From: Candidatus Spongiisociaceae bacterium
Lineage (GTDB): Bacteria > Actinomycetota > Acidimicrobiia > Spongiisociales > Spongiisociaceae
NCBI GenBank assembly: GCA_965262915.1
Contig: OZ253564.1
Coordinates: 1,120,001-1,184,000, forward strand
Length of the DNA stretch: 64,000 nucleotides
Direction: 5' to 3'
Shown here: piece by piece, positions 1-64,000 of the stretch
Layout of the letters: every line of letters starts with the position of its first letter
How positions within the stretch are numbered: position 1 is the first letter of the stretch
The notes under the pieces: generated by a model
Database searches by the model: none
Told to the model about the DNA's origin: nothing
What the model saw: the letters and a program-made list of their open reading frames with translations, nothing else
Made by a program: the position numbers and the translations under genes

Positions 1-206
1 ATGGATCTCCAGAAGCCAACGGTGCGTAGACGGTTGCGTGGGTTGAAGTGGAGGGAATCGGCTCCGGACCTTCGTTGTTGCCGCTACATCCCAACCCACG
101 TTTCGCGGCGGGCCGTGCCCTCTGTTCAGCGCTGGATACGCGAACAATGTAAGCTACATGCCCCTAGATCTTGAACTCGGTACGTGTCGGAACAGGAGAC
201 CACACC

Positions 207-1931
207 ATGGTCTCAGGCCTGGGATCAGTCCCGAAATCACTGGGAGAAGGCACGCCTGAGGAGGACACGCCCTTTCCGCTCGAGGCGGCTCATTGGGAAA
301 CCGAAGCGAAGTTCCTGATCGAAGACGCCGCGCACGTTGGAGATCTGATTGATTCTCTCGACTCGTATGACGTGCAGTCGGCGTTGGCCACCGATATCGT
401 GGATGATTACTGGGATTCTCCCGGCTGGCATCTCTTCAGGGCGGGGTGGGCGTATCGATGGCGCGACCACTCAGGCGACAAGAGCATGACGCTGAAGTCC
501 TACAAGTTACGGGACGGGATTGTGCAGAAGCGTCAGGAGGTCGAACGCCGAGTTCTGGCGTTTCCACAAGACGGCAGTCACCCTCTGGTTGCCGAGCATG
601 TCGCTGACCGATCCGACGGTCTTCGGTCGAGGGACCTGCGGAAGCTCTTCCGCGTGCAAACGCACCGTCGCCTCTTCGACATCCGGCTGTCCGATGATGC
701 GTTGGTGCAACTGGGGATCGATCAGACGACCATCACCACCGATGGCCCGGTCAAGAAGTCGGCGCCGGGCCACATGACGTTCGTAGAGCTGGAAATAGAG
801 CTGAAGAAGGGTCAGGAAGAGTCGCTACGGCAACTGGCCGCGGAAACACAGCAACGATTCGGCTTTCTGACCGCCCGTCTTAGCAAGTTCGAACGAGGAT
901 TACAGACCGCGGGCCTGTCGCCCCCGCGGGCTTCTCGAACGGTGTTGCCGACGAGCACCCCGTTTGTGCAGGCGTTGCGAGAACAGGAGCCCGCGCCGGC
1001 CGATCCGGCCATTCACCTGGCTTATGGCCGCTTACTCGAGCAATTCGAGGAAATGATCACCCAGGAGCCTAGAGCCTGGGAGGGTCTGGACCCCGAAGGG
1101 GTACACAAGATGCGTGTGGCCACGCGCCGCCTCCGTTCCGCGCTTCGAGCCTTCAAGAAGGTGCTGCCCGCCTCGATCCGTTCGTTCAACCGCGAGTTCA
1201 AGTGGCTCGCGGCCGCTCTTGGTGGTGTGCGCGACCTCGACGTCGCCAGGGGGAATCTCCCACACTTTCTGTCCGAGATTCCCCCGGAGGATGCTGCGCA
1301 CATGAACGACTATCAACAGTTCTTGGCCGATCAGTGGCAGAAGGAGCGAAGACGCTTGTTGGCCTGTCTGACTTCCCCTAGGTACGGGCGTTTGAAGACG
1401 GGCTTTGCCCAATTGGTTGAACGGGGTCCGTCTGTGCGCACCATGGAGACCTTGGGTTCGATCACGATTGGCGACGCCGCCCAGCTGCTCATCGGTAAAC
1501 GCTACCGGGGTGTGCTGCGCCGCGGTCGTGAGATCACATCTGTGTCTAGCGATGAGTCGCTACATGCGCTGAGGATTCAATGCAAGCGGCTGCGTTACCT
1601 CCTCGAGTTCTTCCGTCCAACTTATGGCGAGTTGCTCAAAGCGGAGACCACGCGGCTGAAGAAACTTCAGGATGTGCTGGGCGACTTCCAGGACGCGTGC
1701 GTTGCCGGCCAGCTGCTTCGCCGCTACGCCGAAGGCCTACCTATGCGCAGCAGCAACCGAGGCCAGCTCATCGCATTGGGCCAGCTGATCGGCGGCCAGG
1801 ACCGTCGGGCTGCGATGCGCCGGGCCGACTTCGCTCGGGCGTGGGAGCGGTTTGATTCCACCGGTGGCCGAACGGGAATCCTCATTCGCTTGGCAGAGAG
1901 TCGGGCCTCGGTCACCGGGAAACGCACCTAA
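207..1931 (+). CDS. CYTH + CHAD domain protein (polyphosphate-associated)
   Basis: ETEAKF (ExExK) and ELEIELK CYTH motifs; C-terminal CHAD motifs HKMRVATRRLRS, LHALRIQCKRLRY, LQDVLGDFQD; AGGAG upstream of ATG 207. Confidence 0.9.
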   Translation: MVSGLGSVPKSLGEGTPEEDTPFPLEAAHWETEAKFLIEDAAHVGDLIDSLDSYDVQSALATDIVDDYWDSPGWHLFRAGWAYRWRDHSGDKSMTLKSYKLRDGIVQKRQEVERRVLAFPQDGSHPLVAEHVADRSDGLRSRDLRKLFRVQTHRRLFDIRLSDDALVQLGIDQTTITTDGPVKKSAPGHMTFVELEIELKKGQEESLRQLAAETQQRFGFLTARLSKFERGLQTAGLSPPRASRTVLPTSTPFVQALREQEPAPADPAIHLAYGRLLEQFEEMITQEPRAWEGLDPEGVHKMRVATRRLRSALRAFKKVLPASIRSFNREFKWLAAALGGVRDLDVARGNLPHFLSEIPPEDAAHMNDYQQFLADQWQKERRRLLACLTSPRYGRLKTGFAQLVERGPSVRTMETLGSITIGDAAQLLIGKRYRGVLRRGREITSVSSDESLHALRIQCKRLRYLLEFFRPTYGELLKAETTRLKKLQDVLGDFQDACVAGQLLRRYAEGLPMRSSNRGQLIALGQLIGGQDRRAAMRRADFARAWERFDSTGGRTGILIRLAESRASVTGKRT

Positions 1932-2197
1932 GGCCCGAGAGAGCATCAGGACGGCGGATCGAGCCAGCCGTGCGAATTCGAAGGACCCTTCCAACCAACC
2001 CCCAGGTTTTGCGCAGACTCTCGTCTACTTGCCTCGAAGGTGACAGCCTCCCGCCGGGGTGTTGTCTACGGGAGGAAACGAGTGCCGCAAGATCTGATCG
2101 TCGATGACGGGCCATCGTCCGTAGCTGCCACTCGTAGCACTCAGGGTCACCCTCAGGCACTGGTCGGCCTCGCAACCTCGCGATGAGGCAGGCTAGG

Positions 2198-2826
2198 TCA
2201 GGCTTCGGTGGGAGTCCCGGCGTTCAGCCGGTGGTGACCGTCTGGCGTAGTCGGGGGTGATGTGGCCGTCGGCTAGGTCGGCCTGGACGGCTTGTGGGTC
2301 CGGTCGAGGGGGTTGCCATAGCCGCCTCCGCCGCCGGTGTGGCAGCGGACGGTGTCTCCTTGGCGGAGGAGCATGCGGGTGGTCTTGAGGCGGCGGACCT
2401 TTCGGGGGGTTGCGGAGTTGATGATGACTTCGGGGGTGCTCCGTCCTGGCCGCCGAAGAGGCCCCAGGCGGGGTTGGCTGAGCGCTCGAACCAGAGGCTC
2501 ATCCTGGTGTCGGTGGTCATCCGGTATTCTCGGATGATGCCGTTGCCTTCTCGCCATCGGCCGGGTCCGGCGGAGTCCTGGCGGTAGTCGTACTCGGTGA
2601 TGTGGGCGGGGAACTTGGATTCGAAGACTTCGATGGGCATGTCGTGGAAGTTGCCGGACAGGGTCCAGATCATGCCGTCCTCGCCGTCGCGGCCTTGTGG
2701 GGCGCCCCATCCGCCTACGTGGGGTCCGTTGCCGAGGAACAGTTCGCCCGTGCGGGGGCTGATGCCGGTGAACTGGAAGATCATGCCGTCGCCGTAGTGG
2801 GCGGCGGGGACGGTGTCGGCGAGGGC
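2198..2826 (-). pseudogene. Hydantoinase B/oxoprolinase 3' fragment, copy 1 (frameshifted)
   Basis: AAHYGDGMIFQFTG...MPIEVFESKFP...DSAGPG...GGGGYG, ends HHRLNAGTPTEA-stop; no 5' half. Confidence 0.88.
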
Positions 2827-3126
2827 TGTTGTCCTCGTTCACATCGGGATGTAGTCGACGATGCTTCCGGCGTCACATCTGCTGCGTCCTTGAGACACTT
2901 CGACGGATCTAGGACCGAGCGGAGTATGGTCAACTCGGTCTGAGGATCTGACCTAACACGTTTAATGTGTTGACGATCGTTGAGGGTGGCAGTGATCGAC
3001 ATAGGCTATTTGCCCTGGGCCAGTTTGATGAGCTCTCGCCACTCAGCCCGCAACCTGCACATAGTCAGAGCGGCCAAAGGTGTCGAGCTTGGTGGCCAGG
3101 TCATGCAGCTGGCCGGCTATTGGCCC

Positions 3127-4440
3127 TCAGAGGCTGAGGCTGTAGCCTCCGGGCGGATCTGCAGTGGGTGGGGGCCTGTCTGGTACTGGTCGGACTGGCC
3201 GTTCACGGAGCGTGCTGCCTTGTGGGGTGGCTAGGGAGCGTTCCAGGGAGGTGAGCAGTTCTATAACGGAGGGGGCTTCGAGGACGCGGTTGCGGGGGCT
3301 GCTGGAGGGTCGGAGCCGCAGGATACCGGCTTGGAGGAGTTGTGTGATAGCAGCTCGGACAGCTACCGGGGAACGTCCTACCAGTTGTGCTGCCTTATCG
3401 GGAGTCAAGAGGGGAACCCCGGGGAGGATTCCTACGAGCAGATCCAGGGCGGAGCCTTTTCGGTAGCGTCCCAGCTTCTGGTTCCACTCGTCGGTCAGTT
3501 GGTTGATCCGGTCGCCGTATTCCACCGCGTCGTCGCATGCCCTTCGGGTAGCGGCTGTGAATGTGCCCAGCCACGGCTGTAGGGCGGCGTCTCGTTGAGA
3601 GCTGCCGGCCGGGCCTTCGTGCCGAAAGTCCGTGAGCCCTTCAACGTAGGAGTCGGACCAGGTAGACAGGACCAGACTGATCGGCGGCACGAACCGGGGC
3701 GCCAGTCCGCGTCTTCGCAGCACGATGTGGATCAGTGCCCGACCGGCACGGCCGTTGCCGTCTCCGAAAGGGTGGACCGTCTCGAATTGGGCGTGAGCGA
3801 CCGCGGCTTGGGTGAGTGGACTGTGATAGTCGGTGTTCACATAGTCGGCGAGATCGCTCATCAACTCGGGCACCCGGTCTGGGGGAGGAGGCACATAGGC
3901 GGCGTTGCAAGGGTTGAAACTTCCTCCCCCAACCCAGCCTTGCTCTTGGCGCAACACTCCTCCCAGCTCCGGGTTGGGGGAGCGGCCCATCAGTAGCTTG
4001 TGGACTTCCAGAAGGCCATCGAGGGTGACCGGCCCTTGCTGAGCGGCCAGGTCTACTGCCTGGCGCATGGCGTCGATGTTGCCGACCACTTCCGTCGCGA
4101 TGCTGTCTGTGGCAGCCAAGCCTTTTGCTATCTGTTCCTCGGCCGCTAGCAGACGCCGGGGACCAACCCTGAGGCCCTCGATGGCCGACGAGCCCACCGA
4201 CTCTGCTCGCAGCAGGAACCGGCCCATACCGGCCAAACCGGGGTGCCGCACGTCGGAACGGTTCAGGTCCCGTACCGCCTCCTCGGCTTGACTGACAGAC
4301 GCTGCCAACGAACCGGGAATCAGCGGATCCCACCCGGCCAGTAGATCAGGCGAGTAAGGGTGATACCAACCGCCCATCCGATCCGACCGGGTAGGACCCT
4401 CAAACCGAGGCGCCCACCACATCCGCAGATACTCCGCCAC
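3127..4440 (-). CDS. Fic family protein
   Basis: Canonical Fic motif HPFGDGNGRAGR; likely GTG start at 4440. Confidence 0.92.
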   Translation of the reverse strand: MAEYLRMWWAPRFEGPTRSDRMGGWYHPYSPDLLAGWDPLIPGSLAASVSQAEEAVRDLNRSDVRHPGLAGMGRFLLRAESVGSSAIEGLRVGPRRLLAAEEQIAKGLAATDSIATEVVGNIDAMRQAVDLAAQQGPVTLDGLLEVHKLLMGRSPNPELGGVLRQEQGWVGGGSFNPCNAAYVPPPPDRVPELMSDLADYVNTDYHSPLTQAAVAHAQFETVHPFGDGNGRAGRALIHIVLRRRGLAPRFVPPISLVLSTWSDSYVEGLTDFRHEGPAGSSQRDAALQPWLGTFTAATRRACDDAVEYGDRINQLTDEWNQKLGRYRKGSALDLLVGILPGVPLLTPDKAAQLVGRSPVAVRAAITQLLQAGILRLRPSSSPRNRVLEAPSVIELLTSLERSLATPQGSTLRERPVRPVPDRPPPTADPPGGYSLSL

Positions 4441-4799
4441 TCGATCACTCCCTGGTTCGGGTAAGGCTAAGCAATAACCCAACCACCGCCACCCTCATAG
4501 CGACAGGATACCACGCAACCTGTTGCTAAGAGTCCCGGCCCGGCCGCCGTCCGGACAGGTAGACCCCAGCCTCGGGCTGCTAATGGGCATTGGTGGACGT
4601 AGCCGCCACCCCCCAGCGGATCATTCAGGTCAGAAACGAGTAAGCGACCGCAGCCCACGTTCGCGTCCCGACCTCTTGCTGCGAGCCGTTTACCTGGCGA
4701 CCACGATAACCGCAGGGGCCTGTCGATACGTAACAACCCGATCCTCCACGACGCTTGGAGCCGCTTTACCGAACCCTGGTCCTCGGTCGCTGAATGATC

Positions 4800-5170
4800 T
4801 GAGGCTGCGAACGCACCGTAGGACGCGTCGCCGGCACCGGTCGTGTCCACCGGTCGATGGACCGTCCGAACTGGGATGTGGGTCACGTCGGTACCTGTGG
4901 CGACAACGCACCCAACGTGGCGGAGCTTCACAGCGGCGAACCAAGCGCCGGCCGCGACGTAGTCCCGGGCCGCTCGCTCATGGTCCGGTCCGGCTAGGTG
5001 TTCGCTCTCCAGGCGCTGGGCACCAAAGCAGTGCAATCGGCTACGAGGTCGATGTAGGTATCCGGGTTGGTGGCAGCGTCGTCTGTGTGCGGGTCGAGGG
5101 TGATCATCGACCGGGCCTCGGCTGTGACTGCGACCCATCCGGCCTGGTATCGCACGGGTGGCCATGTACG
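4800..5170 (-). pseudogene. PfkB kinase fragment, degenerate duplicate of 12845-13726
   Basis: RTVHRPVDTTGAGDAS.GAFAA and flanking DNA closely match ~12980-13340; frameshifted, both ends missing. Confidence 0.85.
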
Positions 5171-5231
5171 CCGGTGGGCGAGCGGAGCAGCCTGCTTCCC
5201 CGGCTAGGTTTAGCCAGGGAGAACATCGATC

Positions 5232-6035
5232 ATGTCCGACAGCAGCATAAGCGAGTCTTACCGGAGGGATGGCTACTACTTCCCGATCCCCGTCCTTTCG
5301 GGCGATGAAGCCCGAGAGTGCCGCCGGCGCTTGGAGGCCTTCGAGGCCGAGCACCAAGGGTTGCCCGACAGATACCGCTTCAAGACTTACCTGGTGTGGA
5401 CCTGGCTCGATAGGCTGATTCGACATCCGCGGATCCTGGATGCTGTCGAAGCAGTCATCGGACCCGACATCTTGTGCTGGTCGACTGACTTCTTCATCAA
5501 GGAAGCACACGATCCGGGGTTCGTGTCATGGCACCAGGACTCGACCTACTGGGGGCTCGAACCTCCGGACGTGGTCACGGCTTGGCTGGGACTCACCGAC
5601 AGCACTGACGAGAACGGGTGTGTCCGCGTCGTGCCGGGCAGCCACCTGCAGGGCCAGGTTACGCATCACGACACTTTTGGAGAAGACAACCTGCTATCTC
5701 GAGGACAGGAAGTGATGGTGAAAGTCGACGAGAGCGAGGGCGTCGATCTCAGGCTGTCTGCCGGGGAAATCTCACTCCACCATGTCCTGGTAGTCCACGG
5801 ATCCCGGCCGAACCCATCATCGGACCGTCGCATCGGAGTCGCATTCCGCTACCTGCCCACCCATGTGCAGCAGACTGAGGGGGTCCGCGAGTCGGCCATG
5901 CTCGTGCGAGGAATCGACGAGTACGGGAACTTCGACCTCGAGCCCCGACCGCGGACCGACTTCGATGAGGCGGCGCTTTCGGCCCATGCCGATGCCATGG
6001 GGCGGTTCGAGAGATTCGGAGAAACATCGCTGTAG
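5232..6035 (+). CDS. Phytanoyl-CoA dioxygenase (PhyH) family Fe(II)/2OG dioxygenase
   Basis: WHQD motif, NGCVRVVPGSH, VHGSRPN..DRRIG; GGAG RBS. Confidence 0.92.
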   Translation: MSDSSISESYRRDGYYFPIPVLSGDEARECRRRLEAFEAEHQGLPDRYRFKTYLVWTWLDRLIRHPRILDAVEAVIGPDILCWSTDFFIKEAHDPGFVSWHQDSTYWGLEPPDVVTAWLGLTDSTDENGCVRVVPGSHLQGQVTHHDTFGEDNLLSRGQEVMVKVDESEGVDLRLSAGEISLHHVLVVHGSRPNPSSDRRIGVAFRYLPTHVQQTEGVRESAMLVRGIDEYGNFDLEPRPRTDFDEAALSAHADAMGRFERFGETSL

Positions 6036-6071
6036 GGGGCGAACCCCTTTGCACCGGGTTTCTCAGTACCC

Positions 6072-6424
6072 TCCCAGGAACAGTTCGCCGGTGCGAGGGT
6101 TGATGCCGGTGGGCTGGAAGACCATGCCGTGGCCGTAGAGGGCGGGGGAGAGGGCCGAGCAGATAGGGTCGATCATCGGTCGAGGGGGGTCAAGTGGACC
6201 TGGCAGGCGGCGGGGGAGCGGGCATGGTGGATCGATCCGGGTTTGGTGAGTACTTCCCGGGGGCGGAAGGTGCCTCCGTTGACGGGTTGGCGGGAGTTGA
6301 ACAGGTACTTGAAGGCTAGGCGGCAGGCGGACAGAGTCTTTACGGCGCCGCAGTTGATGGGACCCTGGCCGGGTCCGTCGATCTCGGCGAGGCCGAAGGC
6401 CAGGCGCTCGCCCTCCACCGTGTT
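6072..6424 (-). pseudogene. Hydantoinase B internal fragment, copy 2
   Basis: VEGERLAFGLAEIDGPGQGPINCGAV..LSACRLAFKYLF...TGINPRTGELFL. Confidence 0.85.
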
Positions 6425-6485
6425 GATAAACCCATGACACTGGGGTCGGCATGGGAGCCACCTACGACATAGTTGGCTGAGTGCT

Positions 6486-8465
6486 CTACAGACTGATGGA
6501 GTAGGTCGCTAATTGTTCTGGGTATTCGGATCGTGAGTATATGACTATTGTGTAGACGCCGCTGGTGGTGATGAACTGTCGGAGGTCGGCTTCGATGGTT
6601 ACGCTTCCATCCGAGTGGACGTCCCAGGTGTGAGCTACAACATCCTCTGGGTCCAGATCCGGATAATATGATCCGGGCGATGGTGGTATAAGTACTCGCA
6701 CGATCGGTTCTATATTCTCACAGTCATCAGTGAAGCCACCACCCACACAGTAGGCTTTGAGTCTGAAGATATCCTCCGGTCGCTTCGGAGTTGGTGGTGG
6801 GTCGTAGTAGATCGCTATCCCGCCTATCTCAATGCTGGCCTCGGGTCGTAGTGAAAGGCGTAGTAGCCCGCCGGTGAGGTCGGGCGCTGTTTCGTGGGTT
6901 AGCCGTGTGTATTCGAAGTGCTGAAAGTACGTAACATGGCTCTCAGTAAACGATATACCGATGTTGACGGTATCGTAGATAGGGTCAATGATCGTATCGC
7001 GATGCCCCCAATTCGCATGAGCATCGTCATACATCATGCCCCACTGAAGTGACTCGATCGCGCTGAGCACATCGATGTCTCCGCATACGACGGTCGGATC
7101 ATCACACCTTTCTGATCCTCTAGCCTGCCCCGCAGCGTTCTCAGCCATTACACCGATGCCACCTGCTTGCGTGTACAACATGTACGGCTTCAATCCATCC
7201 GATGTCCAGTGCCCTGTTAAGTACCCACTACGTACCGAGTCTTCTGCATGGGCCTGTGCAGCCTGGTTCGACCCGAGCCGGACAGGCGGTGAACCGTGTG
7301 ACTGACGATCCCGGTTTATGAGCTCAACGGCAAAGAGGCGAAGCTCCTCGAGCGTGGGGAACTCCGGCTCATCGAAGGATACAAGGCCGGTATCCGGCTG
7401 TAGATCAGCGGTGTCCAGGTTGATGAAGTATCTGCTTGCTGGAAGCTCAGAACCTGTCCAGACCACCACTTCATACACACCGGGTCCTGGGACCAATTCT
7501 GCGATAGACACAGCTATCGAGGTCATATGACTATCACTCGACCAGTATTCGGCCGTGATATCGACGTCCCGGAGAGTCAGCATCTGACTGCTGTCCGGTG
7601 GTCTGTGTATTGAGAGGACCTTGGTACGGGATAAGGTAGCCGTGGGGGAAGAAGGAGCCGGATAATAGTACAGATCGACACTTTCGATCTCGACTCCACT
7701 ATACGGGACCACTTCGAGACTCAGGACTCCACCTGACACCGACGGTTCCTTCAGATATGTCAGCTTCTGGTGCTCTAACTGAAAGACCACCACAAACGTG
7801 AAGTCTGTGTACGCAACTCCCACATGTAGAGTTTCCCAATCAGAGAACAGCGGACTCTCCCGCTCCTCAGGAAACGTCTCCGCCAAACGCGAATCCACAT
7901 ATTCCGACAGGTACGCCTCCGGGTCGGTTCTCGTACAGATCACCAGAGCAGACCGACACTGGGTGAGTTCAGCGGTGTCGAGATAGCCACGGATCGCGCC
8001 TGAGGACAAGATGGCTCCTCGGCCCCCGGTCGCTGTGTACACAACCTCGAGCGGTAGTCCATCCTGGGTGTAATCTGCCAGACGTAAGGCCTCAAGGGCC
8101 TGCTCAGCCACATACTGGGCGGCAACACCATCCCCGATCTCCAACGGGGCACGCCCCCGGTCGATCCGTTGCCGGTTGACACGGTCCACCGCCATAGCTC
8201 GAAGCGACGCGACCTCATCAGACGGAACAGTATCCACTCGGCCCAGTGAACCGTCCGCACCCTGGTCCGTACTCGGAGAGGCCGAGGCCGTGCCACCACG
8301 CGACGTTGACTCCTGGTCCCGAACAGGCTCACTAGGACCGTCGAAGTCGACAACCTGACCATCCTCACCACACGCCAAAACCAAGAAAACAGCCAGCACA
8401 GCACCCAGGCAAACCCGCCTACTAGACACCCCCAAACACCAATCCCCCGACGTTCTCCGTATCAT
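6486..8465 (-). CDS. Lipoprotein with two CAP/SCP-like domains
   Basis: Lipobox FLVLAC; ELINRDRQSHG..AAQAHAED..GHW..GHRDTIIDP.YDTVNIGI; degenerate N-terminal repeat of the same domain; start uncertain. Confidence 0.75.
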   Translation of the reverse strand: MIRRTSGDWCLGVSSRRVCLGAVLAVFLVLACGEDGQVVDFDGPSEPVRDQESTSRGGTASASPSTDQGADGSLGRVDTVPSDEVASLRAMAVDRVNRQRIDRGRAPLEIGDGVAAQYVAEQALEALRLADYTQDGLPLEVVYTATGGRGAILSSGAIRGYLDTAELTQCRSALVICTRTDPEAYLSEYVDSRLAETFPEERESPLFSDWETLHVGVAYTDFTFVVVFQLEHQKLTYLKEPSVSGGVLSLEVVPYSGVEIESVDLYYYPAPSSPTATLSRTKVLSIHRPPDSSQMLTLRDVDITAEYWSSDSHMTSIAVSIAELVPGPGVYEVVVWTGSELPASRYFINLDTADLQPDTGLVSFDEPEFPTLEELRLFAVELINRDRQSHGSPPVRLGSNQAAQAHAEDSVRSGYLTGHWTSDGLKPYMLYTQAGGIGVMAENAAGQARGSERCDDPTVVCGDIDVLSAIESLQWGMMYDDAHANWGHRDTIIDPIYDTVNIGISFTESHVTYFQHFEYTRLTHETAPDLTGGLLRLSLRPEASIEIGGIAIYYDPPPTPKRPEDIFRLKAYCVGGGFTDDCENIEPIVRVLIPPSPGSYYPDLDPEDVVAHTWDVHSDGSVTIEADLRQFITTSGVYTIVIYSRSEYPEQLATYSISL

Positions 8466-8659
8466 CGGCCCGGAAGGCGTCGGAGGGCTCGCGTGCCGGT
8501 CCTGGAAGAGGCGTCGCGGGTACCCGCCATGACAGCCTGCACGGTCTTGGGATGTCCTTCGTGGGCCACGCCGCTGGATCGTAGCTAGATTCGGGCTACC
8601 TACCTGCGGGGGCGGGGAGGGTGGGGGCGGGTCAACGACTCCCGCGATTGGTTCCACAC

Positions 8660-8970
8660 ATGAACGCCGTAGCAGCCTCCGCCGCCGGTGTAGCAGCGGG
8701 CGGTGTCGCCTTCGCCGGAGGGCGTGCGGTTGGTTTTGAGGCGGCGGGTCTCTGTGGGGTTCCGGGGTTGATGATGACTTCGGGCGGTGCGCCGGCCTGG
8801 CCGCCGAAGAGGTCCCAGGCGGGGTTGCCGGAGCGTTCGAACCAGAGGCTCATCTCGGTGTCGATGCTCATCCGGTAGTTGCGGATGATGTCGTTGCCTC
8901 CACGCCATCGGCCGGGGCCGGCGGAGTCCTGGCGGTAGGTGTCTCAGTGACGCGGACCGGGGAACTTGCG
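8660..8970 (-). pseudogene. Hydantoinase B 3' fragment, copy 3
   Basis: YRQDSAGPGRWRGG...DTEMSLWFERSGNPAWDLFGG...GGGGCYG. Confidence 0.85.
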
Positions 8971-9089
8971 TTGATGATTGTCGAAGTCTTGTCTCGATCG
9001 CTGAAACTCACCCCCTATCGCCTGCAGACGATTCCCGGTTTCACGGGGCCGCTCCGAGATGGTGGATGCGCGATGCGGGCCGAGGCCGG

Positions 9090-10034
9090 TCAGAAGAGGG
9101 CGGCCTGTCCGGGGTGCGAACTCTCGTCGGGCTCGGATTGAGGGCTTTCGAGGATGTTCCGGAGTTGGGATGCGTCGGTGAGGGGGATCGCGCCCATGTC
9201 AGCGAGAGCCTCGTTTCCCGGACCTTCGCCAAGGCCTCGCCAGACAGCCACCCGGCAGTAGCGGCCCTTCATCGCCTCCGTCGCCCCTGACCACGTACCG
9301 CCCGAGCCCTTGTCGGCCGCTACCGCCACGGTTACATCCGAGAGGGCGTATATGAGCTTGTTCCGGCCCATCGTCGTGCCGACCGAGAACGGGGAGTCCG
9401 GTGCATATGGTGTACACATGACTGTCCGGCCCTCGTAAACGGCTCGGCGGACACCCGGGGACTTTAGGATGCGGGCGAGCGAGTGGGCCGGGGCGCCGAT
9501 CACGTTTCCTTCCGCCGTGAAAGCCGCGTTCATGGCCAGTTGATCCACCGCTCGGGCCTCACCTGAGATCAGCGGGACGCCGAGTGACGCCGCCTGCTTA
9601 CCGAGATCCGTCGCGACTCGGGCGCCTTCGTTGCTCACGTTGCGGCTTCCCACGACTCCGACGCCTCCTTCGTCGAGGAGTTCCAGTGCTCCGGCGGCGT
9701 GGAGTATCGGCGGTGCCTTGGGCCCGAGGCTCGCGCGAAGCCGCTGCGGATAGTGGTCGTCGAACGGTGTGAGGGTGGCTATCCCGGACTGGTCGAGCCG
9801 TTCCAGTTGGAAGGCCATCGTGGTAGCCCTCGCCAGCAGGGCGACCACCCGGTCCGCCATGTCCGCCATCAGCCCGGTGCCTACTAGATCGTTCTCGGTC
9901 ATCCCGAGAAGACCGCCGGGGTGGCCCATGTCGGTGACCAGCTTCCAGAATTGGCGAGCCGTGAGCGGACTTGTCCCATCGCTCGCTATCCGGCTCACCA
10001 GGAGGATCGTGGCCAGTGCGTCATCGCTCCTCAT
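9090..10034 (-). CDS. dprA: DNA-processing protein DprA/Smf family
   Basis: YPQRLR..APPILH, VGVVGSR, MGRNKLIYALS, GGTWSGA. Confidence 0.88.
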   Translation of the reverse strand: MRSDDALATILLVSRIASDGTSPLTARQFWKLVTDMGHPGGLLGMTENDLVGTGLMADMADRVVALLARATTMAFQLERLDQSGIATLTPFDDHYPQRLRASLGPKAPPILHAAGALELLDEGGVGVVGSRNVSNEGARVATDLGKQAASLGVPLISGEARAVDQLAMNAAFTAEGNVIGAPAHSLARILKSPGVRRAVYEGRTVMCTPYAPDSPFSVGTTMGRNKLIYALSDVTVAVAADKGSGGTWSGATEAMKGRYCRVAVWRGLGEGPGNEALADMGAIPLTDASQLRNILESPQSEPDESSHPGQAALF

Positions 10035-10205
10035 CGCACCGACCTCCCTGCCTTACTGGCCATGACAAGAGGATATCCCGGCTCGTATCCTGCGTCCTGA
10101 CGACCTGATCGTGCGGAGCCTGACCCGACTCCCATGGGTTGGCTGGTTTCGCGCGCCTCTTCCCGGAGGCTCAGAGTGCTCTGGCTGGAGGTTTGCGCCG
10201 GTCGG

Positions 10206-11435
10206 CTACGCCCACAGTGTGGACACGGGCGCCGCGAGTATACGGTCACCCAGTTCGAAGGTGTCCCGGCCCGTGTGCAGCACGACACCGCCCGCGAAGC
10301 GCTCCTGCATCGTCTCGCTTAGCCACGACAGGTGGCGGGCGTCGGAACGTCCGACGCTGGCCGCGGCCTTGATCTCCACGCCGACGACCCGCCCGCCGGC
10401 CAACTCTGCGATCACGTCCACCTCTCGGCGGCCGTCGCGCTCGCGAAGGTGCGAGAGCCGGTAGCGGGTACCCGACACAGCCGATTGGGCCTGCAACTGG
10501 GCTATCACGAAGGTCTCGATCATCGCGCCGAGGAGGTCGCCGCTGGCCATGACGTCGTCGATGCCGACGCGCAGGATACCCCCGAGCAGGCCGGAGTCGA
10601 CCATGCAGCGCCTGGGCGCCCGGCTGAGGCGCTTGAGCCGGTTGGTCGACCAGGCCGGCAGCTCGTTCACGACCATCAGGTCCCGCAGCAGCGCATCGTA
10701 CGACAGGGCGGTCTTGCGGCTGATACCAGCCGCGTCGTAGACCGTCTTGTGCTGGACTACCCGTCCGGAGTTGATTGCGTAAGCCTCCAGGTAGCGCTGC
10801 AGCCGGTAGGCGTCGGGTTCGGCGCCGAGGGTGCGGGCGTCGCGCAGGGCGATCTGGTCCGCATAGCTCTCGAGCCATGCTCGGGCGGCGCGGTCGCTCA
10901 GCTTGAGCGCAGGCTCCGGATACCCGCCTCGCAGAGCAAGCTGCAGATACGAGCGAAGGTCGACCGGCGCTCCCGGGGCGCCTTCCAGCCCATCGCCCTC
11001 CGCAATGCGGTCGACGAGCGGACGCACGGGCCGATGCTGCTGCTCGGCCACAGTCAGGGGGTGCATGCGCAGCATGACGACCCGGCCCGTAAGGGGCCAG
11101 AGCCGGTCGGCCGGGTCGGTGCGGGCTGATCCGGTGATGAGGAAGCGTCCGGGCCGCCGGTCTGCGTCGATGGTCCGCTTGACGGCGCCGAGCACCTCCG
11201 GCACCATCTGCCACTCGTCGAGCAGCACAGGCTCAGCACGGCCGCGCAGCGCCGCATCGGGGCTGACGCGGAATGCGGCGGCGTCGTCGGAGTCCAAGCG
11301 GACCACACTTCTGACGAGACGGATGGCGGTCGTGGTCTTGCCACAGGCGCGCGGCCCCACGACCATGACGGCCGGGATCTCTTCGATGTACTCCTCTAGG
11401 AGCGTGTCAACGAGGCGGGAGACGTAGCCCTCCAT
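10206..11435 (-). CDS. AAA_14 ATPase with DUF4143 domain
   Basis: GPRACGKTT Walker A, LLDEWQ, FLITGSA, GGYP, C-terminal EVDVI..VEIK. Confidence 0.9.
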   Translation of the reverse strand: MEGYVSRLVDTLLEEYIEEIPAVMVVGPRACGKTTTAIRLVRSVVRLDSDDAAAFRVSPDAALRGRAEPVLLDEWQMVPEVLGAVKRTIDADRRPGRFLITGSARTDPADRLWPLTGRVVMLRMHPLTVAEQQHRPVRPLVDRIAEGDGLEGAPGAPVDLRSYLQLALRGGYPEPALKLSDRAARAWLESYADQIALRDARTLGAEPDAYRLQRYLEAYAINSGRVVQHKTVYDAAGISRKTALSYDALLRDLMVVNELPAWSTNRLKRLSRAPRRCMVDSGLLGGILRVGIDDVMASGDLLGAMIETFVIAQLQAQSAVSGTRYRLSHLRERDGRREVDVIAELAGGRVVGVEIKAAASVGRSDARHLSWLSETMQERFAGGVVLHTGRDTFELGDRILAAPVSTLWA

Positions 11436-11520
11436 GAGGGGAAATACTAGACCATCGAAACTAGTTCCCGGTTATGCACGCTACCACTTCCCGGTTTCGC
11501 ACATAATCTGATGATGCTGA

Positions 11521-11707
11521 TGCGGGTCTCTGTGGGGGTTCCGGGGTTGATGATGGCTTCGGGCGGTGCTCCGGCTTGATCTCCGAAGAGGCCTCAGGCG
11601 GGGTTACCGGAGCGTTCGCACCACAGGCTCATTGCCGGTGTCGGTCATCTGGTATTCCCCGATGATGCCGTTGACTCCTCACATTGGCCGGCGGCGGAGT
11701 CTTGGCG
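11521..11707 (-). pseudogene. Hydantoinase B 3' fragment, copy 4 (most decayed)
   Basis: DNA matches the RQDSA...EYQMTDT.MSLW.ERSGNPA...IINPGTP segment of the other copies. Confidence 0.8.
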
Positions 11708-11725
11708 CCCCCCGATGCTGGCTGT

Positions 11726-12820
11726 CTAGGCGACTAGTAGGGGGATCAGTAGCTCATGGGGTGTGATCCCGCCGTGGTGGCCGACGTTGGAGTTGGGGAG
11801 GTATTGGGGAAGGATGATCGTTCCCGGCGGGGCTAGGAGCGCTGCGGTTGGGAACTCGCTGAGGGCCGGATGTGGGGGTCCTCCGCCTAGCCATTGGTGT
11901 AGTTGTTCGGCGCTGACGAACTGGGCGCCGGTCTGCCGAGCGATCCGGTGTACCTGTTCGAGGGGTCCGGAGAACATCAGGACGCGGCCGTCTCCCCACC
12001 ATTGCATACCGTCGGTGAGGTTCTCGTTCAGGTAGATCTTCCCATCGGGGGGGATGTCGCAGTGGCCGTGGTCGGCTGATCCGATGAGGGTGGTGTCGCG
12101 TGGTAGGGAGCGTTTGAAGTGTTCCCATGCTTGACCTGTCTGGGAGAGGGCCGTGCTGTATGCCTGCGATCGTTGCCCGGAGGCGTGAGCAGCAGTGTCT
12201 ACGGGAGTCGTGTACACAACAGCCAAGGTGCGGTTGCCGCCAGCGAACAGGTCCGGTGGGCGGATGTCGAATGGGGAGGAGTAGCCGTGGCGTTCCGCCC
12301 CACGGCAGAGCATGTCGCTCAGAGGGGTGTCCAGGAGTTCGGCGGGTTGGAAGATCACCGTTCTGACGTCGGCGGCCCCGACGCGTTCGCACAGGTTGGG
12401 GCTGGGGTGGAAACCGGCCGGGTCGCAGTCGATGGGCTGTCCCGCTGGCATGTCCACCCACTCCAGCATGTTCACAACCGTGCGGAGGTTGGGTATCCAC
12501 TGGGTGTAGCCGATCACTCCGTGCTGCATTGGTGCCAGGGCCGTGGCCACCGAGGACAGCCCGACTGTGGTGGTGGTGGGGAACGGCGCAACCAGGGCGG
12601 CTCGACGATGCCGGCGCAGGGGAGCTGCGGCGGGGTGGGTGAGTTGCTGATCCCCGAGGCCGTCGATGATCAGCAAGAGGTAGTTCCGCGTGTGGGGGAT
12701 CAACTCAGCCAGCTCGGGGCGCAGACCTCGGGTCGGGGACCGGCCGGTGAGGCGGATCTCCAACTCCGCTGCGAGATTCACCAGGTTGGCGCCGTCGTAG
12801 CAAGGTGTCGGGTTATCCAT
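11726..12820 (-). CDS. Alkaline-phosphatase superfamily phosphodiesterase/nucleotide pyrophosphatase
   Basis: IIDGLG, PFPTTT, DTAAH, SADHGH, GHHGG. Confidence 0.85.
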   Translation of the reverse strand: MDNPTPCYDGANLVNLAAELEIRLTGRSPTRGLRPELAELIPHTRNYLLLIIDGLGDQQLTHPAAAPLRRHRRAALVAPFPTTTTVGLSSVATALAPMQHGVIGYTQWIPNLRTVVNMLEWVDMPAGQPIDCDPAGFHPSPNLCERVGAADVRTVIFQPAELLDTPLSDMLCRGAERHGYSSPFDIRPPDLFAGGNRTLAVVYTTPVDTAAHASGQRSQAYSTALSQTGQAWEHFKRSLPRDTTLIGSADHGHCDIPPDGKIYLNENLTDGMQWWGDGRVLMFSGPLEQVHRIARQTGAQFVSAEQLHQWLGGGPPHPALSEFPTAALLAPPGTIILPQYLPNSNVGHHGGITPHELLIPLLVA

Positions 12821-12844
12821 CGTCGACCTGGCTGGTCCAACTCC

Positions 12845-13726
12845 TCAATGTCGTGGCACGGGCTTTGATGGCAGCCCGTCCAGACCCGCGACGGCCCCGG
12901 CATGCTGAACCATGTGTGCTCCGGCTCGCACGGCCACCCGTGCCGCTTCCACAGCGCTTTTGCCCTGAGCGATGGCTGCCGCGAACGCACCGCAGAACGC
13001 GTCGCCGGCACCGGTCGTGTCCACCGGTCGATGGACCGTCCGGGCTGGAACGAAGGTCACGTCGGTGGCGGTGGCAACAACGCACCCTTCGCGACCGAGC
13101 TTGACAGCGGCGATCCGAGCGCCGGCCGCGACGTAGTCCCGGGCCGCTTGCACATGGTCCGGCCCGGCTAGGCGTTCGCTTTCCATTGCGCTGGGCAGAA
13201 AAGCGGTGCAATCAGCTAGGAGGTTGGTGTAGGCATCCGGGTTGGCGGCCGCGTCGTCTGTGTGCGGGTCGAGTGTGATCATTGACCGGGCCTCGGCTGC
13301 GACTGCGACCCATTCGGCCTGGTATGGCACGGGCATAGGTGCGATGTGCACGCATTGGTCCGGTGCGAGACCCGATGTGAAGTCGCTTGGCCTCGGGCAC
13401 GTACCTTCATACGTACCCGAACCGCGTTCCAATTCGAACGCCGTCTCCTGGGCGGCCGAGACGTAGACACGCTCGTGGATGCTCCGGACCGCCACCTCCT
13501 TCACGTCGAGCACCACCCCGCGCCGTTGCAGGTGAGCGAGAGTATCTGTACCTATGCCCCTGCCGGCACGGGTTACAAGTCCCACACGGGCTCCCGCGTA
13601 CATGGCTCCGACGCATGCGTAGGCAGCTCCACCGCCCAGCAATCCCAGAGTCCTCGGCTCACCCTCGACGTAGAGATCGTCGACCATCACCAGCCCGACG
13701 GTCCAGACGTCCGGCCGGGATTTCAC
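12845..13726 (-). CDS. PfkB family carbohydrate kinase
   Basis: GGGAAY, VKLGREG, VDTTGAGDAFCGAF signature. Confidence 0.92.
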   Translation of the reverse strand: MKSRPDVWTVGLVMVDDLYVEGEPRTLGLLGGGAAYACVGAMYAGARVGLVTRAGRGIGTDTLAHLQRRGVVLDVKEVAVRSIHERVYVSAAQETAFELERGSGTYEGTCPRPSDFTSGLAPDQCVHIAPMPVPYQAEWVAVAAEARSMITLDPHTDDAAANPDAYTNLLADCTAFLPSAMESERLAGPDHVQAARDYVAAGARIAAVKLGREGCVVATATDVTFVPARTVHRPVDTTGAGDAFCGAFAAAIAQGKSAVEAARVAVRAGAHMVQHAGAVAGLDGLPSKPVPRH

Positions 13727-14226
13727 AAGGTGGTCTCCGGTTCGAGCCGAATCGTCTTCGCTCCGTCCTTGAGTGTTCTCTTGGCGAGCGCCTCGAGTTG
13801 ATCGAGGCTGTCCGGATCGCGTATGTAGGCGAAGGCATTGCTCGACAGGTCACCGACATAGGAGCGAACGATGCACCTTCTCCCGTAGGCGATGATGCAG
13901 GCCTTGTCAGGAGTCAGGACGAAGTCACCCTGCGACAGGTACACGGTGAGGTTCTCGGGTTGAACGAGCGGGGGGCCGTGGACGACGACCCCGTCATCCG
14001 TCACCCCATCGGATCCTGCTCCACCCTGCATCGTGTCGATCGACAACTCATCGTCGATGGGGAAGAAGACCCCTTCACCGGAACACGTGACATGCATGAG
14101 GGGTGCTTCCAGCGGGAGCACATCCCTGATAGCGGATGTGGTCCGGCTCGCGACATCGACTCTCAACACGGCCGTTGCCACGAACTCACCGTCGATGAAC
14201 ACTCGGAATCCGCTGCCAGGTGTCAT
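13723..14226 (-). CDS. DUF3830-like (cyclophilin-like fold) protein
   Basis: LPLEAPLMHVTCSGEGVF...PENLTVY..GD...IAYGR; overlaps pfkB start. Confidence 0.7.
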   Translation of the reverse strand: MTPGSGFRVFIDGEFVATAVLRVDVASRTTSAIRDVLPLEAPLMHVTCSGEGVFFPIDDELSIDTMQGGAGSDGVTDDGVVVHGPPLVQPENLTVYLSQGDFVLTPDKACIIAYGRRCIVRSYVGDLSSNAFAYIRDPDSLDQLEALAKRTLKDGAKTIRLEPETTL

Positions 14227-14408
14227 TTGTCCACGCTCTCTGCCAGGGATAGGGCGCACACGAACCGTGGGCTGGCGATCCCGCTGGTGACACGGCCACT
14301 CTCGATGCAACACCCGCTGCCGGGTTGCGACATCAACGCCTCGATGCCTCTATCCACAGCGCTCATGGATCGGTACTCTATGTAGGAATCCCAACGGATG
14401 GAGAGGCA

Positions 14409-14630
14409 ATGGGTTCTGGGGACTGGACTCACCTTGACGAGTCAGACGCTCCGGTCGATCCCGGTTTTGACTTCTCGGTGTATGACGATGCCTTCCTGTC
14501 CGCCGAACGCACGGTGCAGCAGCAGCTCGCAGCCGGGGATCCCCCGCCTACCGGGCTGGCGCCCGACGACTTGCGCGCAATGATCGATGAGATACGCGCT
14601 GAGCCCCGGAAACCGGACATAGCAGCATAG
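14409..14630 (+). CDS. Small acidic protein, putative antitoxin
   Basis: GGAGAGG RBS; 73 aa; directly upstream of RelE-sized ORF. Confidence 0.5.
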   Translation: MGSGDWTHLDESDAPVDPGFDFSVYDDAFLSAERTVQQQLAAGDPPPTGLAPDDLRAMIDEIRAEPRKPDIAA

Positions 14631-14636
14631 GCCCGG

Positions 14637-14891
14637 ATGCCTTGGCAGATCGACAGAGCGGCGCTTGACCGCGTCTTCGACGCATGGTCGGCCAGCAAGA
14701 GTCACGAAGACCGCATCCGCCTGTTATCGGGACTGATAGACATGGCTGACTGTCCCTTGACCGAACTCCCCGGCTTCCGGTTCCCCGAACGATCTCCTAT
14801 GTGGCGGTTCACCAGAATCGGGAGTGCAGTGTTCGTCTTCTTCGTGGCCGAACCCCAGGGAGTACTCATTCCGATCGACATCCGTGAGTGA
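14637..14891 (+). CDS. Small protein, putative RelE/ParE-like toxin
   Basis: 84 aa; helix-helix then beta pattern WRFTRIG.AVFVFFV...VLIPIDI. Confidence 0.45.
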   Translation: MPWQIDRAALDRVFDAWSASKSHEDRIRLLSGLIDMADCPLTELPGFRFPERSPMWRFTRIGSAVFVFFVAEPQGVLIPIDIRE

Positions 14892-15004
14892 GGGAGACGG
14901 GAACCCGACGCTACATCGCTACTGCCGCGGGACAGTGACCGACGTAGCTGCCACCGACCAGGGCCGGTACGCGCACGCTCGCCCTTGCCTGTTCGACCGC
15001 CTCA

Positions 15005-15045
15005 CCCCGCATGCCGCGACAGCCGGTGCTGCCGGGCATGCGGGG
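15005..15045. terminator. Hairpin between convergent genes
   Basis: CCCCGCATGCC ... GGCATGCGGGG perfect 11-bp stem. Confidence 0.6.
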
Positions 15046-15067
15046 AGTCAGCCTATCGCGGCTCCTG

Positions 15068-16441
15068 CTACCCGCAGTATCGGGCCAGGATCGGGTCGAG
15101 TTCGGCCACGGCCCGATCCATGGTTTCCTGCGCGTCGGCACCGAGGGCGATGTCGCTGAGAGCGGTGGTCACGACCTGCTCGTACTGGGTGAACGCCGGG
15201 GTTGGAGGGCGCGGCTGCCCGCTCTGAGCGAGCGAGTCGGCGAAGATGCTTTGCGGGTACTCGTCGAAGAACGTCTGCTGATCCAGGATGGATTGGCGGA
15301 CCGGCAGGGACTTGTAGTTGTCGGAGTACTTCTTGGACTGCTCCGGGTTCGTGGCGAACATCACGAACGCAGCAGCCTCGTCGGGATACTTCGTCTTCGC
15401 GCTGACGCCGACCGTGACGCTTCCCGTATGTGTGAAAGGCGTATTGAAGTAGGGCAGAGGCGCGATGCCCCACTCGAAGTCAGCGTTGGCTTCCAGGACT
15501 CCCGCCACGAAGGGCGGCTCCAGACCGAACGCCGCGGTTCCATCGAGAAGGGCATTCGGAATCCCGACCTTCGGAGTGATCTCCCACTCGTCGAACATTT
15601 GGGCGTAGAACTCCAGTCCCTCGATCGCCTCCGGCGTGTTCAGGTACCCGTCCACTGTGCATCCGTCTTCGGATATGGACCAGTAGGTTCTATACGCGGA
15701 CGAGTCCATGGGAGCATCCGGATCACCCATCGATCTCGCCATGATGAGGTCCCGGTACGCAAAGCCTGGCGTGCCGTCGCCGAAGGCTGACGGAGCCAGG
15801 CCCCACTCCGCGATTCCCTCGTCCTGGATCTTTCTGAAAGCCTCGACGGCTTCCTCCCATGTCCAAGCCTCCGAAAGCTCTTGCGGCGGGTCTATACCTG
15901 CAGCGTCGGTCATGTCCTTGTTGTAGAAGAGAGCCATCGCCGACTGCTCCAACCCGGGCGAGTACAACCTGCCCTGGTAGCTGTGTTCGGATCGGGTTGC
16001 GATGAGGATGTCGTTGAGGTGCTCCTCGGTGATGTAGTCATCGAGAGGCAACAGCATCCCAGCCTCCGCGTAGGACTGGGTGAACGGCCCGTCGTACAGG
16101 AGCAGATCGGGCGGATCATCCGATGTCGCGACGATGCTGATCTTCTCGTACAACTGGCCGAACGGCACCTCCTCAACCGCGATCTCCACGCAGGGTTCCA
16201 CCGCCTTGTAGTCCGCGATCGCGATGTCAAGCGTATCTCCCTGCCATCGGAGCATCCGAAGCGTTGTGACCTCGTCACACTCATCCGCGTCCGTAGCGAC
16301 GTCGGTTGCCGCGACCGTGGTCACCGCGGCTTCTTCAGGTGCCTCTGGAGCGGTCTCCTCCTCTGCTGCACACGCTGACATGACCAGCGCTAGCGTCAAC
16401 GCCCCAAACGTGGCGGCTCTCAATTTGCTCTTGCTCCCCAT
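15068..16441 (-). CDS. Sugar ABC transporter substrate-binding lipoprotein
   Basis: Lipobox VMSAC; PPDLL, LLPLDDY, ALFYNKD, WTWEE motifs. Confidence 0.9.
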   Translation of the reverse strand: MGSKSKLRAATFGALTLALVMSACAAEEETAPEAPEEAAVTTVAATDVATDADECDEVTTLRMLRWQGDTLDIAIADYKAVEPCVEIAVEEVPFGQLYEKISIVATSDDPPDLLLYDGPFTQSYAEAGMLLPLDDYITEEHLNDILIATRSEHSYQGRLYSPGLEQSAMALFYNKDMTDAAGIDPPQELSEAWTWEEAVEAFRKIQDEGIAEWGLAPSAFGDGTPGFAYRDLIMARSMGDPDAPMDSSAYRTYWSISEDGCTVDGYLNTPEAIEGLEFYAQMFDEWEITPKVGIPNALLDGTAAFGLEPPFVAGVLEANADFEWGIAPLPYFNTPFTHTGSVTVGVSAKTKYPDEAAAFVMFATNPEQSKKYSDNYKSLPVRQSILDQQTFFDEYPQSIFADSLAQSGQPRPPTPAFTQYEQVVTTALSDIALGADAQETMDRAVAELDPILARYCG

Positions 16442-16862
16442 GGCCCTGGACCTCCTCTTGATTCGTGCCCTGTCCACCTCACGCGGACCGTCATTGCCTG
16501 GCAATACCTCCTGTCGAGCGTGATAGCGGATCGAGGAGCCCGACGAGAGCGTTGCGATCGGCGTCCGGAGCGATCCCGCGTGGGAGTACTCAGGGAACGC
16601 AGCAACCTGTCGGATCGGCTGGGATGCCTGCCATCATCTCTCGATCAAGGATGGGGTCAACCCTAACCATGGCCCGAGATCGGTGTCCAGTGGTTTTCTT
16701 AGCAACCCGATATGCTCGGCGCAGCATTCCAGGGTGCACTGATGAGGTTACGTGGAGTAATCGAGACCGTTACTCGACCGAGCACCAGAGTCCGGCTCCT
16801 AGCACTTTCTTGCCTCGGAAGTGATAGCCTCTCGGAGAGACGTTGTCTGGTGGAGGGGGCGA

Positions 16863-17816
16863 GTGTCGGAAGATCTGATCATCGATTGCGATACGGGTTC
16901 TGACGATGCGATAGCGCTGCTCGTCGGCGCACTCCATCAAGACCTGAACCTGATCGCGGTTACCACAGTCGCCGGGAACTGTCCCGTTGATGTGACCACG
17001 CTGAACACCCTCAAGGTCCTCGAGAGTGCCGCGATTTCCGGAGTTCCCGTGTACCGGGGAGCCGACGGTCCTCTCGTCGGTCCGCCCATCGACCGCAGTG
17101 CGGGATGGCCCCAGGCTCTGGATCTGCCGGAGCCGTCGATCGCAGCCGAGCCGGTGCACGCGGTCGATTTCCTCGTCGAAACGTTGACGAGAGCGAAAAC
17201 TCCCATCACCCTTGCCGCGGTTGGCCCGCTGACCAACCTTGCCCTCGCGTTCGGTCTGCGTCCCGGAATCGTCTCGAATATCGAGCGGATCGCGATAATG
17301 GGGGGAGGTATCGGCGTCACCAACATCTCAGCCAGCGCCGAGGCCAACATCTTCTGGGATCCCGAAGCCGCCGATGTGGTGTTCCGGTCGGGTGCGCCGA
17401 TAGATTTGTTTCCGTTGGACGCCACCCACATGGCACCCGTCACCACTCGCGATGTGGCCCGCTGGGCCGAGGCCGGGACTCCGGCCGCGCTGACCGCCGC
17501 AGCGTTCCTGCCGGAACGGATCCACATGTACGAGTCCAGGATGCCCGTCGAGGCAGGCGGCGCTCCCGTGCACGATGCACTGGCTGTCGGTGCGCTGGTC
17601 GATCCGGGTCTCGTGAGGTTCGAACGGGCGAACGTCGAGATCGAGCTGCACGGGACCCTCACTCGAGGCCGTACGGTCGTCGATCTGCGACCACACACCT
17701 TCCTCGCGTCGCAACCGAAGAACGCCCGGGTGGCGGTCTGGGCGGATCGCGAGCGTTTCATCGACTTCCTCTCCCGGATATTCCATTCACAGGAGTCCGG
17801 GGACGACGACGGATGA
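16863..17816 (+). CDS. Nucleoside hydrolase (IU-NH family)
   Basis: DCDTGSDDA, GPLTNLA, MGGG, AEANIFWDPEAA, PLDAT, PVHD. Confidence 0.93.
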   Translation: MSEDLIIDCDTGSDDAIALLVGALHQDLNLIAVTTVAGNCPVDVTTLNTLKVLESAAISGVPVYRGADGPLVGPPIDRSAGWPQALDLPEPSIAAEPVHAVDFLVETLTRAKTPITLAAVGPLTNLALAFGLRPGIVSNIERIAIMGGGIGVTNISASAEANIFWDPEAADVVFRSGAPIDLFPLDATHMAPVTTRDVARWAEAGTPAALTAAAFLPERIHMYESRMPVEAGGAPVHDALAVGALVDPGLVRFERANVEIELHGTLTRGRTVVDLRPHTFLASQPKNARVAVWADRERFIDFLSRIFHSQESGDDDG

Positions 17817-17863
17817 GGTAGGCGCAGCACACAGCCACACATCCACGCCCCACTGGAGCCGAC

Positions 17864-18754
17864 ATGTCCAAGGCAAAAACGAAGGCCCGGTATTCCCGCT
17901 TCACCACCGTCGCCGGCTTCCTCGGGCCGTTCATGGTGTTGCTGGTGGTCTTCCGCCTGGTACCGATCGCCGAGGTTGCCCTGACGAGCCTGCAGCAGTT
18001 CAATCTGCTCCGCCCCGACGAGCGCCTCTTCATCGGTGTGGACAACTTCGTCAGGCTCGCGTCCGATCGCAGGTTCCTGAAGTCGATGCAGGTCAGCACC
18101 ACTTTCGTTGTCGGCATGATCGTCCTTCAGATCCCGCTGGCGTTGGCGCTGGCGCTCGCCCTGCGCGGATCGCAGCGCGGGATCCGCCGCATCCGCACGA
18201 TCGTGTTCTCTCCTGTCACGATGTCGATCGTGGTCGTGACGGCGATCTGGCGGCTGCTACTGGATCCGGCAAACGGCATATTCAACGGGGTGCTGGAACG
18301 TTTCGGTTTCGACGGTCTCGACTTCATTACCAGCACATCGCAGGCACTTCCATCACTGATGTTGATGATCATCTGGTACCAGGTGGGCTTCACGATGATC
18401 CTGTTCGTTGCCGGCCTGCAGGCCATACCCAAGGTCTATTCCGAGGCTGCCGCGGTGGACGGCGCGGGGCCGTGGCAGCGATTCCGGTTCGTAACACTTC
18501 CGCTTCTGTCGAGAACCACCGTGTTCGTGGTCGTCATAATCACGATCTTCAGCTTTCAGCAGTTCGCCCCCGCGTACGTCATGACCCGCGGCGGGCCGAG
18601 TGACAGCACGTTGTTCGTCGTGTACTACCTCTACCAGCAGGCGTTCAGCTTCTTGGATCCGGGCTACGCATCGGCGATAGCCGTCGCCTTCCTCGCCACG
18701 GTCCTGGTGGTATCCCTTCTCCAGCGACGGGTGCTCTCGAGGGGGGAGGCCTGA
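17864..18754 (+). CDS. Carbohydrate ABC transporter permease
   Basis: EAAAVDGA EAA loop, TM helices. Confidence 0.93.
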   Translation: MSKAKTKARYSRFTTVAGFLGPFMVLLVVFRLVPIAEVALTSLQQFNLLRPDERLFIGVDNFVRLASDRRFLKSMQVSTTFVVGMIVLQIPLALALALALRGSQRGIRRIRTIVFSPVTMSIVVVTAIWRLLLDPANGIFNGVLERFGFDGLDFITSTSQALPSLMLMIIWYQVGFTMILFVAGLQAIPKVYSEAAAVDGAGPWQRFRFVTLPLLSRTTVFVVVIITIFSFQQFAPAYVMTRGGPSDSTLFVVYYLYQQAFSFLDPGYASAIAVAFLATVLVVSLLQRRVLSRGEA

Positions 18755-18755
18755 G

Positions 18756-19649
18756 ATGGCCGCGGTGAAGCCGGTCCGTCGACGGGAAGCGGAGCAGCCA
18801 ACGATGCGGCTGAGCGCTCCGCTACCCGGATACCTCCGTGTAGCGCTCGGTATCGCCGTTGCGCTGGTGTTCATTGCTCCGGTGTGGTGGGTGGTGGCGG
18901 CGTCGTTCAAGCCACAGTTCGCCATCTTCCGTGACGCTTCGCCGGTCACCGCCGCCACGTTCCTGCCGTTCGACGCGACCCTCGACAACTACCGGGAGGT
19001 GTTCGGCAGGCTTGGACTCGGTCGTGCTCTGATCAACTCCACTATCGTTGCCGTGTCGCAGGTGTTTCTGACGCTTGTTCTCTGCTCGACGGGGGCGTAC
19101 GCGTTCTCCCGTCTGCGATTCCCGGGGCGGCGAGTGCTGTTCGTCATCATCCTGGGAACGCTTTTGGTGCCTTTCGAGTCGATCCTCATTCCGATGTACC
19201 TGATGGCCAGCCGTCTCGGGCTTGGGGATATGTTGCCGGCGGTTTTCTTGCCGGAGATCGCAAGTGCGTTCGGTCTGTTCCTGTTGAGGCAGGCGTTCGA
19301 CGACGTCCCGCGTGACCTCGACGATGCTGCGTTCGTTGACGGAGCGTCTCACGTGCGGGTCTTCTTTGATGTCCTGCTTCCGAACATCAAGCCGGCCTTG
19401 GCGACCCTGTCGGTGATTACCTTCCTGTGGTCTTGGAACGGTTTCCTATGGCCTCTCGTGATCATCCAGCGTCCGGACCTGCAGTTGATCCAGGTGGCTT
19501 TGGCCCAGACGGTGGTTCCGGGTGAGCTGCCGAATTGGGGGGCGATCCTTGCTGGGGCAACGATCGCCACGGTCCCGGTCCTGATCCTGTTTCTTGTGCT
19601 TCAGCGATACATCGTCCAGGGATTCGCCGAGAGCGCCATGAAAGGATGA
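18756..19649 (+). CDS. Carbohydrate ABC transporter permease
   Basis: DAAFVDGAS loop, WNGFLWP, LQRYIVQG. Confidence 0.93.
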   Translation: MAAVKPVRRREAEQPTMRLSAPLPGYLRVALGIAVALVFIAPVWWVVAASFKPQFAIFRDASPVTAATFLPFDATLDNYREVFGRLGLGRALINSTIVAVSQVFLTLVLCSTGAYAFSRLRFPGRRVLFVIILGTLLVPFESILIPMYLMASRLGLGDMLPAVFLPEIASAFGLFLLRQAFDDVPRDLDDAAFVDGASHVRVFFDVLLPNIKPALATLSVITFLWSWNGFLWPLVIIQRPDLQLIQVALAQTVVPGELPNWGAILAGATIATVPVLILFLVLQRYIVQGFAESAMKG

Positions 19650-19652
19650 CTG

Positions 19653-20048
19653 ATGAGTCGGACAGCTGTTGACGTTCCGCTCTATCCCGGGTTCGAGGGC
19701 CCGTACTCCCAGGGAGCTGCCGGCGGTGGCATCCTGTTCACCTCCGGCCAGCTTCCGTTCGACACGGAAACCGGGAGGATCGTAGGCGACTCGGTAGAGG
19801 CACAGGTGAGGACCTGCTTGGAGAATATCGAACGCATCGTCGTAGCCGGAGGTTCGGATATGGACTCGGTCATACGTTGCTGCGTGTTCGCGCGTCGCTA
19901 CAGCGACTTCCAAGGTGTGAGCCGGGCCTATGCCGATGCGTTCAACGAGCCTTACCCGGCACGAACGTTCATCACGGTGGCGGATCTGCCGGAAGGGGTC
20001 GACGTGATCATCGAAGCCGTCGCGTTCGTGCCGGAGTCGTCCGGCTGA
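19653..20048 (+). CDS. RidA/YjgF family deaminase
   Basis: GPYSQG, FTSGQLP, PART, IEAVA. Confidence 0.92.
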   Translation: MSRTAVDVPLYPGFEGPYSQGAAGGGILFTSGQLPFDTETGRIVGDSVEAQVRTCLENIERIVVAGGSDMDSVIRCCVFARRYSDFQGVSRAYADAFNEPYPARTFITVADLPEGVDVIIEAVAFVPESSG

Positions 20049-20130
20049 TGCGCGGCGGTCTCGAGCACAGCGCATCTTGAGCCCGCCCTGAACCAACCCG
20101 ACCCGAGCCGATGTCTCTACCCACCCGAGG

Positions 20131-21282
20131 ATGAATGAGAGGATGCAAGTGGCTGCCGCAGACCGGACGACGAAGACCAACCACACAGAACTGCACATGT
20201 GGCGCGAGATCCACAGCCAACCCGAGGTGGCGGCACTGAATCTCGGCAACGAGGGTGGACGCTTCGAACGAGCGGCAACGTGGATCGCTGAGCAGGGCCC
20301 GCAGCGGCTCCACTTCGTGGGATGCGGCGATTCGCGGTTCACCGGGATGGTGGGTCGCTACGCGATGTCCCGGTGGGCAGGAATACCGTCGGTCACACAT
20401 CAATCGTTCGACGCTCTCGCCTATCTGCTGGACGAGATGAGCGGAGGGATCCTCCTGTCGTATTCCAACTCCGGAGAGTCGCAGACGACCGTGGACTGTG
20501 CCGAAGCGGCCGCCACCCGCGGTATCCCGGTCCTCGCGGTCGCCGGCCAGGAAGGATCGCGGCTGGCGCGACTGGCGGATCACGTCCTGTTCACCACCCT
20601 GCCCGCAGCACCGGTCGCGGCGTCACATACCACGAGTCACACCGCCATGATCGCATCGACCCTGGGGCTCGCTGCCCGCGTCGCCGCGATCCGATCCAAG
20701 GACACCACCTCGATCGACCGGGCGATCGCGAGTGCGCCTGCTGCGATGCGTGACACCATAGAGATGACGGGACCGAGAGCTCAGGACACAGCAGCGCGGC
20801 ACAGGTCCGAGGATCGCTGGGTACTGCTCGGTGCCGGTCCGCATCATTCAACCGCTCTCGCGGGCGCTGCGAAACTTTACGAGACAGGCTACGTACCGGC
20901 GATCTGCGAGGAACTCGAGGAGTACGCACACGAGCAGATGTTCGTGCTCGAACCAGGGGACCCGGTTCTGGTAGTGACATCGCGAGGGGCATCGCACCGA
21001 AGGGCAGTGGAGATCGCAGATGGTGTCTCCGACCTGGCGGGCGACCCGGTCATCGTGTCGGAACTCGAGGCCTCGGACGTCGGTGGTCATCAAGTACTTC
21101 CGGTCGCACCGCTAGCAGAACCCGTCGAGGAGGTAGCCGCGTTGACCCATCTCATGCCCCTACAGCTTTACGCGCTCCACCTGGCGCTTGCTAGGGGACA
21201 GGATCCAGACCGAGTCAGGTATTTCGCTGTGAACATGCGCCTGATCGGCCAGGGCAAGACGACCCAGGACGCTGATCGGTAG
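20131..21282 (+). CDS. Double SIS-domain protein (FrlB/GlmS/AgaS-like)
   Basis: MWREIHSQP, GCGDS, SNSGES..T, LGAGP, AAKLYE, EEYAH. Confidence 0.88.
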   Translation: MNERMQVAAADRTTKTNHTELHMWREIHSQPEVAALNLGNEGGRFERAATWIAEQGPQRLHFVGCGDSRFTGMVGRYAMSRWAGIPSVTHQSFDALAYLLDEMSGGILLSYSNSGESQTTVDCAEAAATRGIPVLAVAGQEGSRLARLADHVLFTTLPAAPVAASHTTSHTAMIASTLGLAARVAAIRSKDTTSIDRAIASAPAAMRDTIEMTGPRAQDTAARHRSEDRWVLLGAGPHHSTALAGAAKLYETGYVPAICEELEEYAHEQMFVLEPGDPVLVVTSRGASHRRAVEIADGVSDLAGDPVIVSELEASDVGGHQVLPVAPLAEPVEEVAALTHLMPLQLYALHLALARGQDPDRVRYFAVNMRLIGQGKTTQDADR

Positions 21283-21510
21283 GTGTGTTCGGAAGACCCG
21301 TTTTAGACAATCAAGCTGGTCGTACGAGATTTCGTGGGATCGGGCGCCGGTTTTTTTGCGCAGTTGCAGAAGGTTTCGGGTGGCGACTGCCTGGAAGGTT
21401 TCGTCTCACACGTACCGTACCGGGACCTCGCATGACCACAGACGGAGAACACCGAGTTTCCTAGTAGATCCTTGCGTCTAACCAAGGAGGGTTCTTCGTC
21501 AAGCACCCGG

Positions 21511-22443
21511 TCAGTCGTTGATGGGATCTTCGGCGTTCAATCGGTGGTGGCGTCTGGCGTAATCCGGGGAGATGTGGCCGTCCGCCAGGTCGGCTAGGAC
21601 TGCTTGGGGGTCGCGATCTAGGGGATCGCCGTATCCGCCGCCGCCGCCCGTGTAGCAGCGGACGGTGTCTCCATTGCGGAGGGGCATGCGGTTGGTCTTG
21701 AGGCGACGGATCTCGTCGGGGGTTCCGGGGTTGATGATGACTTCGGGGGGTGCTCCGCCCTTGCCGCCGAAGAGCCCCCAGGCGGGGTTGCCGGAGCGTT
21801 CGAACCAGAGGCTCATCTCGGTGTCGGTGGTCATCTGGTATTCGCGGATGATTCCGTTGCCTCCTCGCCATTGGCCGGGTCCGGCGGAGTCCTGGCGGTA
21901 GCTGTAGTCGGTGGTCCGGGCGGGGAATTTGGATTCGAACACTTCGATGGGCATGTTCTGGAAGTTGCCGGACCAGGGTCCAGATCATGCCGTCTTCGCC
22001 GTCGCAGCCTTGTGAGGAACCCTATCCGCCTACGTGGGACTCGTTGTCGAGGAAGAGTTCATCGGTGCGGGGGTTGATCCGGTGAACTGGAACACCATGC
22101 CGTCGCCGTAGTGGGCGGCGGGGACGGTGTCGGGCAGGGAGGGGGAGAGGGCCGAGCAGATCAGGTCGATCATCAGACCGAGTGGGGTGAAGTAGAACTG
22201 GCAGGTTGCAGGGGAACGGGCTGCCAGTATCGACCCGGGTCGGGTTCGCACCTCCAGGGGCCGGAAGGCGCCTCCGTTGACGGGTTGGTGTGAGCTGAAG
22301 AGGTATTTGAAGGCCAGGCGGCAGGCCGACAGTGTCTGGACGGCTCCACAGTTGATGGGACCCTGGCCCGGGCCGTCGGTGTCGCTGAGGTCGAAGATCA
22401 GGCGTTCGCCTTCCACGGTGATCTTCACGCGAATCCGACGGGC
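21511..22443 (-). pseudogene. Hydantoinase B 3' fragment, copy 5 (frameshifted)
   Basis: RIRVKITVEGERLIFDLS ... to RRHHRLNAEDPIND-stop. Confidence 0.9.
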
Positions 22444-22640
22444 TCCTGCGGCGCTTGGCCGGGCACCCCCGTAGGTCACGAAACCGTGGGCGACAAGTCC
22501 CGGGGGCTAAGACTCAGAGGTAGTCGTGACTTGAGAGGGCTGCGCTCTCAAGCGCAAGAATTTGCACACTACTGACGTATTACGAACCTTCTTGACCCAA
22601 GATGGATCGAAACCGCTCCTATACGGCTCGGAGGCCTCCT

Positions 22641-23912
22641 ATGCTGCTCGGGTTCCAGGTCACGAACCACCGCTCGTTCCTCGGACAAACGGACTTCTCG
22701 ATGATGGCCGTGGATAAGGATCGGTCGGCGACACGCTGCTTCGAGCGTCTCTCGGAACCGGTGCTGACCGTTTCTGGGATCTACGGCCCCAACGCTTCGG
22801 GGAAGTCTAATTTTCTATATGCCATTACATGGTTATCGAACGCTGTCAGGAGATCTCTTCGAGGCTGGGACGAGTTCATCCCCCGGGATCCCCACTTGAT
22901 AGGCGAGGGTCCGGCTAGGCCGTCGGTCTTCGATATGGCGATCGTTGTCGACGGGGTTGAGTATGAGTACCGGCTCGTGGTTGACGACTCAGCGGTGCTG
23001 TACGAAAGCCTTCATGGCTATCCCGAGCGGAGGAGACGAAGGTTGTTCGAGCGAGACAAGGACGAAATCGAGTTTCGACGCGGCTTGGGTGGTGCTCGTG
23101 GAGTAGACAGTGTCCTTACGTCGACCACGTTGGCGCTGTCCGCTGCCATGCGCTTCCGGATGCCCGATGTTGGCAGCGTAGGACGCGCTATCGCAGGAAT
23201 CCGTGCCGTCGGGATTAGATGGCCTGTGGCGGGTTTCAACCCCTACTTGGACTCGACACAGCGCCTGTTCGCTGGGGAAAGCGAAGGCCGTCAGTTGACC
23301 CTTGTCGACATGCCCACAGACCGAGACGTAGCCTTGGACTTGCTGCGCTGGGCCGATCCCGCAATCTCGGATGTGGAGTTTATCGAACGGGGCGAGAACG
23401 AGGACCAACCGGCTCGGGGTTCCGCCCGTCCGTCGCGTCGTCAGTTGCAGTTCGTTCGCCGAGTTGCCGATGCGGAGTACTCTCTGGGCTTCCGTGAGGA
23501 ATCTGCAGGGACGAAGACTTGGTTCCGACTATTGGGACCAGCTCTCGGAGCCCTTGGGAGAGGTCAGGTTCTGTTGTTTGACGAAATCGACGCAAGCCTC
23601 CATCCCCGGCTCTCTAGTCAGTTGATCCAGCTCTTCCAAGACCCCGCGTCCAATCCTCGCAATGCTCAACTGGTCTTCACGACTCACGATACGTCACTGC
23701 TCAACGTTTTGAATCGCGACGAGGTTTGGCTGACAGAGAAGAGATCCGACGGGTCATCGGAACTCGTCGCGCTTGCAGAGTATGGATCTGAGAAGATACG
23801 GAAGTCGTTGAATCTTGAGAGGGCCTATCTACAGGGTCGGTTCGGAGCTATTCCCGAACCCGACCAAATCGTGATCCGCCACGCCCTCGGGCTCGCTCTT
23901 GGAGAAAGGTGA
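22641..23912 (+). CDS. RloA-like AAA_21 ATPase
   Basis: IYGPNASGKSN, EESAGT, DEIDASLHP, QLVFTTHD, YLQGRFGAIP; GGAGG RBS. Confidence 0.9.
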   Translation: MLLGFQVTNHRSFLGQTDFSMMAVDKDRSATRCFERLSEPVLTVSGIYGPNASGKSNFLYAITWLSNAVRRSLRGWDEFIPRDPHLIGEGPARPSVFDMAIVVDGVEYEYRLVVDDSAVLYESLHGYPERRRRRLFERDKDEIEFRRGLGGARGVDSVLTSTTLALSAAMRFRMPDVGSVGRAIAGIRAVGIRWPVAGFNPYLDSTQRLFAGESEGRQLTLVDMPTDRDVALDLLRWADPAISDVEFIERGENEDQPARGSARPSRRQLQFVRRVADAEYSLGFREESAGTKTWFRLLGPALGALGRGQVLLFDEIDASLHPRLSSQLIQLFQDPASNPRNAQLVFTTHDTSLLNVLNRDEVWLTEKRSDGSSELVALAEYGSEKIRKSLNLERAYLQGRFGAIPEPDQIVIRHALGLALGER

Positions 23913-24310
23913 TGGCGAGATCTCGACAACGGGTACACAGGAGACGAAGACCTCGTAAAGTCGGCGTTCGTGTTCCACGAAAGACTTACCTCGTGTTCTG
24001 CGAGGGTGCGAGAACGGAGCCCGAATATATCAAAGCGCTCAAGCAAGAACCTGAGGTTCGTGCGCGTGCCTCCGTCCGGATCGGCAAGGACACAATCGGT
24101 ATCGCGCCTCCCTTGACCCTGGTTAGAGCGGCAGTCAAAGCCATCGATCGTGCCGAGGAGGAAAAGGCCGAAATCGATGAGGTTTGGTGCTTGTTCGATG
24201 TTGAGTGGCCCCACAATCACCCCAAACTGGCTCATCGCGTTTCAGTGGGGAGTGACGGTCGCGAGTAGGCCCCAGTTGGGTTTCCCGGCTCTTCGATGCT
24301 CCTATGGTTG

Positions 24311-25540
24311 TCAAATCGATGATGGGGCGGTTTGGTGGGTGTGCAGCCAGTTCTGGTATCGGGTGGCGAGGTGGTGGTTGTGGTCTCGGCCGTGTTCGAG
24401 TGCTGAGATGCGATTGGGGTGGGTTCCGACGGCTTGGGCGGTCTGGGTGAGGGTGATGCCGCGTTGTTGGCGTCGGGTGCGTAGGCGGGCGCAGTTCGGG
24501 GTTGGGTGCGGGTTGGTGAGGAGCCGGTAGATTTCTCGGGCGATGTGCCGCTTGAGGCAGCGGATGATCTCCTTTTTCTTCTTGCCCTCGGCCTTGCGTC
24601 GTGCCACGTAGGCTTTGGTGGCGGCGTCGGTGCGCATCCGGGTGGTAGCGATCCGCCATAGCGCGTTGTTGGCTTGGCGGTTGCCGCCCCGGTTGAGACG
24701 ATGCCGAAGGGTTCGTCCTGATGACGCCTGGACGGGGCTGGCGCCGCACAGCGCCGCGAAAGACCGTTCCGATTTCATTCGCTTGGGGTTGTCGCCGGCG
24801 GCGACCAACAACGCGGCGGCTGTGTCAGGACCGACACCTTCTGTGGCCAGCAGGGCCGGGTTGGCCTGGGCGCAGAGACGCCGGATCTCGGCTTCGAGTT
24901 GGGCGATCTCTACGTCGAGGGCCTGATACCGGCGGGCCAAATGCTGTAGGGCACGCTTCGCATACGCGGTGGTGGTGTGGTCTGTGCCGGGTCGGAACCG
25001 GGCACAGGTTTTGACCCGTGCTTTGAGATTCATGCCCTTTAGCTGGTGTTTTAGCGGCTCGGGAGCTGTTACGACCAGCGCATGTATCTGGTTAGCGGCC
25101 TGGGTGCGGGCCTTGACCGCGGAGCGGCGCACCACCCACAGCATCCGTATGCACTCGACCGGGCCCACACCGGACTTGGGAACCGCGGTTGCTTCGCCCG
25201 AGGCAGCTGCCCGAGCTGCCGCCTCGGCGTCGACGCTGTCGGTCTTGCCGCCCTTCTGGCGGCGTAGTTGGCGGTTGGGGCGGTTGACCTCCACCACCTC
25301 GATGTTCATCTCGGTCAGGTAACGGGCCAGGCCGGCGCCGTAACTACCCGTTCCTTCCACCCCAACCCGAACCAACTGTCCCCGCGACTCGAACCAGGTG
25401 ACCATTCGCCGATAACCGGATTCCTCCACCGCGAAAGACTCCGATCCCAGTACCCGCCCGACGCCATCCACCACCGCTGCTACGTGGACGTCCCGATGGG
25501 TGTCAACCCCACCGTAGATAATCTGGTCTGCTTCTCCCAT
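24311..25540 (-). CDS. IS110 transposase/recombinase with C-terminal HTH extension
   Basis: GGVDTH, GVEGTGSYG, KTDSVDA (DEDD), ASSG, HRLNRGGNRQAN, CLKRHIARE. Confidence 0.95.
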   Translation of the reverse strand: MGEADQIIYGGVDTHRDVHVAAVVDGVGRVLGSESFAVEESGYRRMVTWFESRGQLVRVGVEGTGSYGAGLARYLTEMNIEVVEVNRPNRQLRRQKGGKTDSVDAEAAARAAASGEATAVPKSGVGPVECIRMLWVVRRSAVKARTQAANQIHALVVTAPEPLKHQLKGMNLKARVKTCARFRPGTDHTTTAYAKRALQHLARRYQALDVEIAQLEAEIRRLCAQANPALLATEGVGPDTAAALLVAAGDNPKRMKSERSFAALCGASPVQASSGRTLRHRLNRGGNRQANNALWRIATTRMRTDAATKAYVARRKAEGKKKKEIIRCLKRHIAREIYRLLTNPHPTPNCARLRTRRQQRGITLTQTAQAVGTHPNRISALEHGRDHNHHLATRYQNWLHTHQTAPSSI

Positions 25541-25574
25541 GATGCTCTTCTCCTCTAGGGGATAGAATCATTTC

Positions 25575-25760
25575 CGATCCCCGGACCCGTGTGCGGTTGG
25601 ACAGGCCACTCACGGTGGAGAAGTTGAAGGCTCCTATTAGGTCACATCCGCCCCGGGTCAGGGGGTTACGCCCCAGGCCGGGAACGGGCCGACAGATCGA
25701 TGAAAAGGCACAAGGCCAGATTTCAGTTGGGTCAGACCCGCCCTAGCCCAGGAACCCTCC
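25575..25760 (-). ncRNA. Putative IS110 bridge RNA
   Basis: Contains segments matching the target (ACTGAAATC, TCGAT) and donor ends (ATAGGAGC, TGAGTGG) in the expected order; boundaries approximate. Confidence 0.75.
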
Positions 25761-25775
25761 AATTATGAGTGGATT

Positions 25776-27080
25776 TCAGTGGGGAGTGACCGATGCGAGG
25801 AGGTCCCAGTTGGGTTTCCCGGCGTAGAGAAGGGCGCGGATTCGGTAGTTCGCGAAGTTGGGTAACCCGAACGCTGCTCGTTTGATCCGCTTTATGAGGT
25901 TGTTGAGGGCTTCGGTGGCATCTGTTGGTTACCTTCGAGATGTGCCAGTTGGTGATCTGGGGGGTCCAGCGGGCGATGGTGCGACCCAGCTTGTTGATCT
26001 CGGGTGGGCAGGATTCGTCCTGGAGGTCGTCCGCGAGCCCGACGGTGTACCGGAGAGCAAGGACCGGACTTTCGATCCCGTAGATGCCCCGTACCGTTTC
26101 GGTCGCGTGCCAGGCTGTGCGTACCTCCCCGTGGGGGTCACCGGCGTCCAAAAGACCACGCAGCCGTGTTTGACCGCGGTCGCTGATCCTCTCATGCGCG
26201 GCGGTGAGGAGGCGGCGTATCCGATACAGCGGGTCATCCTTGCGGCCTCTGTGTCCCAGGGTTTCGTTTTGGACTCTTCGTCGTAGGTCGTCGAGACGCT
26301 GGTTGGCGAGGCGGCTGACACCGAACGGGTCCGCTACCCCGGGGGCGTGGGGCAGCACCCTGTCATACGCCTTCCGATACGAACCGGACATGACCCGACA
26401 CCGCCCAGCGGATAGCCTCACACCATTCGGTGGGCTGCGCCCGGAACCAGGCTGCGGCGCTTTCTGCCGTTCTACCACCGACTATGTCGAACCGGCTGGT
26501 GGCCTCCCACGTCGACGACAGAGGTGCACCAGACCTTGGTACGCCACCGGCCTTTCCGCCAGAACAACGCTTCTTGTCGATGCCCACAGCTTGGACCTCG
26601 CCTATCCGGTCGGTGTCGGCCCCCAGGAGGGCTTCGCCCCAGCGGCCGACCTCGTTGTTCACCGTATGCCACCCACAACCAAGCTCTGCGGCGACCTCGT
26701 CGACCGGGCGACCCCGCCCACCCACCCCGATGGTCACCCACCTCGCCGCTCGGGATGTCAACAACGCCCGTTGGGGACCAATCGTGGGGTCTTGCTCGAT
26801 GAACGATCTGAGCGCACAGTCGGTGTTCGGACATGTCCAACGGCGTTTCCGCCACCGCAGCCGAACCGGACGGCCGAACGCCGGTAAATCCACCAACACC
26901 ACCGTCCGCTCACCCTTGGACCACACCGGGCCACCACAGGCCTCACAGGACGGCCGGGGCTTGCGGGACCCGATCACCACCCCAAGCGGTGCACCCTCGC
27001 CCGAGTCGTTGATCCCTACCAGGTCAACGTCGCCTAGGCCTACCAACTTCTCGCACATGCGCGCAGGGATCAGCTTCCAC
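25776..27080 (-). pseudogene. ISL3 transposase, multiply frameshifted
   Basis: Zn finger CEACG..VDLPAFG..RWTCP; VADPF; HRGRKDDPLYRIRR; RIRALLYAGKPNW. Confidence 0.9.
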
Positions 27081-27565
27081 AGGGGTCCTCCTGCCTCGGA
27101 TGTCGCTTATCAACAGCCGATTATGGAGGACCCCTCCTCACTTCTGGTGGATTCCGATCCCCCCTGGCAGATCCCCTACTCCCCACCCATTCGCGAAGAG
27201 CCCCCAAACTCGACCAGACCGTGGCTCTCGCCAAGAGGAAGAATGTACAGATTGCTGTATCGAATCCAAGCTTCGAGTTATGGCTCGCTCTTCATTTTCG
27301 AGACTGTCCAGGATGGCTAGACACCAAAGCCGCGGAGAGGCTACGCAAGAGTCATGACGGCAGTACAGACAAGGGCGTGAATGGGGCAATGTACATGCGG
27401 ATGCGACTGATCGGGCTCTTGGTCTAGCAGAGAAGCACGAGAAACAGGGAACACGGTTTCCACACGACAACCCATCATCAGGTATGTACTTCCTCCTCCA
27501 AGCAGTCGACCCCACCATTACGTGAAACCCTGAGCTTCCCGGAGAGTGGCTTGGTTTGGGCTCGG

Positions 27566-28201
27566 TCAGTCTTCGGCCAGGTCTTGGGAACTCAGTCGGT
27601 GGTGGCGTCTAGCGTAGTTGGGGGAGATGTGGCTGTCGGCTAGGACGGCTTTGGGGTCGCGTTCTAGGGGATTGCCGTATCCGCCGCCGCCGGTGTAGCA
27701 GCGGACGGTGTCTCCTTTGCGGAGGGGCATGCGGTTGGTCTTGAGGCGGCGGATCTCGTTGGGGGTTCCGGGGTTGATGATCACTTCGGGGGGTGCTCCG
27801 CCTTGGCCGGCGAAGAGGCCCCAGGCGGGGTTGGCGGAGCGTTCGAACAGAGGCTCATCTCGCTGTCGGTGGTCATCTGGTATTCGCGGATGATGCCGTT
27901 TCCTCCCCGCCATTGGCCAGGTCCGGCCGGTAGCTGTAGTCGGTGGTCCGGGCGGGGAATTTGGATTCGAACACTTCGATGGGCATGTCGTGGAAATTGC
28001 CGGACAGGGTCCAGATCATGCCGTTCTCCCCGTCGCGGCCTTGTAATGCTCCCCATCCGCCTACGTGGGGCTCGTTGTCGAGGAACAGTTCGTTGGTGCG
28101 GGGGTTGATGCCCGTGAACTGGAAGACCATGCCGTCGCCGTAGTGGGCGGCGGGGACGGTGTCGGGCAGGGCGGGGGAGAGGGCCGAGCAGATCAGGTCG
28201 A
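27566..28201 (-). pseudogene. Hydantoinase B 3' fragment, copy 6
   Basis: DLICSALSPALPDTVPAAHYGDG ... RRHHRLSSQDLAED-stop. Confidence 0.9.
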
Positions 28202-28342
28202 ATCATCCAACACACGGAACAATCTCATCAGACGAATCAAACGAGCAGCCTTCGGGTTCCGCAACCTCGCGAATTATCGAATCCGGGCAATCCTCTGCGT
28301 CGGGAACCTCAACAGGGATCTGCTGGCGGCCGTCACTCTCGA
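28202..28342 (+). mobile_element. ISL3 transposase C-terminal remnant
   Basis: NNLIRRIKRAAFGFRNLANYRIRAIL..G..NRDLLAAVT. Confidence 0.8.
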
Positions 28343-28547
28343 CGGCGCCGGAACTCACGACATAGTCATCGGCGCTCTGCCGTCCCACCTCGGAGATCCC
28401 CAATGCCCTGTAGGCAAATACCCGGTGTCGGGTATTTGGGTTTGGGCGTGTTCGTCCCTCGAGCAGGTGCATCACGTCAGGTGCTGGTCGCTTCAGGTCC
28501 GGAATGGGGTGTATCTTGGGGGAGGGGGTATCGGTCGGCTACCGGAC

Positions 28548-29189
28548 CTATGGGCGACCGAACGTGTCAAAACCGGGGGATGATTCACGGTTGGCGCGAA
28601 GGGCTTCCACGTCGGCCAGATCTTGCAAGCGGCCAGCAGCCAGCTTGTTGTGTTCCAGGTCTTCCAAGCCGATGAAGGGAACCGCCAGCGAGTCCAGCCG
28701 TATCTCGACTCGCCGCTCCCAGCACCCCTCGAAGTCGACTCCGGCGATGCTGGTCAAGATGTCGATCCGGTTCGGGGGATACCCTAGTTGGACCACATGG
28801 CCCTCGACAGCGAAGTCCTCCGCCGACAGTCCGAGTGATCCGAAGCCGAACTCGTCCAACACCGCGGCTGTCCGGGCGGCGTTCTCGGGATCTACCCAAA
28901 CCCAGATGTCCAGATCCTTGGTTAAGCGGGGATGGCCGTGCGCTGCCACCGCGTATCCACCGACCACTAGGAAACGCACTCCGTGCTCGGCGCACAGCGA
29001 GACGAAATCGTGCATTTCCTTTCCCAGCCGCATCAGCCCCCCGTGGTCGCTGTCCGGACCGTAGTAATACCCTTGTAGCTCCCGAACATGAGCGACCCGC
29101 TCCCCCGGGGGGCGAGACAGCCAGAATCCGGCATCAGGGTCGGGATCGCCCAGCCGGATGGTGGTCGCTACCTTCGCAATCCCAGCCAT
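28548..29189 (-). CDS. Minimal nucleotidyltransferase fused to a small upstream partner domain
   Basis: VVGGYAVAAHGHPRLTKDLD and NKLAAGRLQDLAD; N-terminal FWLSRPPGERV segment. Confidence 0.8.
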   Translation of the reverse strand: MAGIAKVATTIRLGDPDPDAGFWLSRPPGERVAHVRELQGYYYGPDSDHGGLMRLGKEMHDFVSLCAEHGVRFLVVGGYAVAAHGHPRLTKDLDIWVWVDPENAARTAAVLDEFGFGSLGLSAEDFAVEGHVVQLGYPPNRIDILTSIAGVDFEGCWERRVEIRLDSLAVPFIGLEDLEHNKLAAGRLQDLADVEALRANRESSPGFDTFGRP

Positions 29190-29393
29190 GCGAACACCGT
29201 TTCCCCGTTCCGAACTCCGCCATGGTACCAGCAGACGGGTATCTCCAAGGGGTGACGGCCGGTTGGCTGCAGGATGGGTACGGCCCAGTCAGGCGGTACG
29301 AGTGGGTGTGCTCGTGTGATCGCCACTTCACCTGATCCGGGGGTCTGCGCATTGCCGATTGGTGATGAGGAGTGTGTGACCATAATGGCGGGG

Positions 29394-29560
29394 TGACGAG
29401 TTCGGCATCTCCTCGACGGAACGCGTGGTGTCGGACGGGGATTTCGGGAGAGAGTGTCTGCGGCTCATTGAGGGGTGGAGGGCTCTGGAACGGTGATAGT
29501 TGTTACCAAGCACCGCCGGCCGGTCGTGAGGGTGGGACCATTCCGCGGGGAGGCGCCCAA
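29394..29560 (+). pseudogene. Phd/YefM antitoxin remnant
   Basis: ERVVSDGDFGRECLRLI / frameshift / GTVIVVTKHRRPVVRVGP. Confidence 0.6.
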
Positions 29561-29601
29561 GCTGGTCGGATCCTCACAGCCCCGCGAGAGGACAGACAGG
29601 G

Positions 29602-30596
29602 TCAGTCTTCGGTGAGGTTTTCGGAGCTCAGTTGATAATGGCGTCTGGCGTAGTCGGGGGAGATGTGGCCGTCGGCGGTCGGCTAGGACGGCCTGGGGGT
29701 CGCGTTCGAAGGGGGTCTCCGTAGCCACCTCCGCCGCCGGTGTAGCAGCGGACGGTGTCTCCTTTGCGGAGGGGCGTGCGGTTGGTCTTTAGGCGGCGGG
29801 TTTCTCTGGGGGTTCCGGGGTTGATGATTACTTCGGGGGGTGCTCCGTCCTTTCCGCCGTAGAGGCCCCAGGCGGGGTTGCCGGAGCGTTCGAATCAGAG
29901 GCTCATCTCGGTGTCGGTGGTCATCTGGTATTCCCTGATGATGCCGTTGCCTCCCCGCCATTGGCCGGGTCCGGCGGAGTCCTGGCGGTAGCTGTAGTCG
30001 GTGATCCGGGCGGGGAACTTGGACTCGAACACTTCGATGGGCATGTCGTGGAAGTTGCCGGACAGGGTCCAGATCATGCCGTCCTCCCCGTCGCGGCCTA
30101 GGGAGGGTCCCCATCCCCCCACGTGGGGTTCGTTGTCGAGGAACAGTCCGTTGGTGCGGGGGTTGATGCCGGTGAACTGGAAGATCATCCCGTCGCCGTA
30201 GTGGGCGGCCGGAACCGTATCGGGCAAGGCCGGGGAGAGAGCTAAACAGATCAGGTCGATCATCAGGCCCAGGGGGGTGAAGTAGAACTGGCAGGCGGCG
30301 GGGGAACGGGCGCCGAGTATCGACCCGGGTCGGGTTCGCACCTCCAGGGGCCGGAAGGTGCCTCCGTTGACGGGATGGTGTGAGTTGAAGAGGTATTTGA
30401 AGGCCAGGCGGCAGGCCGACAGTGTCTGGACGGCTCCACAGTTGATGGAATCCTGGCCCGGGCCGTCGGTGTCGCTGAGGTTGAAGATCAGGCGTTCTCC
30501 TTCAACGGTGATCTTCACGCGTATCCGGACGGGATCGTCTCCTACTCCGTCGGAGTCCAGGAAGCCTTCGGCGGTGTAGACCCCGTCGGGGATTGC
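29602..30596 (-). pseudogene. Hydantoinase B 3' fragment, copy 7 (longest; internal stop and frameshifts)
   Basis: AIPDGVYTAEGFLDSDG ... RRHYQLSSENLTED-stop; TGA replaces Trp at 29895. Confidence 0.9.
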
Positions 30597-30662
30597 TCAA
30601 GAACGGTCGTGGTGGTTGGCCCTTGGGTACGATAGGTTCGGAGCCCCAGAAGGAGAAGGCCG

Positions 30663-31703
30663 TTGCGTAGAGTCCCTACCACAGCCGCCGCCGGCGCCGA
30701 GTTGGTACCGATGTTCAGAGACCACATGGAGTTGTGCGGGGTCGGTCCCGGACAGACCGTCATGGCCTTCACCAACACCCAGAGCAACCCCGCCTACGTC
30801 ACCGCTCTGATGGGAGCGGTGAGAGTGCTGGGCGCCGACTTCTTCCAGATAGTGGTGGCGGCCGACGACTCCTGGATGAAGTCGCGCACCATTGTCGACG
30901 CCTGGAAAGGATGCGACATGGTGGTGGGCCTCCTGGCCAGCATGGGATCGCACTGGATCTACTCCGACGCCCACAACGAGGCTCTGGCGGCGGGCGTCCG
31001 CTCCCTGATGATCGAAGAACCTGAAGACCACCTGCGCCGCCTCTTTCCCATTCCGGTGATCCGCGAGCGCGGTGAGGCCAGCGTGAAGTACATGGGCATG
31101 TCGGACACGATGCGGGTCTGGTCAGAAGCCGGGACCGACCTGACGGTCCGCTACACGGGCCGGCCGCTCGGATGCCAGTACGGCTACACCGACAAGCCGG
31201 GACGGTGGGATCATTGGCCGTCGGGGCAGTGCGCAGTGGCTCCGCTGGAGGACTCGGCTGAGGGGACCCTGGTGGTGGACGCCGGCGATGCGCTTCTGCC
31301 GATGGGAAAGTACGTGGAACAGCCGATCCGTATGGAACTGCGGGAGGGCAGCATCGTCTCGATCGAGGGGGGTGCCGACTCCCGACTCCTGAAGGACTTC
31401 TTCGAGCTTCCCAAGGACAAGCGGGCCTACGGTCTTTCCCACATCGGATGGGGGTTCGAGCACCGGGCCAACTGGAACGCCCTCGGCCTGCGCTTCTGGG
31501 AAGGCGGGGGAATGATGGATACCGAGAGCTACTACGGCAACATGCTGATCGCTTTCGGCGCCAACTTCTTCCGCAAGCTGGGCGGAGAGAACCGCGCCGA
31601 TTTCCACTTCGATATTCCGACTCGCAGCCACTCCATCTGGATCGGGGATACCCAGATCATCGATCGGGGCAACTTCGTGGTGCCCGGGTTCGAACTGGAA
31701 TAG
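30663..31703 (+). CDS. 2,5-dihydroxypyridine dioxygenase (NicX)-like protein
   Basis: QYGYTDKPGRWDHWPSG, SHIGWG, HFDIP; GGAGAAGG RBS. Confidence 0.78.
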   Translation: MRRVPTTAAAGAELVPMFRDHMELCGVGPGQTVMAFTNTQSNPAYVTALMGAVRVLGADFFQIVVAADDSWMKSRTIVDAWKGCDMVVGLLASMGSHWIYSDAHNEALAAGVRSLMIEEPEDHLRRLFPIPVIRERGEASVKYMGMSDTMRVWSEAGTDLTVRYTGRPLGCQYGYTDKPGRWDHWPSGQCAVAPLEDSAEGTLVVDAGDALLPMGKYVEQPIRMELREGSIVSIEGGADSRLLKDFFELPKDKRAYGLSHIGWGFEHRANWNALGLRFWEGGGMMDTESYYGNMLIAFGANFFRKLGGENRADFHFDIPTRSHSIWIGDTQIIDRGNFVVPGFELE

Positions 31704-31717
31704 TGGGGCACTCGAGC

Positions 31718-32473
31718 ATGCGACTCAAGGACAAAGTTGCGGTGGTCACCGGCTCCTCCCGCTCCATCGGGAGGGCCATCGCGCTCGGGTACGGGCGAGA
31801 AGGGGCCAAGCTGGTGGTCAACTACCGCAGTGACGAGGGAGCGGCCAACTCGGCCGTGGCCGAGATCGAGGCAATTGGGTCGGAGGCCATCGCGGTACGA
31901 GCCGACACCTCCTCATCCTCGGATGTGAATCGGTTGATGGCCGCCGCCGTCGATCGCTTCGGGCGGATCGACATCCTGGTCAACAACGCCGCGATCCTGA
32001 TCCGCACCCCGTTCCTCCAGATCGAGGAGTCCGAATGGGACCGGATTCTGGAAGTGAACCTCAAGGGATTCTTCCTGTGCTCCCAAGCGGCCGCCCGCCA
32101 GATGGTGTGCCAGGGAGACGGTGGCGTGATCATCAACATGTCGTCGAGCGGCGACACGCTGGCCGGACGGGACGTCACCCACTACTGCGTGGCCAAGGGA
32201 GGGGTGCGGATGCTCACCCGGCAGCTGGCCTTAGAGTTGGCTCCCTACAAGATCCGCGCCAACGCCATCGCTCCGGGATTGATCGAGACGGATCTGAACC
32301 GATCGGACCTGGCCGAACCCGAGTTCCGCAAGTATCGACTCTCCATGATCCCCCTCGGCATCATCGGGGTTCCCGAGGACATAGTCGGAGCGGCGGTCTT
32401 CCTCGCCACCGAGGAGTCCAGGATGGCCACAGGCGCCACTTTCTACCTGGATGCCGGCCAGACCATTGCTTGA
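31718..32473 (+). CDS. SDR family oxidoreductase
   Basis: VVTGSSRSIG, LVNNA, YCVAK. Confidence 0.92.
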   Translation: MRLKDKVAVVTGSSRSIGRAIALGYGREGAKLVVNYRSDEGAANSAVAEIEAIGSEAIAVRADTSSSSDVNRLMAAAVDRFGRIDILVNNAAILIRTPFLQIEESEWDRILEVNLKGFFLCSQAAARQMVCQGDGGVIINMSSSGDTLAGRDVTHYCVAKGGVRMLTRQLALELAPYKIRANAIAPGLIETDLNRSDLAEPEFRKYRLSMIPLGIIGVPEDIVGAAVFLATEESRMATGATFYLDAGQTIA

Positions 32474-32546
32474 CCGATGCAGGGAGTCCCACCGCTCCTC
32501 GTTCGGTGGAACTCGAACAACCACCCTCGCCTGAAACCGGGGAGGG

Positions 32547-33281
32547 TCAGGGCTGGTCCTCGGTTGGAGCCGGGGTGTGGAATGGTGCGTCGAACAGGGC
32601 TGTGTAGGAGATCACGAGTTGTTCGAGCGCGGTTGATTGGAGTACGGCGGTGGCGGGTCGGAGTTCGACGATGGTGTATGTCTCGGTTCCCAGGCGTATC
32701 TGTCGGCCTTCTCGGAGGTGAGGGGATAGGGCTCGTCCGGCGGCGATCGACTGGGCAACGGCGCGGCCGCCCAGCCCTCCGAGGAGGGCAGCTGTGAGCC
32801 CTGCTGAGAACACGACCCCGGCGGTGAGCACGATGAGGATGGTGGTCTCGACCCCGAGTTGACCTAGCGCGAGGACGGCGGAGCCGGCGATGATGGCTGC
32901 TCGTAGGGTGCGTTCCGCCAGTCGGCTTCGATTGCCGGTTGCACGCTCGAACGCGCGGGCGATCGATCGTGATGCGGCTGCTGCGACGGCGTAGCCTACG
33001 AGCAGAACGAGGCCTGCGGCGATGACGTTGGGGAGCCAGTTGAGGATCTGGCGTGGGAGCGGCTTGAGCGTTTCCGGGCTGAGGGTGGCCATGGCGATGA
33101 TGACGCCGGCGGCGGTAGCGAGCCAGAAGAGGAACAGGCTCGCGGGTCCGGCGATCTCGCGTATGGCGCTTCGGTTCGTCTCCTTCTGTAGGGAGTGTCG
33201 CAGCCAGGCACCTCCGACTACTCCGGTTGCGAGGCCGACTCCGACGGCTATTGCGGCAATCAGCCAGTGGTTGTCAATCAC
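32547..33281 (-). CDS. Mechanosensitive-channel/TM_helix (CmpX-like) membrane protein
   Basis: WLPNVIAAGLVLLVG, ALGQLGV, GLGGR...IAAG. Confidence 0.7.
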   Translation of the reverse strand: MIDNHWLIAAIAVGVGLATGVVGGAWLRHSLQKETNRSAIREIAGPASLFLFWLATAAGVIIAMATLSPETLKPLPRQILNWLPNVIAAGLVLLVGYAVAAAASRSIARAFERATGNRSRLAERTLRAAIIAGSAVLALGQLGVETTILIVLTAGVVFSAGLTAALLGGLGGRAVAQSIAAGRALSPHLREGRQIRLGTETYTIVELRPATAVLQSTALEQLVISYTALFDAPFHTPAPTEDQP

Positions 33282-33582
33282 GGGGGCTCCACTGGTCGGG
33301 TTCGAGAATCGTTCTGGTCGTCTCCCATGCGAGTCCCATGAGATCGGCGACCAGCCAGGCTGTGTATCTGCTCCGGAGCCGTCGCTGCACGCCCCGAGTG
33401 ATGCGATCTTCCAGATCCGGAGGTATCTGCCAAAGGGGGTCGAGCCCGGTACCGGTCCGTTCTGCGGCTGTGAGTGCCTCGTCCAGGGCGCTCATGTCGA
33501 GGCCGAGTTCGTCCAGGGCGACTGCTATGTCCAGATCGTCGACGACCCGGCTTGAGGGCGATGCCGGGTGGGCTGTCTTCAT
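33274..33582 (-). CDS. Hypothetical protein, possible anti-sigma partner
   Basis: Translationally coupled downstream of the ECF sigma gene. Confidence 0.5.
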   Translation of the reverse strand: MKTAHPASPSSRVVDDLDIAVALDELGLDMSALDEALTAAERTGTGLDPLWQIPPDLEDRITRGVQRRLRSRYTAWLVADLMGLAWETTRTILEPDQWSPRD

Positions 33583-34124
33583 GGTTCACCTCGTTCGACA
33601 GCTGCGGCTAGGCGCCGGCGGGCACGAAACAGCCGGATCTTGACCTGGCCGATCGTGATTCCGAGCGCCTCGGCGATCCCATCGTATGTGAGACCTTCAC
33701 CTTCTCGCAACGCCATGATCGTTCGCGAGAGAGGGTCGAGTTGAGCGAAGGTGAGGATCGCAGCGTGTAGCTCGGCGGCGGCAACGACTCTCCGCTCCGC
33801 GCTCGGGGCTGTACGCGGTGGTATCCACTGGGGGTCCCATGCTTGTTCGCGCGTGGATCTGAGCGTGGAGACTGCTGTGTTGTGGACTATGCGCAGCAGC
33901 CATCCCCGGAAGGAGCCGTCAGAGCGGTACGAGTCAAGTTTCAGCCAGGCCTTGATGGTCGCTTCCTGAACCACGTCCTCGGCCAGGGCGCTGTCGCGGA
34001 CCACTGCTACCGCGACCCTGAACATGGCCCGCCCGTGAAGGTTGATGATCTCACCAACGGCATCCACTCCCGGGTCTCCGGGGGCCACCTCGGGGGCTTC
34101 TCCTCGTGTGAGCAACGAACCCAT
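33579..34124 (-). CDS. ECF RNA polymerase sigma factor
   Basis: AEDVVQE, FRGWLLRIVHN, LTYDGIAEALG..VKIRLFRARRRL. Confidence 0.92.
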   Translation of the reverse strand: MGSLLTRGEAPEVAPGDPGVDAVGEIINLHGRAMFRVAVAVVRDSALAEDVVQEATIKAWLKLDSYRSDGSFRGWLLRIVHNTAVSTLRSTREQAWDPQWIPPRTAPSAERRVVAAAELHAAILTFAQLDPLSRTIMALREGEGLTYDGIAEALGITIGQVKIRLFRARRRLAAAVERGEP

Positions 34125-34379
34125 GCCCAGGAGGATATGACCGGGCCCCGAGTTGCACCGAAATCATTCTCCGTAACTTTCCGCCCCCGGGTGCGTCCCC
34201 TGAGCAAGACCACGACTGCGGGGGCGGAATGGTCATTCCCCGCCCGCACCAGATTGGGGAGGTGAGGACACGGCGGCCAAGACACAACAGAGACCCCAGC
34301 CGCTCTATCCGAGCCGCCGATGACAGACGGCGAGGCAACAAGGCACAACGGAAAGAACCACACCACAGAACGGAGGTAA

Positions 34380-35039
34380 TTGATGCAAGACCTAATCAGA
34401 GGGCTTTCGGATGGCCTGGCGAACGCCGGCGAGACCATCCTCTCATTCCTGCCGAGGCTGATCGGCGCCCTGGTAATCCTGATTGTCGGATGGCTCGTGG
34501 CCCGGTTGATACACAGGGCGTTTCAACGGCTTCTGAAGGCAGTGGGCCTCGACACCTTGCTGGAACGTGCAGGACTATCGGACCGGCTTCAGGCGGCCGG
34601 CTATACCGCTACCGACCTGGCAGCGCGAGCGATCTACTGGATCGCTCTGCTGGTGGTGTTTCTCCTCACGGCCGAAGCTCTCGATGTCGACTATCTCAGT
34701 GACATCCTGACGGGGCTGATCGGATACCTACCGCTGGTGGTGGTGGCCATAGTCATCGTCATCGTGGCGGCTGCGGTGGGTGCATTTCTCGCCGAGTTGT
34801 CTACTCCCTGGTCGCGGGAACGCCATATCCGGTGGCTCCCCGCGGCAGCGCGATGGGTGATGATCGGCCTCGGGATATTCGTCGCTCTGAACACGCTGAA
34901 CATCGGCGAGGAGATAGTCAACACCCTCTTCGTAGCCGTGGTAGGGACGGTGGGCGCCACGCTGGTGATCGCCTTCGGCGTGGGAGGAATCTCCGCGGCG
35001 AAGGAGTGGTGGAGCAGGATCCTGCCCAAAGACGACTGA
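34380..35039 (+). CDS. TM_helix repeat (CmpX-like) membrane protein
   Basis: FLPRLIGALVILIVGW and YLPLVVVAIVI repeats; AFGVGG; GGAGG RBS. Confidence 0.8.
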   Translation: MMQDLIRGLSDGLANAGETILSFLPRLIGALVILIVGWLVARLIHRAFQRLLKAVGLDTLLERAGLSDRLQAAGYTATDLAARAIYWIALLVVFLLTAEALDVDYLSDILTGLIGYLPLVVVAIVIVIVAAAVGAFLAELSTPWSRERHIRWLPAAARWVMIGLGIFVALNTLNIGEEIVNTLFVAVVGTVGATLVIAFGVGGISAAKEWWSRILPKDD

Positions 35040-35616
35040 CCCGAGGAGAGGGCGTTCCCTTGGGAGAAGGCCGAAAAAAGGTGGTGGCGCCTGGCCCGTC
35101 GTCCGCCGACCAGGTAGCTTGCCATCGGCCGCCGGGTCGGCGGGGGGGTTCTCAGTACTCTCCTGGTGACTTTGCCCCCGAGTCGGTTATCAGAAACCGG
35201 TAACCGGCTCGGAGGCCACCGCGCCGGCAGGTGGTGTTAAGGGATTCCACCAGTTGAGGTGCTATTCCGGTCTGTCGCCCGGAGTGCAACAAGCCTCAGC
35301 TGGTGGAAGACCCTTTGCGCGCACACATGACCCCGGAGTTGTTGGATCGCTGGGCGGGTCGGCGTGCGAGGCTCTGATTACCTCACCGGCCTCGGTCCAT
35401 CCCCTCATGCTGTCACCGGTGGCTGACGCCAAACCCAGCTTCGCCCTCGGCACCGTGTCGATCGAGGCCGAGGGTTGGAGGAAGTGCATGGTGCCCGCCC
35501 GGGGAGGGCAATGTGCCGGCTCGATCCGAGTCCACCACGACAGCACGACCGTCGCCTACCGATGTAAGCGAGTCGGCGCCGCCAAACCTCGGGGCCACCG
35601 CTGTATCGTGGTATGA

Positions 35617-37860
35617 ATGATGGTTGCTGTTCTGGCGGCTGGCGGGTCGGGGGGGTTCACCCTTCTGGATGAACACCAGTTGCTCGTTTTCCTGGTGCAG
35701 TTGGCGCTGCTGGTGGGTGGGGCCCGCTTGCTGGGGGGTCTCGCCAACAAGTTGCAACAGCCACCTGTGGTGGGTCAGATCCTTGCGGGAGTCTTGATCG
35801 GCCCGAGCGTCCTGGGCAATTTCTACCCGGGCGTCTTCGATTGGCTCTTCTCCGACCCGACTGTCGGGTCCGTCGTGTACGGGCTGGCGTGGCTAGCCGT
35901 GATCATGGTGTTGGTGGTCATCGGGTACGAGACCGATCTGGGAATCATCATGCGTTTACGCCGGGCTGCTGTCAACGTCTCGGCGGGAGCCCTGCTGCTG
36001 CCGTTGGTCACGGTGGGGCTGGTGGCGCTCCTGACCCCGTCTTCGTTCATAGGGGATTCCGGGAGGGGTCTGTACGCGGCTTTCATGGCGTTGGCCCTCT
36101 CGGTGGCGGCTCTGCCCGTGGTTGCCAAGATACTGCTCGACCTGGGGATGCTACGGCGTAACTTCGGTCAGGTGACCCTGGCGGTGAGCATGACGATGGA
36201 CACCGTCGGGTGGCTCATTCTGGCCGGGCTGGCCGGAATAGCTCGGGAAGGCTTCAGCGCCTCCGACCTACTCGCCTCCCTCGGGGGCTTGGTCTTGTTC
36301 CTGGCGCTGGCGGCCACCATCGGTCGGTGGTTACTCAACCAGGCGATGCGCCTGGCGCTGCGGCGCGGGCGGAACCTGCCGGCGGCTCTCACGGTGAGCC
36401 TGGTGGCGGCCATCGTAGGTGGCGCAGTGACCCAGGCCCTGGGTCTCGAGGCCATCCTGGGAGCGTTCATCGTGGGAATCATCCTCGCCACGCTGCGCTA
36501 TCAGGTCGGCGCGGTACGGCATGTCCTGGAGATGGTGACAGACTCCTTCTTCGCTCCCATATTCTTCGCGTTCAGCGGACTTCGGGTCGACATCGCCTTG
36601 CTGGCAAGCCCCAGCGCCGCTATCTGGACGGTGGTGCTCATCGTGGTAGCGGTAGCCGCCAAGGTCTTCGGCGCCCTGGTGGGTGCGCGCCACTCGGGTC
36701 TCACCTCGAAGGAGGGATTGGCCCTGGGGTCGGGACTGTCGGCGCTCGGCGCTATGGGGATCGTGGTCGCGCTGGTGGGCCTGAGCCTGGGCGTTCTGAG
36801 CGACACCGGGTACACCGTGATCGTGCTGGCGGCCGTCGTAACCTCGCTCGTCGCTCCGATCATGCTGAAGATGGCGGTGCGGGGGATGGAAGCAGCGGAG
36901 GAGGAGCGGTCTCGGTTGGAGTCGGAGGCTATCCGATCGCAGGCGCAGATTCTGGGATCGGAGCGCATTCTCCTACCTACCCGGGGAGGAGCCAACAGTG
37001 TGTACGCGGCCAATCAACTGAAGGCTCTGTTCCCGGAGGCTGAAGTGACCGTGCTGACGGTCTCCGATCAGCAGCATGATTGGCGGAAGCGACTGCTCGG
37101 GACCGCAGCCGAGGAGGACGCAGGCCCGGAAGAAGCGATCAGGACGCTCGGGTCCGATCGGAATCGGCTGATCCGTCGACGGCGAGCGGACCCGGTCGAA
37201 GCAATTCTCGACGAGGCCGCTTTGGGTTATGACTTGGTGGTGTTGGGAGCTACCGAGCCCACCGACGGCAGCCAGGTTTTCTCGTCGGTGATCGACCGGG
37301 TACTGGCAAGGCTGGAGTTACCTACCCTCATCTTCCGCTATCCCAGTCCCGACGGGCAGGGCCGGCTACCGGACTCGGCTTCTCTCCCCGTGCGCACGGT
37401 GCTGTTGTCGGTCGAATCGAACCGGGCCTCCCGCGCCGCTGAGGAGGTGGCCTATTCCTTGGCCGCCCACAACGACGGGATGGTTCTCGCACTGCATCTG
37501 ATCGCCGAGACCCGCGACGCGGCGTTCTATCTCGACCCGTCGAGCACTACTCAGAATCACAAGGCCGGGTTGGAGTTGGTGGAGGAATCAGTTGCTTTCG
37601 GGGAACGACTGGGGGCGAAGGTGAACGCCGATGTCAAACCGGTTACCCAGCTGGCGGGAGATCTGGTGGAAACCGCTAACACCGGGAATTGGGATCTCTT
37701 GGTCATGGGCGCCACCAACCGGCCGCTCAGCAAACGACCTTTCTTCGGATACGACATGTCGTACGTGATCAAACATGTCACCAGTCCGATGGTGGTAGTG
37801 GCCATACCCGACCTCGTGTCCCGGTATGCGTCCACGGACCGCGGGAGCGAAGCTGTTTGA
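35617..37860 (+). CDS. Cation:proton antiporter (CPA2) with C-terminal USP domains
   Basis: QPPVVGQILAGVLIGPS, FAPIFF, RILLPTRGG, DLLVMG. Confidence 0.9.
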   Translation: MMVAVLAAGGSGGFTLLDEHQLLVFLVQLALLVGGARLLGGLANKLQQPPVVGQILAGVLIGPSVLGNFYPGVFDWLFSDPTVGSVVYGLAWLAVIMVLVVIGYETDLGIIMRLRRAAVNVSAGALLLPLVTVGLVALLTPSSFIGDSGRGLYAAFMALALSVAALPVVAKILLDLGMLRRNFGQVTLAVSMTMDTVGWLILAGLAGIAREGFSASDLLASLGGLVLFLALAATIGRWLLNQAMRLALRRGRNLPAALTVSLVAAIVGGAVTQALGLEAILGAFIVGIILATLRYQVGAVRHVLEMVTDSFFAPIFFAFSGLRVDIALLASPSAAIWTVVLIVVAVAAKVFGALVGARHSGLTSKEGLALGSGLSALGAMGIVVALVGLSLGVLSDTGYTVIVLAAVVTSLVAPIMLKMAVRGMEAAEEERSRLESEAIRSQAQILGSERILLPTRGGANSVYAANQLKALFPEAEVTVLTVSDQQHDWRKRLLGTAAEEDAGPEEAIRTLGSDRNRLIRRRRADPVEAILDEAALGYDLVVLGATEPTDGSQVFSSVIDRVLARLELPTLIFRYPSPDGQGRLPDSASLPVRTVLLSVESNRASRAAEEVAYSLAAHNDGMVLALHLIAETRDAAFYLDPSSTTQNHKAGLELVEESVAFGERLGAKVNADVKPVTQLAGDLVETANTGNWDLLVMGATNRPLSKRPFFGYDMSYVIKHVTSPMVVVAIPDLVSRYASTDRGSEAV

Positions 37861-37887
37861 GGCTATCGGCGATTCTTGTGCCGAGCG

Positions 37888-39128
37888 TCACTCCAGCCCG
37901 ATCGGGTAGGTGGAGAGAACCTCGCGACCGTTTTCGGTAACCAGCACCTGTTGTTCCAGCTTTACTCCCTGCCCCCAACCCCGACGTGCCACGAAGGACT
38001 CGACACAGATCACCATTCCGGGTTCCAGTGCACCGTCCTGCTCCGCCGTGTCCCATGTGTGGGGAAACCCGATCATCGGCCACTCGTCGGCCATACCCAC
38101 GCCGTGGTATTGAAGCGAGTAATGGTTGAACTGCTCGATGTCGGGGAGGAGTGAGTCGAAAGTCAGCTCCCGGAAGGTGACACCGGGCCGAACGATGTCG
38201 ACGTTGTGGTGTATCACCTCCTCGGCTCGATCGAAAATGTCCCGCTGGTTGGCGTCGGGGCGCCGAGTACCGGCGATCCATGTACGGGAGACGTCGATAC
38301 ACACGCCGAAGGCACCGATCAGGTCGGTATCGAAGGCCACCAGGTCGCCGTTTTCGATTACCCGAGCGGAGGCTTCCTGGTACCAAGGGTTCGTGCGGGG
38401 ACCGGAGCAGAGCAGGCGGGTCTCGATCCACTCGCCGCCTCGGACGATGTTCTCGGCGTGGAGGACCGCCCACAGATCCAATTCGGTCATGCCGGGTTCG
38501 AGGGCTGAGCGCATCGCGTCCAGCGCGTGTTCGGTCGCCACCATCACCGCCTTCATGAGCGCGATCTCCTCAGGGCTCTTGATGGAGCGCGATAGTTCCA
38601 TCACCTCGTCGCCGCTGCGCAACTGGAGTCCGTGGTTCCCGAGAGCATGGATGGCGTCGGGACTGGCGCGGTCGATCGCCACCCGCCTGTTGCCCCCTCC
38701 GTGTTCATCGACCAGACCGGCCAACTCGGCCGACCAGAGTGCCAGATTGGGATCCATCCGGGGGTTCCCGACGGCGCGTACATCCACAGCGTGGCGGGCC
38801 GCACCTCGTCGACCACGCTCGTATGTCCTGCCAGGAAGTCGGCCCTCTTATAGTCGAAGAGGATCGTCGGACCCTCGGCAGCCACCCAGAGATAGCGGTA
38901 AGGGTTATGCGAGGTCCACACAGACATGTTGGTGGTGTCAGACGCGTAGCGGATGTGAACCGGGTCGTACCCGATGACGCCGGCGTAGTCCAGGTGCTGG
39001 AGCCGGCTACGTACCCGGTTGAGGCGGTACCGGCGGACTGCGTCCAGATCGGGGAGGACGATCCCGGCCGCCTCGATCTCGGAGAGGGCCAAGCCGGGCA
39101 GCCCGATAGTGTGCCGGTTGTCGGCCAC
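37888..39128 (-). pseudogene. dddP: DddP-like M24 family protein (DMSP lyase), one frameshift near 38780
   Basis: YRLNR..DPVHIRYASDTTNM.VWTSHN; GGEWIETRLL.SGPRTNPWYQE; DTDLIG; HGVGMADEWP; CVES; KLEQQV. Confidence 0.8.
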
Positions 39129-39360
39129 GGCACGGTGATACTCATCGGATGTGCCAGAAGTAGGCCCGATGCGCCGGCGGACGCGTGACCCTACCGTGCC
39201 GTCTGACTGCACACTTTTCACTCTAGCCCCGATGGTCAGATACGCGATGGGATGTCGAGTGATCCACATGCGTAGATGGTTATTGCGTCCCCGTGCCCCT
39301 GCGGGTTCGGAGCCCATGGGTTATGATGTTTCTTTCCTCGGATCAGGAGTAGGAGGATCC

Positions 39361-40758
39361 ATGTCACGGAGAAACCCGGTAGTTCACCCGCGTGGGCAAA
39401 CGCGTCGGAGGTGGAGATTCTTCGCCTTGCTTGCTGCCCTGTCGCTGGTCGCCTTCGCATGCGGTGACGGCGGCGAGGACGACGCGGCGGCGGCCGAAGC
39501 GGCGGCTGCTCAGGCACAGGCTGCGGCCGCTCAGGCTGACGCGGCTGCGGCAGCGGCCGAGGACGACGCGGCTGCGGCCCAGGCGGAAGCCGATGCAGCT
39601 GCGGCGGCGCTGGCCCAGGCGGAAGCCGATCTGGAAGCCGCCCAGGCTTCGGCCTCCGACGCGATGGAGGGGGATGAGGCTTCCCAGGCGGCGCTGGCCG
39701 AAGCGGAGGCTGCCCTCGAAGAAGCCAAGCAGATGGCTTCCGACGCGATGGAGGGGGATGAGGCTTCCCAGGCGGCGCTGGCCGAAGCGGAGGCTGCCCT
39801 CGAAGAAGCCAAGCAGATGGCCGAGGAGGCAATGGCGGAGCCCGAGAGCAAGGGCACCATCGCGTTCAGCTACGGCGCAGAGCACTCCGGCATCTACCCC
39901 ATCGTTGCCGACCCAGCCAGGCTGGAGGCCGAGAGGCGTGGCTACGAGTGGCTCGAAGGCTCGGCGAACGGCGACTGTGACAAGCAGGTTCAGGACATGG
40001 AGGGCTTCGTGGCCGCCGGTGTCGACGCCATCGTGTTCCTGCCCTTGTGCGGTGTCGATCCGTATCTACCTACGGTGCAGGCAGCCAAGGATGCGGGCAT
40101 CGTGATCGTCGGTTACTCGACGGCAATCCCCGGTGGCGACTCGTCGATCGTCTACGCAAACATCGACGGAGCACGCGCTGTCGCCGCCGAAGCTCTTCGC
40201 TGGCTGGAGGAGGACTTCACCGGTGATCGGGAAACCTTCTCCTGGGCGCTCTTCACGTTCGACCAGTGTGGCATGGCATGTACCGACCGCACCGATCCCC
40301 TTCGCCAGATCATCACCGAAGCGACCGGCGTTGCACCCCTGGAGGCGGAGTCGGTTGCCGAGGCCAGCGGGCTGGAAGCGACGGAGACGTTCCTCCAGGC
40401 CGATCCGGGGCTCAACATGGTCATCGGAATCAACGACGCGGGAGCGCTCGGCGCCTACCAGGCGTTCGTCGTCCAGATCGAGTCGGACGGCAGGGATCCG
40501 GGCGAGATCTTCGTCGGGGGAATGGACGGGCAGAACGAGGCTCTGGAGTTGCTCGCCGGTGCCGACGAGTACGGCATCTACCGTGTGTCGGGTGCTCTGA
40601 TCCTTGACCAGTTGGGCAAGGCGGTCGCCGACCTGCCTGCCAACATCCTCGAGGGACAGCCGCCCACCAGCCTGGTGCTCAACTACGTGGCCGTAACTCC
40701 GGGTATGGCTGAGTTCGCGCAGCAGGTGCTTGACAACTACGAGGAATTCCTCGGCTAG
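39361..40758 (+). CDS. Monosaccharide ABC substrate-binding lipoprotein with Ala/Glu-rich linker
   Basis: Lipobox VAFAC; GVDAIV, INDAGALGA, GMDG. Confidence 0.88.
   Translation: MSRRNPVVHPRGQTRRRWRFFALLAALSLVAFACGDGGEDDAAAAEAAAAQAQAAAAQADAAAAAAEDDAAAAQAEADAAAAALAQAEADLEAAQASASDAMEGDEASQAALAEAEAALEEAKQMASDAMEGDEASQAALAEAEAALEEAKQMAEEAMAEPESKGTIAFSYGAEHSGIYPIVADPARLEAERRGYEWLEGSANGDCDKQVQDMEGFVAAGVDAIVFLPLCGVDPYLPTVQAAKDAGIVIVGYSTAIPGGDSSIVYANIDGARAVAAEALRWLEEDFTGDRETFSWALFTFDQCGMACTDRTDPLRQIITEATGVAPLEAESVAEASGLEATETFLQADPGLNMVIGINDAGALGAYQAFVVQIESDGRDPGEIFVGGMDGQNEALELLAGADEYGIYRVSGALILDQLGKAVADLPANILEGQPPTSLVLNYVAVTPGMAEFAQQVLDNYEEFLG
39655..39821 (+). repeat. 84-bp in-frame tandem duplication
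   Basis: SDAMEGDEASQAALAEAEAALEEAKQMA twice; DNA identical at 39655-39737 and 39739-39821. Confidence 0.95.
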
Positions 40759-40780
40759 ATCGCGGGTTTCGTCAGATAGT

Positions 40781-40827
40781 GGGGCGGCCGGCACGTAGTC
40801 CCCGAGTGGCTACATGTCGGTCGCCTC
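40781..40827 (+). terminator. Intercistronic stem-loop after the SBP gene
   Basis: GGCGGCCGGCACGTAGTC...GGCTACATGTCGGTCGCC imperfect hairpin. Confidence 0.5.
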
Positions 40828-40865
40828 GCGTATTGTCATGACCATCGGCGCCGGATTGAGGCCTC

Positions 40866-41918
40866 ATGCTCGGACGTGAACCTATGAGACTGCGATCGGG
40901 AGGCGCGTCCGCGCGAGGAGACAGTCAGAGAGAGATGGCCGGGACGTGGGCCAAGATCCTTCGAAACGGGATCGTCGGCGCGCTGGTTGTGGAGATCGTC
41001 TTCTTCGGCATATTCAGCGACCGGTTCCTCACGATATCGAACTTCAGATTGGTCCTGTTGCAGACCGCGGTCATCGCGACCCTCGCCATACCGAGCGCGC
41101 TTCTTCTGATGGCCGGGTACGTCGACTTCGCGATCGGCTCGATCACGGGCCTATGCGCGGTGCTCCTCGGAAGGCTCCTGGGATCCATGGAGGTGGTGCC
41201 AGCCCTGATGATCGTGGTGGTGATCGGCTTGGCGGTGGGTGCTGGGCAGGGGATTCTCTCCGCTCCGATAGGATTCTCCCCGATTGTGGTGACCCTGGGC
41301 TTCTTCACAGGTGTGCGGGGACTGGTATTCGTACTCAGCGACGGACGGACAACCTCGGGTTTCGGTGACACGTTCGCCATCATCGGCCGTGGTCGGGTCC
41401 GCTGGCTGGAGATACCTGTTCCCGTGGCGATTGCCGCGGTGACGGTCCTGCTGGGGGCGATCTTCCTCTACAAGACGAGATGGGGCCGCTATGTCGTAGC
41501 GATCGGCGTCAACGCGAGGGCAGCTTTCCGGGCGGGGATCCGGATCAAAGCGATACCCGTGTTCCTCTATATGGCGACCGGCGCGGGAAGCGCGGTCGGG
41601 GCGATGATCCTGGTGTCGAGGCTCGATGCGGCACCCCCACTCACGGGTGAAGGCCTGGAGCTGAACGTCCTGAGCGCGGTGCTCCTCGGGGGTGTGGCGT
41701 TCGGTGGTGGTCGTGGTTCTCTGATCGGTGTGATAGCCGGTGTGCTCTTCGTCGGGCTCCTGAACAACGGGCTTCTCCTGTTCGGCGTGGCCCCGTTCTG
41801 GTTCCGGGTGAGCGCCGGGGCGGCGCTCGTGGTGGCGGCGGGTCTCGATACGATCGGGCGCCGGCTCGAGGGGCGCACCACCGGCGGCCTCGGCGCACTA
41901 GGCCGCTCAGGAATCTAG
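40866..41918 (+). CDS. Ribose-type ABC transporter permease
   Basis: VDFAIGS, IVVTLG, AIGVNARAA, AVLLGG..FGGGRG. Confidence 0.9.
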   Translation: MLGREPMRLRSGGASARGDSQREMAGTWAKILRNGIVGALVVEIVFFGIFSDRFLTISNFRLVLLQTAVIATLAIPSALLLMAGYVDFAIGSITGLCAVLLGRLLGSMEVVPALMIVVVIGLAVGAGQGILSAPIGFSPIVVTLGFFTGVRGLVFVLSDGRTTSGFGDTFAIIGRGRVRWLEIPVPVAIAAVTVLLGAIFLYKTRWGRYVVAIGVNARAAFRAGIRIKAIPVFLYMATGAGSAVGAMILVSRLDAAPPLTGEGLELNVLSAVLLGGVAFGGGRGSLIGVIAGVLFVGLLNNGLLLFGVAPFWFRVSAGAALVVAAGLDTIGRRLEGRTTGGLGALGRSGI

Positions 41919-42404
41919 TGTCCTGATTCCGGGATTCGTTATAGATAGTTGGGACGTGCCGACCATCCCGCCGGGGCAGGCTCTGGGGGGACCGAGAACG
42001 CGAAAAACGCCCGACCGGACCCCTCCGACGGGCCCACCCCCAACCGCCACCTCCTCGGTTCCCGAACGCGTCCCGCCATCCCCTGCGAGGGGTCGGCTCC
42101 GACAACATGATCCCTGCCCCGGTCCGGTCGGTACCGCAAGACGGACCGGTGGTGTTTACGGCTACTTACCATTATGCAACGGGACTGTGACATGTCAATC
42201 CCCTTGTGGCGGCGCGGCCGGTCCTTGTGGGGGGTGCTGTGAGTGGGTGAGCATGCGGATCGTGGGACGACGCCGGTTCCTGGACACCGCGAACCAAAGA
42301 CTCAGCACCCCCCTAGCGAGGAAGGCCGCTGCCGGCGCATACGCGCCGCCATTTTCATTTCACAGACAGACCACTGAGCCGGCCGCCGCTCTATCCCCCG
42401 CCGG

Positions 42405-43202
42405 CTACCAGAAGGCGATCCCGCCGTTGAGATCGAATACCTGCCCGACCGATGAACCGGCGTCCGATGACGCGAGGAAGGCGACCATACCGGCCACCTC
42501 CTCCGGTGTCTGGTAGCGGCCGAGCGGGATGAGGTCACGGAACCGTTCCCGTACCGCTGTGAACGACTCGCCGCTCCGCTCGGAGATGTCGGCCTGAAGG
42601 GAACGGACCATCTCCGTGTCGACGATCCCCGGGAACACCGCGTTCATCAGGACGCCGTGGGGTGCGAGTTCCAGGGCCATCTGCTTGACCAGTCCCATCG
42701 CGGCGTGTTTGCTGGCCACGTAGGCCGCGGCAGGTGTGCTCCCCGACGACGGAAGGCGCCCGGCCGTGGAGACGATGGTGACTATCCGACCGCCCCGGCC
42801 CTGATCGATCATCCGGGATGCGGCGACCTGCGAGCAGAACAGGACCCCCTTGGCGTTGACGGACATGTGCCGGTCCCATTCCTTCTCCGTAACCTCGATC
42901 GCAGACGCCAGCGCCAGGACGCCGGCGTTGTTCACCATGATGTCGAGCCGTCCGAAGGCGCCGGTTGCCTGCTCGACGGCCGCCACGACCTGAGCTCTGT
43001 CCGAGACATCCACAACTGTCGGGATGGACCGTCCGCCCACGGACAGCACCTCTTCGGAAACCGAGCGGGCTGCTTCCCCATCGATGTCGGACGTGACAAC
43101 CGTCGCTCCCTCCCGCGCCAACCGCAGCGCGATCGCGCGGCCGATGCCACGCCCGGCTCCCGTGACGATCGCTACCTGGCCCTCGAGTTCATAGCGGGGC
43201 AC
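42405..43202 (-). CDS. SDR family oxidoreductase
   Basis: [18 protein letters not shown]. Confidence 0.93.
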
Positions 43203-43327
43203 GAGAACTCCTCTCCATCCGGAGTCCTATATGGCACATCGCCGGCGGGAGTAGCGGCGACCGCGGGTCAGGTGATTCGAACGTGGCGGCCTTGGGATAG
43301 GACGGCAGGGCAACCGGGCGGTCTCCT

Positions 43328-43612
43328 CTAGAGGTTCTCCAGGAACTCGACCTCTCGGTTCTCCAGGAGGGGCCGGAGCACTGCGATGGCCACTTCGGCG
43401 AAGTGGTCGGAGGCGATGTGGGCATCGATGGCAGCCCGGTCGTCGTACTGCTCCACGAGGATGAACAGGCGGCGATTGTCGATGCCCCGGTATACGTCGA
43501 AGGCGATGCATCCCGGTTCGGTGAGCACCATGGTTACGTAGCCGCGCAGGGCCTCCGCCAACTTCTCCTCGTTTCCGGGGGCCGCAACGTAGGTGGCCTG
43601 GATGATCATCAT
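43328..43612 (-). CDS. ABM-family putative quinol monooxygenase
   Basis: EPGCIAFDVY, LVEQY, AH..SDHF. Confidence 0.88.
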   Translation of the reverse strand: MMIIQATYVAAPGNEEKLAEALRGYVTMVLTEPGCIAFDVYRGIDNRRLFILVEQYDDRAAIDAHIASDHFAEVAIAVLRPLLENREVEFLENL

Positions 43613-43653
43613 ATCTTGTTCCTTTCGATCGCGTCTCTAGGGGGACCGCAGGG

Positions 43654-43980
43654 TCACATCGATGCAAACCCGATCGAGCGGAGTTGCTGCCGGCCTTCCT
43701 CGGAGACCTGATCGGGTGTCCAAGGTGGATCGAACACCCAACTGACCTCGAAGTCCTCGATCACACCCTGGCCGACCAACTCGTTGCGCATCTGGTCCTC
43801 GATGACCGACGTCAGCGGGCAGAAGGGGTTGGTGAGGGTCACGTCCAACGAAGCCTGCAGGCCGTCCACCTGCACCTCGCGCACGAAACCGAGGTCGACG
43901 ATGTTGACGCCGAGATCCGGATCGATGACCTTGCGGAGCGATTCGATGATCTGGCTCTCGATGCCGGTGGGAGCATCCAT
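43654..43980 (-). CDS. DUF59/SufT-PaaD-like metal-sulfur cluster assembly factor
   Basis: VIDPDLGVNIVDLG, TLTNPFCPL, FDPPWTP. Confidence 0.92.
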   Translation of the reverse strand: MDAPTGIESQIIESLRKVIDPDLGVNIVDLGFVREVQVDGLQASLDVTLTNPFCPLTSVIEDQMRNELVGQGVIEDFEVSWVFDPPWTPDQVSEEGRQQLRSIGFASM

Positions 43981-44429
43981 CAGGTCACCTTCCTTTCGTC
44001 GGTGTTGGGTCTGCTGTCGGAACCGTGGTCTTTCTCGGATCGATCTCCGGCTTCTTCGGTGGTCAGGTTCCGCCAGGTGACCACCCGGAGCCGTATCTCC
44101 ACGCGGGTGGTTCGGGTGGTGATCCAGTCGGCGATGCCATGGGCCATCCGGCGGAGGCGGGTAATCACGTCTCCGTCACCGACGGTCCAGGAGCCGACCA
44201 CCATCTCATCGCTCCGGATGCCGAACCGGGCCGCCTCGGCGACGCCCTGTTCGAGTACACGGGCCAGGGGCGCCGACACGGTTCCGGCTCGGAACTTGAG
44301 AGCCTGGTGAGCCTCGTCGGCGGGCATGCCTTCGAGCCGGGCAAGGATACGCCTGGCCTCGTCCTGTTCGATGCGAGCGTTGGTCTGGCAGGCCGTAACG
44401 CTCGGTTCCGGAAGCCGGGATTCGCTCAT
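43980..44429 (-). CDS. Divergent ribosomal protein uL22 paralogue
   Basis: ARI....ARRI...EG....EA...LKF...; VGDG....RLRRMAHG.A..I..RTTRVEI pattern parallels uL22. Confidence 0.72.
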   Translation of the reverse strand: MSESRLPEPSVTACQTNARIEQDEARRILARLEGMPADEAHQALKFRAGTVSAPLARVLEQGVAEAARFGIRSDEMVVGSWTVGDGDVITRLRRMAHGIADWITTRTTRVEIRLRVVTWRNLTTEEAGDRSEKDHGSDSRPNTDERKVT

Positions 44430-45670
44430 CGCTTTCTCCTGGGCCTGCCGACCCGGCGCAGGTCGGTGGAGAGGTCTTCGATCTGGGCGGCGGTGACCGG
44501 CGTACCCGCTCTCATGAGCTTGCGGGTGGCGAAAATGTCGCGAGGCCTGCCGATGGTCAGCACGGCCTCGATCTTATTCGTATCGTCGTGGTCGCCGGAC
44601 AGTTGGAAGGCGGAGAAGGACCGCTCCCCGATGGACCCGCGGATCACATGCGGAGCGTCGGGATCGAAATGACCGAGAGACTGGATGGTCAGGTCGTACT
44701 GATCCGACCAGAACCAGTGGGGGGCACCGTCCACGGCGTCCTGGCCAACAATGTTGCGGGCCACCACAGCCCCCTGCCTCATGGCGTTGTCATGGTGCTC
44801 GACTCTCAGGTAGCCCCCACCGGACTGCTGCCCGGAGGCCACATCTCCGGCTGCATACACGTCGGGTACCGATGTCCGGCAGTGCCGATCCACCCGGATC
44901 CCCCCGTTCACCTCGATGGCGGTGCCGTGAGCTAGTTCGGTGTTGGGGATCATCCCCGCCGCCACCAGCATCCACTCGCACTCGAGTTCGCCTCGGTCCG
45001 TGGTGACGGCCAACCCGTCGGCGGTCTCCACCACGCTCGTTACCCGCTCTCCCAGGCGTAAGGTGCAGCCCGCGTCACGGTGGATTTCGGTCATGACCCG
45101 GCCGTACCGCTCCCCCAACGGAGCCTGCAGGCATTGCGTCTCCATCTCGATGATGGTGACCTCCGCCCCCAGACCGCGGGCAGTGGCGGCCACCTCGCAT
45201 CCGATGAACCCTCCTCCGAGCACCACCGCCTGGTTGCCGCCACGCAGCCTGCGGGCCAGATCCTCGGAATCGTCCCGGGTACGCAGGTGCAGGATCCGCT
45301 CGCCTTCGAAGCCGGGCAGCCTCCGGGCCCGGCCGCCGGTGGCGATGAGAAGATGGTCATAGTGGATGGTTCCGGCCTTGTCTGTCTCGACTGCCGAGCC
45401 ATCCACATCGATCGAGGTCGCGCGGGTACCGAGAACCAGTTCGACGGCGTTGTCCCGGTACCACTCCTCGGACCGGATGGTGGCGTCGCCTGATGCCATC
45501 GACCCGGCGAGTACCTCCTTCGACAGGGGAGGACGTTCGTAGGGCGGTACGTCTTCCTCGGATACCAGGACGACGCGGCCGTCGAAACCCAGATGTCTCA
45601 GGTTCGACGCGGCCGCGGCCGAGGCTGTACCGCCGCCCAGGAGCATGACGGTCTCGGAGAGACCCGCCAT
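44426..45670 (-). CDS. FAD-dependent ferredoxin reductase
   Basis: PYERPPLSK, IATGG, GGGFIGCE, TSVPDVYAAGD, WFWSDQY. Confidence 0.93.
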   Translation of the reverse strand: MAGLSETVMLLGGGTASAAAASNLRHLGFDGRVVLVSEEDVPPYERPPLSKEVLAGSMASGDATIRSEEWYRDNAVELVLGTRATSIDVDGSAVETDKAGTIHYDHLLIATGGRARRLPGFEGERILHLRTRDDSEDLARRLRGGNQAVVLGGGFIGCEVAATARGLGAEVTIIEMETQCLQAPLGERYGRVMTEIHRDAGCTLRLGERVTSVVETADGLAVTTDRGELECEWMLVAAGMIPNTELAHGTAIEVNGGIRVDRHCRTSVPDVYAAGDVASGQQSGGGYLRVEHHDNAMRQGAVVARNIVGQDAVDGAPHWFWSDQYDLTIQSLGHFDPDAPHVIRGSIGERSFSAFQLSGDHDDTNKIEAVLTIGRPRDIFATRKLMRAGTPVTAAQIEDLSTDLRRVGRPRRKR

Positions 45671-45671
45671 G

Positions 45672-45992
45672 TCAGCCGGGCGGCGCTACACAGATGACGC
45701 CTCCCTCAACCTTGCAGGGAATGGAGAAGAGGGCCGAGTCCGCGGGGTTGATGCCTTTGCCGGTGACGGCGTTGAACTCCCACAGGTGGTTGACGCACGT
45801 CAGTACCTCGCCGTCCAGATCCCCGTCATGGAGAGGCCATGCCTGATGGGGACAGCGGTCCCGGTAGGCGCGTACCTCCCCGTCCACGTTGACGATGACG
45901 ACCTTCGTGCCGCCGGCATCGACCCCTTCGATGTCGCCTTCCCAGAGGTCATCGAGGTCCATTACCTCCAGCCACCGGGCTGCGTCGCTCAT
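45672..45992 (-). CDS. Rieske 2Fe-2S ferredoxin (TmoC-like)
   Basis: CPHQ...CVNHLWEF..TGKGINP. Confidence 0.93.
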   Translation of the reverse strand: MSDAARWLEVMDLDDLWEGDIEGVDAGGTKVVIVNVDGEVRAYRDRCPHQAWPLHDGDLDGEVLTCVNHLWEFNAVTGKGINPADSALFSIPCKVEGGVICVAPPG

Positions 45993-46062
45993 CCGAGTGG
46001 TCTGTCTGTGAAGGGCCGTCGCTGGCAAGCAGGCCGCAGCGAATCACTTTGCGGACAGACCA

Positions 46063-47091
46063 CTAGCCGACGGATTGGAGGGCGCCAAGCCCGGCATCGG
46101 CGAGAAGTTGCTCCCGTGCTGCCTTGGCCTCCCCAGCCACCGCTTCGGCACTGACATCTCCGGCCGGGGCCTGGGCGAGTATCCCACCCAGCGCCAGCGC
46201 AGCGGCGTCTGCGCGCGGTGCCCATTTCGCGATCCATCGCTCGAAGGCCGGGACGTTCTCCGGCCGCCCCTCTACCGCCAGGCTCCCCACGGCCGCCGAC
46301 CACCTGGCCCTCCGAGCCGAGTCCTCGTGCAGGTTCTGGCACAGCAGCCACGTGAGGTCGTCACCGTTGGCGCGGGCTGCCTCTCCCAACGCCCGGTTGA
46401 GGACGTCGTCGAGTGTCGGAGCTATCACCAGGTTGGCGGCGGTTATAGCCTCGCCCCAGTCGTAGGCGATCAGCGCCCGCTCGAGAAGTTCTCGTGTCGG
46501 TTGCCATCCCTCGTGGTTCTCCCAGACATCCCGCTCGCCAGTGGCGAAACCCGCGTCCGGGTAGCCCAACTGCAGCTCCCGCGTACGGATCGATACCACC
46601 GTCACCCGCCGGAGCTGGTCTGCCGCCGCCAAGGCTGCCGCATTGGTGATGTACGCCGTGGGCGACATGTGTGCCACGTAGGCCTGCAACATCTGAATGG
46701 CATGGGCCGGGTATCGGATCGGTGTGTAGAAAGTCCGGAGTATCTCCACCCATTCGGGGGAGAGGGACCGGTCGTGGCCTATGCTCGCATAGCTGTCCAG
46801 CAGACCGGCGACCTTCGTCTCCTGGGCCGCCTGCTTGGCCACATAGGCCCGGTACGTCAGCTGGTCCGGATCCCTGAACACTTCCCAGTCGTCGAGTTGG
46901 ATCGGCGAGTTGTCACGATAGGCCAGGAACCACAGGTTGCCCGGTGAGGAGGGGTTCTGCTCCAACGGCGCCAGCCGGCCCTTTCGCATCGTGTAGTTGG
47001 CGGCGTGGGTGCCGATCTCGTACTCGGTGGGCCTGCGGCGGATATCGCCGAACTCGCTCCAAGTGCGTAGCTTCCGCTTCTTGGCGCTCAT
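46063..47091 (-). CDS. Soluble di-iron monooxygenase beta subunit (TmoE-like)
   Basis: RRRPTEYE, FRDPDQLTYRAYV, YDWGEA. Confidence 0.92.
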   Translation of the reverse strand: MSAKKRKLRTWSEFGDIRRRPTEYEIGTHAANYTMRKGRLAPLEQNPSSPGNLWFLAYRDNSPIQLDDWEVFRDPDQLTYRAYVAKQAAQETKVAGLLDSYASIGHDRSLSPEWVEILRTFYTPIRYPAHAIQMLQAYVAHMSPTAYITNAAALAAADQLRRVTVVSIRTRELQLGYPDAGFATGERDVWENHEGWQPTRELLERALIAYDWGEAITAANLVIAPTLDDVLNRALGEAARANGDDLTWLLCQNLHEDSARRARWSAAVGSLAVEGRPENVPAFERWIAKWAPRADAAALALGGILAQAPAGDVSAEAVAGEAKAAREQLLADAGLGALQSVG

Positions 47092-47393
47092 GATGTCACC
47101 TCCTCCTCGGTCGCACCGCCCAGGGACCAGCTCGTCTGGTCGCTGCGGGAAGTGTTGATACGGCCGGCGTTGGCGGTCAACAGGGTCTCCAGCGACCGCA
47201 GTTGGTAGTCGGGTCCGAGATACCGCTTGAGCGAACTGGCCGTCAGCTTCAGGAACGAGGAGGCCTGGATGCGCACGTAGGCACCCCGATCGATCACCTC
47301 GATCTCGCGGCCCGGATTGTCGTCCTCGATGGCGCTGATGATCTCTTCGATCGTGTCGCTCATCCGCAGGATCGGTCCTACCGGATTCTCCAT
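47088..47393 (-). CDS. Monooxygenase effector protein (MmoB/DmpM, TmoD-like)
   Basis: VGPILR, AIEDDNP, DRGAYVRI, AGRI. Confidence 0.92.
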   Translation of the reverse strand: MENPVGPILRMSDTIEEIISAIEDDNPGREIEVIDRGAYVRIQASSFLKLTASSLKRYLGPDYQLRSLETLLTANAGRINTSRSDQTSWSLGGATEEEVTS

Positions 47394-47403
47394 ACGGACC
47401 CTC

Positions 47404-47679
47404 CTACTCTTCCCAGTCCACACGGATGTGGTCGAGGGGGGCGATCCCCGCCTCGACCACCGTCACGTCGTCGGGCAGTATCCGGTTGTTGTGAATCACC
47501 AGCTTGGGCAAGCCGCGGTCCCGCACCCGGACTCCCACCGTATGGTGGGCGACCGCCTCTGCCACCTCCGCGATGGTGTTGTTGGACATCACCGGGACGA
47601 GAATCTCCACGAAGTCGTCGGCGAAGATGGCGTTCAGCGGGACGAGCTGGGGTTCGGCGGCGCCGCCGTTGTCGCTCAT
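47404..47679 (-). CDS. Monooxygenase gamma subunit (TmoB-like)
   Basis: F.DDFVEILVPV, AHHTVGVRV, TVVEAGIAPLD. Confidence 0.9.
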   Translation of the reverse strand: MSDNGGAAEPQLVPLNAIFADDFVEILVPVMSNNTIAEVAEAVAHHTVGVRVRDRGLPKLVIHNNRILPDDVTVVEAGIAPLDHIRVDWEE

Positions 47680-49184
47680 CCACCCACCCCCGCGCCAACG
47701 GGTTCGGTTCGCGCGTAGGCCTCGGTCCAGTCGTAGCCGCCGGCGTCGTCACCCATCACATCGGGGGTGAGACCCATGTAACCCAGGATGCCGGGGACGT
47801 CCATCGGCTGGATCTGGCCGGCGAGGAAGCGCTCCACCACCGTCTTGTTGTTGAGAGCGTCGCGATCCTCCCACCAGATCTGGCGGCAGGTCCTGGTGCA
47901 GAAGTGGTAGCGCACCCCGTTGTGCTTGAGCGAGTGGTTGCGGACCCGCCACTTGCCGTCCCGTCCGTAGGTGGCGTTACAGGTCGGAAGGTGGCAATAG
48001 TTGCACAGCCAAGGGAGAGTCTCAGGTAGGGCTCGGTGCATATTGCCGGCGTTGATGTTCTCCGCCAACACCTTCCACTTGTCACCGTAGAGGAGATCCC
48101 AGTTGGGGTACTTCTCGATGAGCCACTCGCGGGATTCGGGGCTGACCCCGACCGGCTTCCACCACAGGGTCGGGCGCCAGAACCACTCGCCCATCTGCAG
48201 CGAGTGATGCCATACGTCGAGACCCGCGATGAACTCGTCCCAGTACCAGGGGCGCTTCAGGCCGTAGTCCTGGATGGTGCGGACGAACTGATCGATGATC
48301 CACTCCTCCATGAACTCCCGGTAGCTCTGCTTGCGGTGCTCGACCGGCGTGTTGTAGTCCATCGACGGTCCGGTCAGGGCGGAGAAGGCCCGGGCCGAGA
48401 GCCAGAAGAACTTGTCCACTGTCCACTGGGCTCGTACCGGATCGTGCTCGACCAGGACCTCCAACGTGGGTCCGCCCTGCTGGGAGTGCCGGGCCTCGTC
48501 GGTCTGGATCGAGGAGATCAGGTTGGCGAATGCCACGTCGCCGGCTTCGAGGGCATCGGCGGCCAGGGCCACGAACTGGATGTTGGTGAAGCCCGTCTCG
48601 AACGCGAACGGGAGCTGGATGGCGATATCCACCACGCTGCCGCCGATCATCATGTTGTCGATCAGCGCCCGCAACGCGATGCTCACCCAGTCGTTGGTCA
48701 GCAATGCCCGGTGAGCCCAGTCGAACTGGGGATCGCGTTCCACCAGCTCGTGCGCGAACGTAAGGCTGAGCTGGCCGTGGCGGATCTCGTCGAGGGTGCC
48801 CATGACCGCCATGTTGCGCCAAGCGGGGCTCAGGCCGAAGCGGGCCATTCGGCTCTCCCCGTACACGGCGCCGTACTCGACTAGGGCGATCCCGCCGAGA
48901 TGCATCTTGACCGACGACCTCCACGCCTCGTCCAGCATGTCGTACTGGTTCGACCGGTGCAGGGCGGCCTTCACTGCGTAGGCGGCGGTCTCCTTCTCGT
49001 TCTGGGTGGCTACGTATTCAGGGTAGGCGACCTTGTAGCTCTCCTCCCAGGCCGACCAAGCCTCACGAGGAACCTTGCCCGATCCGCTCAACCAGTCAGG
49101 GAAGACGGCCTCGTCGTCCACGTAGCCCAGCGTCCAGTCGACATCCCGGACGATCCCTTGCCATTCCTCACGTTTGAGAGTCAT
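47676..49184 (-). CDS. Soluble di-iron monooxygenase alpha subunit (TmoA-like, YHS domain)
   Basis: Two di-iron motifs DEIRH and DEARH; FETGFTNIQF; WFWRPTLWW; YHFC..C. Confidence 0.95.
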   Translation of the reverse strand: MTLKREEWQGIVRDVDWTLGYVDDEAVFPDWLSGSGKVPREAWSAWEESYKVAYPEYVATQNEKETAAYAVKAALHRSNQYDMLDEAWRSSVKMHLGGIALVEYGAVYGESRMARFGLSPAWRNMAVMGTLDEIRHGQLSLTFAHELVERDPQFDWAHRALLTNDWVSIALRALIDNMMIGGSVVDIAIQLPFAFETGFTNIQFVALAADALEAGDVAFANLISSIQTDEARHSQQGGPTLEVLVEHDPVRAQWTVDKFFWLSARAFSALTGPSMDYNTPVEHRKQSYREFMEEWIIDQFVRTIQDYGLKRPWYWDEFIAGLDVWHHSLQMGEWFWRPTLWWKPVGVSPESREWLIEKYPNWDLLYGDKWKVLAENINAGNMHRALPETLPWLCNYCHLPTCNATYGRDGKWRVRNHSLKHNGVRYHFCTRTCRQIWWEDRDALNNKTVVERFLAGQIQPMDVPGILGYMGLTPDVMGDDAGGYDWTEAYARTEPVGAGVGG

Positions 49185-49197
49185 GGTTGCTCCTTCC

Positions 49198-49662
49198 TCA
49201 GTCGACTTCCATGTGACCGAGTTGGCGGTAGATCGAGGCACTGTCCCAGTAGGCGGTCAGGCTCTCGATCCGGCCGTCGTCGTTTACATCGAATATGAAG
49301 GCGTGCGGTTCCCAGTACTTCATACCTTTGGGGGCGATCGGTCCCCACGCCTTCTCCTGGTGACCGCCGATGCTCACGACCGCCGCCACCTTTCCGTCCT
49401 CCGAGGCGGTGATCGAGTGGACCTCGTTGGACAGATCCGGGAAGGAGTTGATCAACCCTTCCCATATCGGCCGGGCCAACGTGGCGACCTTGCCGTCACC
49501 TCTGATGACCCGCTGCTTGGTCCAGATCTCGAACGGGACGTACGAGAAGTCGGCATTGTCGGTACAGAGGTCCACCATTGACAATGTGTCGTGCCGGCGG
49601 TAGGCCTCGAAGAAGGCTTCCACCGTTGCAACGGGGTCTGCCCTCGTAGCAGTTGTAGTCAC
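49198..49662 (-). CDS. SnoaL/NTF2-like fold protein
   Basis: VEAFFEAY, SFPDL, GRIESLTAYWD. Confidence 0.82.
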   Translation of the reverse strand: MTTTATRADPVATVEAFFEAYRRHDTLSMVDLCTDNADFSYVPFEIWTKQRVIRGDGKVATLARPIWEGLINSFPDLSNEVHSITASEDGKVAAVVSIGGHQEKAWGPIAPKGMKYWEPHAFIFDVNDDGRIESLTAYWDSASIYRQLGHMEVD

Positions 49663-49674
49663 GGATTCTCCTTC

Positions 49675-50100
49675 CTAGACGATCGACACCGCGTCGAGGC
49701 GTTTGACCGCCAGCCTGCGGTACAGGATGTTCTGATCCCAGAACCCCCGGATGGAAGTTATCCGGCCGTCGGAGACGCCCAGCATCCATACTTGGTCGAG
49801 GTCGATGTGTTTTTCCTGGTTGACGACGCCTAGATAGTCGGCGGCCTGGGTGCCCTCCATCTTCAATTCCGTGACCGCCGTACCGTCGGTTCCCATGAAG
49901 TGGTTCTTGGTGGTGAGAAGAAGATCCGGGAAGGCCGTGACCGTGGCCGCGAAGAAGCCTCTGGCCTCGTCCCTGCCACCCTTGACGTTGGCCGCCAGAA
50001 GATCGACGGTGGCGTCGGCCGAGACCAGATCCATCGCTCCGTCAACATCCCCTGCACTGATCGCGTCCCAGAAGGCGCCGGCTGTGTCGGACATCGGCAT
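49675..50100 (-). CDS. SnoaL-like ester cyclase family protein
   Basis: AFPDL, MEGTQ, GRITSIRGFWD. Confidence 0.82.
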   Translation of the reverse strand: MPMSDTAGAFWDAISAGDVDGAMDLVSADATVDLLAANVKGGRDEARGFFAATVTAFPDLLLTTKNHFMGTDGTAVTELKMEGTQAADYLGVVNQEKHIDLDQVWMLGVSDGRITSIRGFWDQNILYRRLAVKRLDAVSIV

Positions 50101-50110
50101 CACCTCCCTG

Positions 50111-51130
50111 TCAGAGTATTGCGAGGCTCTTGAGCACCGCATCGGCCACCGCGTCGGCGGAGCCCGGGTTCTGGGCGGTGATCAGGTTACGGTCCACCAC
50201 GACATGGGACGACCAGGCGCTGCGCCCGTCGTCGAACACCGCCCCGGCGTTGCGGAGGGTGCTCTCTAGGTACCAGGAGAGACCATGCTGCCCGGGGCGG
50301 GTCTGGTCCTCTTCCTCGTCGGTGAACGACGTGACCCGGTAGCCGTCGAACAGCCACTGGCCGTCCAGGTTGGCGGGAGCCGACAGGAGGAAGGCGGGTC
50401 CGTGGCACACCGATGCGATGGCCGCCTGCTTCTCGTGGAGGATGCCGATCACCCTGGTCACGTCGGGGTTGTCGGACAAGTCCACCATGGGGCCATGGCC
50501 CCCGGGTACGAACACCGCGTCGAACTCCGCGATGTCCTCGTCGCTCAAGGTCGAAAGGTTGGCCGGGGAGACGAAGGCGGGTAGAGAATCGAGAGCGTCC
50601 TTGACCCGCTGCGATTCTGCGTCGCTGTCGGCGATCACCTCGGCGAGGGCGGATTCGAGGTCGGCCCGGGTGACGGACTCGGGTAGGTCCCGGGCTTCGA
50701 GTTCGTCCAGGAACTGGGTGTCGTTCCGCCATGAGGCGAAGGCAGCGCCGGATATGAGCTTGCGAGCCTCGACCGGGTGCATGCCGGTCCCCTTGAGCCG
50801 GTTGAACACCCGCAGCGCGGAGATCATGCCCAGTTCGGTCAGGTGGTGCAGGGTCAGGCGGATGTCGTCAACATCGTGCGCGAACGTCCGGGTGATGCTG
50901 TTGAGGAAGTCCTCGTCGTCATCCGGGTAGTGGAAGATCTCCTCGAGGCCGTAGGGGTCGGCGTAGGGGGAGCGGCCGTCGGGCGTGGTCACCACCACAT
51001 CAACACCCGCCTCGACAAAGCGTTCGTACGGCGTGAGCGCCTCGTCGGCGAAGTAGCCGGTCTCGTGCATGGAACCGTTGGCGAGCTGCATCTCCCGCGC
51101 GCTCGACACCAGGAACAACAATCGTGGCAT
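50111..51130 (-). CDS. DJ-1/PfpI (type 1 GATase-like, Hsp31-like) protein with insertion
   Basis: TGYFADE, PGGHGPMVDL, SVCHGP, ITAQNPGS. Confidence 0.9.
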   Translation of the reverse strand: MPRLLFLVSSAREMQLANGSMHETGYFADEALTPYERFVEAGVDVVVTTPDGRSPYADPYGLEEIFHYPDDDEDFLNSITRTFAHDVDDIRLTLHHLTELGMISALRVFNRLKGTGMHPVEARKLISGAAFASWRNDTQFLDELEARDLPESVTRADLESALAEVIADSDAESQRVKDALDSLPAFVSPANLSTLSDEDIAEFDAVFVPGGHGPMVDLSDNPDVTRVIGILHEKQAAIASVCHGPAFLLSAPANLDGQWLFDGYRVTSFTDEEEDQTRPGQHGLSWYLESTLRNAGAVFDDGRSAWSSHVVVDRNLITAQNPGSADAVADAVLKSLAIL

Positions 51131-51500
51131 GGCAAATCATCCTTCCGCAGCTATACCGGTCGGCCTGCCGCATCGGAGCTGCCGGATGACGATCGTATGC
51201 CCGCGTCCGGCAACTGAACAAGAACCGGCGCTCGCGAGGCTATCAGATACGACGCTCCGGTGTCAGATTATCGATCCGATCCGGCGAGGTCTTGCCGGCG
51301 GCCCATCCTTCCTTCGCGATGGCGAACCACGTTTGCGGTCGCCCGGTGCTTTTCTGCGGTTCGGCCGTCGCGGACGTGATCGCCCGCCACCGCGCCCCAC
51401 CAGCGGAAAACGCGGATTAGCCGGTGGAAGCGCCGGACGGATGTCGAGCACCCGGAACGCGACCCGAGCGGTCCGGTTCCGGGTGGGTAGGCTGACGCCG

Positions 51501-51869
51501 ATGAGAGAGTCTGTGGCGGGCGCGCTGATCGTCCTGATGCTGGCCGCGTGCGGCGGTGAGGACTCCGGCACCGACGACGACGGTCCGCAGATCCCGCAGG
51601 GTACGGAGGAAGCCCAGGCGTCCTTCGAGCAATTCCTGAGCAGCCCCTTCATAAGCGAATCGCAGGCCGAGGAGACGAGAGCCATGGTCTGGAGCGCCTG
51701 TACCGCGTTCGATGAAGGGGCCACCTGGCCGGAGTTCGAGGATCAGACCAAGGCCGACGCCGAGGCGGAGGGCAGGCCCCTCGGAAGTCTCCAGATAGCC
51801 GGGATGCGCACCGCCGCCGGCAAGGGTATTGCGGCCTACTGCCCCCGTCACTCGGACAAAGCACCATAG
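51501..51869 (+). CDS. Small lipoprotein (DUF732-like)
   Basis: Lipobox LAAC; ..ACTAF..G ... AAYCP. Confidence 0.6.
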   Translation: MRESVAGALIVLMLAACGGEDSGTDDDGPQIPQGTEEAQASFEQFLSSPFISESQAEETRAMVWSACTAFDEGATWPEFEDQTKADAEAEGRPLGSLQIAGMRTAAGKGIAAYCPRHSDKAP

Positions 51870-51911
51870 GCCCGTAGCCGGTCCCCCGTGGTTAGTGGTT
51901 ATTTGTAATAG

Positions 51912-53168
51912 TTGATAGCTACACCCCCGGCGAGCTGGCACCTGGCACCTGGCACCTGGCACCTGGCACCTGGCACCTGGCACCTGGCACCTGGCTACAA
52001 GGTGATCCCCGACCCCGACGCTCCGGGGCGTCACAACTACTTCCCGCATCAGGGGTTGGGCGGTATAAGGATGTTCTCCGCTCTCTGCCGGAAGCTGGAA
52101 GCGGATGGCGGCCGTATCCTCCTCGGAACGGGCTTCTCGCGATTACGGACCGGCGACCGGGGCGAAGTGGTAGGGGCGGTGTGTAACAGCGACCGAGGCG
52201 TCATCGATGTCGACGCCGCGGCGACCGTGCTGGCGACAGGGAGTTTCAGCCGCAACACCGAACTCAAGGTGCGGTACTTCGGAATCAACGGCGACCGCAC
52301 CAGCTATTACGGTTCCCGCCATCACGACGGGGACGGCATCCTGGCGGCGCTGGATGTGGGTGCCTCGGTTAGCAGCGGCATCTCCGTGAGCACCGGCGGA
52401 TGTGTGTTCGCCCCGCCCTTCGAGCCGCCCGACGACCGGCACGTGTTCCTGGGGGGCGGGAGTGGTCTGGCATTGGAGCAACGCCGGATGCCCGAGCCGG
52501 TGCCTTCCGGTGTCCAGCGGCTCAGCCTCCGCCCGCCGATCTGGGGTGACGAGCCGTCGATCCTCGTGAACCTCGACGGCGACCGCTTCGTCGACGAGTC
52601 CTCCCGCTACACGGTGATCGGCTGGGCGACGACCGGCCAGCGCGAGGGGCTGGGCTTCTGCATATTCGACCACCCGGTCTACGTGGAATACGCGGAGACC
52701 ATCGAGGTCGCCCGCGGGATGGGTGCATGGACCTTGCGCGCGAACACGGTCGAAGAACTGGCTCTCGGACTTGCCGGCTGGCGGAGGACTCCCTCATACA
52801 ACGAAGGCGTGAACCCCCGCCGGCTCCTCCGTACGCTGGCCGAATACAACGCGGCCGCCCGGGGCCGCAGGCTGGATGACCTGTGGCCGCCACGCAAGGA
52901 GGGCGGCCGACCCCTCAACCGGCCCCCCTTCTACGCTTCGCCTGTGGTTCAAGGGGTAGTGGACCCGGCGGGTGGATTGCGCATCGACTCGGATGCCCGG
53001 GTTCTCGACCGAGGAGGGCGCCCCATCGCAGGTCTCTTCGCGGCAGGCGCCGACGCCGGCCGCGCCTACACGCGCGAGCACGGGGGCTTCGCCTTCCGTC
53101 TGATCTTCGGCCGCCGCGCGGGAACCAGTGCGGCATGGCTGTCGAGTCAGGTGCCTGACCGCCGCTAG
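51912..53168 (+). pseudogene. FAD_binding_2 flavoprotein (fumarate reductase/KstD-like), N-terminally truncated
   Basis: VLATGSF, GDGI, VNLDGDRFVDE, GGLRID, IAGLFAAG; N-terminal GxGxxG absent. Confidence 0.75.
51935..51995 (+). repeat. Heptamer tandem repeat (CTGGCAC) x8.7
   Basis: Eight perfect units plus CTGGC read directly. Confidence 0.95.
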
Positions 53169-53363
53169 CCGTCTCAGTAAGGGTCGCGTGCCCTGTGGCG
53201 TCCCGATGAGTGGTGGAGGCGGAGGTTGGGCCCGATAGGGATGGTAAGCAGCGGCTTGTTGCGATGTTCGCGTTCGTACGGTCAGGAGTGGCAGGGCCAT
53301 GAGAAAGAGGCGTCCCGTTGGCCGGGCCGCCTCTGTCGGTTGATCGATTGTGCAGCCAGTCGT

Positions 53364-54275
53364 TCAGCGGCCGAAGCCATCCCAGGGGCCGATGGTGCGG
53401 GACCGGTTGGGGATGCCGGCGATCTCGGGCGCCTGCATGGGATCGTCCGGGTCGTAGTTCTCGGCGATCCCCTTCACGATGAAGTCCGGCTCGAGGGTGA
53501 CCCAGTTGATCAGGTCGCCGTCGAGGCGGAAGATCCAGGTGGTGCCTTCCTCGTTGTCGGCGAGGAACGAACCGTGCTTCACCCTCGCAGGACGCCAGAA
53601 GTAGGCGCCCGGTGAGATCGGTCCGTAGTTGTAGGTCATGCTGCCCGAGAGGCAGTAGGCCTCCTCGAACACCGGGTGGTGCATGAGCCTCTCGTCACCC
53701 CACCCTGCAGGAGCGTGACACACGAAGGTGCGGAAACCCTTGGTCTGGTGGTCGGGATCCCAGTCGAAGTAGAGGTCCTTCTTCTGCAGGAACTGCTGGG
53801 TGAGTCCCCGTTCCGGCTTGTTCTGGATGAAGTCCATCTTCTCGCTGTGCATGATCGTGAGCTCGCCGGGTTCCTCCGACACCGTGTTCCCGCCCTTGGG
53901 GATGAAGTCGCTCTCGTCCCGATCGGCGATCGAGAAGCCCCAGTCGCCGTATTCACGGAATATCAGAACCTCCGAGCCGGACTCGATTCGCATGTGCGGA
54001 ACTCTGAGACCGGCCGGGGCCCGCCAGTATCCGCCGGGTCCGAAGTCCTGGTCTCCGAGGTGGACCCGGCCGTTGAGCACGAACCATTCGGTGTCGGCGC
54101 TGTGGTACCCGCCCGGGCGGCCCCAGTCCGTCTCGAAGAAGACCTTGAAGGACCCGGCCCCGTTCTCCTCGTCGTACGAGAGGTTCTGCTGGCGGGCCCG
54201 ACCCTCACCGCGTGGTAGCTCGGGCGCATGCCATATGAGATCCTGCTCGTGTACCAGTTCGACGTGCGGTCGCAT
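53364..54275 (-). CDS. Double-cupin protein (DUF4437/ChrR-like)
   Basis: GYHSADTEWFVLNG; HHPVFEEAYCLSG; YFWRPARVKHG. Confidence 0.75.
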   Translation of the reverse strand: MRPHVELVHEQDLIWHAPELPRGEGRARQQNLSYDEENGAGSFKVFFETDWGRPGGYHSADTEWFVLNGRVHLGDQDFGPGGYWRAPAGLRVPHMRIESGSEVLIFREYGDWGFSIADRDESDFIPKGGNTVSEEPGELTIMHSEKMDFIQNKPERGLTQQFLQKKDLYFDWDPDHQTKGFRTFVCHAPAGWGDERLMHHPVFEEAYCLSGSMTYNYGPISPGAYFWRPARVKHGSFLADNEEGTTWIFRLDGDLINWVTLEPDFIVKGIAENYDPDDPMQAPEIAGIPNRSRTIGPWDGFGR

Positions 54276-54393
54276 CCGGTCACTCCTTGTCGCACCTACA
54301 CGGGCGAGTTTCGAGTGCGGGGGGCCGGGTGTCAAGCCCGTTCGGACGGAGGGTCGGCTACGCTGCGCCGGCGTGACGGGAGAGGAGCGCGAC

Positions 54394-54735
54394 GTGGGGA
54401 TCACCGAACTTGCCGCGCAGATCGAGGGGTTTCTCGATTCGGTTCCCGAAGGGAGCGATGTCCGGGCGTTCCTCCGTGCGGTCGAGGGCGTGTCGGATGT
54501 GGCGGTCCCGGTTTACGACGGACCGATCGAGCTGCTGGTGGCGCCGTCGGCGATCATCGGGAACGACGGCTCGCCCATCGTCACCAAAGAGGCCACCCGC
54601 GGTCAGTTGATCGACGCCGCGGCGGGGTTCAGGACCAACGCGCAGAAGCTGATCGGGGAGGCGGGCCGGGCGATGGCGACCGCGATCACCCTCGAGCAGC
54701 TTGCCGACAGCCTCGCCCCCGGCAGGAGACGATAG
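54394..54735 (+). CDS. Hypothetical protein
   Basis: GAGGAG RBS before GTG; coding-like GC3 bias. Confidence 0.55.
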   Translation: MGITELAAQIEGFLDSVPEGSDVRAFLRAVEGVSDVAVPVYDGPIELLVAPSAIIGNDGSPIVTKEATRGQLIDAAAGFRTNAQKLIGEAGRAMATAITLEQLADSLAPGRRR

Positions 54736-54825
54736 GGCCGCCGCTACCAGGGCCCCGATCCCCCGATTCCCGCGCGACGAACCACACTCGCTGCGGGATA
54801 CCCGAACCGGTTGAGCCGGGTCGGG

Positions 54826-56358
54826 TCAGGTTCCGAGTACCCCCGGATTCATGATTCCGTTCGGATCGAGTTGCCGCTTCAGCGTCCGGACGTAGCCGGA
54901 GTAGCCCTCGGAGATGTGGCCTGCAAAGTCGTAGTAGCGACCGATCTGGAAGTTGACCGCGCCGTGGTCCTGGTAGATGGTGGCAACGTCGTTCCGGAAA
55001 TCGGAGGCCACGCGGCGGGCCCCGTCGAAGCGGCCCCTGCGGCGGGTCACGCCTTTCACGAGGGCCTTGACCGCCATGCCCGTTGGTACCTTCCCGAGCA
55101 TCTTCACGTTCCGGGGATTGAGGACGTACGCCCGACGGAGCGGATCCAGTTCGTCGGGCCACACGATGTTGGTCTCGACCAGTAGCTGTCCCTTGACCGC
55201 ACACATCAGGTGGTAGTAGTAGACGTGTTCCCGCTCGAAGGCGCCGGCATACTGCTCCGCCAGCTTGTCGACCTTCTCCATAAGGTCGAGGGTGGCCGAG
55301 AACGGAACGATCCCATGAACGGGCGCCCAGACCTCGCCGTTGGTCGATACCAGCGAAGCGGTGATACCGCCGACGAATCCCATGAACGGCTCGTCCCGCC
55401 ACTTCCCGGCGAGTTCACCGGCCAATTCCCGGCCTCCGTGGTCACCAACGATGGACCGGATGGCGCCTGCGTTGGCGGAAATCACCTCCGCGCTCAGACC
55501 CTCGGTCGAGGCGTGCAGCACCTCGGCCGCTCCGGCGAGAAAGCCGTACCCGGCTCTGATCAGGCTGTCTAGACGCTTGCTGGACAGGTAGAAGACCTCC
55601 GATGCCAGTCGTGACCGAGCTATGCCTGACATAGCGGTGAGGAGTTCCGAGAGGGAGGGGAAGTCGAAGCTCATGGACTCGTGTCCATGAGGCTGCTCCA
55701 TCAACTCGAAGCTGGCTTCTGTCTTGACTCCGAATGCCCCCGAGTCCCCCACGAACATCCCGGTCAGGTCCGGCCCGTAGTACCGGAAGTGGCGCCATCC
55801 GTCCACATGGGCGCCCGAGCCGGTCCTGATCACTTCCCCGCCGGGAGTGACCACCTCGAGGCCGAGAAGCGTGTCTCCCACCGTCCCGTACTTGCCGGAC
55901 CCGTACCAGACGGCGTTGTTCGATATGCATCCCCCGAGGGTCGATCCTTCACCCGACAGCGGCCCCCAGAAGACCATACGCAGGCCCCTCTCGGACAGGA
56001 CGGAGTGGAGATCCTTCCAGGTGCAGCCGGTCTGGGCGGTGATCGACATGGAGTCCACGTCGATCTCCTGTATGGCGTTCATGCGGGATGTGTCGAGGAG
56101 GATCCCGCCTGCCACGGTCGGCGTGTAGCCGAGCGTATACGAGAGGCCGCCGCCCCTCGGATAGATTGGGGTTCCGTGCTCGTTGGCGAGGCGGACGACG
56201 CCCGCCACCTCCCCGGTCGTGGCGGGCTGGACCACGAATTCGGCCGGCGCCACCTCCAGCCGGCTCAGGTCGGTGCCGTAGTACGCCAAGTCCCTCTTCG
56301 CGGTGGAGACGTGGGCGCCACCGACGACATCCCTGAGGTCTTGCTTCAACTGGTTCAC
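54826..56358 (-). CDS. FAD-linked oxidase (GlcD/D-lactate dehydrogenase family)
   Basis: VVQP, PRGGG, STLGG, GDSGAFGVKTE, LDPNGIMNPG. Confidence 0.9.
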   Translation of the reverse strand: MNQLKQDLRDVVGGAHVSTAKRDLAYYGTDLSRLEVAPAEFVVQPATTGEVAGVVRLANEHGTPIYPRGGGLSYTLGYTPTVAGGILLDTSRMNAIQEIDVDSMSITAQTGCTWKDLHSVLSERGLRMVFWGPLSGEGSTLGGCISNNAVWYGSGKYGTVGDTLLGLEVVTPGGEVIRTGSGAHVDGWRHFRYYGPDLTGMFVGDSGAFGVKTEASFELMEQPHGHESMSFDFPSLSELLTAMSGIARSRLASEVFYLSSKRLDSLIRAGYGFLAGAAEVLHASTEGLSAEVISANAGAIRSIVGDHGGRELAGELAGKWRDEPFMGFVGGITASLVSTNGEVWAPVHGIVPFSATLDLMEKVDKLAEQYAGAFEREHVYYYHLMCAVKGQLLVETNIVWPDELDPLRRAYVLNPRNVKMLGKVPTGMAVKALVKGVTRRRGRFDGARRVASDFRNDVATIYQDHGAVNFQIGRYYDFAGHISEGYSGYVRTLKRQLDPNGIMNPGVLGT

Positions 56359-56416
56359 GGCGCCATCTCCGACCGCAGGCTAGGACCGGGCCAGACTACA
56401 GCTCGACCAGGGCGTG

Positions 56417-57123
56417 TCACGCCCCGAGCATCTCGAATGACTCGGCCATGAGCGACTCGTCCCAGGACCCGATGGACTGGACATAGAAGCGGGTGACGCC
56501 CACTCCGGCCAACCGGGCCATCTGATCGGCGACCTGGTGAGGGGTTCCATGGGGGAGTAGGCACTCCGCGAAGCCGGCCTCCAGGTCGTCGGCGTCCATC
56601 CTCCGGTAGGCGGCGCCCTGCTCGAGCCTTCTTCGGTAGCTCGCCCGGTCGGTTCCCACGATGACGGGTCCCATTGCGCTTACCCGAAGGGCTCCGGGTG
56701 GCCGCCCAGCTGCTAGGGCGGCCTCCCTCGCCCGCCTTATCCGGGCCTCGAGGTCGTCGATCGGGGCGAGAAGGGCAAGGTTGTACTCGTCGGCGTACGT
56801 ACCTGCCAGGTACGGTGACCTCCGGGGTCCGAATCCACCGACCATTAGTGGAAGCGCTCCGGTGGGGGACGGTTCGACCGGCTCCGCATCCAGGTAGTAG
56901 TGCTTGCCGGAGAATCCGGGAGGGCCCTTGCCGAACGCGGCCCTCAGATAACCCAGCGCCTCCTCCAGCCGCTCCCAGCGTTCGGGCCACGGTGGGTACG
57001 GGATGCCGAACCGGCGGTGTTCCTCATCGAGCCATCCCGTTCCCAGGCCCAGGGTGAAACGTCCCCCGGACATGTGATCGATGGTCACCGACTGCTTGGC
57101 CAGAACCGACGGGTGGCGGAAGT
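56417..57123 (-). pseudogene. LLM-class flavin/F420-dependent oxidoreductase, N-terminus deleted
   Basis: FRHPSVLAK...IDHMSGGRFTLGLGTGW..EH; abrupt 5' end. Confidence 0.82.
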
Positions 57124-57232
57124 CATGTGTACCCGCACTGGTTCGGTCTCGACATCAATCACTGCCGCTACTACCCGATCTACTCGGTGTGCGCAGAACT
57201 CGGCATCCCGATCGCCATGCAGGTCGGCAGCC
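57124..57232 (+). pseudogene. Amidohydrolase_2 internal fragment
   Basis: YPHWFGL.....YYPIYSVCAELGIPIAMQVG. Confidence 0.7.
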
Positions 57233-57779
57233 AGTCGAGACGTTCGGGCGGTTGGACGGTCTGGTCTGCTGTGTCGGGTCGACACCTCTCGGTGACTTCT
57301 CGGTCGTGAACGATCACGATTGGCGGCAGGCCTTCGAGATGAAGGTGCTGGCGACGATCAGGGCTATCCGGGTGGCGCGGCCTCACTTGGCGGCGACCGG
57401 CGCAGGACGCGTGGTGGCGGTAACCGGCAACGCCTCGCGCACCCGTCTCCCATACCTACTGACCTCCACCATCATGAACGCCGGACTCGAGGCCCTCGTT
57501 TCCTCGCTGTCCCGCCAGTTCTCCGCTGATGGGATCGCGATCAACGCGGTGTCTCCGGGGCCGGTCAACACCAGGCGCTACGAAGGGCTGGTGGAGGCGG
57601 TGGCTGTCCATACAGGGTTGGACTCGCCATCGGCCTGGCGTCACATAGAGGCGTCCATCCCGGCAGGACGTATCACGGAACCCGAAGAGGTGGTCCGCCT
57701 TGTTGCGTATCTCGTGGCCCCCTCAGCAGCGCCGGTCACAGGTAGCACCTACATCATCGACGGTGGCCAGAGCCCCTGA
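57233..57779 (+). pseudogene. SDR oxidoreductase, N-terminus deleted
   Basis: FGRLDGLV, INAVSPGPV.T, TGSTYIIDGG; no Rossmann motif. Confidence 0.8.
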
Positions 57780-57893
57780 CCTGGTGTCCTTTATTGAGGT
57801 CGCCGGGCGACCTCCACGGTGCTGCGAGCCCGATTCGCGACGGACGCGATACGCCGGGTCGATGTCAGAGCGCGCAAAGGGTACGTCCAGAGG

Positions 57894-58082
57894 TCACGAG
57901 GGCCAGGACAGGATGACAGAAACCGCCAAGGCCAACCCACCGAGGAAGATGCCGGCAAGCCATTTGGTCTGGCGGAAGATGGTGCGTTCGACATCGCGCA
58001 ACGCCTCGGATAGGTCGGTGCGTGCCTCTGCCTGACGTGCCTCGTCCTCCGCGTCTACCAGAGATTCGGTAACGGCTGCCAT
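57894..58082 (-). CDS. Short coiled-coil plus C-terminal TM protein (DUF1640-like, possibly partial)
   Basis: ARTDLSEALRDVE...TKWLAGIFLGG. Confidence 0.45.
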   Translation of the reverse strand: MAAVTESLVDAEDEARQAEARTDLSEALRDVERTIFRQTKWLAGIFLGGLALAVSVILSWPS

Positions 58083-58166
58083 GCGGACCCCCGGCTGTCA
58101 ACGTCAGCTATCGTACTGTAGTTGAGTATAAGTGAGTTAATGTTAGCTGTCCACTCGCGTGGGCTT

Positions 58167-58273
58167 CTAGGAGGGTGGTGCAAAACCCCTTCACGGCGCG
58201 TCGACCGATGACATAATGCCTGTTCAGAGGAAGACGGGCCGTTGCTCCCCACCGTTTTAGACCACCCTTCTAG
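58167..58273. mobile_element. MITE-like element
   Basis: 16-bp imperfect IRs GAGGGTGGTGCAAAAC / GTTTTAGACCACCCTT, each flanked by CTAG. Confidence 0.6.
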
Positions 58274-58412
58274 ACCACATGCTTGCTCCGCCTCGCGACC
58301 TGAGCTTTCGGCGTAGCGGGTCCCGGCGGATCACTTTGCCGCGTCCTGCTGTCCGGATGCGAGTGGATCCGCGTCGAGGACTCCGGGGGCGCGTATCCCC
58401 GTGTGCCGCGGG

Positions 58413-59954
58413 TCAAGAGGAGAAGCGCTCCCGCAGATCGCGTTTGAGCACCTTCATGCCGGCGTTGCGGGGGAGTACGTCGACCGTCTCGTAGCGGCGG
58501 GGGACCTTGTAGCGAGCGAGTTGCGAGCGGCACAGCTCATCCAGTTGGTCCACGGGGAGCGGTCCCTCCCCTCGTGTGACCACCACCGCGGTCACCTGCT
58601 CTCCCCACTTCTCCGACGGCAGCCCGATGACGGCAACATCCTGAACGGATGGGTGCCGCACAAGAACTTCCTCGACATCACGCGGATACACGTTGGCGCC
58701 TCCCGAGATGATCAGGTCCTTCTTGCGGTCGACGATGTAGTGGTAGTTCTCGTCGTCGACCATCGCCAGGTCACCGGCCGAGAAGAAGCCGTCCTCGGTG
58801 GTCGACTCGGCAGTGGCCTCGGGGTTCTTGTAGTACCCGTTCATCAGGTACGGGGATCTGGAGAAGAGTTCACCGATCTCGCCGGGCTGGACGGGGTTGC
58901 CATCCTCGTCGACGACGCGAACCTCGGTCATGAACCAGGCCGGCCCTACGCAGCGCTCCTTGCGCATGATGTCGGCCGGCCGCAGGTTCGTCACGATGGC
59001 CGCCTCGGTCGATCCGTAGAGCTCGTGGAGACCGACATCGGGGAACATCCCGTGTACCCACTCCTTTAGCGCCTGGGGGAGGGGGGCGGCGTTGAAGTAG
59101 ATGACCTCGAGAGAGGAGATGTCGAAGCTGCGGATAGCGTCCTCACCCAGGGAGCGGACCAGAGCGGCATGGGTCGGCACCAGGAAGACCGTGTGGGGCC
59201 GGTCCCGCTCGATAATCGAGAGCAGGCCGTCGGGACTGAAGGCTCGCAGCATCGAAACTGTCCCGCCGGTATGGACCGCCGCGTACGCAAACGCAAAACC
59301 TGCTCCGTGGTACATGGGAGCCACCGCGATGGTCGTCCTCCCCGGTCCGAGGCCCCATTCCAGGGCGGTCGCGTAGAAGGTCAGGGTCCTGGAACGGTGG
59401 CTGATGACCACTCCCTTGGGGTTGCCGGTTGTCCCGGAGGTATAGGCGATGGCGAACGGGTCGGTCTCCGCCACGCGGATCCTGGGATCGATGCTCCGGG
59501 CGTTCTCGAGAGCGTTCTCGTAGCTCCGCCCTGCCTCCTGACCTCCGATGGACAGGACGGTGGCCGGTTCGCGCGACTCGGTGGCGGCGGTGGCGTTACC
59601 GGCGAGCGAGTTTTCGAGGATGAGCGCCCTGGCGTCGGAGCGGTCGAAGATGAAGTCGACCTCCGGCGCAGGCGATTTGGGGTTGAGCGGGATCATCACC
59701 ATGCCCGCCTTGGCGATACCCGCCGCTACCTCGCAGTATTCGAGCCGGTTGCCGCTGAGGAACCCTACGTGGTCACCCGGATGGAGGCCGGCGGCGAGCA
59801 AGACGTTGGCGACACGGTTGGAACGGTCGTCGAGTTCTGCATACGTCTGCGTGCGGTCGCCGTCGATTACCGCCGTAGCGCCCGGTGTGGCGATCGCGAA
59901 CTCACGGATGCCGTTGGCGATGTTGAGGTCTGCGCCTCGGGGAAGGATTGCCAT
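58413..59954 (-). CDS. AMP-binding acyl-CoA ligase
   Basis: YTSGTTGNPKG, YGSTE, GDL, DRKKDLIISGGANVYP. Confidence 0.95.
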   Translation of the reverse strand: MAILPRGADLNIANGIREFAIATPGATAVIDGDRTQTYAELDDRSNRVANVLLAAGLHPGDHVGFLSGNRLEYCEVAAGIAKAGMVMIPLNPKSPAPEVDFIFDRSDARALILENSLAGNATAATESREPATVLSIGGQEAGRSYENALENARSIDPRIRVAETDPFAIAYTSGTTGNPKGVVISHRSRTLTFYATALEWGLGPGRTTIAVAPMYHGAGFAFAYAAVHTGGTVSMLRAFSPDGLLSIIERDRPHTVFLVPTHAALVRSLGEDAIRSFDISSLEVIYFNAAPLPQALKEWVHGMFPDVGLHELYGSTEAAIVTNLRPADIMRKERCVGPAWFMTEVRVVDEDGNPVQPGEIGELFSRSPYLMNGYYKNPEATAESTTEDGFFSAGDLAMVDDENYHYIVDRKKDLIISGGANVYPRDVEEVLVRHPSVQDVAVIGLPSEKWGEQVTAVVVTRGEGPLPVDQLDELCRSQLARYKVPRRYETVDVLPRNAGMKVLKRDLRERFSS

Positions 59955-60020
59955 ATCACCTCACAGATTTGGCCACGAGACTAACGAGGCAATCCACCAT
60001 CCTATTCTTGGCAGCCCCAG

Positions 60021-60807
60021 CTACCCCGACTCCGTTCCGCCTCGCATGGGCGGGAGCTCGTAGCCGTCCACGGGCTCGTAGGTGTTGCCTATGGGCCCCG
60101 GCACGATAACGAAGAACATGCACCCGTCGATCGAATGCATCGGGCCGTGCACGTCCTCCGGGGGGTGGGCCAGGTAGGCGCCCTTGGTCATCCTCCCGAA
60201 GGTGGTGTCGATGGTCCCTTCCAGGATGTAGACCTCCTCCGAGAAAGTATGCCACTCCGTATAGGGGCTGACCCACTGGGGCAGCAGCCCGTTGATCGAC
60301 GCACCCTGCTGGGCATCCGGGTCGTTGCGCAAGGCCTTCCGGGCGGCGCCTCCCGGAAAGTCATCGAAGCGCGGGGACTCCCAGGTGACCGCCAGGCTGT
60401 CTACCGGGGGCACTGCCCGCTCGGGGCGGAACATCGGGCCCGGTTCGTCGGAGGGATGCCAGTGCGGGGTTTCCGTGAACGATGCGAAGACCACGGATCC
60501 GGTGGAGGTACGTAGCGGCTCGCGCAGCTTGCCGGAAGGGTGGAAGGCATAGCAGTACGGGTGGCGGGTCTGGTCCCCCCACGTCATCTCGCCTTCCAGG
60601 TAGAAGATGTCCTCGTCCGAGGTGTTGTAGCCGGTCTCTCGCCGCTCGAAGCCGGGCGGGAACTCGACAACCGCCGTTACGCCCCCTGTGTCGGGGTCAG
60701 GGCTGAGGGGCTTCATCCGGACAGGGATGTTCCCTCCGGGTAGGGCGGGCGAGTTCCACCCAGTCGATATCGTCGACGTGGATGATGTCGATGTGGGGAC
60801 GGGTCAC
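60021..60807 (-). CDS. Double-cupin protein (DUF4437/ChrR-like), apparent frameshift near 60760
   Basis: VTRPHIDIIHVDDIDW start in another frame parallels MRPHVELVHEQDLIW of 53364-54275; WHTFSEEVYILEG..HGP. Confidence 0.72.
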
Positions 60808-60831
60808 GCAGTCTTCTTCCGTAAGGCCAAG

Positions 60832-61680
60832 TCAGTTTCCCGTGATGACGTACCCGAGGACGCGGTCCACGTTCTTGGGCACCCATGCGTCGAAGCCCCG
60901 CCACGATCCGTAGCGGGGTCGTAGTTCCTCGGTCACCGTGCGGCACACTTCGTCCCGAAACCGCTCCGTCATAGCGATGCCGTCCTCGCCCGGCAAGGGG
61001 TTCTGGCCGCCACCGCGACGGAATGCTGCTTCGGTTCGCTCCACGAGTTCCTCGAAATAGGCAAGATACCCGGTCACCCATGCCGGATCTCCCGGCCCCC
61101 GATGCCCACCCATGACCGTGCGGTATTCGAGTCGGGATGCGGCACGCAAGCTCCTGATACTCCCCATGACGTCGGTGTCGGGCAACTCGCGGTAAGGGGC
61201 GACCCCTGGCTCTACGAGATCGACGAACAGGAGCATGGGGCCCGTGCCGGTGGGAAAGATGAAGGCCGAATTGGTTCGCGAGTGGTTCGGTCCGTAGTGG
61301 TGCAATTCGATCCGGTAGTCGCCGACGTCGAGTACCTCCTCATCCTGAAGATGACGTGTGGGCGCCGCGATGTCTTGGTCTCCCCGGTAGGTGAGCCATC
61401 TGCCAACGGAGTGATGAGCGATCACCTCCGCACCCGGCACGAGAGTCCGTGCGCCAGTTATGTGGTCGCGATGGTCGTGGCTGTAGAGGATCCACCTGAC
61501 CGGTTCGGAGGTCACCGACGCGATCGCCTCTCGATAGGAAGCAGCGGCTACCTCATCGATTGGATCGGTGGCGACCACCCCGGAACCCGTCTCGGCGAAG
61601 ACACTGGCGTAGAACCCCGGCCTCCAGCGGAACACATGCGTTCCCGCGCCCAGATCCTCGACAGCCCAGAGGTTGCCCAT
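60832..61680 (-). CDS. MBL-fold metallo-hydrolase
   Basis: YSHDHRDH, GPNHS, GGHRG; start uncertain, could extend to ~61745. Confidence 0.85.
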   Translation of the reverse strand: MGNLWAVEDLGAGTHVFRWRPGFYASVFAETGSGVVATDPIDEVAAASYREAIASVTSEPVRWILYSHDHRDHITGARTLVPGAEVIAHHSVGRWLTYRGDQDIAAPTRHLQDEEVLDVGDYRIELHHYGPNHSRTNSAFIFPTGTGPMLLFVDLVEPGVAPYRELPDTDVMGSIRSLRAASRLEYRTVMGGHRGPGDPAWVTGYLAYFEELVERTEAAFRRGGGQNPLPGEDGIAMTERFRDEVCRTVTEELRPRYGSWRGFDAWVPKNVDRVLGYVITGN

Positions 61681-61745
61681 CCGGGCATCCAGGAGACGCC
61701 GAACCTCGCCGGAGTAGGGCTGAAGGAGGAGGGGCCGTGTTCTGC

Positions 61746-63152
61746 TCAGGTATCGACGAGCCAGGCGAGCATCGCTGTGGGGATGGCCATCATGTCCGTA
61801 GACTCGAGGTCCAAGACCGTGCGCGTGGCTATGATCCCCCGCCACTTTGAAGCCTGTATCGTCCGCGTCCGGGTACGCCACCTGCTGTCCACATATTTGG
61901 ACTCGATTGCCATATCTCCGAGATCGGGCCCGACGAAGTCGATCTCGGTCCTGGAAGGCGTCCGGTGATACAGGATTCTGTCGAAGTCGAGATAGCTTCC
62001 GGGGTCGCGGGCTTCGATGCTCCTTAGTAGGGCCAAGCCGAGTTGCTGTTCGGAGAGAACGGAGAATTCAGGTGCCGGACCGGGTACCAGGCGGGTATAG
62101 ACCGGATCCGTGAAGTACAGTTTCCTCTGCGAGCGAGGTTGCGGACGAAGTCGGTTCTCCCGATGGCATGGCCACAGCACGAACGCCGCGCAGAGATCAT
62201 CGATTCGGCTTCTCAGGGTGGGTGGAGAGACCCCGAGATCACCGGCAGTCGACGACTGGTTGGTGTGTGACGACAAGCCCTTCGTCATCCTGCGCAGGAA
62301 GGCGGCGGTTTCCGTCCGCGACCATGACGCCCGTCTGAGAGCGTCACGGTCGACGATCTCGAACAGTTCGTGTTGGAATCCCTCATCCACGTCTCGGGAT
62401 ATCAGGTAGGCGGTCACTGCCCGGTGGAACCCGCCTACCCATAGGTAGGTGTCCCAGGCATCGACGAGAACATCCAACCATGGTGCGAGTGTGTAGGCGG
62501 CCTCTTTCAGCCGTGGGGGGTCGAGGCCACCAACCTTCAGCCTGAGGTTGGTGGTGGGCACCTCTGCGCTCCGCGCCAGTTTCACGAATGCTCGGAACCC
62601 CAAGGGGAGCAAGATCCGATCGGCGTCCGTGATTCGTCCTCTGCGACCGGCCAGGATCCCGATGGATTCGGAAAGGTCGGAAGAGGACGAGCCGGTCAGA
62701 ACGACCGTGTCGTCGTGGAACAGTGGGTCGTTGTCGCGGAGCCACTTTATCTTGTGGGGCCATCCGTCCATGATGGAGGTGATCTCGTCGATGAACCAGT
62801 AGCGGCGATCGTTGTCGGGCAGCAGAGACCGGGCGGCACGGACGAGTCTGACCAGATCATCCGCTGCCCATCCGTCCACCGACATGTGGACGATGCGACG
62901 CGGGTCGACTCCCGCGGCGATCAGGGCTTCGATCGCTTGCTTGACCTCTACGGACTTGCCGACCCGCCGCGGTCCTCGGAGGACATAGAGCCCGCCGGGC
63001 GTGAGGTTCGAGACAGCGCCCGACGTGTAGTCGTAGGGTGCTTCGCGTACCGCGCGGAGCTCATGATCCCGAAGGGCCCACCCCTGAGGATCGCGCCACC
63101 AACGGTTACCGTCGGATAGTGTCTGCTGTATCAATCCGGGCTTCAGCGCCAC
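61746..63152 (-). CDS. AAA_14 ATPase (DUF4143-type)
   Basis: GPRRVGKS, FIDEIT, LTGSSS, AGRRG, KLYFTDP, EIDFV..IESKY. Confidence 0.88.
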   Translation of the reverse strand: MALKPGLIQQTLSDGNRWWRDPQGWALRDHELRAVREAPYDYTSGAVSNLTPGGLYVLRGPRRVGKSVEVKQAIEALIAAGVDPRRIVHMSVDGWAADDLVRLVRAARSLLPDNDRRYWFIDEITSIMDGWPHKIKWLRDNDPLFHDDTVVLTGSSSSDLSESIGILAGRRGRITDADRILLPLGFRAFVKLARSAEVPTTNLRLKVGGLDPPRLKEAAYTLAPWLDVLVDAWDTYLWVGGFHRAVTAYLISRDVDEGFQHELFEIVDRDALRRASWSRTETAAFLRRMTKGLSSHTNQSSTAGDLGVSPPTLRSRIDDLCAAFVLWPCHRENRLRPQPRSQRKLYFTDPVYTRLVPGPAPEFSVLSEQQLGLALLRSIEARDPGSYLDFDRILYHRTPSRTEIDFVGPDLGDMAIESKYVDSRWRTRTRTIQASKWRGIIATRTVLDLESTDMMAIPTAMLAWLVDT

Positions 63153-63357
63153 AGTTGCCTCCGACGGCGTAGTCTACGATTCTGAAAGTATAACTTTCGA
63201 TCTTGGGTACATTCCTGAAAATCATGTTTTCAATACGGTAGCTTTTCTGTACGATGGCTACTTCACGTCGATGTAGTTCACGTTCCAAGGCTAGATCCGT
63301 GTGGCGTCCGACAGCTGTCCGAGGGGTAAGCTGACCTGGAAAGGCCTTGGAGTCAGG

Positions 63358-64000
63358 ATGACGATTCGCCGTGGCATCGTGGATACACCGTACGGGCAGG
63401 TTCACGCCAGGGCCGTCGGCGGGGAGGGACGTCCCATGTTGCTGCTCCACCAGTCGCCACGAAGCGGCCTCATGTACGAGCCGCTGATGGAACATATAGC
63501 CCGCCCGACCATGGCGCTGGACCGGCTCGGCTACGGGTTCTCCGATCCCGGACCCGACGACCCGACCATCGAGACCTATGCCGAATCGACGATGGCGGTC
63601 GTGGATGACGCCGGGTGGGATAGCTTCGACGTTCTTGGGATCCACACCGGCTCGATGGAGGCGGTCTCTATCGGGATCGGGTGGCCGGACCGGGTCAACC
63701 GCGTGGGCATCGTGGCAGTTCCCGTGCTCAACCCGGAGGAGGCGGCGGAGATCGCCTCCCTCTATGCCGAGCCCCGCGCCCGCCCTCTGGAGGACGGATC
63801 CCACCTGCTCGAATACTGGCGAGCGAGACTGGTGTGGCGGGATCCACCCTACGATCTTCAGCACCTGCAGACCCTCACCGTGGAGGAGTTGCTCGTGGGC
63901 GACCGGGCCCATATCGCATACAGGGCGGTGGTCAACTGGCCCATATCGCAGAAGCTGGCCGAGTTGGCTGTGCCGCTGGTGGTCTTCGCTCCGCATGATG
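63358..64000 (+). CDS. Alpha/beta hydrolase (partial, runs off window)
   Basis: GQVHAR, LLLHQSP, ALDRLGYGFSD, GIHTGS; open to the window end. Confidence 0.85.
   Translation, partial: MTIRRGIVDTPYGQVHARAVGGEGRPMLLLHQSPRSGLMYEPLMEHIARPTMALDRLGYGFSDPGPDDPTIETYAESTMAVVDDAGWDSFDVLGIHTGSMEAVSIGIGWPDRVNRVGIVAVPVLNPEEAAEIASLYAEPRARPLEDGSHLLEYWRARLVWRDPPYDLQHLQTLTVEELLVGDRAHIAYRAVVNWPISQKLAELAVPLVVFAPHD

What the first reader, a model, noticed from the sequence alone, without database searches (positions are those of the whole stretch)
2198..30596. Seven co-oriented hydantoinase-B 3' fragments punctuate a 28-kb cargo array: candidate integrase-free gene-capture platform
Seen: fragments of the same gene lie at ~2198-2826, 6072-6424, 8660-8970, 11521-11707, 21511-22443, 27566-28201 and 29602-30596. 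All are on the minus strand, none is intact, none has the 5' half, and they are distinct alleles (C-termini LNAGTPTEA, LNAEDPIND, LSSQDLAED, LSSENLTED). Unrelated 1.4-10 kb gene blocks sit between them, and no integrase is in the window. Known: this layout recalls integron cassette arrays and Rhs/CdiA orphan modules, but a metabolic gene tail is not a repeat unit I recognise. Inference: the gene's 3' end acts as a recurrent recombination or landing pad through which new cargo is stacked.
Basis: partly seen in the sequence, partly recalled or inferred. Interest (0 to 1): 0.88.

Follow-up and report, generated by a model that had tools for sequence, protein, structure and literature searches.

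The report
Decayed hyuB tails mark a defence-island hotspot
A sponge-symbiont bacterium carries seven same-direction, broken copies of the end of one metabolic gene between blocks of anti-phage and other accessory genes; they look like scars left each time new DNA was recombined in beside that gene without a dedicated integrase.

Summary
Seven hyuB (PF02538) pseudogene pieces lie on the minus strand at 2160-30598, and there are none elsewhere in the 5.05-Mb genome. Contigs from three other runs reproduce junction-spanning stretches with 0-2 differences.

The genome is an Acidimicrobiia sponge symbiont (Ca. Spongiisociaceae). Relatives keep an intact orthologous hyuB followed by the same kind of co-oriented tails. 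Across 34 fragment hits, none covers the first 595 bp of the gene and 17 reach its 3' end.

No tyrosine or serine recombinase lies in the arrays of five genomes. The cargo includes SoFic, PsyrA, PDC-S01 and AbiLi/AbiLii, a sugar/nucleoside uptake cluster, and IS110 and ISL3 elements.

The first tail is sister to its own genome's gene in G006 and G021. The G005 and G006 genes are 97% identical until about position 1470, then 82%, and unrelated after the stop.

Best reading: a mobile-element-poor accessory and defence hotspot. New DNA entered by host recombination at the hyuB 3' end, single-crossover style, each time duplicating the tail. IS insertions and microhomology deletions followed.

However, most synteny breakpoints are not at tails, nine relatives have unshared DNA downstream of hyuB, seven of them without tails, and the array is fixed within the species.

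The parts
171..1931 (+). CHAD/CYTH-domain gene, the conserved far flank of the island
   Evidence: Pfam CHAD 5.5e-61 and CYTH 3e-9. Orthologous DNA lies at the far end of the G005 array (91.6% identity) and 7 kb downstream of hyuB in G022 (84.7%).
2160..2826 (-). F1: hyuB tail, gene positions 1049-1664, plus 40 bp of native downstream sequence
   Evidence: The 40-bp downstream stretch is shared with F7 and with the G006 gene and its first tail.
3130..4482 (-). Fic-domain gene, SoFic-like defence candidate
   Evidence: Pfam Fic 1.3e-19. PADLOC SoFic 3.9e-64.
4470..5510 (-). ORF holding a PfkB-kinase remnant; 4804-5158 is an 88% copy of 12978-13333
5232..6035 (+). PhyH-family dioxygenase, a block shared with four relatives
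   Evidence: Pfam PhyH 1.2e-29. 90-92% DNA identity to G001, G005, G006 and G021.
6076..6422 (-). F2: internal hyuB piece, positions 761-1144. Its 3' 82 bp repeat the 5' end of F1 at 85% identity.
6489..8657 (-). 723-aa ORF with no Pfam or PADLOC family. It is a homologue of the gene directly upstream of intact hyuB in G022.
   Evidence: No family found. 68% DNA identity over 1745 bp to L017 7556-9295.
8662..8968 (-). F3: internal hyuB piece, positions 1260-1571
9093..10034 (-). DprA/SLOG-like gene matching PsyrA. It is an orphan here; G006 has PsyrT plus PsyrA.
   Evidence: Pfam DNA_processg_A 7e-30. PADLOC PsyrA 7.3e-78. In G006, PsyrT 2.7e-265 and PsyrA 2.8e-80.
10209..11435 (-). AAA_14/DUF4143 ATPase matching the PDC-S01 defence candidate. 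The block 10181-11504 is shared with G005, G006 and G021.
   Evidence: Pfam hits. PADLOC PDC-S01 4.5e-108. 88-91% DNA identity.
11522..11707 (-). F4: internal hyuB piece, positions 1294-1497. It shares its 5' junction with the first tail of G021.
11729..21282 (.). 9.6-kb metabolic cargo: phosphodiesterase, PfkB kinase, DUF3830, solute-binding protein, nucleoside hydrolase, two ABC permeases, RidA and a SIS-domain protein
   Evidence: Pfam hits.
21509..22445 (-). F5: hyuB tail, positions 745-1680
22602..24268 (+). AbiLi-like AAA_21 ATPase (22602-23912) plus a short AbiLii-like ORF (23909-24268)
   Evidence: Pfam AAA_21 2.7e-33. PADLOC AbiLi 1.4e-83. AbiLii 9.2e-12, matching only profile positions 18-52 of 170.
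24314..25540 (-). IS110-family DEDD transposase
   Evidence: Pfam DEDD_Tnp_IS110 1.2e-23 and Transposase_20 1.7e-19. At least 9 related copies in the genome.
25771..27202 (.). ISL3-family insertion sequence, about 1.43 kb
   Evidence: Pfam DDE_Tnp_ISL3. Ends mapped against other copies. 36 other copies align over at least 1225 bp.
27564..28207 (-). F6: hyuB tail, positions 1008-1679
28218..28338 (.). 121-bp inverted fragment of the ISL3 end, abutting the 5' break of F6
28551..29189 (-). Weak nucleotidyltransferase-like ORF (DUF6036). It has a paralogous copy outside the window at genome 1113116-1113672.
   Evidence: Pfam E-value 9e-4, below the curated cutoff. Repeat found.
29562..30598 (-). 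F7: remnant of the resident hyuB gene, positions 682-1685, plus 40 bp of native downstream sequence. The 5' 681 bp and the upstream DNA are deleted.
   Evidence: The adjoining flank is orthologous to DNA 15-19 kb upstream of hyuB in G005 and G006, in the same relative orientation.
30627..32475 (+). Conserved near flank: a 346-aa ORF with no Pfam family, and a short-chain dehydrogenase
   Evidence: Pfam adh_short hits. 85-87% DNA identity to all five relatives searched.

Best explanation
The 28-kb stretch is an accessory and anti-phage defence island at a hotspot just downstream of one hyuB orthologue, in a lineage of sponge-symbiotic Acidimicrobiia.

The hyuB pieces are scars, not a designed repeat. 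My inference is that new DNA entered several times by host-encoded recombination. A DNA circle carrying the 3' part of hyuB plus cargo recombined once (Campbell-type) with the resident gene. That circle could have been excised from a relative's array, or formed by end-joining of an imported fragment.

This event leaves an intact gene, then the new cargo, then a 5'-truncated copy of the tail, then the older content. Repeating it stacks co-oriented tails, with the oldest furthest from the gene.

Once present, the tails recombine with the gene (gene conversion, cargo replacement). The array then decays through IS insertion and microhomology-mediated deletion.

In this genome a later deletion removed the first 681 bp of the resident gene (F7), so all copies are now dead and the array is frozen.

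Shown: the anatomy, the polarity, the absence of recombinases, the mosaic genes, and the defence cargo.
Inferred: the circular intermediate and the single crossover.
For: 1. Polarity. All 23 fragment hits in five genomes and all 11 in metagenome contigs are co-oriented with the gene or with each other. None of the 34 covers gene positions below 596. Seventeen of the 34 reach position 1660 or beyond.
2. In relatives the intact gene always sits at the 5' end of the array. In G000, F7 occupies that place and its flank is syntenic with relatives.
3. No PF00589 or PF00239 hit lies in the arrays of G000, G005, G006, G021 or G022. No motif is shared at the seven 5' junctions.
4. Tails derive from the resident lineage. 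G006_f1 is sister to its own gene (support 99/93) and G021_f1 to its own gene (97/82). A single origin for the G000 tails is not excluded.
5. Tails grow less like the gene with distance from it. In G021, f1, f2 and f3 are 95.1%, 87.9% and 80.3% identical to their own gene. The best match of f4 to any gene is 81.3%, and of f5 72.5%.
6. Recombination occurs inside the tail. The G005 and G006 genes are 97% identical up to about 1466, about 82% from about 1488, and unrelated after the stop, with different proximal cargo. In G021 the gene and f1 are 97.2% identical, while the orthologous f1 copies of G021 and G001 are 90.9% identical, which suggests gene conversion.
7. F2 (ending at 1144) and F1 (starting at 1049) overlap by 82-96 bp. 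They flank a 3.25-kb insert, as expected after a single-crossover insertion.
8. The cargo between gene and first tail in G021 is not duplicated after the tail, so plain tandem duplication does not explain it.
9. Ku is encoded in all five genomes searched, so end-joining that could circularise DNA is plausible.
10. Published work describes hotspots that lack mobile-element genes and show frequent homologous recombination in the flanking core genes (PMC5635113, passages read).
Against: - No circle, excision product or cassette presence/absence variant was observed. The joints have short sides (22-32 letters). They are explained by other hyuB copies in the samples.
- Most synteny block ends are not at tails.
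- Nine of 31 family loci have a first 3 kb downstream of hyuB shared with no other locus. Seven of them carry no tail.
- The similarity gradient is not monotonic in G000. Identity to F7 is 86.6% for F6, 88.8% for F5, 83.4% for F4, 86.5% for F3, 75.8% for F2 and 85.6% for F1.
- Several boundaries were clearly made by other processes. An IS fragment abuts F6. Breaks recur at gene position about 1406, next to a short internal direct repeat.
- A single crossover with a circle and an unequal sister-chromatid exchange give the same product, so structure alone cannot separate them.
Confidence: 0.5

Rival explanations
1. Illegitimate or homology-facilitated illegitimate recombination, together with segmental duplication and deletion, built the array. 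Pieces of relatives' hyuB loci were spliced in at random sites, anchored by homology elsewhere in the island. The tails are passive debris and play no part in integration.
For: - Junctions are sharp, idiosyncratic and share no motif.
- Most block ends are away from tails.
- Cargo fragments are duplicated too: PfkB in G000, and DprA-like and DUF4143 pieces in G006.
- Breaks recur at microhomology near position 1406.
- Ku is present.
- The [723-aa gene + F2] piece carries the gene that lies upstream of hyuB in G022.
Against: - Random splicing does not predict that 0 of 34 fragments carry the first 595 bp while 17 of 34 keep the 3' end.
- It does not predict that the intact gene always heads the array.
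- It does not predict the decline in similarity with distance from the gene seen in G021.
- The mosaic G005 and G006 genes show true homologous crossovers in the tail.
Confidence: 0.27
2. The array is a decayed tandem accretion of site-specific integrative elements (IME/CIME type). These would target the hyuB 3' end and carry a replacement tail. Their integrases have been lost, or act in trans from elsewhere in the genome.
For: - The layout matches known accretion at gene 3' ends: intact target gene, co-oriented 3' repeats, unrelated cargo between them. Examples are Dehalococcoides ssrA islands (PMC3146451, passages) and CIME accretion (PMC5704250, passages).
- G000 has 31 PF00589 hits elsewhere in the genome.
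Against: - No tyrosine or serine recombinase lies in any of the five arrays. By contrast, 16 of the ssrA islands in the Dehalococcoides paper keep an integration module.
- Repeat lengths run from about 40 to 1000 bp, with 5' ends spread over 596-1576, rather than a fixed short att core.
- There is no shared motif at junctions.
- No relative of the gene was found on viral contigs.
Confidence: 0.13
3. The array is an assembly artefact: strain variants of one locus were chained together in a metagenome assembly.
For: The genome is a metagenome-assembled single contig with an estimated 5.87% contamination.
Against: - Contigs of three runs from other studies span the junctions with 0-2 differences. 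Examples are X3 8834-11755 and 6351-8843, X6 4945-6543 and 1500-2656, and X8 8834-11869.
- The 10-kb stretch 2000-11999 is held at 0.96-0.99 of its sampled words in six runs from three studies (P3, P4, P5), besides the possible source run.
- Independent assemblies of relatives show the same kind of array.
Confidence: 0.02

Closest known systems
Hotspots of horizontal transfer that lack mobile-element genes and diversify by homologous recombination in flanking core genes (Oliveira et al. 2017, PMC5635113); core defence hotspots of Pseudomonas aeruginosa (Johnson et al. 2023, PMC10250203)
   Same: Variable accessory and defence content sits next to a conserved core gene. There is no integrase. 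There is a recombination signal in the flanking gene.
   Different: Those models use double crossovers, which leave no scar. Here each of several events left a 5'-truncated copy of the flanking gene, which points to single-crossover or duplicative insertion. IS elements are present.
Tandem accretion of integrative elements at the 3' end of a target gene (ICESt1/CIME at fda; Dehalococcoides ssrA genomic islands, PMC3146451; review PMC5704250)
   Same: An intact target gene is followed by co-oriented repeats of its 3' end that separate unrelated cargo. Some units lack integration genes.
   Different: Known cases have a fixed short repeat (20 bp for ssrA) and integrases in many units. Here the repeats run from about 40 to 1000 bp with scattered 5' ends, and five arrays hold no recombinase.
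Campbell-type (insertion-duplication) integration of circular DNA by homologous recombination, as with non-replicating plasmids (recalled from general knowledge; no paper read here)
   Same: It predicts exactly gene, then insert, then truncated copy of the homology segment, all in direct orientation.
   Different: It is known mainly as a laboratory tool or for plasmid integration. To my knowledge, a natural serial stack at one chromosomal gene, shared across genera, has not been described. My two searches listed no such case among the 15 and 10 papers shown, whose titles and abstract openings were all I read; they are not exhaustive.
Integron cassette arrays
   Same: Promoter-less cargo units are stacked in one orientation next to a fixed site, and toxin-antitoxin and defence genes are among the cargo.
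   Different: There is no IntI. The tails are gene fragments of variable length, not attC-type sites. Cargo genes lie on both strands.

Membership tests
Site-specific tandem accretion (IME/CIME, ssrA-island type) | A site-specific recombinase gene in at least some units of the array | tested here: not met
   No PF00589 or PF00239 hit lies inside the arrays of G000, G005, G006, G021 or G022. Pfam scans of 58 ORFs in and beside the arrays of G000, G001, G005, G006, G021 and G022 found only IS transposases.
Site-specific tandem accretion (IME/CIME, ssrA-island type) | A uniform short direct repeat (att core) at every unit boundary | tested here: not met
   Fragment lengths run from about 40 to 1000 bp. 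The 5' ends spread over gene positions 596-1576. The seven 5' junctions share no motif.
Site-specific tandem accretion (IME/CIME, ssrA-island type) | The target gene is kept intact, with displaced 3' ends distal to it and co-oriented | tested here: met
   An intact gene heads the arrays in G001, G005, G006, G021 and L070. All 34 fragment hits are co-oriented.
Integron | An IntI tyrosine recombinase next to attI | tested here: not met
   No PF00589 hit in the window. The nearest is at genome position 1239774.
Integron | attC hairpin sites bounding each cassette | not tested
   No attC model was run. The repeats found are hyuB coding sequence.
Mobile-element-poor recombination hotspot / core defence hotspot | Variable gene content at a fixed position next to conserved core genes | tested here: met
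   Of 31 family loci, 13 share the first 3 kb downstream of hyuB with 9 or more other loci, 9 with no other locus, and 9 with only 1-4. The CHAD flank and the SDR flank are conserved.
Mobile-element-poor recombination hotspot / core defence hotspot | Homologous recombination signal in the flanking core gene | tested here: met
   Identity between the G005 and G006 genes drops from 97% to 82% at about position 1470-1490. In G021 the gene and f1 are 97.2% identical, against 90.9% between the orthologous f1 copies.
Mobile-element-poor recombination hotspot / core defence hotspot | Defence systems among the cargo | tested here: met
   PADLOC hits: SoFic, PsyrA, PDC-S01, AbiLi and AbiLii in G000; PsyrT plus PsyrA in G006; PDC-M33A-C in G021. 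Function was not tested.
Campbell-type homologous integration | A circular intermediate carrying a segment of the target gene | not testable with these tools
   Only contigs could be laid. No raw long reads were available.
Campbell-type homologous integration | The insert is flanked by direct copies of the homology segment | tested here: met
   F2 and F1 overlap by 82-96 bp around a 3.25-kb insert. Gene/first-tail pairs in G006 and G021 share gene positions 1240-1678 and 1293-1663.

The most novel reading that the evidence does not exclude
The hyuB tails work as portable homology arms. Recombination between any two tails loops out a circle of [cargo + one tail]. That circle can re-enter any genome of the family at hyuB, or at another tail, using only RecA, with Ku end-joining forming first-time circles. 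This would be a self-propagating, integrase-free counterpart of an integron for defence and toxin-antitoxin genes, shared among genera of sponge symbionts. The following are consistent with it:
- shared cassettes (DUF4143/PDC-S01, PhyH, PsyrA) in different neighbourhoods;
- the swapped block order in G005 and G006;
- the mosaic gene tails.
Probability: 0.22. Interest if true: 0.8.

Novelty: new variant of a known kind. Interest (0 to 1): 0.55.

Why it matters
Many horizontal-transfer and defence hotspots have no recognisable mobile-element genes, and how they are filled is an open question. The usual proposal, double crossover in the flanking core genes, leaves no trace.

Here the flanking gene kept a visible record: a series of 5'-truncated tails. 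This argues that some insertions were additive single-crossover or duplicative events. It also offers a datable stack of events in an uncultured symbiont lineage.

If the tails also mobilise cassettes, that would be a host-recombination route to defence-gene sharing without an integrase.

If they are only scars, the locus is still a useful natural example. It also warns that repeated gene tails do not by themselves imply a dedicated capture system.

Tried and rejected
- Parent gene in the genome: not found. None of the 14 intact paralogues matched F7 in blastn.
- Genome-wide scatter of fragments: rejected.
- Uniqueness of the array. A local-repeat scan of the whole genome gave 59 repeat families with 3 or more members. 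The only other long all-direct array of comparable similarity (genome 1661576-1689801) is a 3-kb element with a weak DDE-transposase match, plus its fragments, around an SNF2/PLD helicase and an Eco57I-like methylase. It is not a metabolic-gene tail.
- Plain tandem duplication: rejected for the youngest G021 event, because the cargo is not repeated after the tail.
- Tails as regular cassette borders: only weak enrichment of block ends near tails.
- A preferred 5' boundary at gene positions 1231-1296. Several of these are the same junction inherited by descent, and the remaining excess was noticed after the fact.
- Recurrent breaks at about position 1406: explained by a short internal direct repeat and microhomology.
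- Read joints F1-to-F2 and F1-to-F3, and the 'goes back' joints: short sides and in-register hyuB homology. I read them as other hyuB copies or other organisms, not as excision.
- Parts of the window without X2 cover: no conclusion drawn.
- Viral contigs: no relative of the gene.
- Literature: a search for the taxon name found no paper.
- Supplementary files of the four papers read were not opened. They could hold hotspot lists that bear on the claim that scarred hotspots are undescribed.

Full report
**What is there.** The window is G000:C1:1120001-1184000, part of a 5.05-Mb single-contig genome. Translation of the stated intervals shows hyuB-like reading frames broken by stops and shifts, with the quoted C-termini. 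Self-blastn finds seven mutually similar stretches, all in direct orientation and 76-89% identical.

An nhmmer profile built from 33 intact family genes places them on the 1662-bp gene as follows:

| Fragment | Gene positions |
|---|---|
| F7 | 682-1685 |
| F6 | 1008-1679 |
| F5 | 745-1680 |
| F4 | 1294-1497 |
| F3 | 1260-1571 |
| F2 | 761-1144 |
| F1 | 1049-1664 |

So four fragments keep the stop codon and three are internal pieces. A whole-genome PF02538 search gives 14 full-length paralogues elsewhere and 9 partial hits, all at 1122309-1150599 on the minus strand. None of the paralogues matched F7 in blastn.

**It is not an artefact.** The stretch 2000-11999 is held at 0.96-0.99 of its sampled words by six runs from three studies (P3, P4, P5), besides the possible source run. 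Contigs of X3, X6 and X8 span the junctions with 0-2 differences. Examples are X3 2790-4852, 6351-8843 and 8834-11755; X6 1500-2656 and 4945-6543; and X8 8834-11869. A strain 2-6% diverged over the laid pieces that differ (one piece is letter-identical), X2, is colinear at 2589-4514 and 6341-7049. The array is therefore real and fixed within the species.

**Organism and context.** Record titles of related loci name Acidimicrobiia, Candidatus Spongiisociaceae, which are metagenome-assembled genomes from sponges. G000 is rich in insertion sequences: 36 other ISL3 copies align over at least 1225 bp, and there are at least 9 IS110 copies.

Cargo between the fragments:
- a SoFic-like Fic gene;
- a PhyH dioxygenase;
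- a 723-aa ORF of no known family;
- an orphan PsyrA;
- a DUF4143 ATPase matching the PDC-S01 defence candidate;
- a 9.6-kb sugar/nucleoside uptake and catabolism cluster;
- AbiLi plus a short AbiLii-like ORF;
- an IS110 and an ISL3 element.

Relatives carry PsyrT plus PsyrA, PIN, Phd and DUF433 genes, PDC-M33A-C, and IS4/IS5 transposases at the same place. This is an accessory and defence island.

**Relatives.** A DNA search of 40 relatives found matches in 21 of 24 genomes of the same family. In G001, G005, G006 and G021 an intact-length match is followed downstream by shorter co-oriented matches.
- nhmmer finds 23 fragment hits in five genomes, all on the gene's strand.
- Metagenome contigs add 11 more. 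L070 has a gene plus five tails, L079 has four tails, and L071 and L082 have one each. All are co-oriented.
- None of the 34 hits covers gene positions below 596, and 17 reach position 1660 or beyond.
- Of 34 genome-contig loci with an intact orthologue, only L024/L025, L027, L030 and L031 carry extra hyuB fragments within 10 kb downstream.
- Of 31 loci with enough downstream sequence, 13 share the first 3 kb with 9 or more other loci, 9 with no other locus, and 9 with only 1-4.

So the site is a hotspot in part of the family, and tails accompany only some of the variation.

**Polarity in G000.** Homology with every relative's gene stops at 30596-30598. The adjoining flank 30627-32475 is orthologous to DNA 15-19 kb upstream of hyuB in G005 and G006, in the same relative orientation. 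The CHAD gene at 171-1931 is the far flank, as in G005 and G022. F7 is therefore the remnant of the resident gene. Its first 681 bp were lost in a deletion, and the array runs from it to the CHAD gene.

**No dedicated recombinase.** Six-frame searches for PF00589 and PF00239 in G000, G005, G006, G021 and G022 give no hit inside any array. Pfam scans of array ORFs found only IS transposases. The seven 5' junctions are sharp and share no motif. F1 and F7 keep 40 bp of native downstream sequence, while F5 and F6 diverge about 5 nt after the stop.

**Evidence on mechanism.**
1. The first tail is sister to its own genome's gene in G006 (support 99/93) and in G021 (97/82). The G000 tails sit in an unresolved cluster, and a single origin is not excluded. 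The tails are therefore copies from the resident lineage, not imports from diverse donors.
2. In G021, identity to the gene falls with distance: 95.1%, 87.9% and 80.3% for f1-f3, and best matches to any gene of 81.3% and 72.5% for f4 and f5. In G000 the trend is imperfect.
3. The G005 and G006 genes are 97.2% and 95.7% identical over positions 1-680 and 680-1290, but 86.3% over 1293-1663. The break lies at about 1466-1488, and the DNA after the stop is unrelated. Their proximal cargo also differs, and two cargo blocks are in swapped order.
4. In G021 the gene and f1 are 97.2% identical over 357 bp. Yet f1 and its cargo are shared with G001, and the two f1 copies are 90.9% identical. This suggests gene conversion.
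5. F2 and F1 overlap by 82-96 bp around a 3.25-kb insert.
6. The cargo before G021 f1 is not repeated after it.
7. Ku is present in all five genomes searched.

Together these fit additive insertion by a single homologous crossover at the hyuB 3' end, followed by recombination among the copies.

**Evidence against a neat cassette system.**
- Block ends lie near tails only slightly more often than expected: 4 of 16 against 1.6, and 5 of 14 against 2.2. Other pairs show no excess.
- Cargo pieces are duplicated as well.
- An internal ISL3 fragment abuts F6.
- Five breaks fall at gene positions 1405-1411. They lie beside a short direct repeat inside the gene, which points to microhomology-mediated deletion.
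- No circle or excision product was seen. The joints are explained by other hyuB copies.

**Comparison with known systems.** The layout resembles tandem accretion at gene 3' ends (PMC3146451 and PMC5704250, passages read). It fails two defining tests for that class: there is no integrase, and there is no fixed att core. It fits the class of hotspots that lack mobile-element genes and recombine in flanking core genes (PMC5635113 and PMC10250203, passages read). It differs from them in leaving serial scars. Campbell-type integration is recalled from general knowledge. My searches listed no natural serial stack of this kind among the 25 papers shown, of which I read titles and abstract openings only; they are not exhaustive.

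**Verdict.** This is a new variant of a known kind, of moderate interest.

Noticed in passing
window 9093-10034; L012 5630-8691: G000 keeps only PsyrA. G006 has the full PsyrT (RecQ-like helicase plus phosphoribosyltransferase) and PsyrA pair in the same island, so the G000 copy is an orphan half of a two-gene system.
   Followed up: partly
window 22602-25540: AbiLi is followed by a 119-aa ORF that matches only positions 18-52 of the 170-position AbiLii profile. An IS110 transposase gene starts 46 bp further on. The system may have been cut by the IS.
   Followed up: partly
window 6489-8657; L017 7223-9319: A 723-aa ORF with no Pfam or PADLOC family is a homologue (68% DNA identity) of the gene directly upstream of intact hyuB in G022. 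It may be a functional partner of this hyuB orthologue.
   Followed up: no
L066 3577-L067 11802 (G000 1661576-1689801): A second all-direct array: two 84%-identical copies of a 3-kb two-ORF element with a weak DDE-transposase match, plus five short fragments of it. They surround an SNF2/PLD helicase and an Eco57I-like methyltransferase.
   Followed up: partly
G000 2916082-2948218 (outside the window): Five direct copies of a unit of about 165 bp, 80-94% identical, spread over 32 kb. Their nature was not examined.
   Followed up: no
window 28502-29572; L069 3116-4490: The cargo next to F7 (a DUF6036-like ORF and 216 bp downstream of F7) has a 76-84% identical direct copy 5.5-7 kb left of the window start. 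An ISL3 copy lies between the two.
   Followed up: no
hyuB gene positions about 1396-1406 and 1560-1572 (e.g. window F3, F5, F7): The gene contains a short G+C-rich direct repeat. Five fragment boundaries in G005, G006, G021 and L070 fall at the first copy. One is a clean deletion between the two copies.
   Followed up: partly
G021:C1 45461-61123 and G021:C2 9567-26186: The same hyuB array appears on both contigs of G021, near contig ends. This probably reflects overlapping contig ends in that assembly.
   Followed up: no
whole genome G000: The genome is 1-2 Mb larger than its relatives. It carries 36 other near-full ISL3 copies and 31 tyrosine-recombinase hits, against 3-6 in the four relatives searched.
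   Followed up: partly

What the first reader, a model, noticed from the sequence alone, without database searches (positions are those of the whole stretch)
24287..25785. IS110 whose bridge RNA appears programmed to target the terminal inverted repeat of ISL3
Seen (minus strand): junctions are ACTGAA-ATC-CACTCATAAT and ATAGGAGC-ATC-GAAGAGCC, so the empty site ACTGAAATCGAAGAGCC is an ISL3 end. The non-coding leader holds, in order, ACTGAAATC (25719-25727, identical to the left target), TCGAT (25696-25700, complement of the right target), ATAGGAGC (25630-25637, left donor) and TGAGTGG (25606-25612, complement of the right donor). Joining the ends makes TTGACA-17/18 bp-CATAAT. Known: this is the IS110 bridge-RNA layout (LTG, RTG, LDG, RDG) with a circle-junction promoter. 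Inference: an intact hyperparasitic element that homes to and disables ISL3 ends. The recombinase also has an extra C-terminal XRE-like HTH.
Basis: partly seen in the sequence, partly recalled or inferred. Interest (0 to 1): 0.8.

Follow-up and report, generated by a model that had tools for sequence, protein, structure and literature searches.

The report
Bridge-RNA IS110 element homing into ISL3 ends
This is an intact IS110-type jumping gene whose own guide RNA matches the end of another jumping gene (ISL3), so it lands there again and again; the mechanism is already known, but this genome shows it unusually clearly.

Summary
The element (window 24295-25770, minus strand, 1476 bp) encodes a 409-aa DEDD/Transposase_20 recombinase that aligns to IS621. 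Its 230-nt 5' leader has the bridge-RNA layout.

The genome provides a natural test. Seven guide types share one RNA scaffold. In 24 of 25 full elements the left and right target guides match that element's own flanks (9/9 or 8/9, and 5/5 or 4/5). The 42 non-cognate pairings average 4.8/9 and 1.4/5. Sixteen copies with this guide type sit in the right inverted repeat of one ISL3 lineage, 8 bp from its tip.

That the insertion "disables ISL3" is plausible but unproven. Occupied copies are mostly decayed (2 of 16 open, against 14 of 18 empty ones), but copy age confounds this.

Sister subfamilies target a second ISL3, an IS3-family, an IS21-family and another IS110-family element. Targeting of other elements' repeats has precedent (IS1383/IS1384, IS4321/Tn21). 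Verdict: new member of a known kind.

The parts
24295..25770 (-). IS110-family (IS110-group) element, 1476 bp, from ACTCAT... to ...ATAGGAGCATC
   Evidence: Ends shared by 24 full-length elements. Eight full copies are >=99.4% identical to this one.
25771..25772 (-). Core-equivalent dinucleotide at the left junction (CC). 25771 is the single C shared with the right junction (24295). 25772 is the target's own first core base.
   Evidence: Comparison of occupied and empty ISL3 ends. A C precedes ACTCATA in 43 of 47 motif hits.
25541..25770 (-). Non-coding left end that encodes the bridge RNA
25680..25745 (-). Target-binding loop: a 14-bp outer stem and a 3-bp inner hairpin stem enclose a 13x13 internal loop
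   Evidence: RNAalifold on 8 subfamily representatives. Compensatory changes occur at columns 12/77 and 14/75.
25719..25727 (-). Left target guide ACTGAAATC, identical to the flank at 25772-25780
25696..25703 (-). Right target guide TCATCGAT, the reverse complement of ATC+GATGA; the window's flank reads GAAGA (one mismatch)
25588..25656 (-). Donor-binding loop, closed by GAC (25641-25643) paired with GUC (25600-25602)
25630..25637 (-). Left donor guide ATAGGAGC, identical to the right end at 24298-24305
   Evidence: Guide and donor both change A to G in subfamilies C and C2.
25606..25612 (-). Right donor guide TGAGTGG, the reverse complement of CC+ACTCA at the left junction. Its last G pairs with the target's core base, as a handshake guide would.
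   Evidence: model taken from PMC11208158
25762..25767 (-). -10 hexamer CATAAT in the left end
24309..24314 (-). -35 hexamer TTGACA in the right end, overlapping the stop codon. It would lie 17 nt from the -10 only on an excised circle.
   Evidence: spacing counted by hand as 14 nt of right end plus 3 nt of left end
24311..25540 (-). Recombinase gene, 409 aa: DEDD_Tnp_IS110, Transposase_20 and a C-terminal HTH
24383..24490 (-). C-terminal helix-turn-helix (residues 351-386), beyond the region that aligns with IS621
   Evidence: By my own count, 67 of the 120 listed homologues carry PF13560.
24287..24294 (-). Outer 8 bp (GAAGAGCC) of the ISL3 right inverted repeat, cut off from the rest by the IS110 insertion
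25771..27202 (-). Host ISL3 element. Its transposase frame is broken into two ORFs of 231 and 248 aa. The stop codon TGA is at 25776-25778, five bases before the insertion point.
24229..24286 (-). 58-nt tail of a second ISL3 subtype (end ...ACTGAAACGCGATGAGCC) abutting the first

Best explanation
The element is an active IS110-group insertion sequence. By analogy with IS621, it should excise as a circle. Joining its right end (TTGACA) to its left end (CATAAT) would create a sigma-70-type promoter with 17-nt spacing, which would drive a bridge RNA of roughly 170-190 nt and the recombinase gene. The RNA has two loops. In the target loop, ACUGAAAUC would pair with the bottom strand and UCAUCGAU with the top strand of the right inverted repeat of one ISL3 lineage (...ACTGAAATCC|GATGAGCC). 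In the donor loop, AUAGGAGC and UGAGUGG would pair with the element's own joined ends. The DEDD/serine recombinase would then exchange strands at a single shared C. This places the element 8 bp inside the ISL3 tip, five bases after the ISL3 transposase stop codon and in the same orientation. What is shown here: the anatomy, the repeated site, guide-target covariation and recent multi-copy spread. What is inferred: RNA expression, the circle, the catalysis, and the consequence that the occupied ISL3 end can no longer be used for ISL3 transposition.
For: The protein has PF01548 (84 bits) and PF02371 (70 bits). It aligns to IS621 transposase 8wt6 at E 9.5e-12 over residues 7-345, and the Asp, Glu, Asp, Asp and Ser positions line up. 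There are 24 full-length elements, and 25 could be parsed for both guides and both flanks. Seven guide types share one scaffold, and cognate guide-flank matches hold in 24 of 25 elements, far above the 42 non-cognate pairings. Relatives in three other genomes show matches of the same kind. The consensus fold puts both target guides in an internal loop closed by a 14-bp stem that has compensatory changes. Sixteen ISL3 right ends are occupied at the identical position. The IS110 copies are >=99.4% identical to each other, while their ISL3 hosts are only 85-99.9% identical to a reference copy, so the insertions were independent. A second lineage, 81% identical, keeps the same guides. The ISL3 left repeat differs at 4 of 9 guide positions, and no left junction lies at one. 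The right-donor-guide position opposite the first core base matches the target's base in 5 of 7 guide types, as the published handshake model predicts (PMC11208158 passages).
Against: There are no RNA data and no circle junction in hand. The single-sequence fold is not better than shuffles (z -1.47). No Rfam family matches. In the consensus fold, parts of the two donor guides are drawn as paired in weak local hairpins. On the real 18-nt target the two target guides do not overlap at the core as they do in IS621: the left guide stops one base short, with a U opposite the bottom-strand G. Subfamilies E and C2 share this offset; B, C, D and F do not. The window's own right flank has one mismatch to the guide. 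One element with these guides sits at an unrelated site.
Confidence: 0.9

Rival explanations
1. The IS110 element uses ISL3 ends only as harmless, multi-copy landing sites (a safe harbour). It is not a hyperparasite that suppresses ISL3. Occupied ISL3 copies look decayed only because older copies have had more time both to decay and to be hit.
For: In the young ISL3 clade (98-100% identical to the reference copy), 10 ends are empty and 3 are occupied; 13 of the 16 occupied copies are older lineages. Two occupied copies still have a full 445-codon frame. ISL3 has continued to expand with many intact copies.
Against: The insertion separates the outer 8 bp of the inverted repeat from the rest, which should prevent use of that end. 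Among older-lineage copies, 0 of 13 occupied but 3 of 8 empty ones keep >=445 open codons (Fisher p = 0.042). When the two most divergent or fragmentary empties were left out, this was 3 of 6, p = 0.021.
Confidence: 0.35
2. The copies did not arise by homing. The IS110 was carried passively when a composite ISL3+IS110 unit transposed or was duplicated.
For: Every copy is in the same orientation and at the same position inside ISL3.
Against: The IS110 copies are >=99.4% identical, but their host ISL3 copies are 85-99.9% identical to a reference and belong to at least five tail subtypes. Flanks beyond the ISL3 tips are unique. The insertion splits the ISL3 repeat.
Confidence: 0.03
3. The recombinase protein chooses the target, for example through its extra C-terminal HTH, and the leader-flank identities are incidental.
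For: There is an HTH beyond the IS621-like core.
Against: Subfamilies built on the same 409-aa recombinase plan and the same RNA scaffold insert at seven different sites. Each site matches that subfamily's own guide segments, with the strand polarity expected for a bridge RNA.
Confidence: 0.03

Closest known systems
IS621 and the IS110-group bridge-RNA recombination system (Durrant et al. 2024, PMC11208160; Hiraizumi et al. 2024, PMC11208158; passages read)
   Same: Both have a DEDD RuvC-like domain plus a Tnp domain with the catalytic serine. Both have a long non-coding left end upstream of the gene, and a two-loop RNA with left and right target guides and left and right donor guides. Both have a -35 in the right end and a -10 in the left end. 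Both have an invariant second core base and a variable first one, and handshake positions next to the right guides.
   Different: The invariant core base is C rather than T (donor TC; targets CC, AC or TC). In three of seven guide types the left target guide ends one base before the shared C. The recombinase carries about 60 extra C-terminal residues with an HTH. The target is another insertion sequence rather than a REP element.
IS1383, which integrates into the inverted repeats of IS1384 (Muller et al. 2001; seen only as a title in the reference list of PMC11208160). A table in PMC5141477 lists IS1383 as IS110 family and IS1384 as IS5 family.
   Same: An IS110-family element whose specific target is the inverted repeat of another insertion sequence.
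   Different: The target family is different (IS5 versus ISL3) and so is the host (Pseudomonas). I could not read the paper, so the insertion position and the RNA cannot be compared.
[quoted passage not shown]
   Same: A DEDD-transposase element that homes into the terminal repeat of another mobile element in one orientation.
   Different: Those elements belong to the IS1111 group, with the non-coding region downstream of the gene and subterminal inverted repeats. Here the RNA lies upstream, and only 16 nt follow the stop codon.

Membership tests
IS110 family, IS110 group | N-terminal DEDD RuvC-like domain (PF01548) with the four acidic residues | tested here: met
   PF01548 scores 84.1 bits against a cut-off of 29. 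The vDt, vEgtg and ktDsvDa motifs align with the same residues of IS621.
IS110 family, IS110 group | C-terminal Tnp domain (PF02371) with the conserved serine | tested here: met
   PF02371 scores 70.4 bits against a cut-off of 21.3. The SG of '...qaSSGrt' aligns with the 'yeSG' of IS621.
IS110 family, IS110 group | Long non-coding region upstream of the gene and none downstream; no long terminal inverted repeats | tested here: met
   The left end has 230 nt before the ATG, and 16 nt follow the stop codon. I did not run a repeat search on the ends.
IS110 family, IS110 group | Site-specific, orientation-specific insertion with a 1-2 bp shared core | tested here: met
   Sixteen insertions are at the identical position and in the same orientation, and one C is shared.
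Bridge RNA (IS621 type) | Two internal loops, each with a left guide identical to the top strand and a right guide complementary to it, for target and for donor | tested here: met
   Covariation holds over seven guide types. The consensus fold supports it clearly for the target loop and less cleanly for the donor loop.
Bridge RNA (IS621 type) | Both target guides include the core dinucleotide | tested here: inconclusive
   This holds for B, C, D and F. In A, E and C2 the left guide ends at the first core base, and a U lies opposite the G of the second.
Bridge RNA (IS621 type) | The RNA is transcribed from a promoter rebuilt on the circle and is bound by the recombinase | not testable with these tools
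   Only the two hexamers and their 17-nt spacing can be read. All runs found were held as assembled contigs.
IS1111 group | Non-coding region and guide RNA downstream of the gene, with subterminal inverted repeats | tested here: not met
   Only 16 nt follow the stop codon, and the guides lie upstream.
ISL3 family (the host element) | DDE_Tnp_ISL3 transposase with an N-terminal zinc ribbon and HTH, terminal inverted repeats and an 8-bp target duplication | tested here: met
   PF01610 and PF14690 were found on the two ORF pieces. The repeats read GGCTC[T/A]TCGGA..., and an intact copy has the 8-bp duplication AATAAACT. The window's block has the 8-bp duplication AGTTTGGG.
XRE-type helix-turn-helix | A Pfam HTH_3 or HTH_31 match at or above the curated cut-off | tested here: met
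   HTH_31 scores 27.6 against 27 and HTH_3 scores 25.2 against 23, but only the first 33-36 profile positions match. No structure was predicted.

The most novel reading that the evidence does not exclude
This genome holds a radiation of one IS110 lineage whose bridge RNAs have been re-programmed at least seven times. Each time the new target is the terminus or the transposase gene of another insertion sequence: two ISL3 lineages, an IS3-family element, an IS21-family element and another IS110-family element. Together these would form a within-genome network of parasites on parasites that holds other insertion sequences in check. Because the donor ends are shared, one subfamily's RNA could also guide another subfamily's circle. 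One copy appears to have been placed in that way.
Probability: 0.4. Interest if true: 0.65.

Novelty: new member of a known kind. Interest (0 to 1): 0.5.

Why it matters
Bridge-RNA recombinases are being developed as programmable genome-writing tools, and most rules for them come from one element, IS621.

This single genome offers a natural re-programming series: seven guide sets on one scaffold, each with occupied and empty sites. It suggests four things:
- A different invariant core base (C) is used.
- The first core base need not match between donor and target, and it stays on its own side of the junction.
- The handshake positions track the target.
- A one-base offset between the two target guides is tolerated.

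It also adds ISL3 to the list of mobile elements whose ends are used as landing sites by IS110-family elements. It gives a testable case of one insertion sequence limiting another.

Tried and rejected
Single-sequence folding of 25541-25771 gave a z-score of -1.47, which is not informative by itself. I used the comparative fold instead.

The Rfam scan of 24000-26200 gave only two sub-threshold chance hits, radC and CRISPR-DR8.

The guides fit the 17-nt form without any offset, and the one 17-nt empty end has the same tail subtype as four occupied copies. I rejected it as the main reading for these reasons:
- An occupied copy is 99.93% identical to the young clade with 18-nt ends.
- Empty ends in four other genomes are 18-nt.
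- Subfamilies E (4 of 4 empty sites) and C2 (2 of 2) show the same one-base offset.

The 17-nt form may still be a usable target as well.

I recalled IS1384 as an ISL3-family element. A table in PMC5141477 lists it as IS5 family, so I dropped that claim.

I searched the genome for a joined right-end/left-end junction and found 0 hits.

For public reads, 24 runs were listed, all held as assembled contigs. I laid four of them. No joint that goes back (a circle) was reported, and no contig bridged an empty form of this locus. The one long skip (24251 to 25801) has a 23-nt side and 15 replaced letters, and it lies between two similar ISL3 tails. Contigs cannot show rare circles, so this says nothing either way.

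Literature: four searches were run. Judging by titles and abstract starts only, none of the listed papers describes an IS110-family element targeted to ISL3 repeats. Supplementary tables of natural IS110 targets, which I could not open, may list such cases.

Full report
**Observation.** On the minus strand the window reads ...GTCACTCCCCACTGAAATCC|ACTCATAATTGG... at 25790-25760 and ...TTTGACAACCATAGGAGCATC|GAAGAGCC at 24316-24287. The only long frame inside is 24311-25540 (409 aa). It carries DEDD_Tnp_IS110 (84 bits), Transposase_20 (70 bits) and a short C-terminal HTH, with HTH_31 at 27.6 bits and HTH_3 at 25.2 bits, both just above their cut-offs. It aligns with the solved IS621 transposase (8wt6, E 9.5e-12) over residues 7-345, with the acidic residues and the serine in register. 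About 60 residues, including the HTH, lie beyond that alignment.

**Copies.** The window's genome is one 5.06-Mb contig. A DNA search with the element found 47 places. Nine are 99-100% identical over at least 1465 of 1499 bases, and about sixteen are 79-82% identical. A motif scan found 33 right ends and 24 full-length elements. Eight full copies are >=99.39% identical to each other and all keep the open frame. A second lineage about 81% identical (A2, eight full copies) is open in all but one.

**The natural experiment.** I aligned the leaders of eight subfamily representatives (my labels: A, A2, B, C, C2, D, E, F). This revealed an invariant scaffold interrupted by variable segments:
- The 9 nt before the conserved TGGC equal the left flank of the same element.
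- The 5-8 nt before the conserved GATCTGTC are the reverse complement of its right flank.

Over the 25 elements for which both guides and both flanks could be parsed, there are seven guide types. Cognate matches are 9/9 (8/9 in two elements) and 5/5 (4/5 in six) in 24 elements. The 42 non-cognate pairings average 4.8/9 and 1.4/5, and none reaches both >=8 and >=4. The left donor guide changes from A to G together with the donor in C and C2. Relatives in three other genomes show matches of the same kind.

**Structure.** RNAalifold on the eight sequences gives a target loop with a 14-bp outer stem (compensatory changes at two pairs) and a 3-bp inner hairpin stem. These enclose a 13x13 internal loop that holds both target guides. 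A second loop is closed by GAC/GUC and holds the donor guides. Parts of the donor guides are drawn in weak local pairs with little covariation. The single-sequence fold is uninformative, and Rfam has no matching family.

**The target.** I found 42 right ends of this ISL3 type by their conserved transposase tail. Their states are:

| State of the right end | Count |
|---|---|
| Followed by the IS110 left end | 16 |
| Empty, reading ACTGAAATCCGA[A/T]GAGCC | 18 |
| Empty, reading ACTGAAATCGATGAGCC | 1 |
| Other subtypes | 7 |

An intact copy shows the ISL3 boundaries: inverted repeats GGCTC[T/A]TCGGA... and an 8-bp duplication. The IS110 therefore sits 8 bp inside the right tip, five bases after the transposase stop codon, and always in the same orientation. 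The ISL3 left repeat differs from the guide at 4 of 9 positions. No left junction in the census lies at one.

**Which empty form is the target?**
- The occupied copy at 4456796 is 99.93% identical to a young clade whose listed members all have the 18-nt end.
- Empty ends in four other genomes also have the 18-nt end, and a fifth genome has an occupied end.
- A C precedes ACTCATA in 43 of 47 motif hits across all subfamilies.

I therefore read the element as ACTCAT...GCATC. One C is shared, the target core is CC and the donor core is TC.

The same asymmetry is seen in D (target AC), F (AC) and E (CC), judged against their own empty sites: the target's first core base stays at the left junction and the donor's T stays at the right. 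This fits the published description of IS621 (passages read in PMC11208158):
- The second core base is nearly invariant.
- The first core base is variable.
- After strand exchange, the right guides pair with the incoming strand of the other DNA.

Here the position of the right donor guide opposite the first core base matches the target in five of seven guide types. The corresponding position of the right target guide always matches the donor.

One thing remains unexplained. In A, E and C2 the left guide stops one base before the shared C, whereas in B, C, D and F it includes it. Durrant et al. mention off-target sites that tolerate an insertion in the target (passage in PMC11208160).

**Independence of the insertions.** The IS110 copies are far more alike (>=99.4%) than their ISL3 hosts, which are 85-99.9% identical to a reference copy. 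Flanks outside the ISL3 tips are unique. The copies are therefore separate homing events, not passengers.

**Does it disable ISL3?**
- Open frames of at least 414 codons upstream of the stop occur in 14 of 18 empty copies but only 2 of 16 occupied ones (Fisher p = 1.8e-4).
- With a threshold of 445 codons the figures are 13 of 18 against 2 of 16 (p = 6e-4).
- Age confounds this, because most occupied copies belong to older lineages.
- Within older lineages the figures are 0 of 13 against 3 of 8 (p = 0.042).

Splitting the repeat 8 bp from its tip should block use of that end. That is an inference, not a result.

**The wider pattern.** The sister subfamilies also sit in mobile elements:
- D lies 12 nt inside both terminal repeats of a second ISL3 lineage (408-415 aa; PF01610 at 196-201 bits). 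C and F lie at two subterminal sites of the same element.
- E lies 13 nt inside a repeated end next to an HTH_21+rve (IS3-type) gene, and four empty sites exist.
- C2 and a further group lie in two sub-repeats of the left end of an IstA/IstB (IS21-type) element.
- B lies inside the gene of another IS110-family transposase.

One A2-type element (genome 3663632-3665110) matches its own guides at only 5/9 and 1/5. By my own hand comparison of the flanks, it matches subfamily B's guides at 8/9 and 4/5. The guide-covered donor segments are identical between B and A2. Hiraizumi et al. report that the two loops in the complex come from different RNA molecules. Guidance in trans is therefore the simplest reading.

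**Prior knowledge.** The mechanism is that of Durrant et al. and Hiraizumi et al. (passages read). IS110-family elements that target other elements' inverted repeats are on record: IS1383 into IS1384, and IS4321/IS5075 into Tn21. I saw only the titles of those papers. A table in PMC5141477 lists IS1384 as IS5 family. Four literature searches listed no paper on an ISL3-directed IS110, but I could not open supplements that tabulate natural targets.

**Verdict.** The element is a new member of a known kind in an unusually informative genome.

Noticed in passing
window 22602-24228 and 27203-27427: An AAA_21 ATPase gene (22602-23912) is followed by an RloB-like gene that the ISL3/IS110 block splits. 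The block (24229-27202) is flanked by the 8-bp direct repeat AGTTTGGG. The RloB frame resumes after it (...SNPSFELWLALHF...).
   Followed up: partly
window 24229-27202: The host ISL3 is a hybrid. Its left repeat and the 58-nt outer tail are of the 'CGCG' subtype, while the inner right repeat that carries the IS110 is of the other subtype. Its transposase frame is broken into pieces of 231 and 248 aa. This looks like a nested insertion followed by recombination between the two copies.
   Followed up: partly
L038:3944-5407 and L038:6731-8194 (genome 541943-546193): One copy of the second ISL3 lineage carries a subfamily D IS110 in each of its two terminal repeats, in inverted orientation.
   Followed up: partly
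L014 (genome 3663632-3665110): An A2-type element sits at a site that fits subfamily B's guides (8/9 and 4/5) and not its own (5/9 and 1/5). It is a candidate for guidance in trans. Three similar empty sites exist in a repeated proline-rich-looking sequence.
   Followed up: partly
L009 (genome 4175372-4176854) and genome 274361-276604: ISL3 copies have in turn inserted into IS110 copies. One IS110 is cut at base 1465 by an inverted ISL3 end. Another is split near base 759 by an ISL3 that itself carries an IS110.
   Followed up: no
genome 161508, 3355588, 3624725, 3765783 and others: Further left ends of the same type (C|ACTCATACTGG...) have scaffolds that my patterns did not parse. Four of them share the flank TAGCCCTGATTC. 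Their targets were not worked out.
   Followed up: no
window 24100-24228: In run X6 a 2362-nt contig follows the window up to 24228, the outer edge of the ISL3 block, and then continues for about 480 nt that do not lie on the laid stretch. It may come from a strain without the insertion.
   Followed up: no

Follow-up and report, generated by a model that had tools for sequence, protein, structure and literature searches.

The closest described systems are the four-component di-iron toluene monooxygenases T4MO (TmoABCDEF, PDB 3dhg) and ToMO (TouABCDEF, PDB 1t0q), whose genes run from alpha through gamma, ferredoxin, effector and beta to an FNR-type reductase. XamoABCDEF of Xanthobacter Py2 and the IsoA-annotated enzyme of Mycobacterium ELW1 are of the same enzyme type and keep this canonical order and the FNR-type reductase, after which comes an aldehyde dehydrogenase gene; Py2 also carries CoM-pathway genes. 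In its accessible portions, a 2025 review (Yang, Kertesz and Coleman, PMC11825192) gives all TMO operons as having six genes in canonical order, with no mention there of the gene order, reductase type or accessory genes reported below, and it lists two members of the lineage reported here, only as uncharacterised 'group 1 TMO'. Two of our loci (L010 and L054) come from strains that appear in the accession list of the same portions, Pseudonocardia sulfidoxydans NBRC 16205 and Pseudonocardia sp. K10HN5, so the lineage, as far as this material goes, has already been seen in a phylogeny.

We analysed 64,000 nucleotides (the window) of a Candidatus Spongiisociaceae bacterium (contig OZ253564.1, positions 1,120,001 to 1,184,000), in which twelve close-set minus-strand genes span 43328-51130. 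All thirteen families named by an earlier, sequence-only reading of this DNA score above the Pfam gathering score and lie on the minus strand, bearing out its claim of a complete TMO-type di-iron monooxygenase with non-canonical gene order. Neighbouring genes overlap by 1-32 nt or are separated by 1-41 nt, the exception being 125 nt before the SDR gene. Alpha, beta, gamma (TmoB), effector and Rieske protein are common to this cassette and T4MO/ToMO, whereas in the cassette alpha is followed by gamma, effector, beta, ferredoxin and reductase, the reductase is of the glutathione-reductase (GR) type, and five conserved extra genes are added. We consider it just on the probable side that an intact operon here encodes a soluble di-iron monooxygenase of the four-component, toluene/alkene type, equipped with a swapped reductase, enzymes dedicated to handling the product and a maturation factor made of uL22 and DUF59.

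The hydroxylase alpha gene (TmoA/TouA-like; 47676-49184, Pfam Phenol_Hydrox E 6.4e-70) lies in an ORF open to 49241. Its start is probably the ATG at 49184, which is preceded by GAGGAAGG and gives 502 aa, the length also of its closest relative. Its E-values are 4.2e-165 against ToMO TouA (1t0q) and about 1e-158 against T4MO. An alignment showed that the six iron ligands, common to T4MO/ToMO as is T201, are kept and conserved in 81-82 of the 82 clade members, while T201, N202, F196 and F205 are present in all 82 and F176 in 77. The IALVEY motif, with Val at the site equivalent to ToMO E103, had been noticed earlier and was seen again in the alignment, Val occurring in 79/82 members; the two alkene monooxygenase references, XamoA and the Mycobacterium ELW1 enzyme, also have Val there. 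At site 141 the clade has its own Thr/Ser, where the XamoABCDEF and ELW1 enzymes have Asp, and both sites differ from T4MO/ToMO and from the TmoA-like reference. Judged by these residues, the pocket matches aromatic hydroxylases as much as alkene enzymes.

The remaining hydroxylase and coupling genes are gamma (TmoB family; 47404-47679, Pfam TmoB E 1.1e-26, covering profile positions 1-78 of 78), the effector/coupling protein of the MmoB/DmpM family (47088-47423, Pfam MmoB_DmpM E 3.1e-21) and beta (46063-47091, Pfam Phenol_Hydrox E 1.1e-68), found in 77/77, 76/76 and 74/75 eligible loci, respectively. The Rieske [2Fe-2S] ferredoxin (45672-46028, Pfam Rieske E 2.4e-18) is encoded 3' of beta, not third in the operon, and was found in all 73 eligible loci; its CPH and C..H motifs were seen in alignment, and its best solved relative is T4moC (E 3.2e-22), which scores better than the biphenyl dioxygenase ferredoxin (3.6e-16). 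From their sequences, all catalytic parts (alpha, beta, gamma, effector, Rieske) are present and look functional. The FAD-containing ferredoxin-NAD(+) reductase (44426-45670, Pfam Pyr_redox_2 and Reductase_C) was proposed earlier to be a GR-type enzyme standing in for the FNR-type TmoF, and Pfam, NCBIfam HcaD (E 3.5e-91) and the PDB matches (3fg2, 1q1r, 1d7y) agree on this: the protein is putidaredoxin-reductase/BphA4/HcaD-like and closest to rubredoxin, putidaredoxin and BphA4 reductases. It is encoded in 54 of the 73 eligible loci and missing from the cassette in the other 19.

The counts of eligible loci given here cover the top 80, by alpha similarity, among at least 401 related stretches from other genomes. 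In 68-78 of 70-78 eligible loci the genes are found colinear, running DJ-1, NTF2, NTF2, alpha, gamma, effector, beta, Rieske, uL22-like, DUF59; across genera the accessory genes hold their position and strand. Cassette loci span Pseudonocardia, Amycolatopsis, Streptomyces, Kribbella, Nocardioides, Rhodococcus, Gordonia and Arthrobacter and also come from soil MAGs and sponge Acidimicrobiia. In a quick LG+G4 search that gave long-branch warnings and left out ToMO, T4MO and Rhodococcus AD45 IsoA, the 82 alpha subunits grouped in a single clade (SH-aLRT 98, stem length 0.87) that excludes eight TMO-type references, each with the genes alpha, gamma, Rieske, effector and beta in that order, followed by the reductase where a sixth gene is annotated. 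The XamoABCDEF and ELW1 enzymes, at 47% identity, belong to a separate clade, and non-cassette TMO-type enzymes on plasmids reach at most 50.2% identity. The uncharacterised clade proposed in the sequence-only reading thus stands: alpha does not nest among the fetched references, we found no characterised member and no paper on the cassette, and the accessory genes are co-conserved. The cassette lineage is distinct, widespread and mostly actinobacterial, with a fixed set of helper genes.

Among the helpers are two adjacent NTF2-fold genes. Protein A (SnoaL family; 49675-50142, Pfam SnoaL 53.8 bits, cut-off 28.4) is found in 77/77 eligible loci and protein B (SnoaL_2/SnoaL family; 49198-49662, Pfam SnoaL_2 E 4e-10) in 78/78. 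Each of the two proteins has many invariant polar residues, which look like active sites. Protein A profiles match IdmH, SnoL and AclR, with which, as with SnoaL, the pair shares the NTF2 fold but not the polyketide context; matches to SnoaL-type 'ester cyclases' are weak (best E 5.6e-07). A reading of the NTF2 proteins as epoxide hydrolases is not supported by the comparison: limonene-epoxide-hydrolase (LEH) and MonB-type enzymes were not retrieved by the family profiles at E<=0.01, and a single sequence reaches MonB and LEH only at E 0.06-0.08 (LEH 0.07), so that this reading draws on the fold class alone. Known epoxide hydrolases are more distant from the pair than SnoaL-type cyclases and hydroxylases are. 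Structure modelling predicts that A and B form a heterodimer, as do the adjacent pairing paralogues MonBI/MonBII. The model scored 0.90 against 0.01 for the best control, at a mark reached by 116/157 solved complexes and 2/215 mismatched pairs, although solved structures contain many NTF2 dimers, and likeness, not binding, may therefore lie behind the score. Model runs share at least 98% of contacts, with partner pLDDT of at least 88.

The first gene encodes a DJ-1/Hsp31-class protein of 339 aa (50111-51130, Pfam DJ-1_PfpI E 1.2e-15), starting with the ATG at 51130 with GGAAGGA upstream, and is found in 70/73 eligible loci. Its AF2 model (pLDDT 80.9) matches Hsp31/glyoxalase III folds, and it shares the fold and the Cys-His nucleophile elbow with E. 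coli HchA, Candida Glx3 and PDB 1u9c; Cys242-His243 are invariant in 31 orthologues. Unlike these, the protein has a conserved, helical stretch of ~125 residues inserted at roughly positions 65-190, for which we found no counterpart among known glyoxalases and no structural match; the alignment with 1u9c falls into two blocks, 21-64 and 192-336.

Downstream of the reductase, the uL22-like protein (43980-44429, 149 aa, Pfam Ribosomal_L22 59.1 bits, cut-off 28) is a paralogue of ribosomal protein L22 that retains the long beta-hairpin. It scores 44.5 bits with NCBIfam rplV, under the 73.65 cut-off, and all 50 PDB matches listed for its AF2 model (pLDDT 88.7) are ribosome entries or isolated L22, with 105-179 columns aligned. 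The adjoining DUF59/FeS_assembly_P protein (PaaD/SufT-like; 43654-43980, Pfam E 3.2e-17) keeps the conserved Cys in 'TNPFCPL'. The two genes are found in 71/71 and 68/70 eligible loci and form one ORF in 49/82 sources; L048:13644-14402 carries both domains (Pfam), and in Rhodococcus koreensis the fusion is annotated as one 253-aa protein. We found no description of this domain fusion in the literature. PaaD has been proposed as a maturation or targeting factor for a metal centre in phenylacetyl-CoA epoxidase. Like PaaD and SufT, the cassette protein combines a DUF59 domain and conserved Cys with a place beside a di-iron oxygenase; it differs from them in scoring under the NCBIfam PaaD and SufT cut-offs and in its usual fusion to a uL22-like domain.

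We propose that electrons would pass from NADH through the reductase and the Rieske ferredoxin to an (alpha-beta-gamma)2 hydroxylase, which in its effector-bound form would hydroxylate or epoxidise a small hydrophobic compound. By opening an epoxide, or by isomerisation or tautomerisation, the NTF2 heterodimer may then convert the unstable first product. The Cys-His DJ-1/Hsp31-like enzyme may clear a reactive carbonyl derived from that product, and the uL22-DUF59 pair may act as a maturation or targeting factor for one of the system's metal centres. Our leading guess for the substrate is an alkene or other unsaturated natural volatile. Val at site 103, a succinate-semialdehyde-dehydrogenase (SSADH)-like gene nearby in 15/82 sources and a second Hsp31-like gene in 34/80 loci are weak hints towards the earlier reading's idea that a heterocycle or alkene is oxidised to a reactive epoxide or enedial, which SnoaL and DJ-1 then process.

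The system could instead be an ordinary toluene/benzene/phenol-hydroxylating monooxygenase feeding aromatic catabolism, to which the DJ-1, NTF2, uL22-like and DUF59 genes would be neighbours with no specific role. ToMO and T4MO are the best solved relatives, the pocket residues F176 (77/82), F196, F205 and T201 are retained, relatives are publicly annotated 'toluene monooxygenase', and aromatic hydrocarbons are suggested as plausible substrates of uncharacterised subgroups in the accessible part of PMC11825192. We regard this as unlikely nonetheless, since the flanks of 81 loci show no conserved catechol or ring-cleavage gene family, position and strand of the accessory genes stay the same from genus to genus, the alpha clade lies apart from the references, and sites 103 and 141 are unlike the TmoA-like reference. 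In the window itself, the absence of a catechol dioxygenase or CoM/glutathione gene claimed earlier was upheld, as ring-cleavage dioxygenase, CoM and glutathione-transferase families were found in none of the 63 ORFs scanned. Rather improbable, to a similar degree, is that the accessory proteins, instead of being downstream enzymes, are parts or chaperones of the monooxygenase, with the NTF2 heterodimer as an extra structural or gating subunit, the Hsp31-like protein as a holdase and uL22-DUF59 as an assembly factor. Within the one operon, the accessory genes precede the structural genes or overlap with them, uL22 and DUF59 are fused, and the Hsp31 class includes chaperones, by depositor name; elsewhere, di-iron monooxygenases depend on assembly proteins, one example being DmpK, which is annotated as an auxiliary component, or on chaperonins, according to the portion of the PMC11825192 supplement at hand. 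On the other hand, the invariant DJ-1 Cys-His and NTF2 polar residues look like active sites, and the accessory proteins have no known complex with the hydroxylase.

Mammalian biochemistry knows a route from acetone through acetol to methylglyoxal. A comparable, self-contained unit could hydroxylate a small ketone (acetone, for example) or alcohol twice to give a 2-oxoaldehyde (methylglyoxal or glyoxal), which the Hsp31-like protein would turn into a hydroxy-acid as a glyoxalase III. The class of the DJ-1-like protein, the recurrence of a second Hsp31-like gene and flanks in which no further conserved catabolic genes were found agree with this, as does acetone oxidation by the SDIMO MimABCD (PMC11825192 supplement, accessible part); yet the NTF2 pair is left without explanation, NCBIfam HchA gives 93 bits, far under its cut-off of 365, and known glyoxalases lack the insertion, making the route distinctly doubtful. 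A tailoring module of a secondary-metabolite pathway comes to mind because polyketide clusters typically contain SnoaL- and ABM-type proteins, and the best NTF2 matches are indeed polyketide cyclases/hydroxylases (IdmH, SnoL, AclR) and the cassette has an ABM domain. However, the flanks of the loci show no recurring PKS, NRPS or other biosynthetic family, and the same compact cassette sits among unrelated neighbours in many genera and in sponge Acidimicrobiia, so we hold this to be highly improbable. As the lineage is unstudied and carries unusual conserved helpers, including a copy of L22, its substrate and helpers merit testing.

The cassette is less uniform at its edges. The non-coding region upstream (51131-51496), flanked by the DJ-1 gene and, on the plus strand, a small divergent ORF, is the presumed promoter region; it holds no promoter-like match, and the whole scan did no better than shuffles. 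An AraC_N/HTH_18 regulator is encoded upstream in 64/82 sources and is missing in the window and in its four closest relatives (L001-L004). The only recurrent extras in the flanks of 81 loci are this AraC gene, the second DJ-1-like gene, ABM and the SSADH-like dehydrogenase. The SDR oxidoreductase gene (42405-43202, Pfam adh_short E 3.3e-55), counted in the operon by the earlier reading, falls outside the conserved cassette, being absent downstream of it in L001-L004 and present in 2/64 eligible loci. A longer, 146-aa ORF (43227-43667) gave no Pfam match, and the ABM gene is the 94-aa ORF at 43328-43612 (Pfam ABM E 1.2e-18). This gene forms a variable tail of the cassette, found by tblastn in 18/68 eligible loci, and a different ABM cluster occupies the same place in 25/82 sources.

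The operon on the minus strand encodes a known type of enzyme, set in a cassette that is widely conserved and undescribed, whose electron-transfer module is changed and which brings four helper proteins. Twelve genes run from 51130 to 43328, and neighbours either overlap by 1-32 nt or are separated by gaps of 1-41 nt. According to Pfam they encode, in order, a DJ-1_PfpI protein (50111-51130), a SnoaL protein (NTF2 A, 49675-50142), a SnoaL_2/SnoaL protein (NTF2 B, 49198-49662), a Phenol_Hydrox alpha subunit (ORF 47676-49241), a TmoB gamma subunit (47404-47679), an MmoB/DmpM effector (47088-47423), a Phenol_Hydrox beta subunit (46063-47091), a Rieske protein (45672-46028), a reductase with Pyr_redox_2 and Reductase_C domains (44426-45670), a Ribosomal_L22 protein (denoted uL22-like, 43980-44429), a FeS_assembly_P protein (DUF59, 43654-43980) and an ABM protein (43328-43612). 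A thirteenth gene on the same strand, encoding an adh_short protein (SDR, 42405-43202), lies beyond a gap of 125 nt. Each of the 13 genes exceeded the curated Pfam cut-off. A 146-aa ORF (43227-43667) tried as the ABM gene was rejected, having no Pfam match; the true ABM gene is a 94-aa ORF in another frame. The likeliest start of the alpha subunit is the ATG at 49184, which has the GAGGAAGG motif ahead of it and gives a protein of 502 aa, the same length as a 94%-identical relative. A promoter and terminator scan of 41900-51600 yielded nothing better than shuffled sequences.

The alpha subunit is a member of the Phenol_Hydrox family (Pfam E 6.4e-70). Its matches to ToMO TouA (1t0q; E 4.2e-165) and T4MO TmoA (about 1e-158) far outrank those to phenol hydroxylase (1e-43) and to methane monooxygenase (1e-14). 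All six iron ligands (E104, E134, H137, E197, E231 and H234, ToMO numbering) are present. In an alignment of the 82 clade members (81 loci and the window) with nine references, these ligands are retained in 81-82 of the 82 members, and T201, N202, F196 and F205 in every one. The sequence-only reading had noted a Val at the site equivalent to ToMO E103; the alignment agrees and places Val there in 79 of 82 clade members as well, while the references carry Val in two alkene monooxygenases, Pro in three and Gly in a TmoA-like one. Thr or Ser at site 141 is, within the same alignment, confined to the cassette clade. Beta, gamma and effector are encoded together and matched their Pfam profiles above cut-off over the full length; an NCBIfam search at E<=0.01 left alpha, gamma and effector without a family. 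Judged by sequence, the genes specify a complete TMO-type hydroxylase that is apparently functional. We dropped the idea that four invariant Cys residues at the alpha C-terminus form a clade-specific zinc site, because five of eight TMO-type references and DmpN carry the same four. About 16 of the 120 alpha relatives listed (P0047, P0052, P0053, P0055, P0070 and others), about 560-610 aa long, have TmoB and Phenol_Hydrox domains on one chain, indicating fusion of alpha and gamma.

The electron-transfer genes combine a familiar ferredoxin with a different reductase. T4moC is the best solved relative of the Rieske protein (E 3.2e-22; a dioxygenase ferredoxin followed at 3.6e-16), which is a true TmoC counterpart. 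In TMO systems the NADH oxidoreductase (TmoF/TouF) is FNR-type and includes a plant-type [2Fe-2S] domain, whereas the cassette has the Pyr_redox_2 and Reductase_C domains of the glutathione-reductase (GR) family; its reductase matched the HcaD model at E 3.5e-91, and among solved structures its relatives are the rubredoxin, putidaredoxin and BphA4 reductases. Reductases annotated as 2Fe-2S or FAD-binding are found in six of the eight TMO-type references; in another (L085) the reductase has no annotated entry, and the eighth (L089) has a GR-type reductase. In seven of the eight an annotated reductase gene lies 3' of beta. The gene order also differs: canonical TMO operons read alpha, gamma, ferredoxin, effector, beta, reductase, whereas the window reads alpha, gamma, effector, beta, ferredoxin, reductase, and this core order recurs in the 80 loci nearest by alpha similarity. 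All eight references have the order alpha, gamma, Rieske, effector, beta. L089 is a distant TMO-type operon of canonical order (41% identity) on a plasmid of Mycobacterium sp. THAF192 (CP045327.1, 51631-63070); its reductase is GR-type (annotated bedA), so the reductase swap also occurs outside the cassette clade. Genes for a permease, a RutB-like amidohydrolase and an 'acetylene hydratase' border this operon.

In a quick maximum-likelihood alpha tree (LG+G4, 91 rows, DmpN as outgroup), for which the program warned of long branches, the 82 cassette-bearing alphas formed one clade (SH-aLRT 98, stem 0.87) set apart from the eight TMO-type references. All eight come from plasmids with annotated genes: Xanthobacter Py2 XamoA, Mycobacterium ELW1, Rhodococcus ruber, Rhodococcus WAY2, Paraburkholderia phenoliruptrix, Xanthobacter dioxanivorans YN2, Thermomicrobium roseum and Mycobacterium THAF192. 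The separate clade that had been proposed for this enzyme holds in the tree of these eight, built without ToMO, T4MO and Rhodococcus AD45 IsoA: the cassette alphas neither nested among the references nor grouped with a characterised member. Among plasmid-borne alphas, the single cassette-bearing match is 67% identical to the window alpha, and all others reach at most 50.2%.

The lineage is common. A scan of one genome per species, queried with an alignment of alpha relatives, detected at least 401 related stretches, from many actinobacterial genera and sponge Acidimicrobiia, and the best 80 loci by alpha similarity were kept. The four closest (91-95% identity) are in Acidimicrobiia MAGs, one of them labelled Candidatus Spongiisociaceae. 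The other 76 of these best 80 (65-76% identity) come from Pseudonocardia, Amycolatopsis, Streptomyces, Kribbella, Nocardioides, Lentzea, Rhodococcus, Gordonia and Arthrobacter and from many soil MAGs. We searched the 80 by tblastn with the 13 window proteins, counting for each gene the loci long enough to hold it at the expected place. NTF2 A (77/77), NTF2 B (78/78), gamma (77/77), effector (76/76), Rieske (73/73) and uL22-like (71/71) were found in every eligible locus; beta was detected in 74 of 75, DUF59 in 68 of 70 and DJ-1-like in 70 of 73. The reductase was matched in 54 of 73 and ABM in 18 of 68. Strand and order of the cassette genes are identical across these best 80 of at least 401 loci. 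The di-iron monooxygenase operon of atypical order proposed from the sequence therefore stands as twelve Pfam-matched genes that are colinear in relatives, and its accessory genes are co-conserved among the best 80 loci. The SDR, which had been counted in the operon, does not belong there: it was found in 2 of 64 eligible loci, and blastn of the window against one of the closest loci (L001) showed homology from 51163 to 43341 that next resumes at 41920, placing the SDR in a stretch missing from the closest relatives.

Three loci showed peculiarities of their own. The cassette-bearing L073 (contig CAZZYU010000130.1) belongs to a MAG assigned by its label to Acetobacteraceae (Pseudomonadota). 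Its branch is long and adjoins an actinobacterial MAG, as a result of either gene transfer or a binning error. In Rhodococcus koreensis (L081; NZ_CP070611.1, locus 17886-20769) the cassette is carried on a 503-kb linear plasmid, where glyA (serine hydroxymethyltransferase) and a gene for a succinate-semialdehyde dehydrogenase come after it. L002, from APA_bin_98, has two uL22-like matches (14753-16428; 44% and 72% identity) about 1.2 kb apart, indicating a local duplication or insertion within the cassette.

Flank ORFs of the 81 loci and the window were clustered and cluster representatives searched against Pfam and NCBIfam; many clusters were shadow ORFs opposite real genes and were ignored. 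An AraC_N + HTH_18 regulator lies upstream in 64 of the 82 sources, being absent from the window and its four closest relatives, and may offer a handle on the inducer. Of 80 loci, 34 have a second Hsp31-like gene, which in 26 of them runs on the opposite strand. Less frequent are a succinate-semialdehyde-dehydrogenase-like gene (15 of 82 sources), an MDMPI_N protein (nine) and a mycothiol-S-transferase (seven). Ring-cleavage, CoM and glutathione-transferase families were not recurrent in the flanks of the 81 loci and the window.

The uL22-like protein scored 59.1 bits against 28 for Pfam Ribosomal_L22 and 44.5 bits for the bacterial rplV equivalog of NCBIfam, below the cut-off of 73.65. Ribosomal uL22 is encoded among ribosomal protein genes, whereas this protein is encoded inside a monooxygenase operon. 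Its AF2 model (pLDDT 88.7) retains the long beta-hairpin; all 50 Foldseek matches listed are ribosome entries or isolated L22, the bacterial ones with TM of about 0.7 relative to the target. The ESM Atlas gave L22-like clusters only, with a score of 0.86 that, being below 0.9, provides leads only. In 49 of 82 sources uL22-like and DUF59 form a single ORF (~252 aa, with a low-complexity linker); Pfam detected both domains in one such ORF (L048:13644-14402), and the 253-aa product of the R. koreensis plasmid is annotated 'iron-sulfur cluster assembly protein'. The two are split in the window, its four closest relatives and several Pseudonocardia. DUF59 itself scored 63 bits against 23.5 in Pfam and has the conserved Cys of the T-x-x-x-C-P motif ('TNPFCPL' in the window, 'TSAACPL' in relatives), but it falls below the NCBIfam cut-offs for PaaD (57.6 against 108 and 78.8 against 180), for the SUF-associated family (72.3 against 143) and for SufT (67.8 against 203).

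NTF2 A and B each have many invariant polar residues. Their Pfam SnoaL/SnoaL_2 scores were 53.8 and 35.5 bits against 28.4, and 43.5 and 40.7 bits against 27. The best E in profile searches was 5.6e-07, the matches being to IdmH, SnoL, AclR and 'ester cyclases'; neither limonene epoxide hydrolase nor MonB was matched by the profiles (A4, A3) at E<=0.01. With a single sequence we obtained the SalBIII-like 5cxo (E 2.4e-4) and weak matches to MonBI/II and LEH (E 0.06-0.08). A model of A paired with B scored 0.90, against 0.01 for the best control; 116 of 157 solved complexes attain that score, as do 2 of 215 mismatched pairs. Between runs at least 98% of contacts agreed, with partner pLDDT of at least 88. 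The modelling supports an A-B heterodimer short of proof, because NTF2 dimers are common in the PDB.

The DJ-1-like protein has a DJ-1 fold in which the nucleophile-elbow Cys is followed by His (C242, H243). It aligns to the Hsp31-class structure 1u9c over residues 21-64 and again over 192-336, indicating an insertion of about 125 residues. Among 31 orthologues the insertion is conserved and Cys242-His243 invariant. The AF2 model (pLDDT 80.9) includes the helical insertion with confidence, and Foldseek matched it to Hsp31, VcHsp31, Glx3 (glyoxalase III) and 1u9c at E ~1e-10; the query TM was limited to about 0.5, since nothing in these structures corresponds to the insertion. With the NCBIfam glyoxalase III HchA model it scored 93 bits, well short of the cut-off (365), and the match covered residues 184-330 only. 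The best score for the insertion in the ESM Atlas was 0.80, and the Atlas added nothing new on this protein or on the uL22-like one.

For the steps beyond the core enzyme we infer the following scheme. Electrons would pass from NADH through the GR-type reductase and the Rieske ferredoxin to the hydroxylase, whose substrate would be small and hydrophobic. The product, unstable or reactive, would then be handled by the NTF2 heterodimer together with the Cys-His DJ-1-like enzyme, a candidate product-processing pair. PaaD is a proposed factor in metal-centre maturation, and by analogy uL22-DUF59 may aid the maturation or targeting of a metal centre; it might then be the missing factor where such monooxygenases fail to express in foreign hosts. 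Recruitment of a ribosomal-protein fold into an oxygenase operon would be an unusual exaptation.

As to the substrate, Val103, common to alkene enzymes, the recurrent reactive-carbonyl genes and the occasional succinate-semialdehyde-dehydrogenase-like gene point weakly to an oxygen heterocycle or an alkene. Pocket residues of aromatic type point equally to aromatics. One rival reading is an ordinary aromatic hydroxylase. The accessory proteins, read here as product-processing and maturation factors, might instead be structural or chaperone parts of the monooxygenase. Two further rivals are a route from a ketone to an oxoaldehyde and a tailoring module of secondary metabolism. The most far-reaching reading is one that we hold to be possible rather than probable: a new di-iron monooxygenase subgroup in which an exapted ribosomal protein, a uL22 paralogue joined to a DUF59 domain for metal-centre assembly, would mature or target the oxygenase, and a dedicated NTF2 heterodimer and an Hsp31-like Cys-His enzyme with a new helical cap would handle the reactive product locally. 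The cassette would then serve self-contained oxidation of an abundant natural volatile, both in actinomycetes of soil and in symbionts of sponges.

Di-iron monooxygenases are key catalysts by which hydrocarbons and pollutants are oxidised. Searches of the open full-text literature found no paper on the cassette, its gene order, its accessory set or the uL22-DUF59 protein. In the review by Yang, Kertesz and Coleman 2025 (PMC11825192), the one publication found to list members, TMO operons have six genes in canonical order, several TMO subgroups, actinobacterial ones included, are without known substrate, and it is stressed that the same holds for most SDIMO sequence diversity. Its accession list includes two strains also found among the cassette loci and entered as uncharacterised.

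Elsewhere in the window, a FAD_binding_2 gene (51912-53168) and a DUF4437 gene upstream of the cassette are syntenic in two of the closest loci (L001-L002). Two DUF4437/ChrR-cupin proteins and a FAD_binding_4 flavoprotein oxidase are encoded in the same upstream region (53364-54404, 54826-56358, 60021-60716). A luciferase-like monooxygenase ORF (56417-57088) and an SDR ORF (57081-57779) match only profile positions 91-313 of 314 and 66-235 of 236, respectively, and are apparently truncated genes facing each other. Hydantoinase_B/oxoprolinase fragments occur at 21511-21954, 22030-22479, 27566-27913 and 29895-30518, with an AAA_21 ATPase (22602-23912), an IS110-family transposase (24311-25540) and pieces of an ISL3 transposase (25732-27058) between them; this looks like a gene (21511-30518) that mobile elements have disrupted. 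The window further encodes, within 3127-4482, 9090-11435 and 61746-63152, a Fic/DOC protein, a DprA-like protein and two AAA_14 + DUF4143 ATPases.

What the first reader, a model, noticed from the sequence alone, without database searches (positions are those of the whole stretch)
43980..44429. Ribosomal protein uL22 paralogue embedded in the monooxygenase operon
Seen: a 149-aa ORF overlapping both the reductase (4 bp) and the DUF59 gene (1 bp), far from any S10 operon. It follows the uL22 pattern but has lost basic rRNA-binding residues (ARIEQDEARR; RLRRMAHGIADWITTRTT at the hairpin). Known: uL22 lines the exit tunnel and is normally single-copy. Inference: a repurposed fold acting as an assembly/metallation chaperone or RNA regulator, or an alternative ribosomal subunit.
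Basis: partly seen in the sequence, partly recalled or inferred. Interest (0 to 1): 0.8.

Follow-up and report, generated by a model that had tools for sequence, protein, structure and literature searches.

The report
uL22-fold partner of DUF59 in monooxygenase operon
A second, de-charged copy of ribosomal protein uL22 is a fixed part of a toluene-monooxygenase-like operon, always next to or fused with a DUF59 iron-sulfur assembly protein, so it most likely helps build the enzyme rather than the ribosome.

Summary
Window 43980-44429 (minus strand) encodes a 149-aa protein that passes Pfam Ribosomal_L22 (59.1 bits, cut-off 28). Its AlphaFold model matches only uL22 chains. A canonical rplV lies elsewhere in the genome.

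It is not a stray duplicate. The gene lies after the ferredoxin reductase (after the Rieske gene in 4 loci) and before a DUF59 gene in the same toluene-monooxygenase-like cluster in 7 of 7 relatives. The same holds in 25 of 25 loci from a species-wide scan and on a Rhodococcus plasmid. In 3 of those 25 loci, on the plasmid and in at least 15 database representatives it is fused to DUF59 in one polypeptide.

dN/dS is 0.10-0.22. Conserved basic uL22 positions are lost, and the hairpin carries its own motif, RxRRxAHGxADWITT.

Best reading: a non-ribosomal accessory factor that works with the PaaD/SufT-like DUF59 protein to mature this monooxygenase. The biochemical role is inferred, not shown. 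A complex prediction gave no verdict. Eight literature searches found no description.

The parts
43980..44429 (-). uL22-fold paralogue, 149 aa. Fold domain about residues 10-118, disordered acidic tail 119-149, hairpin motif RLRRMAHGIADWITT at residues 91-105.
   Evidence: dN/dS 0.10-0.22 in 8 comparisons.
43654..43980 (-). DUF59 (FeS_assembly_P) protein, 108 aa, PaaD/SufT-like. Start overlaps the stop of the uL22-like gene by 1 base.
   Evidence: PF01883 63 bits against cut-off 23.5. Sub-threshold NCBIfam PaaD and SUF-associated hits. Invariant Cys54 in 25 rows. Overlap seen.
44426..45670 (-). Ferredoxin-NAD(P) reductase, 414 aa (Pyr_redox_2 plus Reductase_C). Stop overlaps the start of the uL22-like gene by 4 bases.
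45672..46028 (-). Rieske [2Fe-2S] ferredoxin, 118 aa.
   Evidence: PF00355 66.2 bits.
46063..47091 (-). Hydroxylase beta subunit, 342 aa.
   Evidence: PF02332 231.8 bits.
47088..47423 (-). Effector/coupling protein (MmoB/DmpM family), 111 aa as listed.
   Evidence: PF02406 75.8 bits.
47404..47679 (-). Hydroxylase gamma subunit (TmoB family), 91 aa.
   Evidence: PF06234 93.2 bits.
47676..49241 (-). Diiron hydroxylase alpha subunit, 521 aa, toluene/o-xylene monooxygenase-like.
   Evidence: PF02332 235.8 bits. PDB 1t0q_A E 4.2e-165.
49198..49662 (-). SnoaL/NTF2-like protein, 154 aa, conserved cluster member.
49675..50142 (-). SnoaL/NTF2-like protein, 155 aa, conserved cluster member.
50111..51130 (-). 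DJ-1/PfpI family protein, 339 aa, first gene of the conserved cluster.
43328..43612 (-). ABM (antibiotic biosynthesis monooxygenase-like) protein, 94 aa. Follows DUF59 in many of the loci.
   Evidence: PF03992 67.4 bits. Synteny.

Best explanation
The ORF encodes a non-ribosomal descendant of ribosomal protein uL22. It has become a dedicated accessory component of one subtype of four-component soluble diiron (toluene-monooxygenase-like) monooxygenase. It is translationally coupled to, and acts as one unit with, the downstream DUF59 (PaaD/SufT-like) protein. The pair is proposed to mature the enzyme by helping load iron into the diiron hydroxylase or the [2Fe-2S] cluster into the Rieske ferredoxin. 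In this model the re-modelled uL22 beta-hairpin (conserved R91, R93, R94, H97, D101, W102) is the client- or metal-contacting element, and the invariant Cys of DUF59 is the other half.

Shown here: the fold, the separate canonical rplV, purifying selection, strict synteny, gene fusion, co-occurrence with the hydroxylase, and loss of uL22's basic signature.

Inferred: physical binding to DUF59, the maturation role, and which metal centre is served.
For: (1) Fold and ancestry. PF00237 59.1 bits. AF2 pLDDT 86.4. All 50 listed Foldseek matches are uL22-type chains.

(2) Not the ribosomal copy. A canonical rplV scores 110.8 bits elsewhere. TIGR01044 is below its cut-off. Net charge is -1 against +10. 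Invariant canonical P93, R94, K104 and R105 are replaced. On a tree, 28 paralogue rows separate from 38 canonical rows on one branch, SH-aLRT 99. The groups were defined by the motif, so this is partly circular.

(3) A functional gene. dN/dS is 0.10-0.22 in 8 of 8 comparisons, the same range as reductase, Rieske and DUF59.

(4) Fixed position. 7 of 7 relatives show the whole cluster in the same order. 25 of 25 loci from the genome-contig scan have a DUF59 hit directly downstream. 21 of 25 show the alpha subunit upstream; 3 of the other 4 contigs end before it, and in L046 no alpha hit passed my 50%-length filter.

(5) Rosetta-stone fusions. 3 of 25 loci have one open frame across both domains. 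Pfam finds both domains in 3 of 3 long proteins scanned (P0050, P0062, P0070). 13 of the 39 motif-bearing representatives also carry the DUF59 motif, as do P0104 and P0109, whose hairpin motif is degenerate. The Rhodococcus koreensis plasmid has a 762-base CDS in the same cluster, annotated only as 'iron-sulfur cluster assembly protein'.

(6) Co-occurrence in 41 relatives. The 9 genomes with a strong paralogue hit (E 5.3e-39 or better) are exactly the 9 with an alpha orthologue at 87% identity or more. G025 has a 49%-identical alpha in a cluster ordered alpha, TmoB, Rieske, MmoB, beta. It gave no uL22-like or DUF59 hit.

(7) Precedent. PaaD (DUF59) is indispensable in vivo but not in vitro for the related diiron PaaABCE oxygenase, and is suggested to load iron (passages read in PMC4498308). 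SufT (DUF59) matures Fe-S proteins (abstracts only, PMC4982691 and PMC9045647).
Against: There is no direct evidence of binding or of any maturation activity. The AF2 model of a natural fusion (P0050) folds both domains well, but pTM is only 0.56 and the linker is disordered (residues 119-136, pLDDT under 50). No fixed domain-domain interface is supported. The hairpin keeps three invariant arginines (R91, R93, R94), so nucleic-acid or anionic-ligand binding is not excluded. A Cys present in 71% of paralogue rows (window position 52) is Ser in the window's clade, so no simple conserved Cys ligand exists on the uL22-like side. Some family members are still quite basic (P0042 net +9, P0048 net +5). 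The monooxygenase's substrate is unknown. No member of this cluster type was found described in the searched literature.
Confidence: 0.55

Rival explanations
1. It is a stoichiometric structural or regulatory subunit of the monooxygenase complex itself. For example, a gatekeeper that docks its hairpin on the hydroxylase, in the manner of MmoD-type regulators, rather than a transient maturation factor.
For: The same synteny, co-occurrence and translational coupling fit this reading equally well. The conserved surface-exposed hairpin motif suggests a protein-protein contact.
Against: The obligate pairing and fusion is with DUF59, not with a catalytic subunit. DUF59 relatives are maturation factors, dispensable in vitro for PaaABCE. 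Solved ToMO and T4MO hydroxylases, which the alpha subunit matches at E about 1e-165, are from recall complete without such a subunit.
Confidence: 0.2
2. It is an RNA-binding regulator. It keeps part of uL22's RNA-binding hairpin and controls translation or stability of the operon mRNA.
For: Three arginines of the hairpin (R91, R93, R94) and R19 and R57 stay invariant or nearly so. Ribosomal proteins acting as operon regulators are well known (from recall).
Against: Net charge is near zero in most members: -7 to +9 in the 19 full-length members computed, window -1. Six conserved basic columns are lost. Fusion to a DUF59 domain has no obvious logic for an RNA regulator. No RNA element was sought or found.
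Confidence: 0.1
3. It is an alternative ribosomal uL22 that replaces the canonical copy under particular conditions, for instance while the operon is induced.
For: The full-length uL22 fold is kept, with a hairpin of the same length. Databases name some members uL22.
Against: The canonical motif (K/R)RxRPRAxGRAxxIxKRTxH is replaced, including the Pro and Arg that are invariant in 38 of 38 canonical rows. TIGR01044 is below its cut-off. Charge is neutral. It is fused to DUF59 in several lineages. Its phyletic pattern follows the monooxygenase, not the ribosome. In an even sample of the phylum, none of 400 other genomes gave a match near the window gene's score: the best was 89.6 bits against 174.5, each was the genome's single match, and G163's two matches both read as canonical.
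Confidence: 0.04
4. It is a decaying duplicate with no function.
For: One relative (G001, locus L023) carries an extra degenerate copy with stop codons beside the intact one. One MAG locus (L046) has the gene split over two frames.
Against: dN/dS is 0.10-0.22. The gene is conserved across two classes of Actinomycetota with a family-specific invariant motif. AF2 confidence is high.
Confidence: 0.03

Closest known systems
Ribosomal protein uL22 (rplV; Pfam PF00237, NCBIfam TIGR01044)
   Same: Same fold and domain length, with three helices, a sheet and a long beta-hairpin. Shared core residues include R19, G34, A40, L44, F46, G86, R91, R93, A96, G98, A100, I103 and T107. It passes the Pfam threshold.
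   Different: It fails the equivalog threshold. It is not in the S10 operon. It loses the basic signature and the invariant Pro-Arg of the hairpin and gains R94, H97, D101 and W102. Its charge is neutral. It has a 31-residue disordered acidic tail. It is fused to DUF59 in some lineages.
PaaD, the DUF59 protein of the phenylacetyl-CoA epoxidase PaaABC(D)E system, and SufT
   Same: A small DUF59 protein encoded inside the operon of a multicomponent diiron oxygenase. PaaD is needed in vivo but not in vitro and is thought to load iron or Fe-S (passages of PMC4498308). The window's DUF59 gives sub-threshold PaaD and SUF-associated NCBIfam hits and keeps the invariant Cys.
   Different: From recall, PaaD and SufT have no known uL22-like partner, and none turned up in my literature searches. 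Here DUF59 never occurs without the uL22-like gene or domain in the 26 clusters seen.
Known accessory or assembly proteins of soluble diiron monooxygenases: DmpK/PHK, MmoD, and the GroEL-like MimG/PrmG (named from recall)
   Same: Small or chaperone-type genes inside SDIMO operons that are not part of the catalytic core and that affect iron loading, folding or regulation.
   Different: No sequence relation. The only Pfam family hit by this protein is PF00237. From recall, none of these uses a ribosomal-protein fold.
Toluene/o-xylene and toluene-4-monooxygenases (ToMO, T4MO; TmoABCDEF type)
   Same: Alpha subunit E 4.2e-165 to ToMO alpha. TmoB, MmoB, beta and Rieske components are all present.
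   Different: The gene order is alpha, gamma, effector, beta, Rieske, reductase. G025's cluster is ordered alpha, gamma, Rieske, effector, beta. The reductase is a Pyr_redox_2/Reductase_C flavoprotein. The cluster has extra conserved DJ-1, two SnoaL, uL22-like, DUF59 and ABM genes.

Membership tests
Ribosomal protein uL22 (functional rplV) | Match to Pfam PF00237 above the gathering score | tested here: met
   59.1 bits against 28.
Ribosomal protein uL22 (functional rplV) | Match to the NCBIfam equivalog TIGR01044 above its cut-off | tested here: not met
   44.5 bits against 73.65.
Ribosomal protein uL22 (functional rplV) | uL22 fold with extended beta-hairpin | tested here: met
   AF2 pLDDT 86.4. 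All 50 listed Foldseek matches are uL22-type chains, best E 3.1e-10.
Ribosomal protein uL22 (functional rplV) | Conserved basic hairpin signature (K/R)RxxPRAxGRAxxIxKRTxH and a strongly basic protein | tested here: not met
   P93, R94, K104 and R105 of the canonical rows are replaced, and six basic columns are lost. pI is 6.3 against 10.8.
Ribosomal protein uL22 (functional rplV) | Encoded in the S10 ribosomal protein operon | tested here: not met
   The canonical copy sits among frames that read by eye like uL2, uL23, uS3 and uL16. This gene sits in a monooxygenase operon.
Ribosomal protein uL22 (functional rplV) | Incorporation into the 50S subunit | not testable with these tools
   Needs ribosome purification and mass spectrometry.
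uL22-like/DUF59 module of this SDIMO subtype (family defined here) | Hairpin motif R[VLI]RRx[AST][HY]Gx[AS]xW | tested here: met
   The window reads RLRRMAHGIADW. The motif is in 43 of the 45 close homologues, plus the window protein itself (absent only from P0046, an 87-aa fragment, and P0001, the unrelated plus-strand read-through). A looser form (RRxx[HY]GxxxW) is in 39 of 93 representatives.
uL22-like/DUF59 module of this SDIMO subtype (family defined here) | DUF59 gene or domain immediately downstream | tested here: met
   Window overlap TGATG. 25 of 25 loci, 7 of 7 relatives, and the plasmid.
uL22-like/DUF59 module of this SDIMO subtype (family defined here) | Physical complex between the two proteins | tested here: inconclusive
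   The fusion model has pTM 0.56 with a disordered linker. The complex job returned no verdict (see Tried and rejected).
Group-2-type four-component soluble diiron monooxygenase (context) | Alpha, beta and gamma hydroxylase subunits, MmoB-type effector, Rieske ferredoxin, reductase | tested here: met
Known SDIMO assembly factors (DmpK/PHK, MmoD, GroEL-like) | Sequence membership in those families | tested here: not met
   A Pfam scan at E up to 0.1 returns only PF00237.

The most novel reading that the evidence does not exclude
The exit-tunnel protein fold of the ribosome has been exapted into a metalloenzyme maturation adaptor. In this reading the uL22-derived hairpin, now carrying invariant His, Asp and Trp next to three Arg, recognises the apo-hydroxylase or apo-Rieske ferredoxin. 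It then positions the reactive Cys of DUF59 for iron or [2Fe-2S] delivery. That would give a two-part (sometimes single-chain) assembly factor specific to one lineage of soluble diiron monooxygenases. It would be the first client-specific partner described for a bacterial DUF59 protein.
Probability: 0.35. Interest if true: 0.75.

Novelty: new variant of a known kind. Interest (0 to 1): 0.65.

Why it matters
How soluble diiron monooxygenases get their metal centres is poorly understood. Poor heterologous expression of actinobacterial enzymes of this class is, from recall, a practical obstacle for biocatalysis and bioremediation. A dedicated two-gene maturation module would be a concrete co-expression candidate.

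DUF59 proteins (SufT, PaaD, the eukaryotic CIA2 family) still lack a clear mechanism. A conserved, sometimes fused partner gives a handle on client recognition.

For ribosome evolution, this is a clean case of a universal ribosomal protein fold recruited to a non-ribosomal job.

It also exposes an annotation problem. Split forms are named ribosomal protein uL22 or L22. The one fused CDS I saw annotated, on the R. koreensis plasmid, is named only iron-sulfur cluster assembly protein.

Tried and rejected
Complex prediction of the uL22-like domain (alignment A2, residues 1-120) with DUF59 (alignment A3): no verdict. The scores were 0.06 and 0.19 against a mark of 0.32, and the controls were not run. 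I count it neither for nor against binding.

RNA evidence. Contigs from two metatranscriptomic runs (X19, X20) and two runs guessed to be RNA (X17, X18) lie on parts of the operon. X20 record 22 (153 bases, 3 differences) spans 43845-43997, which covers the DUF59 start and the uL22-like stop. No contig covered 44104-44505, the interior of the uL22-like gene. The tool warns that DNA can be present in such libraries. I therefore do not claim transcription, and I do not count the gap as evidence.

Protein atlas search with PF00237 clusters excluded: the best score was 0.86, to unnamed diatom clusters. That is below the 0.9 lead level, so I discarded it.

Phylum-wide profile search with alignment A1. 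The profile also hits canonical uL22 at E 1e-13 to 1e-25, so it cannot separate paralogue from canonical by E-value. I used it only to note that no other genome in the sample of 400 scored near the window gene (174.5 bits; next best 89.6) and that every row I read had one match except G000 and G163. Both G163 matches read as canonical-type.

Literature. I ran eight searches. Searches returned 0 papers. One search returned 4 unrelated papers. One search returned 141 papers; the 25 listed were nearly all about eukaryotic eL22/RPL22L1, and none concerned a bacterial uL22 paralogue. One search found 4 papers naming the family of the nearest relatives; I did not read them. The statement 'not described' rests on these searches of the open-access library only. 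Supplementary files were not consulted.

The substrate of the monooxygenase was not resolved. Neighbouring genes in the window gave no clear hint: Na/H exchanger, ABC permease, FAD proteins, AMP-binding enzyme.

The plus-strand reading of the finding's coordinates is a stop-free 150-codon frame with no family assignment. High-GC DNA gives many such frames. It was not pursued.

Full report
WHAT IS THERE. The finding's coordinates hold a 149-codon ATG-started ORF on the minus strand, 43980..44429. Its start codon overlaps the stop of the upstream 414-aa gene by four bases (ATGA). Its stop overlaps the start of the downstream 108-aa gene by one base (TGATG). Shine-Dalgarno-like AGGAGA and AGGAAGG stand a few bases before the two starts. 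This is the classic layout of translationally coupled genes.

The protein matches Pfam Ribosomal_L22 over almost the whole model (E 5.3e-16, 59.1 bits, cut-off 28). It stays below the NCBIfam equivalog for bacterial rplV (44.5 against 73.65 bits). Against PDB sequences, all matches with E below 0.03 are uL22 chains, at modest E-values (best 5.9e-8, 8crx_r).

An AlphaFold2 model was built on 55 family sequences. It is confident for residues 10-118 (mean pLDDT 86.4, pTM 0.72). It shows three helices and a long hairpin (strands 76-94 and 100-116), followed by a low-confidence tail. All 50 listed Foldseek PDB matches are uL22/L17e-type chains (best 5v7q_S, E 3.1e-10, target TM 0.74).

A second and much stronger PF00237 match (110.8 bits) lies about 0.93 Mb away in the same single-contig genome. 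The frames around it read by eye like uL2, uL23, uS3 and uL16 (not scanned).

THE OPERON. On the minus strand the gene order is as follows:
- DJ-1/PfpI (50111-51130)
- SnoaL-like (49675-50142)
- SnoaL-like (49198-49662)
- hydroxylase alpha (47676-49241)
- TmoB-type gamma (47404-47679)
- MmoB-type effector (47088-47423)
- hydroxylase beta (46063-47091)
- Rieske ferredoxin (45672-46028)
- Pyr_redox_2/Reductase_C reductase (44426-45670)
- uL22-like (43980-44429)
- DUF59/FeS_assembly_P (43654-43980)
- ABM (43328-43612)

The alpha subunit matches toluene/o-xylene monooxygenase alpha at E 4.2e-165 (1t0q_A). This is therefore a four-component, toluene-monooxygenase-type soluble diiron monooxygenase, with an unusual gene order, a different reductase type and extra genes.

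IT IS A CONSERVED FAMILY, NOT A LOCAL ACCIDENT. A word-indexed search found 45 proteins at E of 1e-3 or better among 116 candidates. All carried a precomputed PF00237 hit. Only two had names, 'large ribosomal subunit protein uL22' and 'ribosomal protein L22'.

An exhaustive HMMER search of 1.84 billion cluster representatives gave 93 hits at E of 1e-3 or better. Of these:
- 39 carry the family's hairpin motif.
- 37 carry the canonical uL22 motif.
- 17 carry neither regular expression. Four of these are visibly degenerate or frame-shifted family members (P0077, P0094, P0104, P0109), two are unrelated repeat proteins (P0074, P0078), and the rest look like canonical uL22 variants.

In a 19-sequence alignment the invariant positions are M1, R19, A25, A40, R57, R91, R93, R94, G98, W102 and T107. 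H97, A100 and I103 are at least 90% conserved.

I compared 28 paralogue rows with 38 canonical rows column by column.
- The shared core is kept: R19, G34, A40, L44, F46, G86, R91, R93, A96, G98, A100, I103, T107.
- Six columns that are at least 60% Lys/Arg in canonical uL22 fall under 25% in the paralogues: window T16, E24, E33, T90, W102, T105.
- The Pro and Arg that are invariant in all 38 canonical rows (P93, R94 of the genome's own rplV) are replaced. The Pro becomes an invariant Arg, and the Arg position becomes variable.
- His97, Asp101 and Trp102 are new, near-invariant residues around the hairpin tip.

The genome's own rplV has pI 10.8 and net charge +10. The window protein has pI 6.3 and net -1. 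The 18 other family members computed range from -7 to +9, most within 3 of zero.

A maximum-likelihood tree puts the 28 paralogue rows on one side of a single branch (SH-aLRT 99). The groups were picked by the motif, and the alignment has only 126 columns. The tree therefore shows distinctness, not an origin.

SELECTION. Nei-Gojobori dN/dS against eight orthologous loci is 0.10-0.22 for the uL22-like gene. The same comparisons gave 0.10-0.32 for the reductase, 0.13-0.24 for Rieske and 0.05-0.22 for DUF59. Some dS values exceed 1 and are near saturation. The conclusion, purifying selection comparable to the neighbours, does not depend on exact values.

CONTEXT IS FIXED.
- In 7 of 7 relatives fetched by handle, the whole cluster from DJ-1 to ABM is present in the same order.
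- A scan of one genome per species (185,579 species) used the pattern [AS]HGxA[DYT]WI[TR][TN]. It matched 33 stretches, of which 25 were confirmed. Their record titles name Acidimicrobiia and 'Candidatus Spongiisociaceae' MAGs, Pseudonocardia, Amycolatopsis, Gordonia, Dactylosporangium, Trebonia and a Streptosporangiaceae MAG.
- In 25 of 25 loci a DUF59 hit follows directly.
- In 21 of 25 loci the alpha subunit is seen upstream. In L033, L034 and L037 the contig ends first. In L046 no alpha hit passed my 50%-length filter.
- In 21 of 25 loci the reductase lies between Rieske and the uL22-like gene. In L028, L029, L039 and L046 the uL22-like gene follows Rieske directly.
- A Rhodococcus koreensis plasmid (NZ_CP070611.1) carries the same cluster behind an AraC regulator.

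The scan pattern is narrow and misses variants seen in the protein searches, so the true range is wider.

CO-OCCURRENCE. Among the 41 genomes of the 'relatives' sample, strong paralogue hits (E 5.3e-39 or better) occur in G000-G006, G009 and G014. Alpha orthologues at 87% identity or more occur in exactly the same nine.
- G007, of the same genus, has neither. Its only hit was E 7.5e-4 with an internal stop.
- G025 has a 49%-identical alpha in a cluster ordered alpha, TmoB, Rieske, MmoB, beta. It gave no uL22-like or DUF59 hit at E of 1e-3 or better.

These genomes are kin, so this is a pattern and not a statistic.

In an even sample of 400 other genomes of the phylum, none scored near the window gene (174.5 bits; next best 89.6). 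Every row I read had a single match except G163, and both of its matches read as canonical. The family is therefore rare.

FUSIONS. Pfam finds Ribosomal_L22 followed by FeS_assembly_P in P0050 (251 aa), P0062 (248 aa) and P0070 (258 aa), that is 3 of 3 scanned.
- Thirteen of the 39 motif-bearing representatives also carry the DUF59 motif, as do P0104 and P0109.
- Three of 25 genomic loci have one open frame through both domains: L043 (Gordonia hydrophobica) and L044 and L045 (Trebonia).
- The Rhodococcus plasmid CDS of 762 bases covers both domains and is annotated only as 'iron-sulfur cluster assembly protein'.
- On the tree the fused forms fall in at least two separate clades, so fusion or fission happened more than once.

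The domain order in fusions (uL22-like, linker, DUF59) mirrors the gene order. The window protein's disordered acidic tail (residues 119-149) occupies the place of the fusion linker.

WHAT IT MOST LIKELY DOES. Gene fusion, invariable adjacency, translational coupling and shared phyletic pattern are the standard genomic signs that two proteins act together. DUF59 proteins are auxiliary Fe-S maturation factors (SufT; abstracts of PMC4982691 and PMC9045647). The closest analogy is PaaD. According to the passages I read in PMC4498308, PaaD is indispensable in vivo but not in vitro for the diiron PaaABCE oxygenase, and may load iron into PaaE or PaaA.

The window's DUF59 keeps the invariant Cys (C54 in 25 of 25 rows). 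It is one of two DUF59 genes in the genome, so it is a dedicated copy. I therefore read the uL22-like protein as the client-specific partner of this DUF59, and the two together as a maturation module for this monooxygenase.

The steps from 'acts with DUF59' to 'loads iron or Fe-S', and the idea that the hairpin tip (H97, D101, W102, RxRR) is the working surface, are inference.

Not supporting a rigid interface: an AF2 model of the natural fusion P0050 folds both domains, but pTM is only 0.56 and the linker is disordered.

RIVALS. Four rivals remain.
- A stoichiometric regulatory subunit of the enzyme fits the same context data and cannot be separated from the best reading without biochemistry.
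- An RNA-binding regulator is possible, because three hairpin arginines persist. The neutral charge and the DUF59 fusion argue against it.
- An alternative ribosomal protein is unlikely, given the lost invariant residues, the fusions and the phyletic pattern.
- Decay is excluded by dN/dS.

NOVELTY. I found no description of this family or of a Ribosomal_L22-DUF59 module in eight full-text searches. Databases name the split form a ribosomal protein. The one fused CDS I saw annotated is named only an Fe-S assembly protein. Extraribosomal paralogues of ribosomal proteins, and accessory proteins of diiron monooxygenases, are both known kinds of thing. A uL22-fold partner of DUF59 appears to be a new variant of both.

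Noticed in passing
window 42405-51130 (minus strand); loci L015-L046, L048: The whole 12-gene cluster (DJ-1/PfpI, two SnoaL-like, alpha, TmoB, MmoB, beta, Rieske, reductase, uL22-like, DUF59, ABM) is conserved from sponge-associated Acidimicrobiia MAGs to Pseudonocardia, Amycolatopsis, Gordonia, Dactylosporangium, Trebonia and a Rhodococcus plasmid. Its substrate is unknown. The DJ-1 and NTF2-fold genes hint at downstream handling of a reactive product, but this is speculation.
   Followed up: partly
L023 8748-8990 (= G001:C161:2331-2588): One relative carries a second, degenerate uL22-like copy between the reductase and the intact uL22-like gene. It is 44% identical and has one TAG and one TAA inside.
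   Followed up: no
L046 10001-10305: In one MAG the uL22-like gene is split over two frames (two HSPs, with a stop after 64 codons), and no alpha hit passed my filter. This is a possible frameshift or assembly error.
   Followed up: no
L020 / L027 (G014), beta subunit region: The beta-subunit hit is split into two overlapping HSPs of 155 and 144 aa in G014. This suggests a frameshift or sequencing error in that genome's copy.
   Followed up: no
L048 (NZ_CP070611.1 319503-337832): On the Rhodococcus koreensis plasmid the cluster is preceded by an AraC-family regulator and a type-1 glutamine amidotransferase-domain gene. It is followed by glyA (serine hydroxymethyltransferase) and a succinate-semialdehyde dehydrogenase. 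These are possible pathway clues.
   Followed up: no
L047 (G025:C66:86000-105000): A relative in the same order has a different toluene-monooxygenase-like cluster, ordered alpha, TmoB, Rieske, MmoB, beta (49% alpha identity). It gave no uL22-like or DUF59 hit. It is a useful natural contrast.
   Followed up: partly
protein P0094 (300 aa): One database representative joins a reductase C-terminal segment to a uL22-like domain in one predicted protein. This is probably a read-through or frameshift at the ATGA overlap.
   Followed up: no
window about 51900-52050: There is a short tandem repeat. The plus-strand ORF reads APGTWHL three times at its start, and the minus-strand ORF reads ARCQVPG three times. 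It lies in the intergenic region just beyond the DJ-1 gene.
   Followed up: no
paralogue alignment column at window residue 52: 71% of paralogue rows have Cys here (motif G-T-x-C-x-P), but the window's clade has Ser. If the Cys is a ligand elsewhere, the Acidimicrobiia forms do without it.
   Followed up: no
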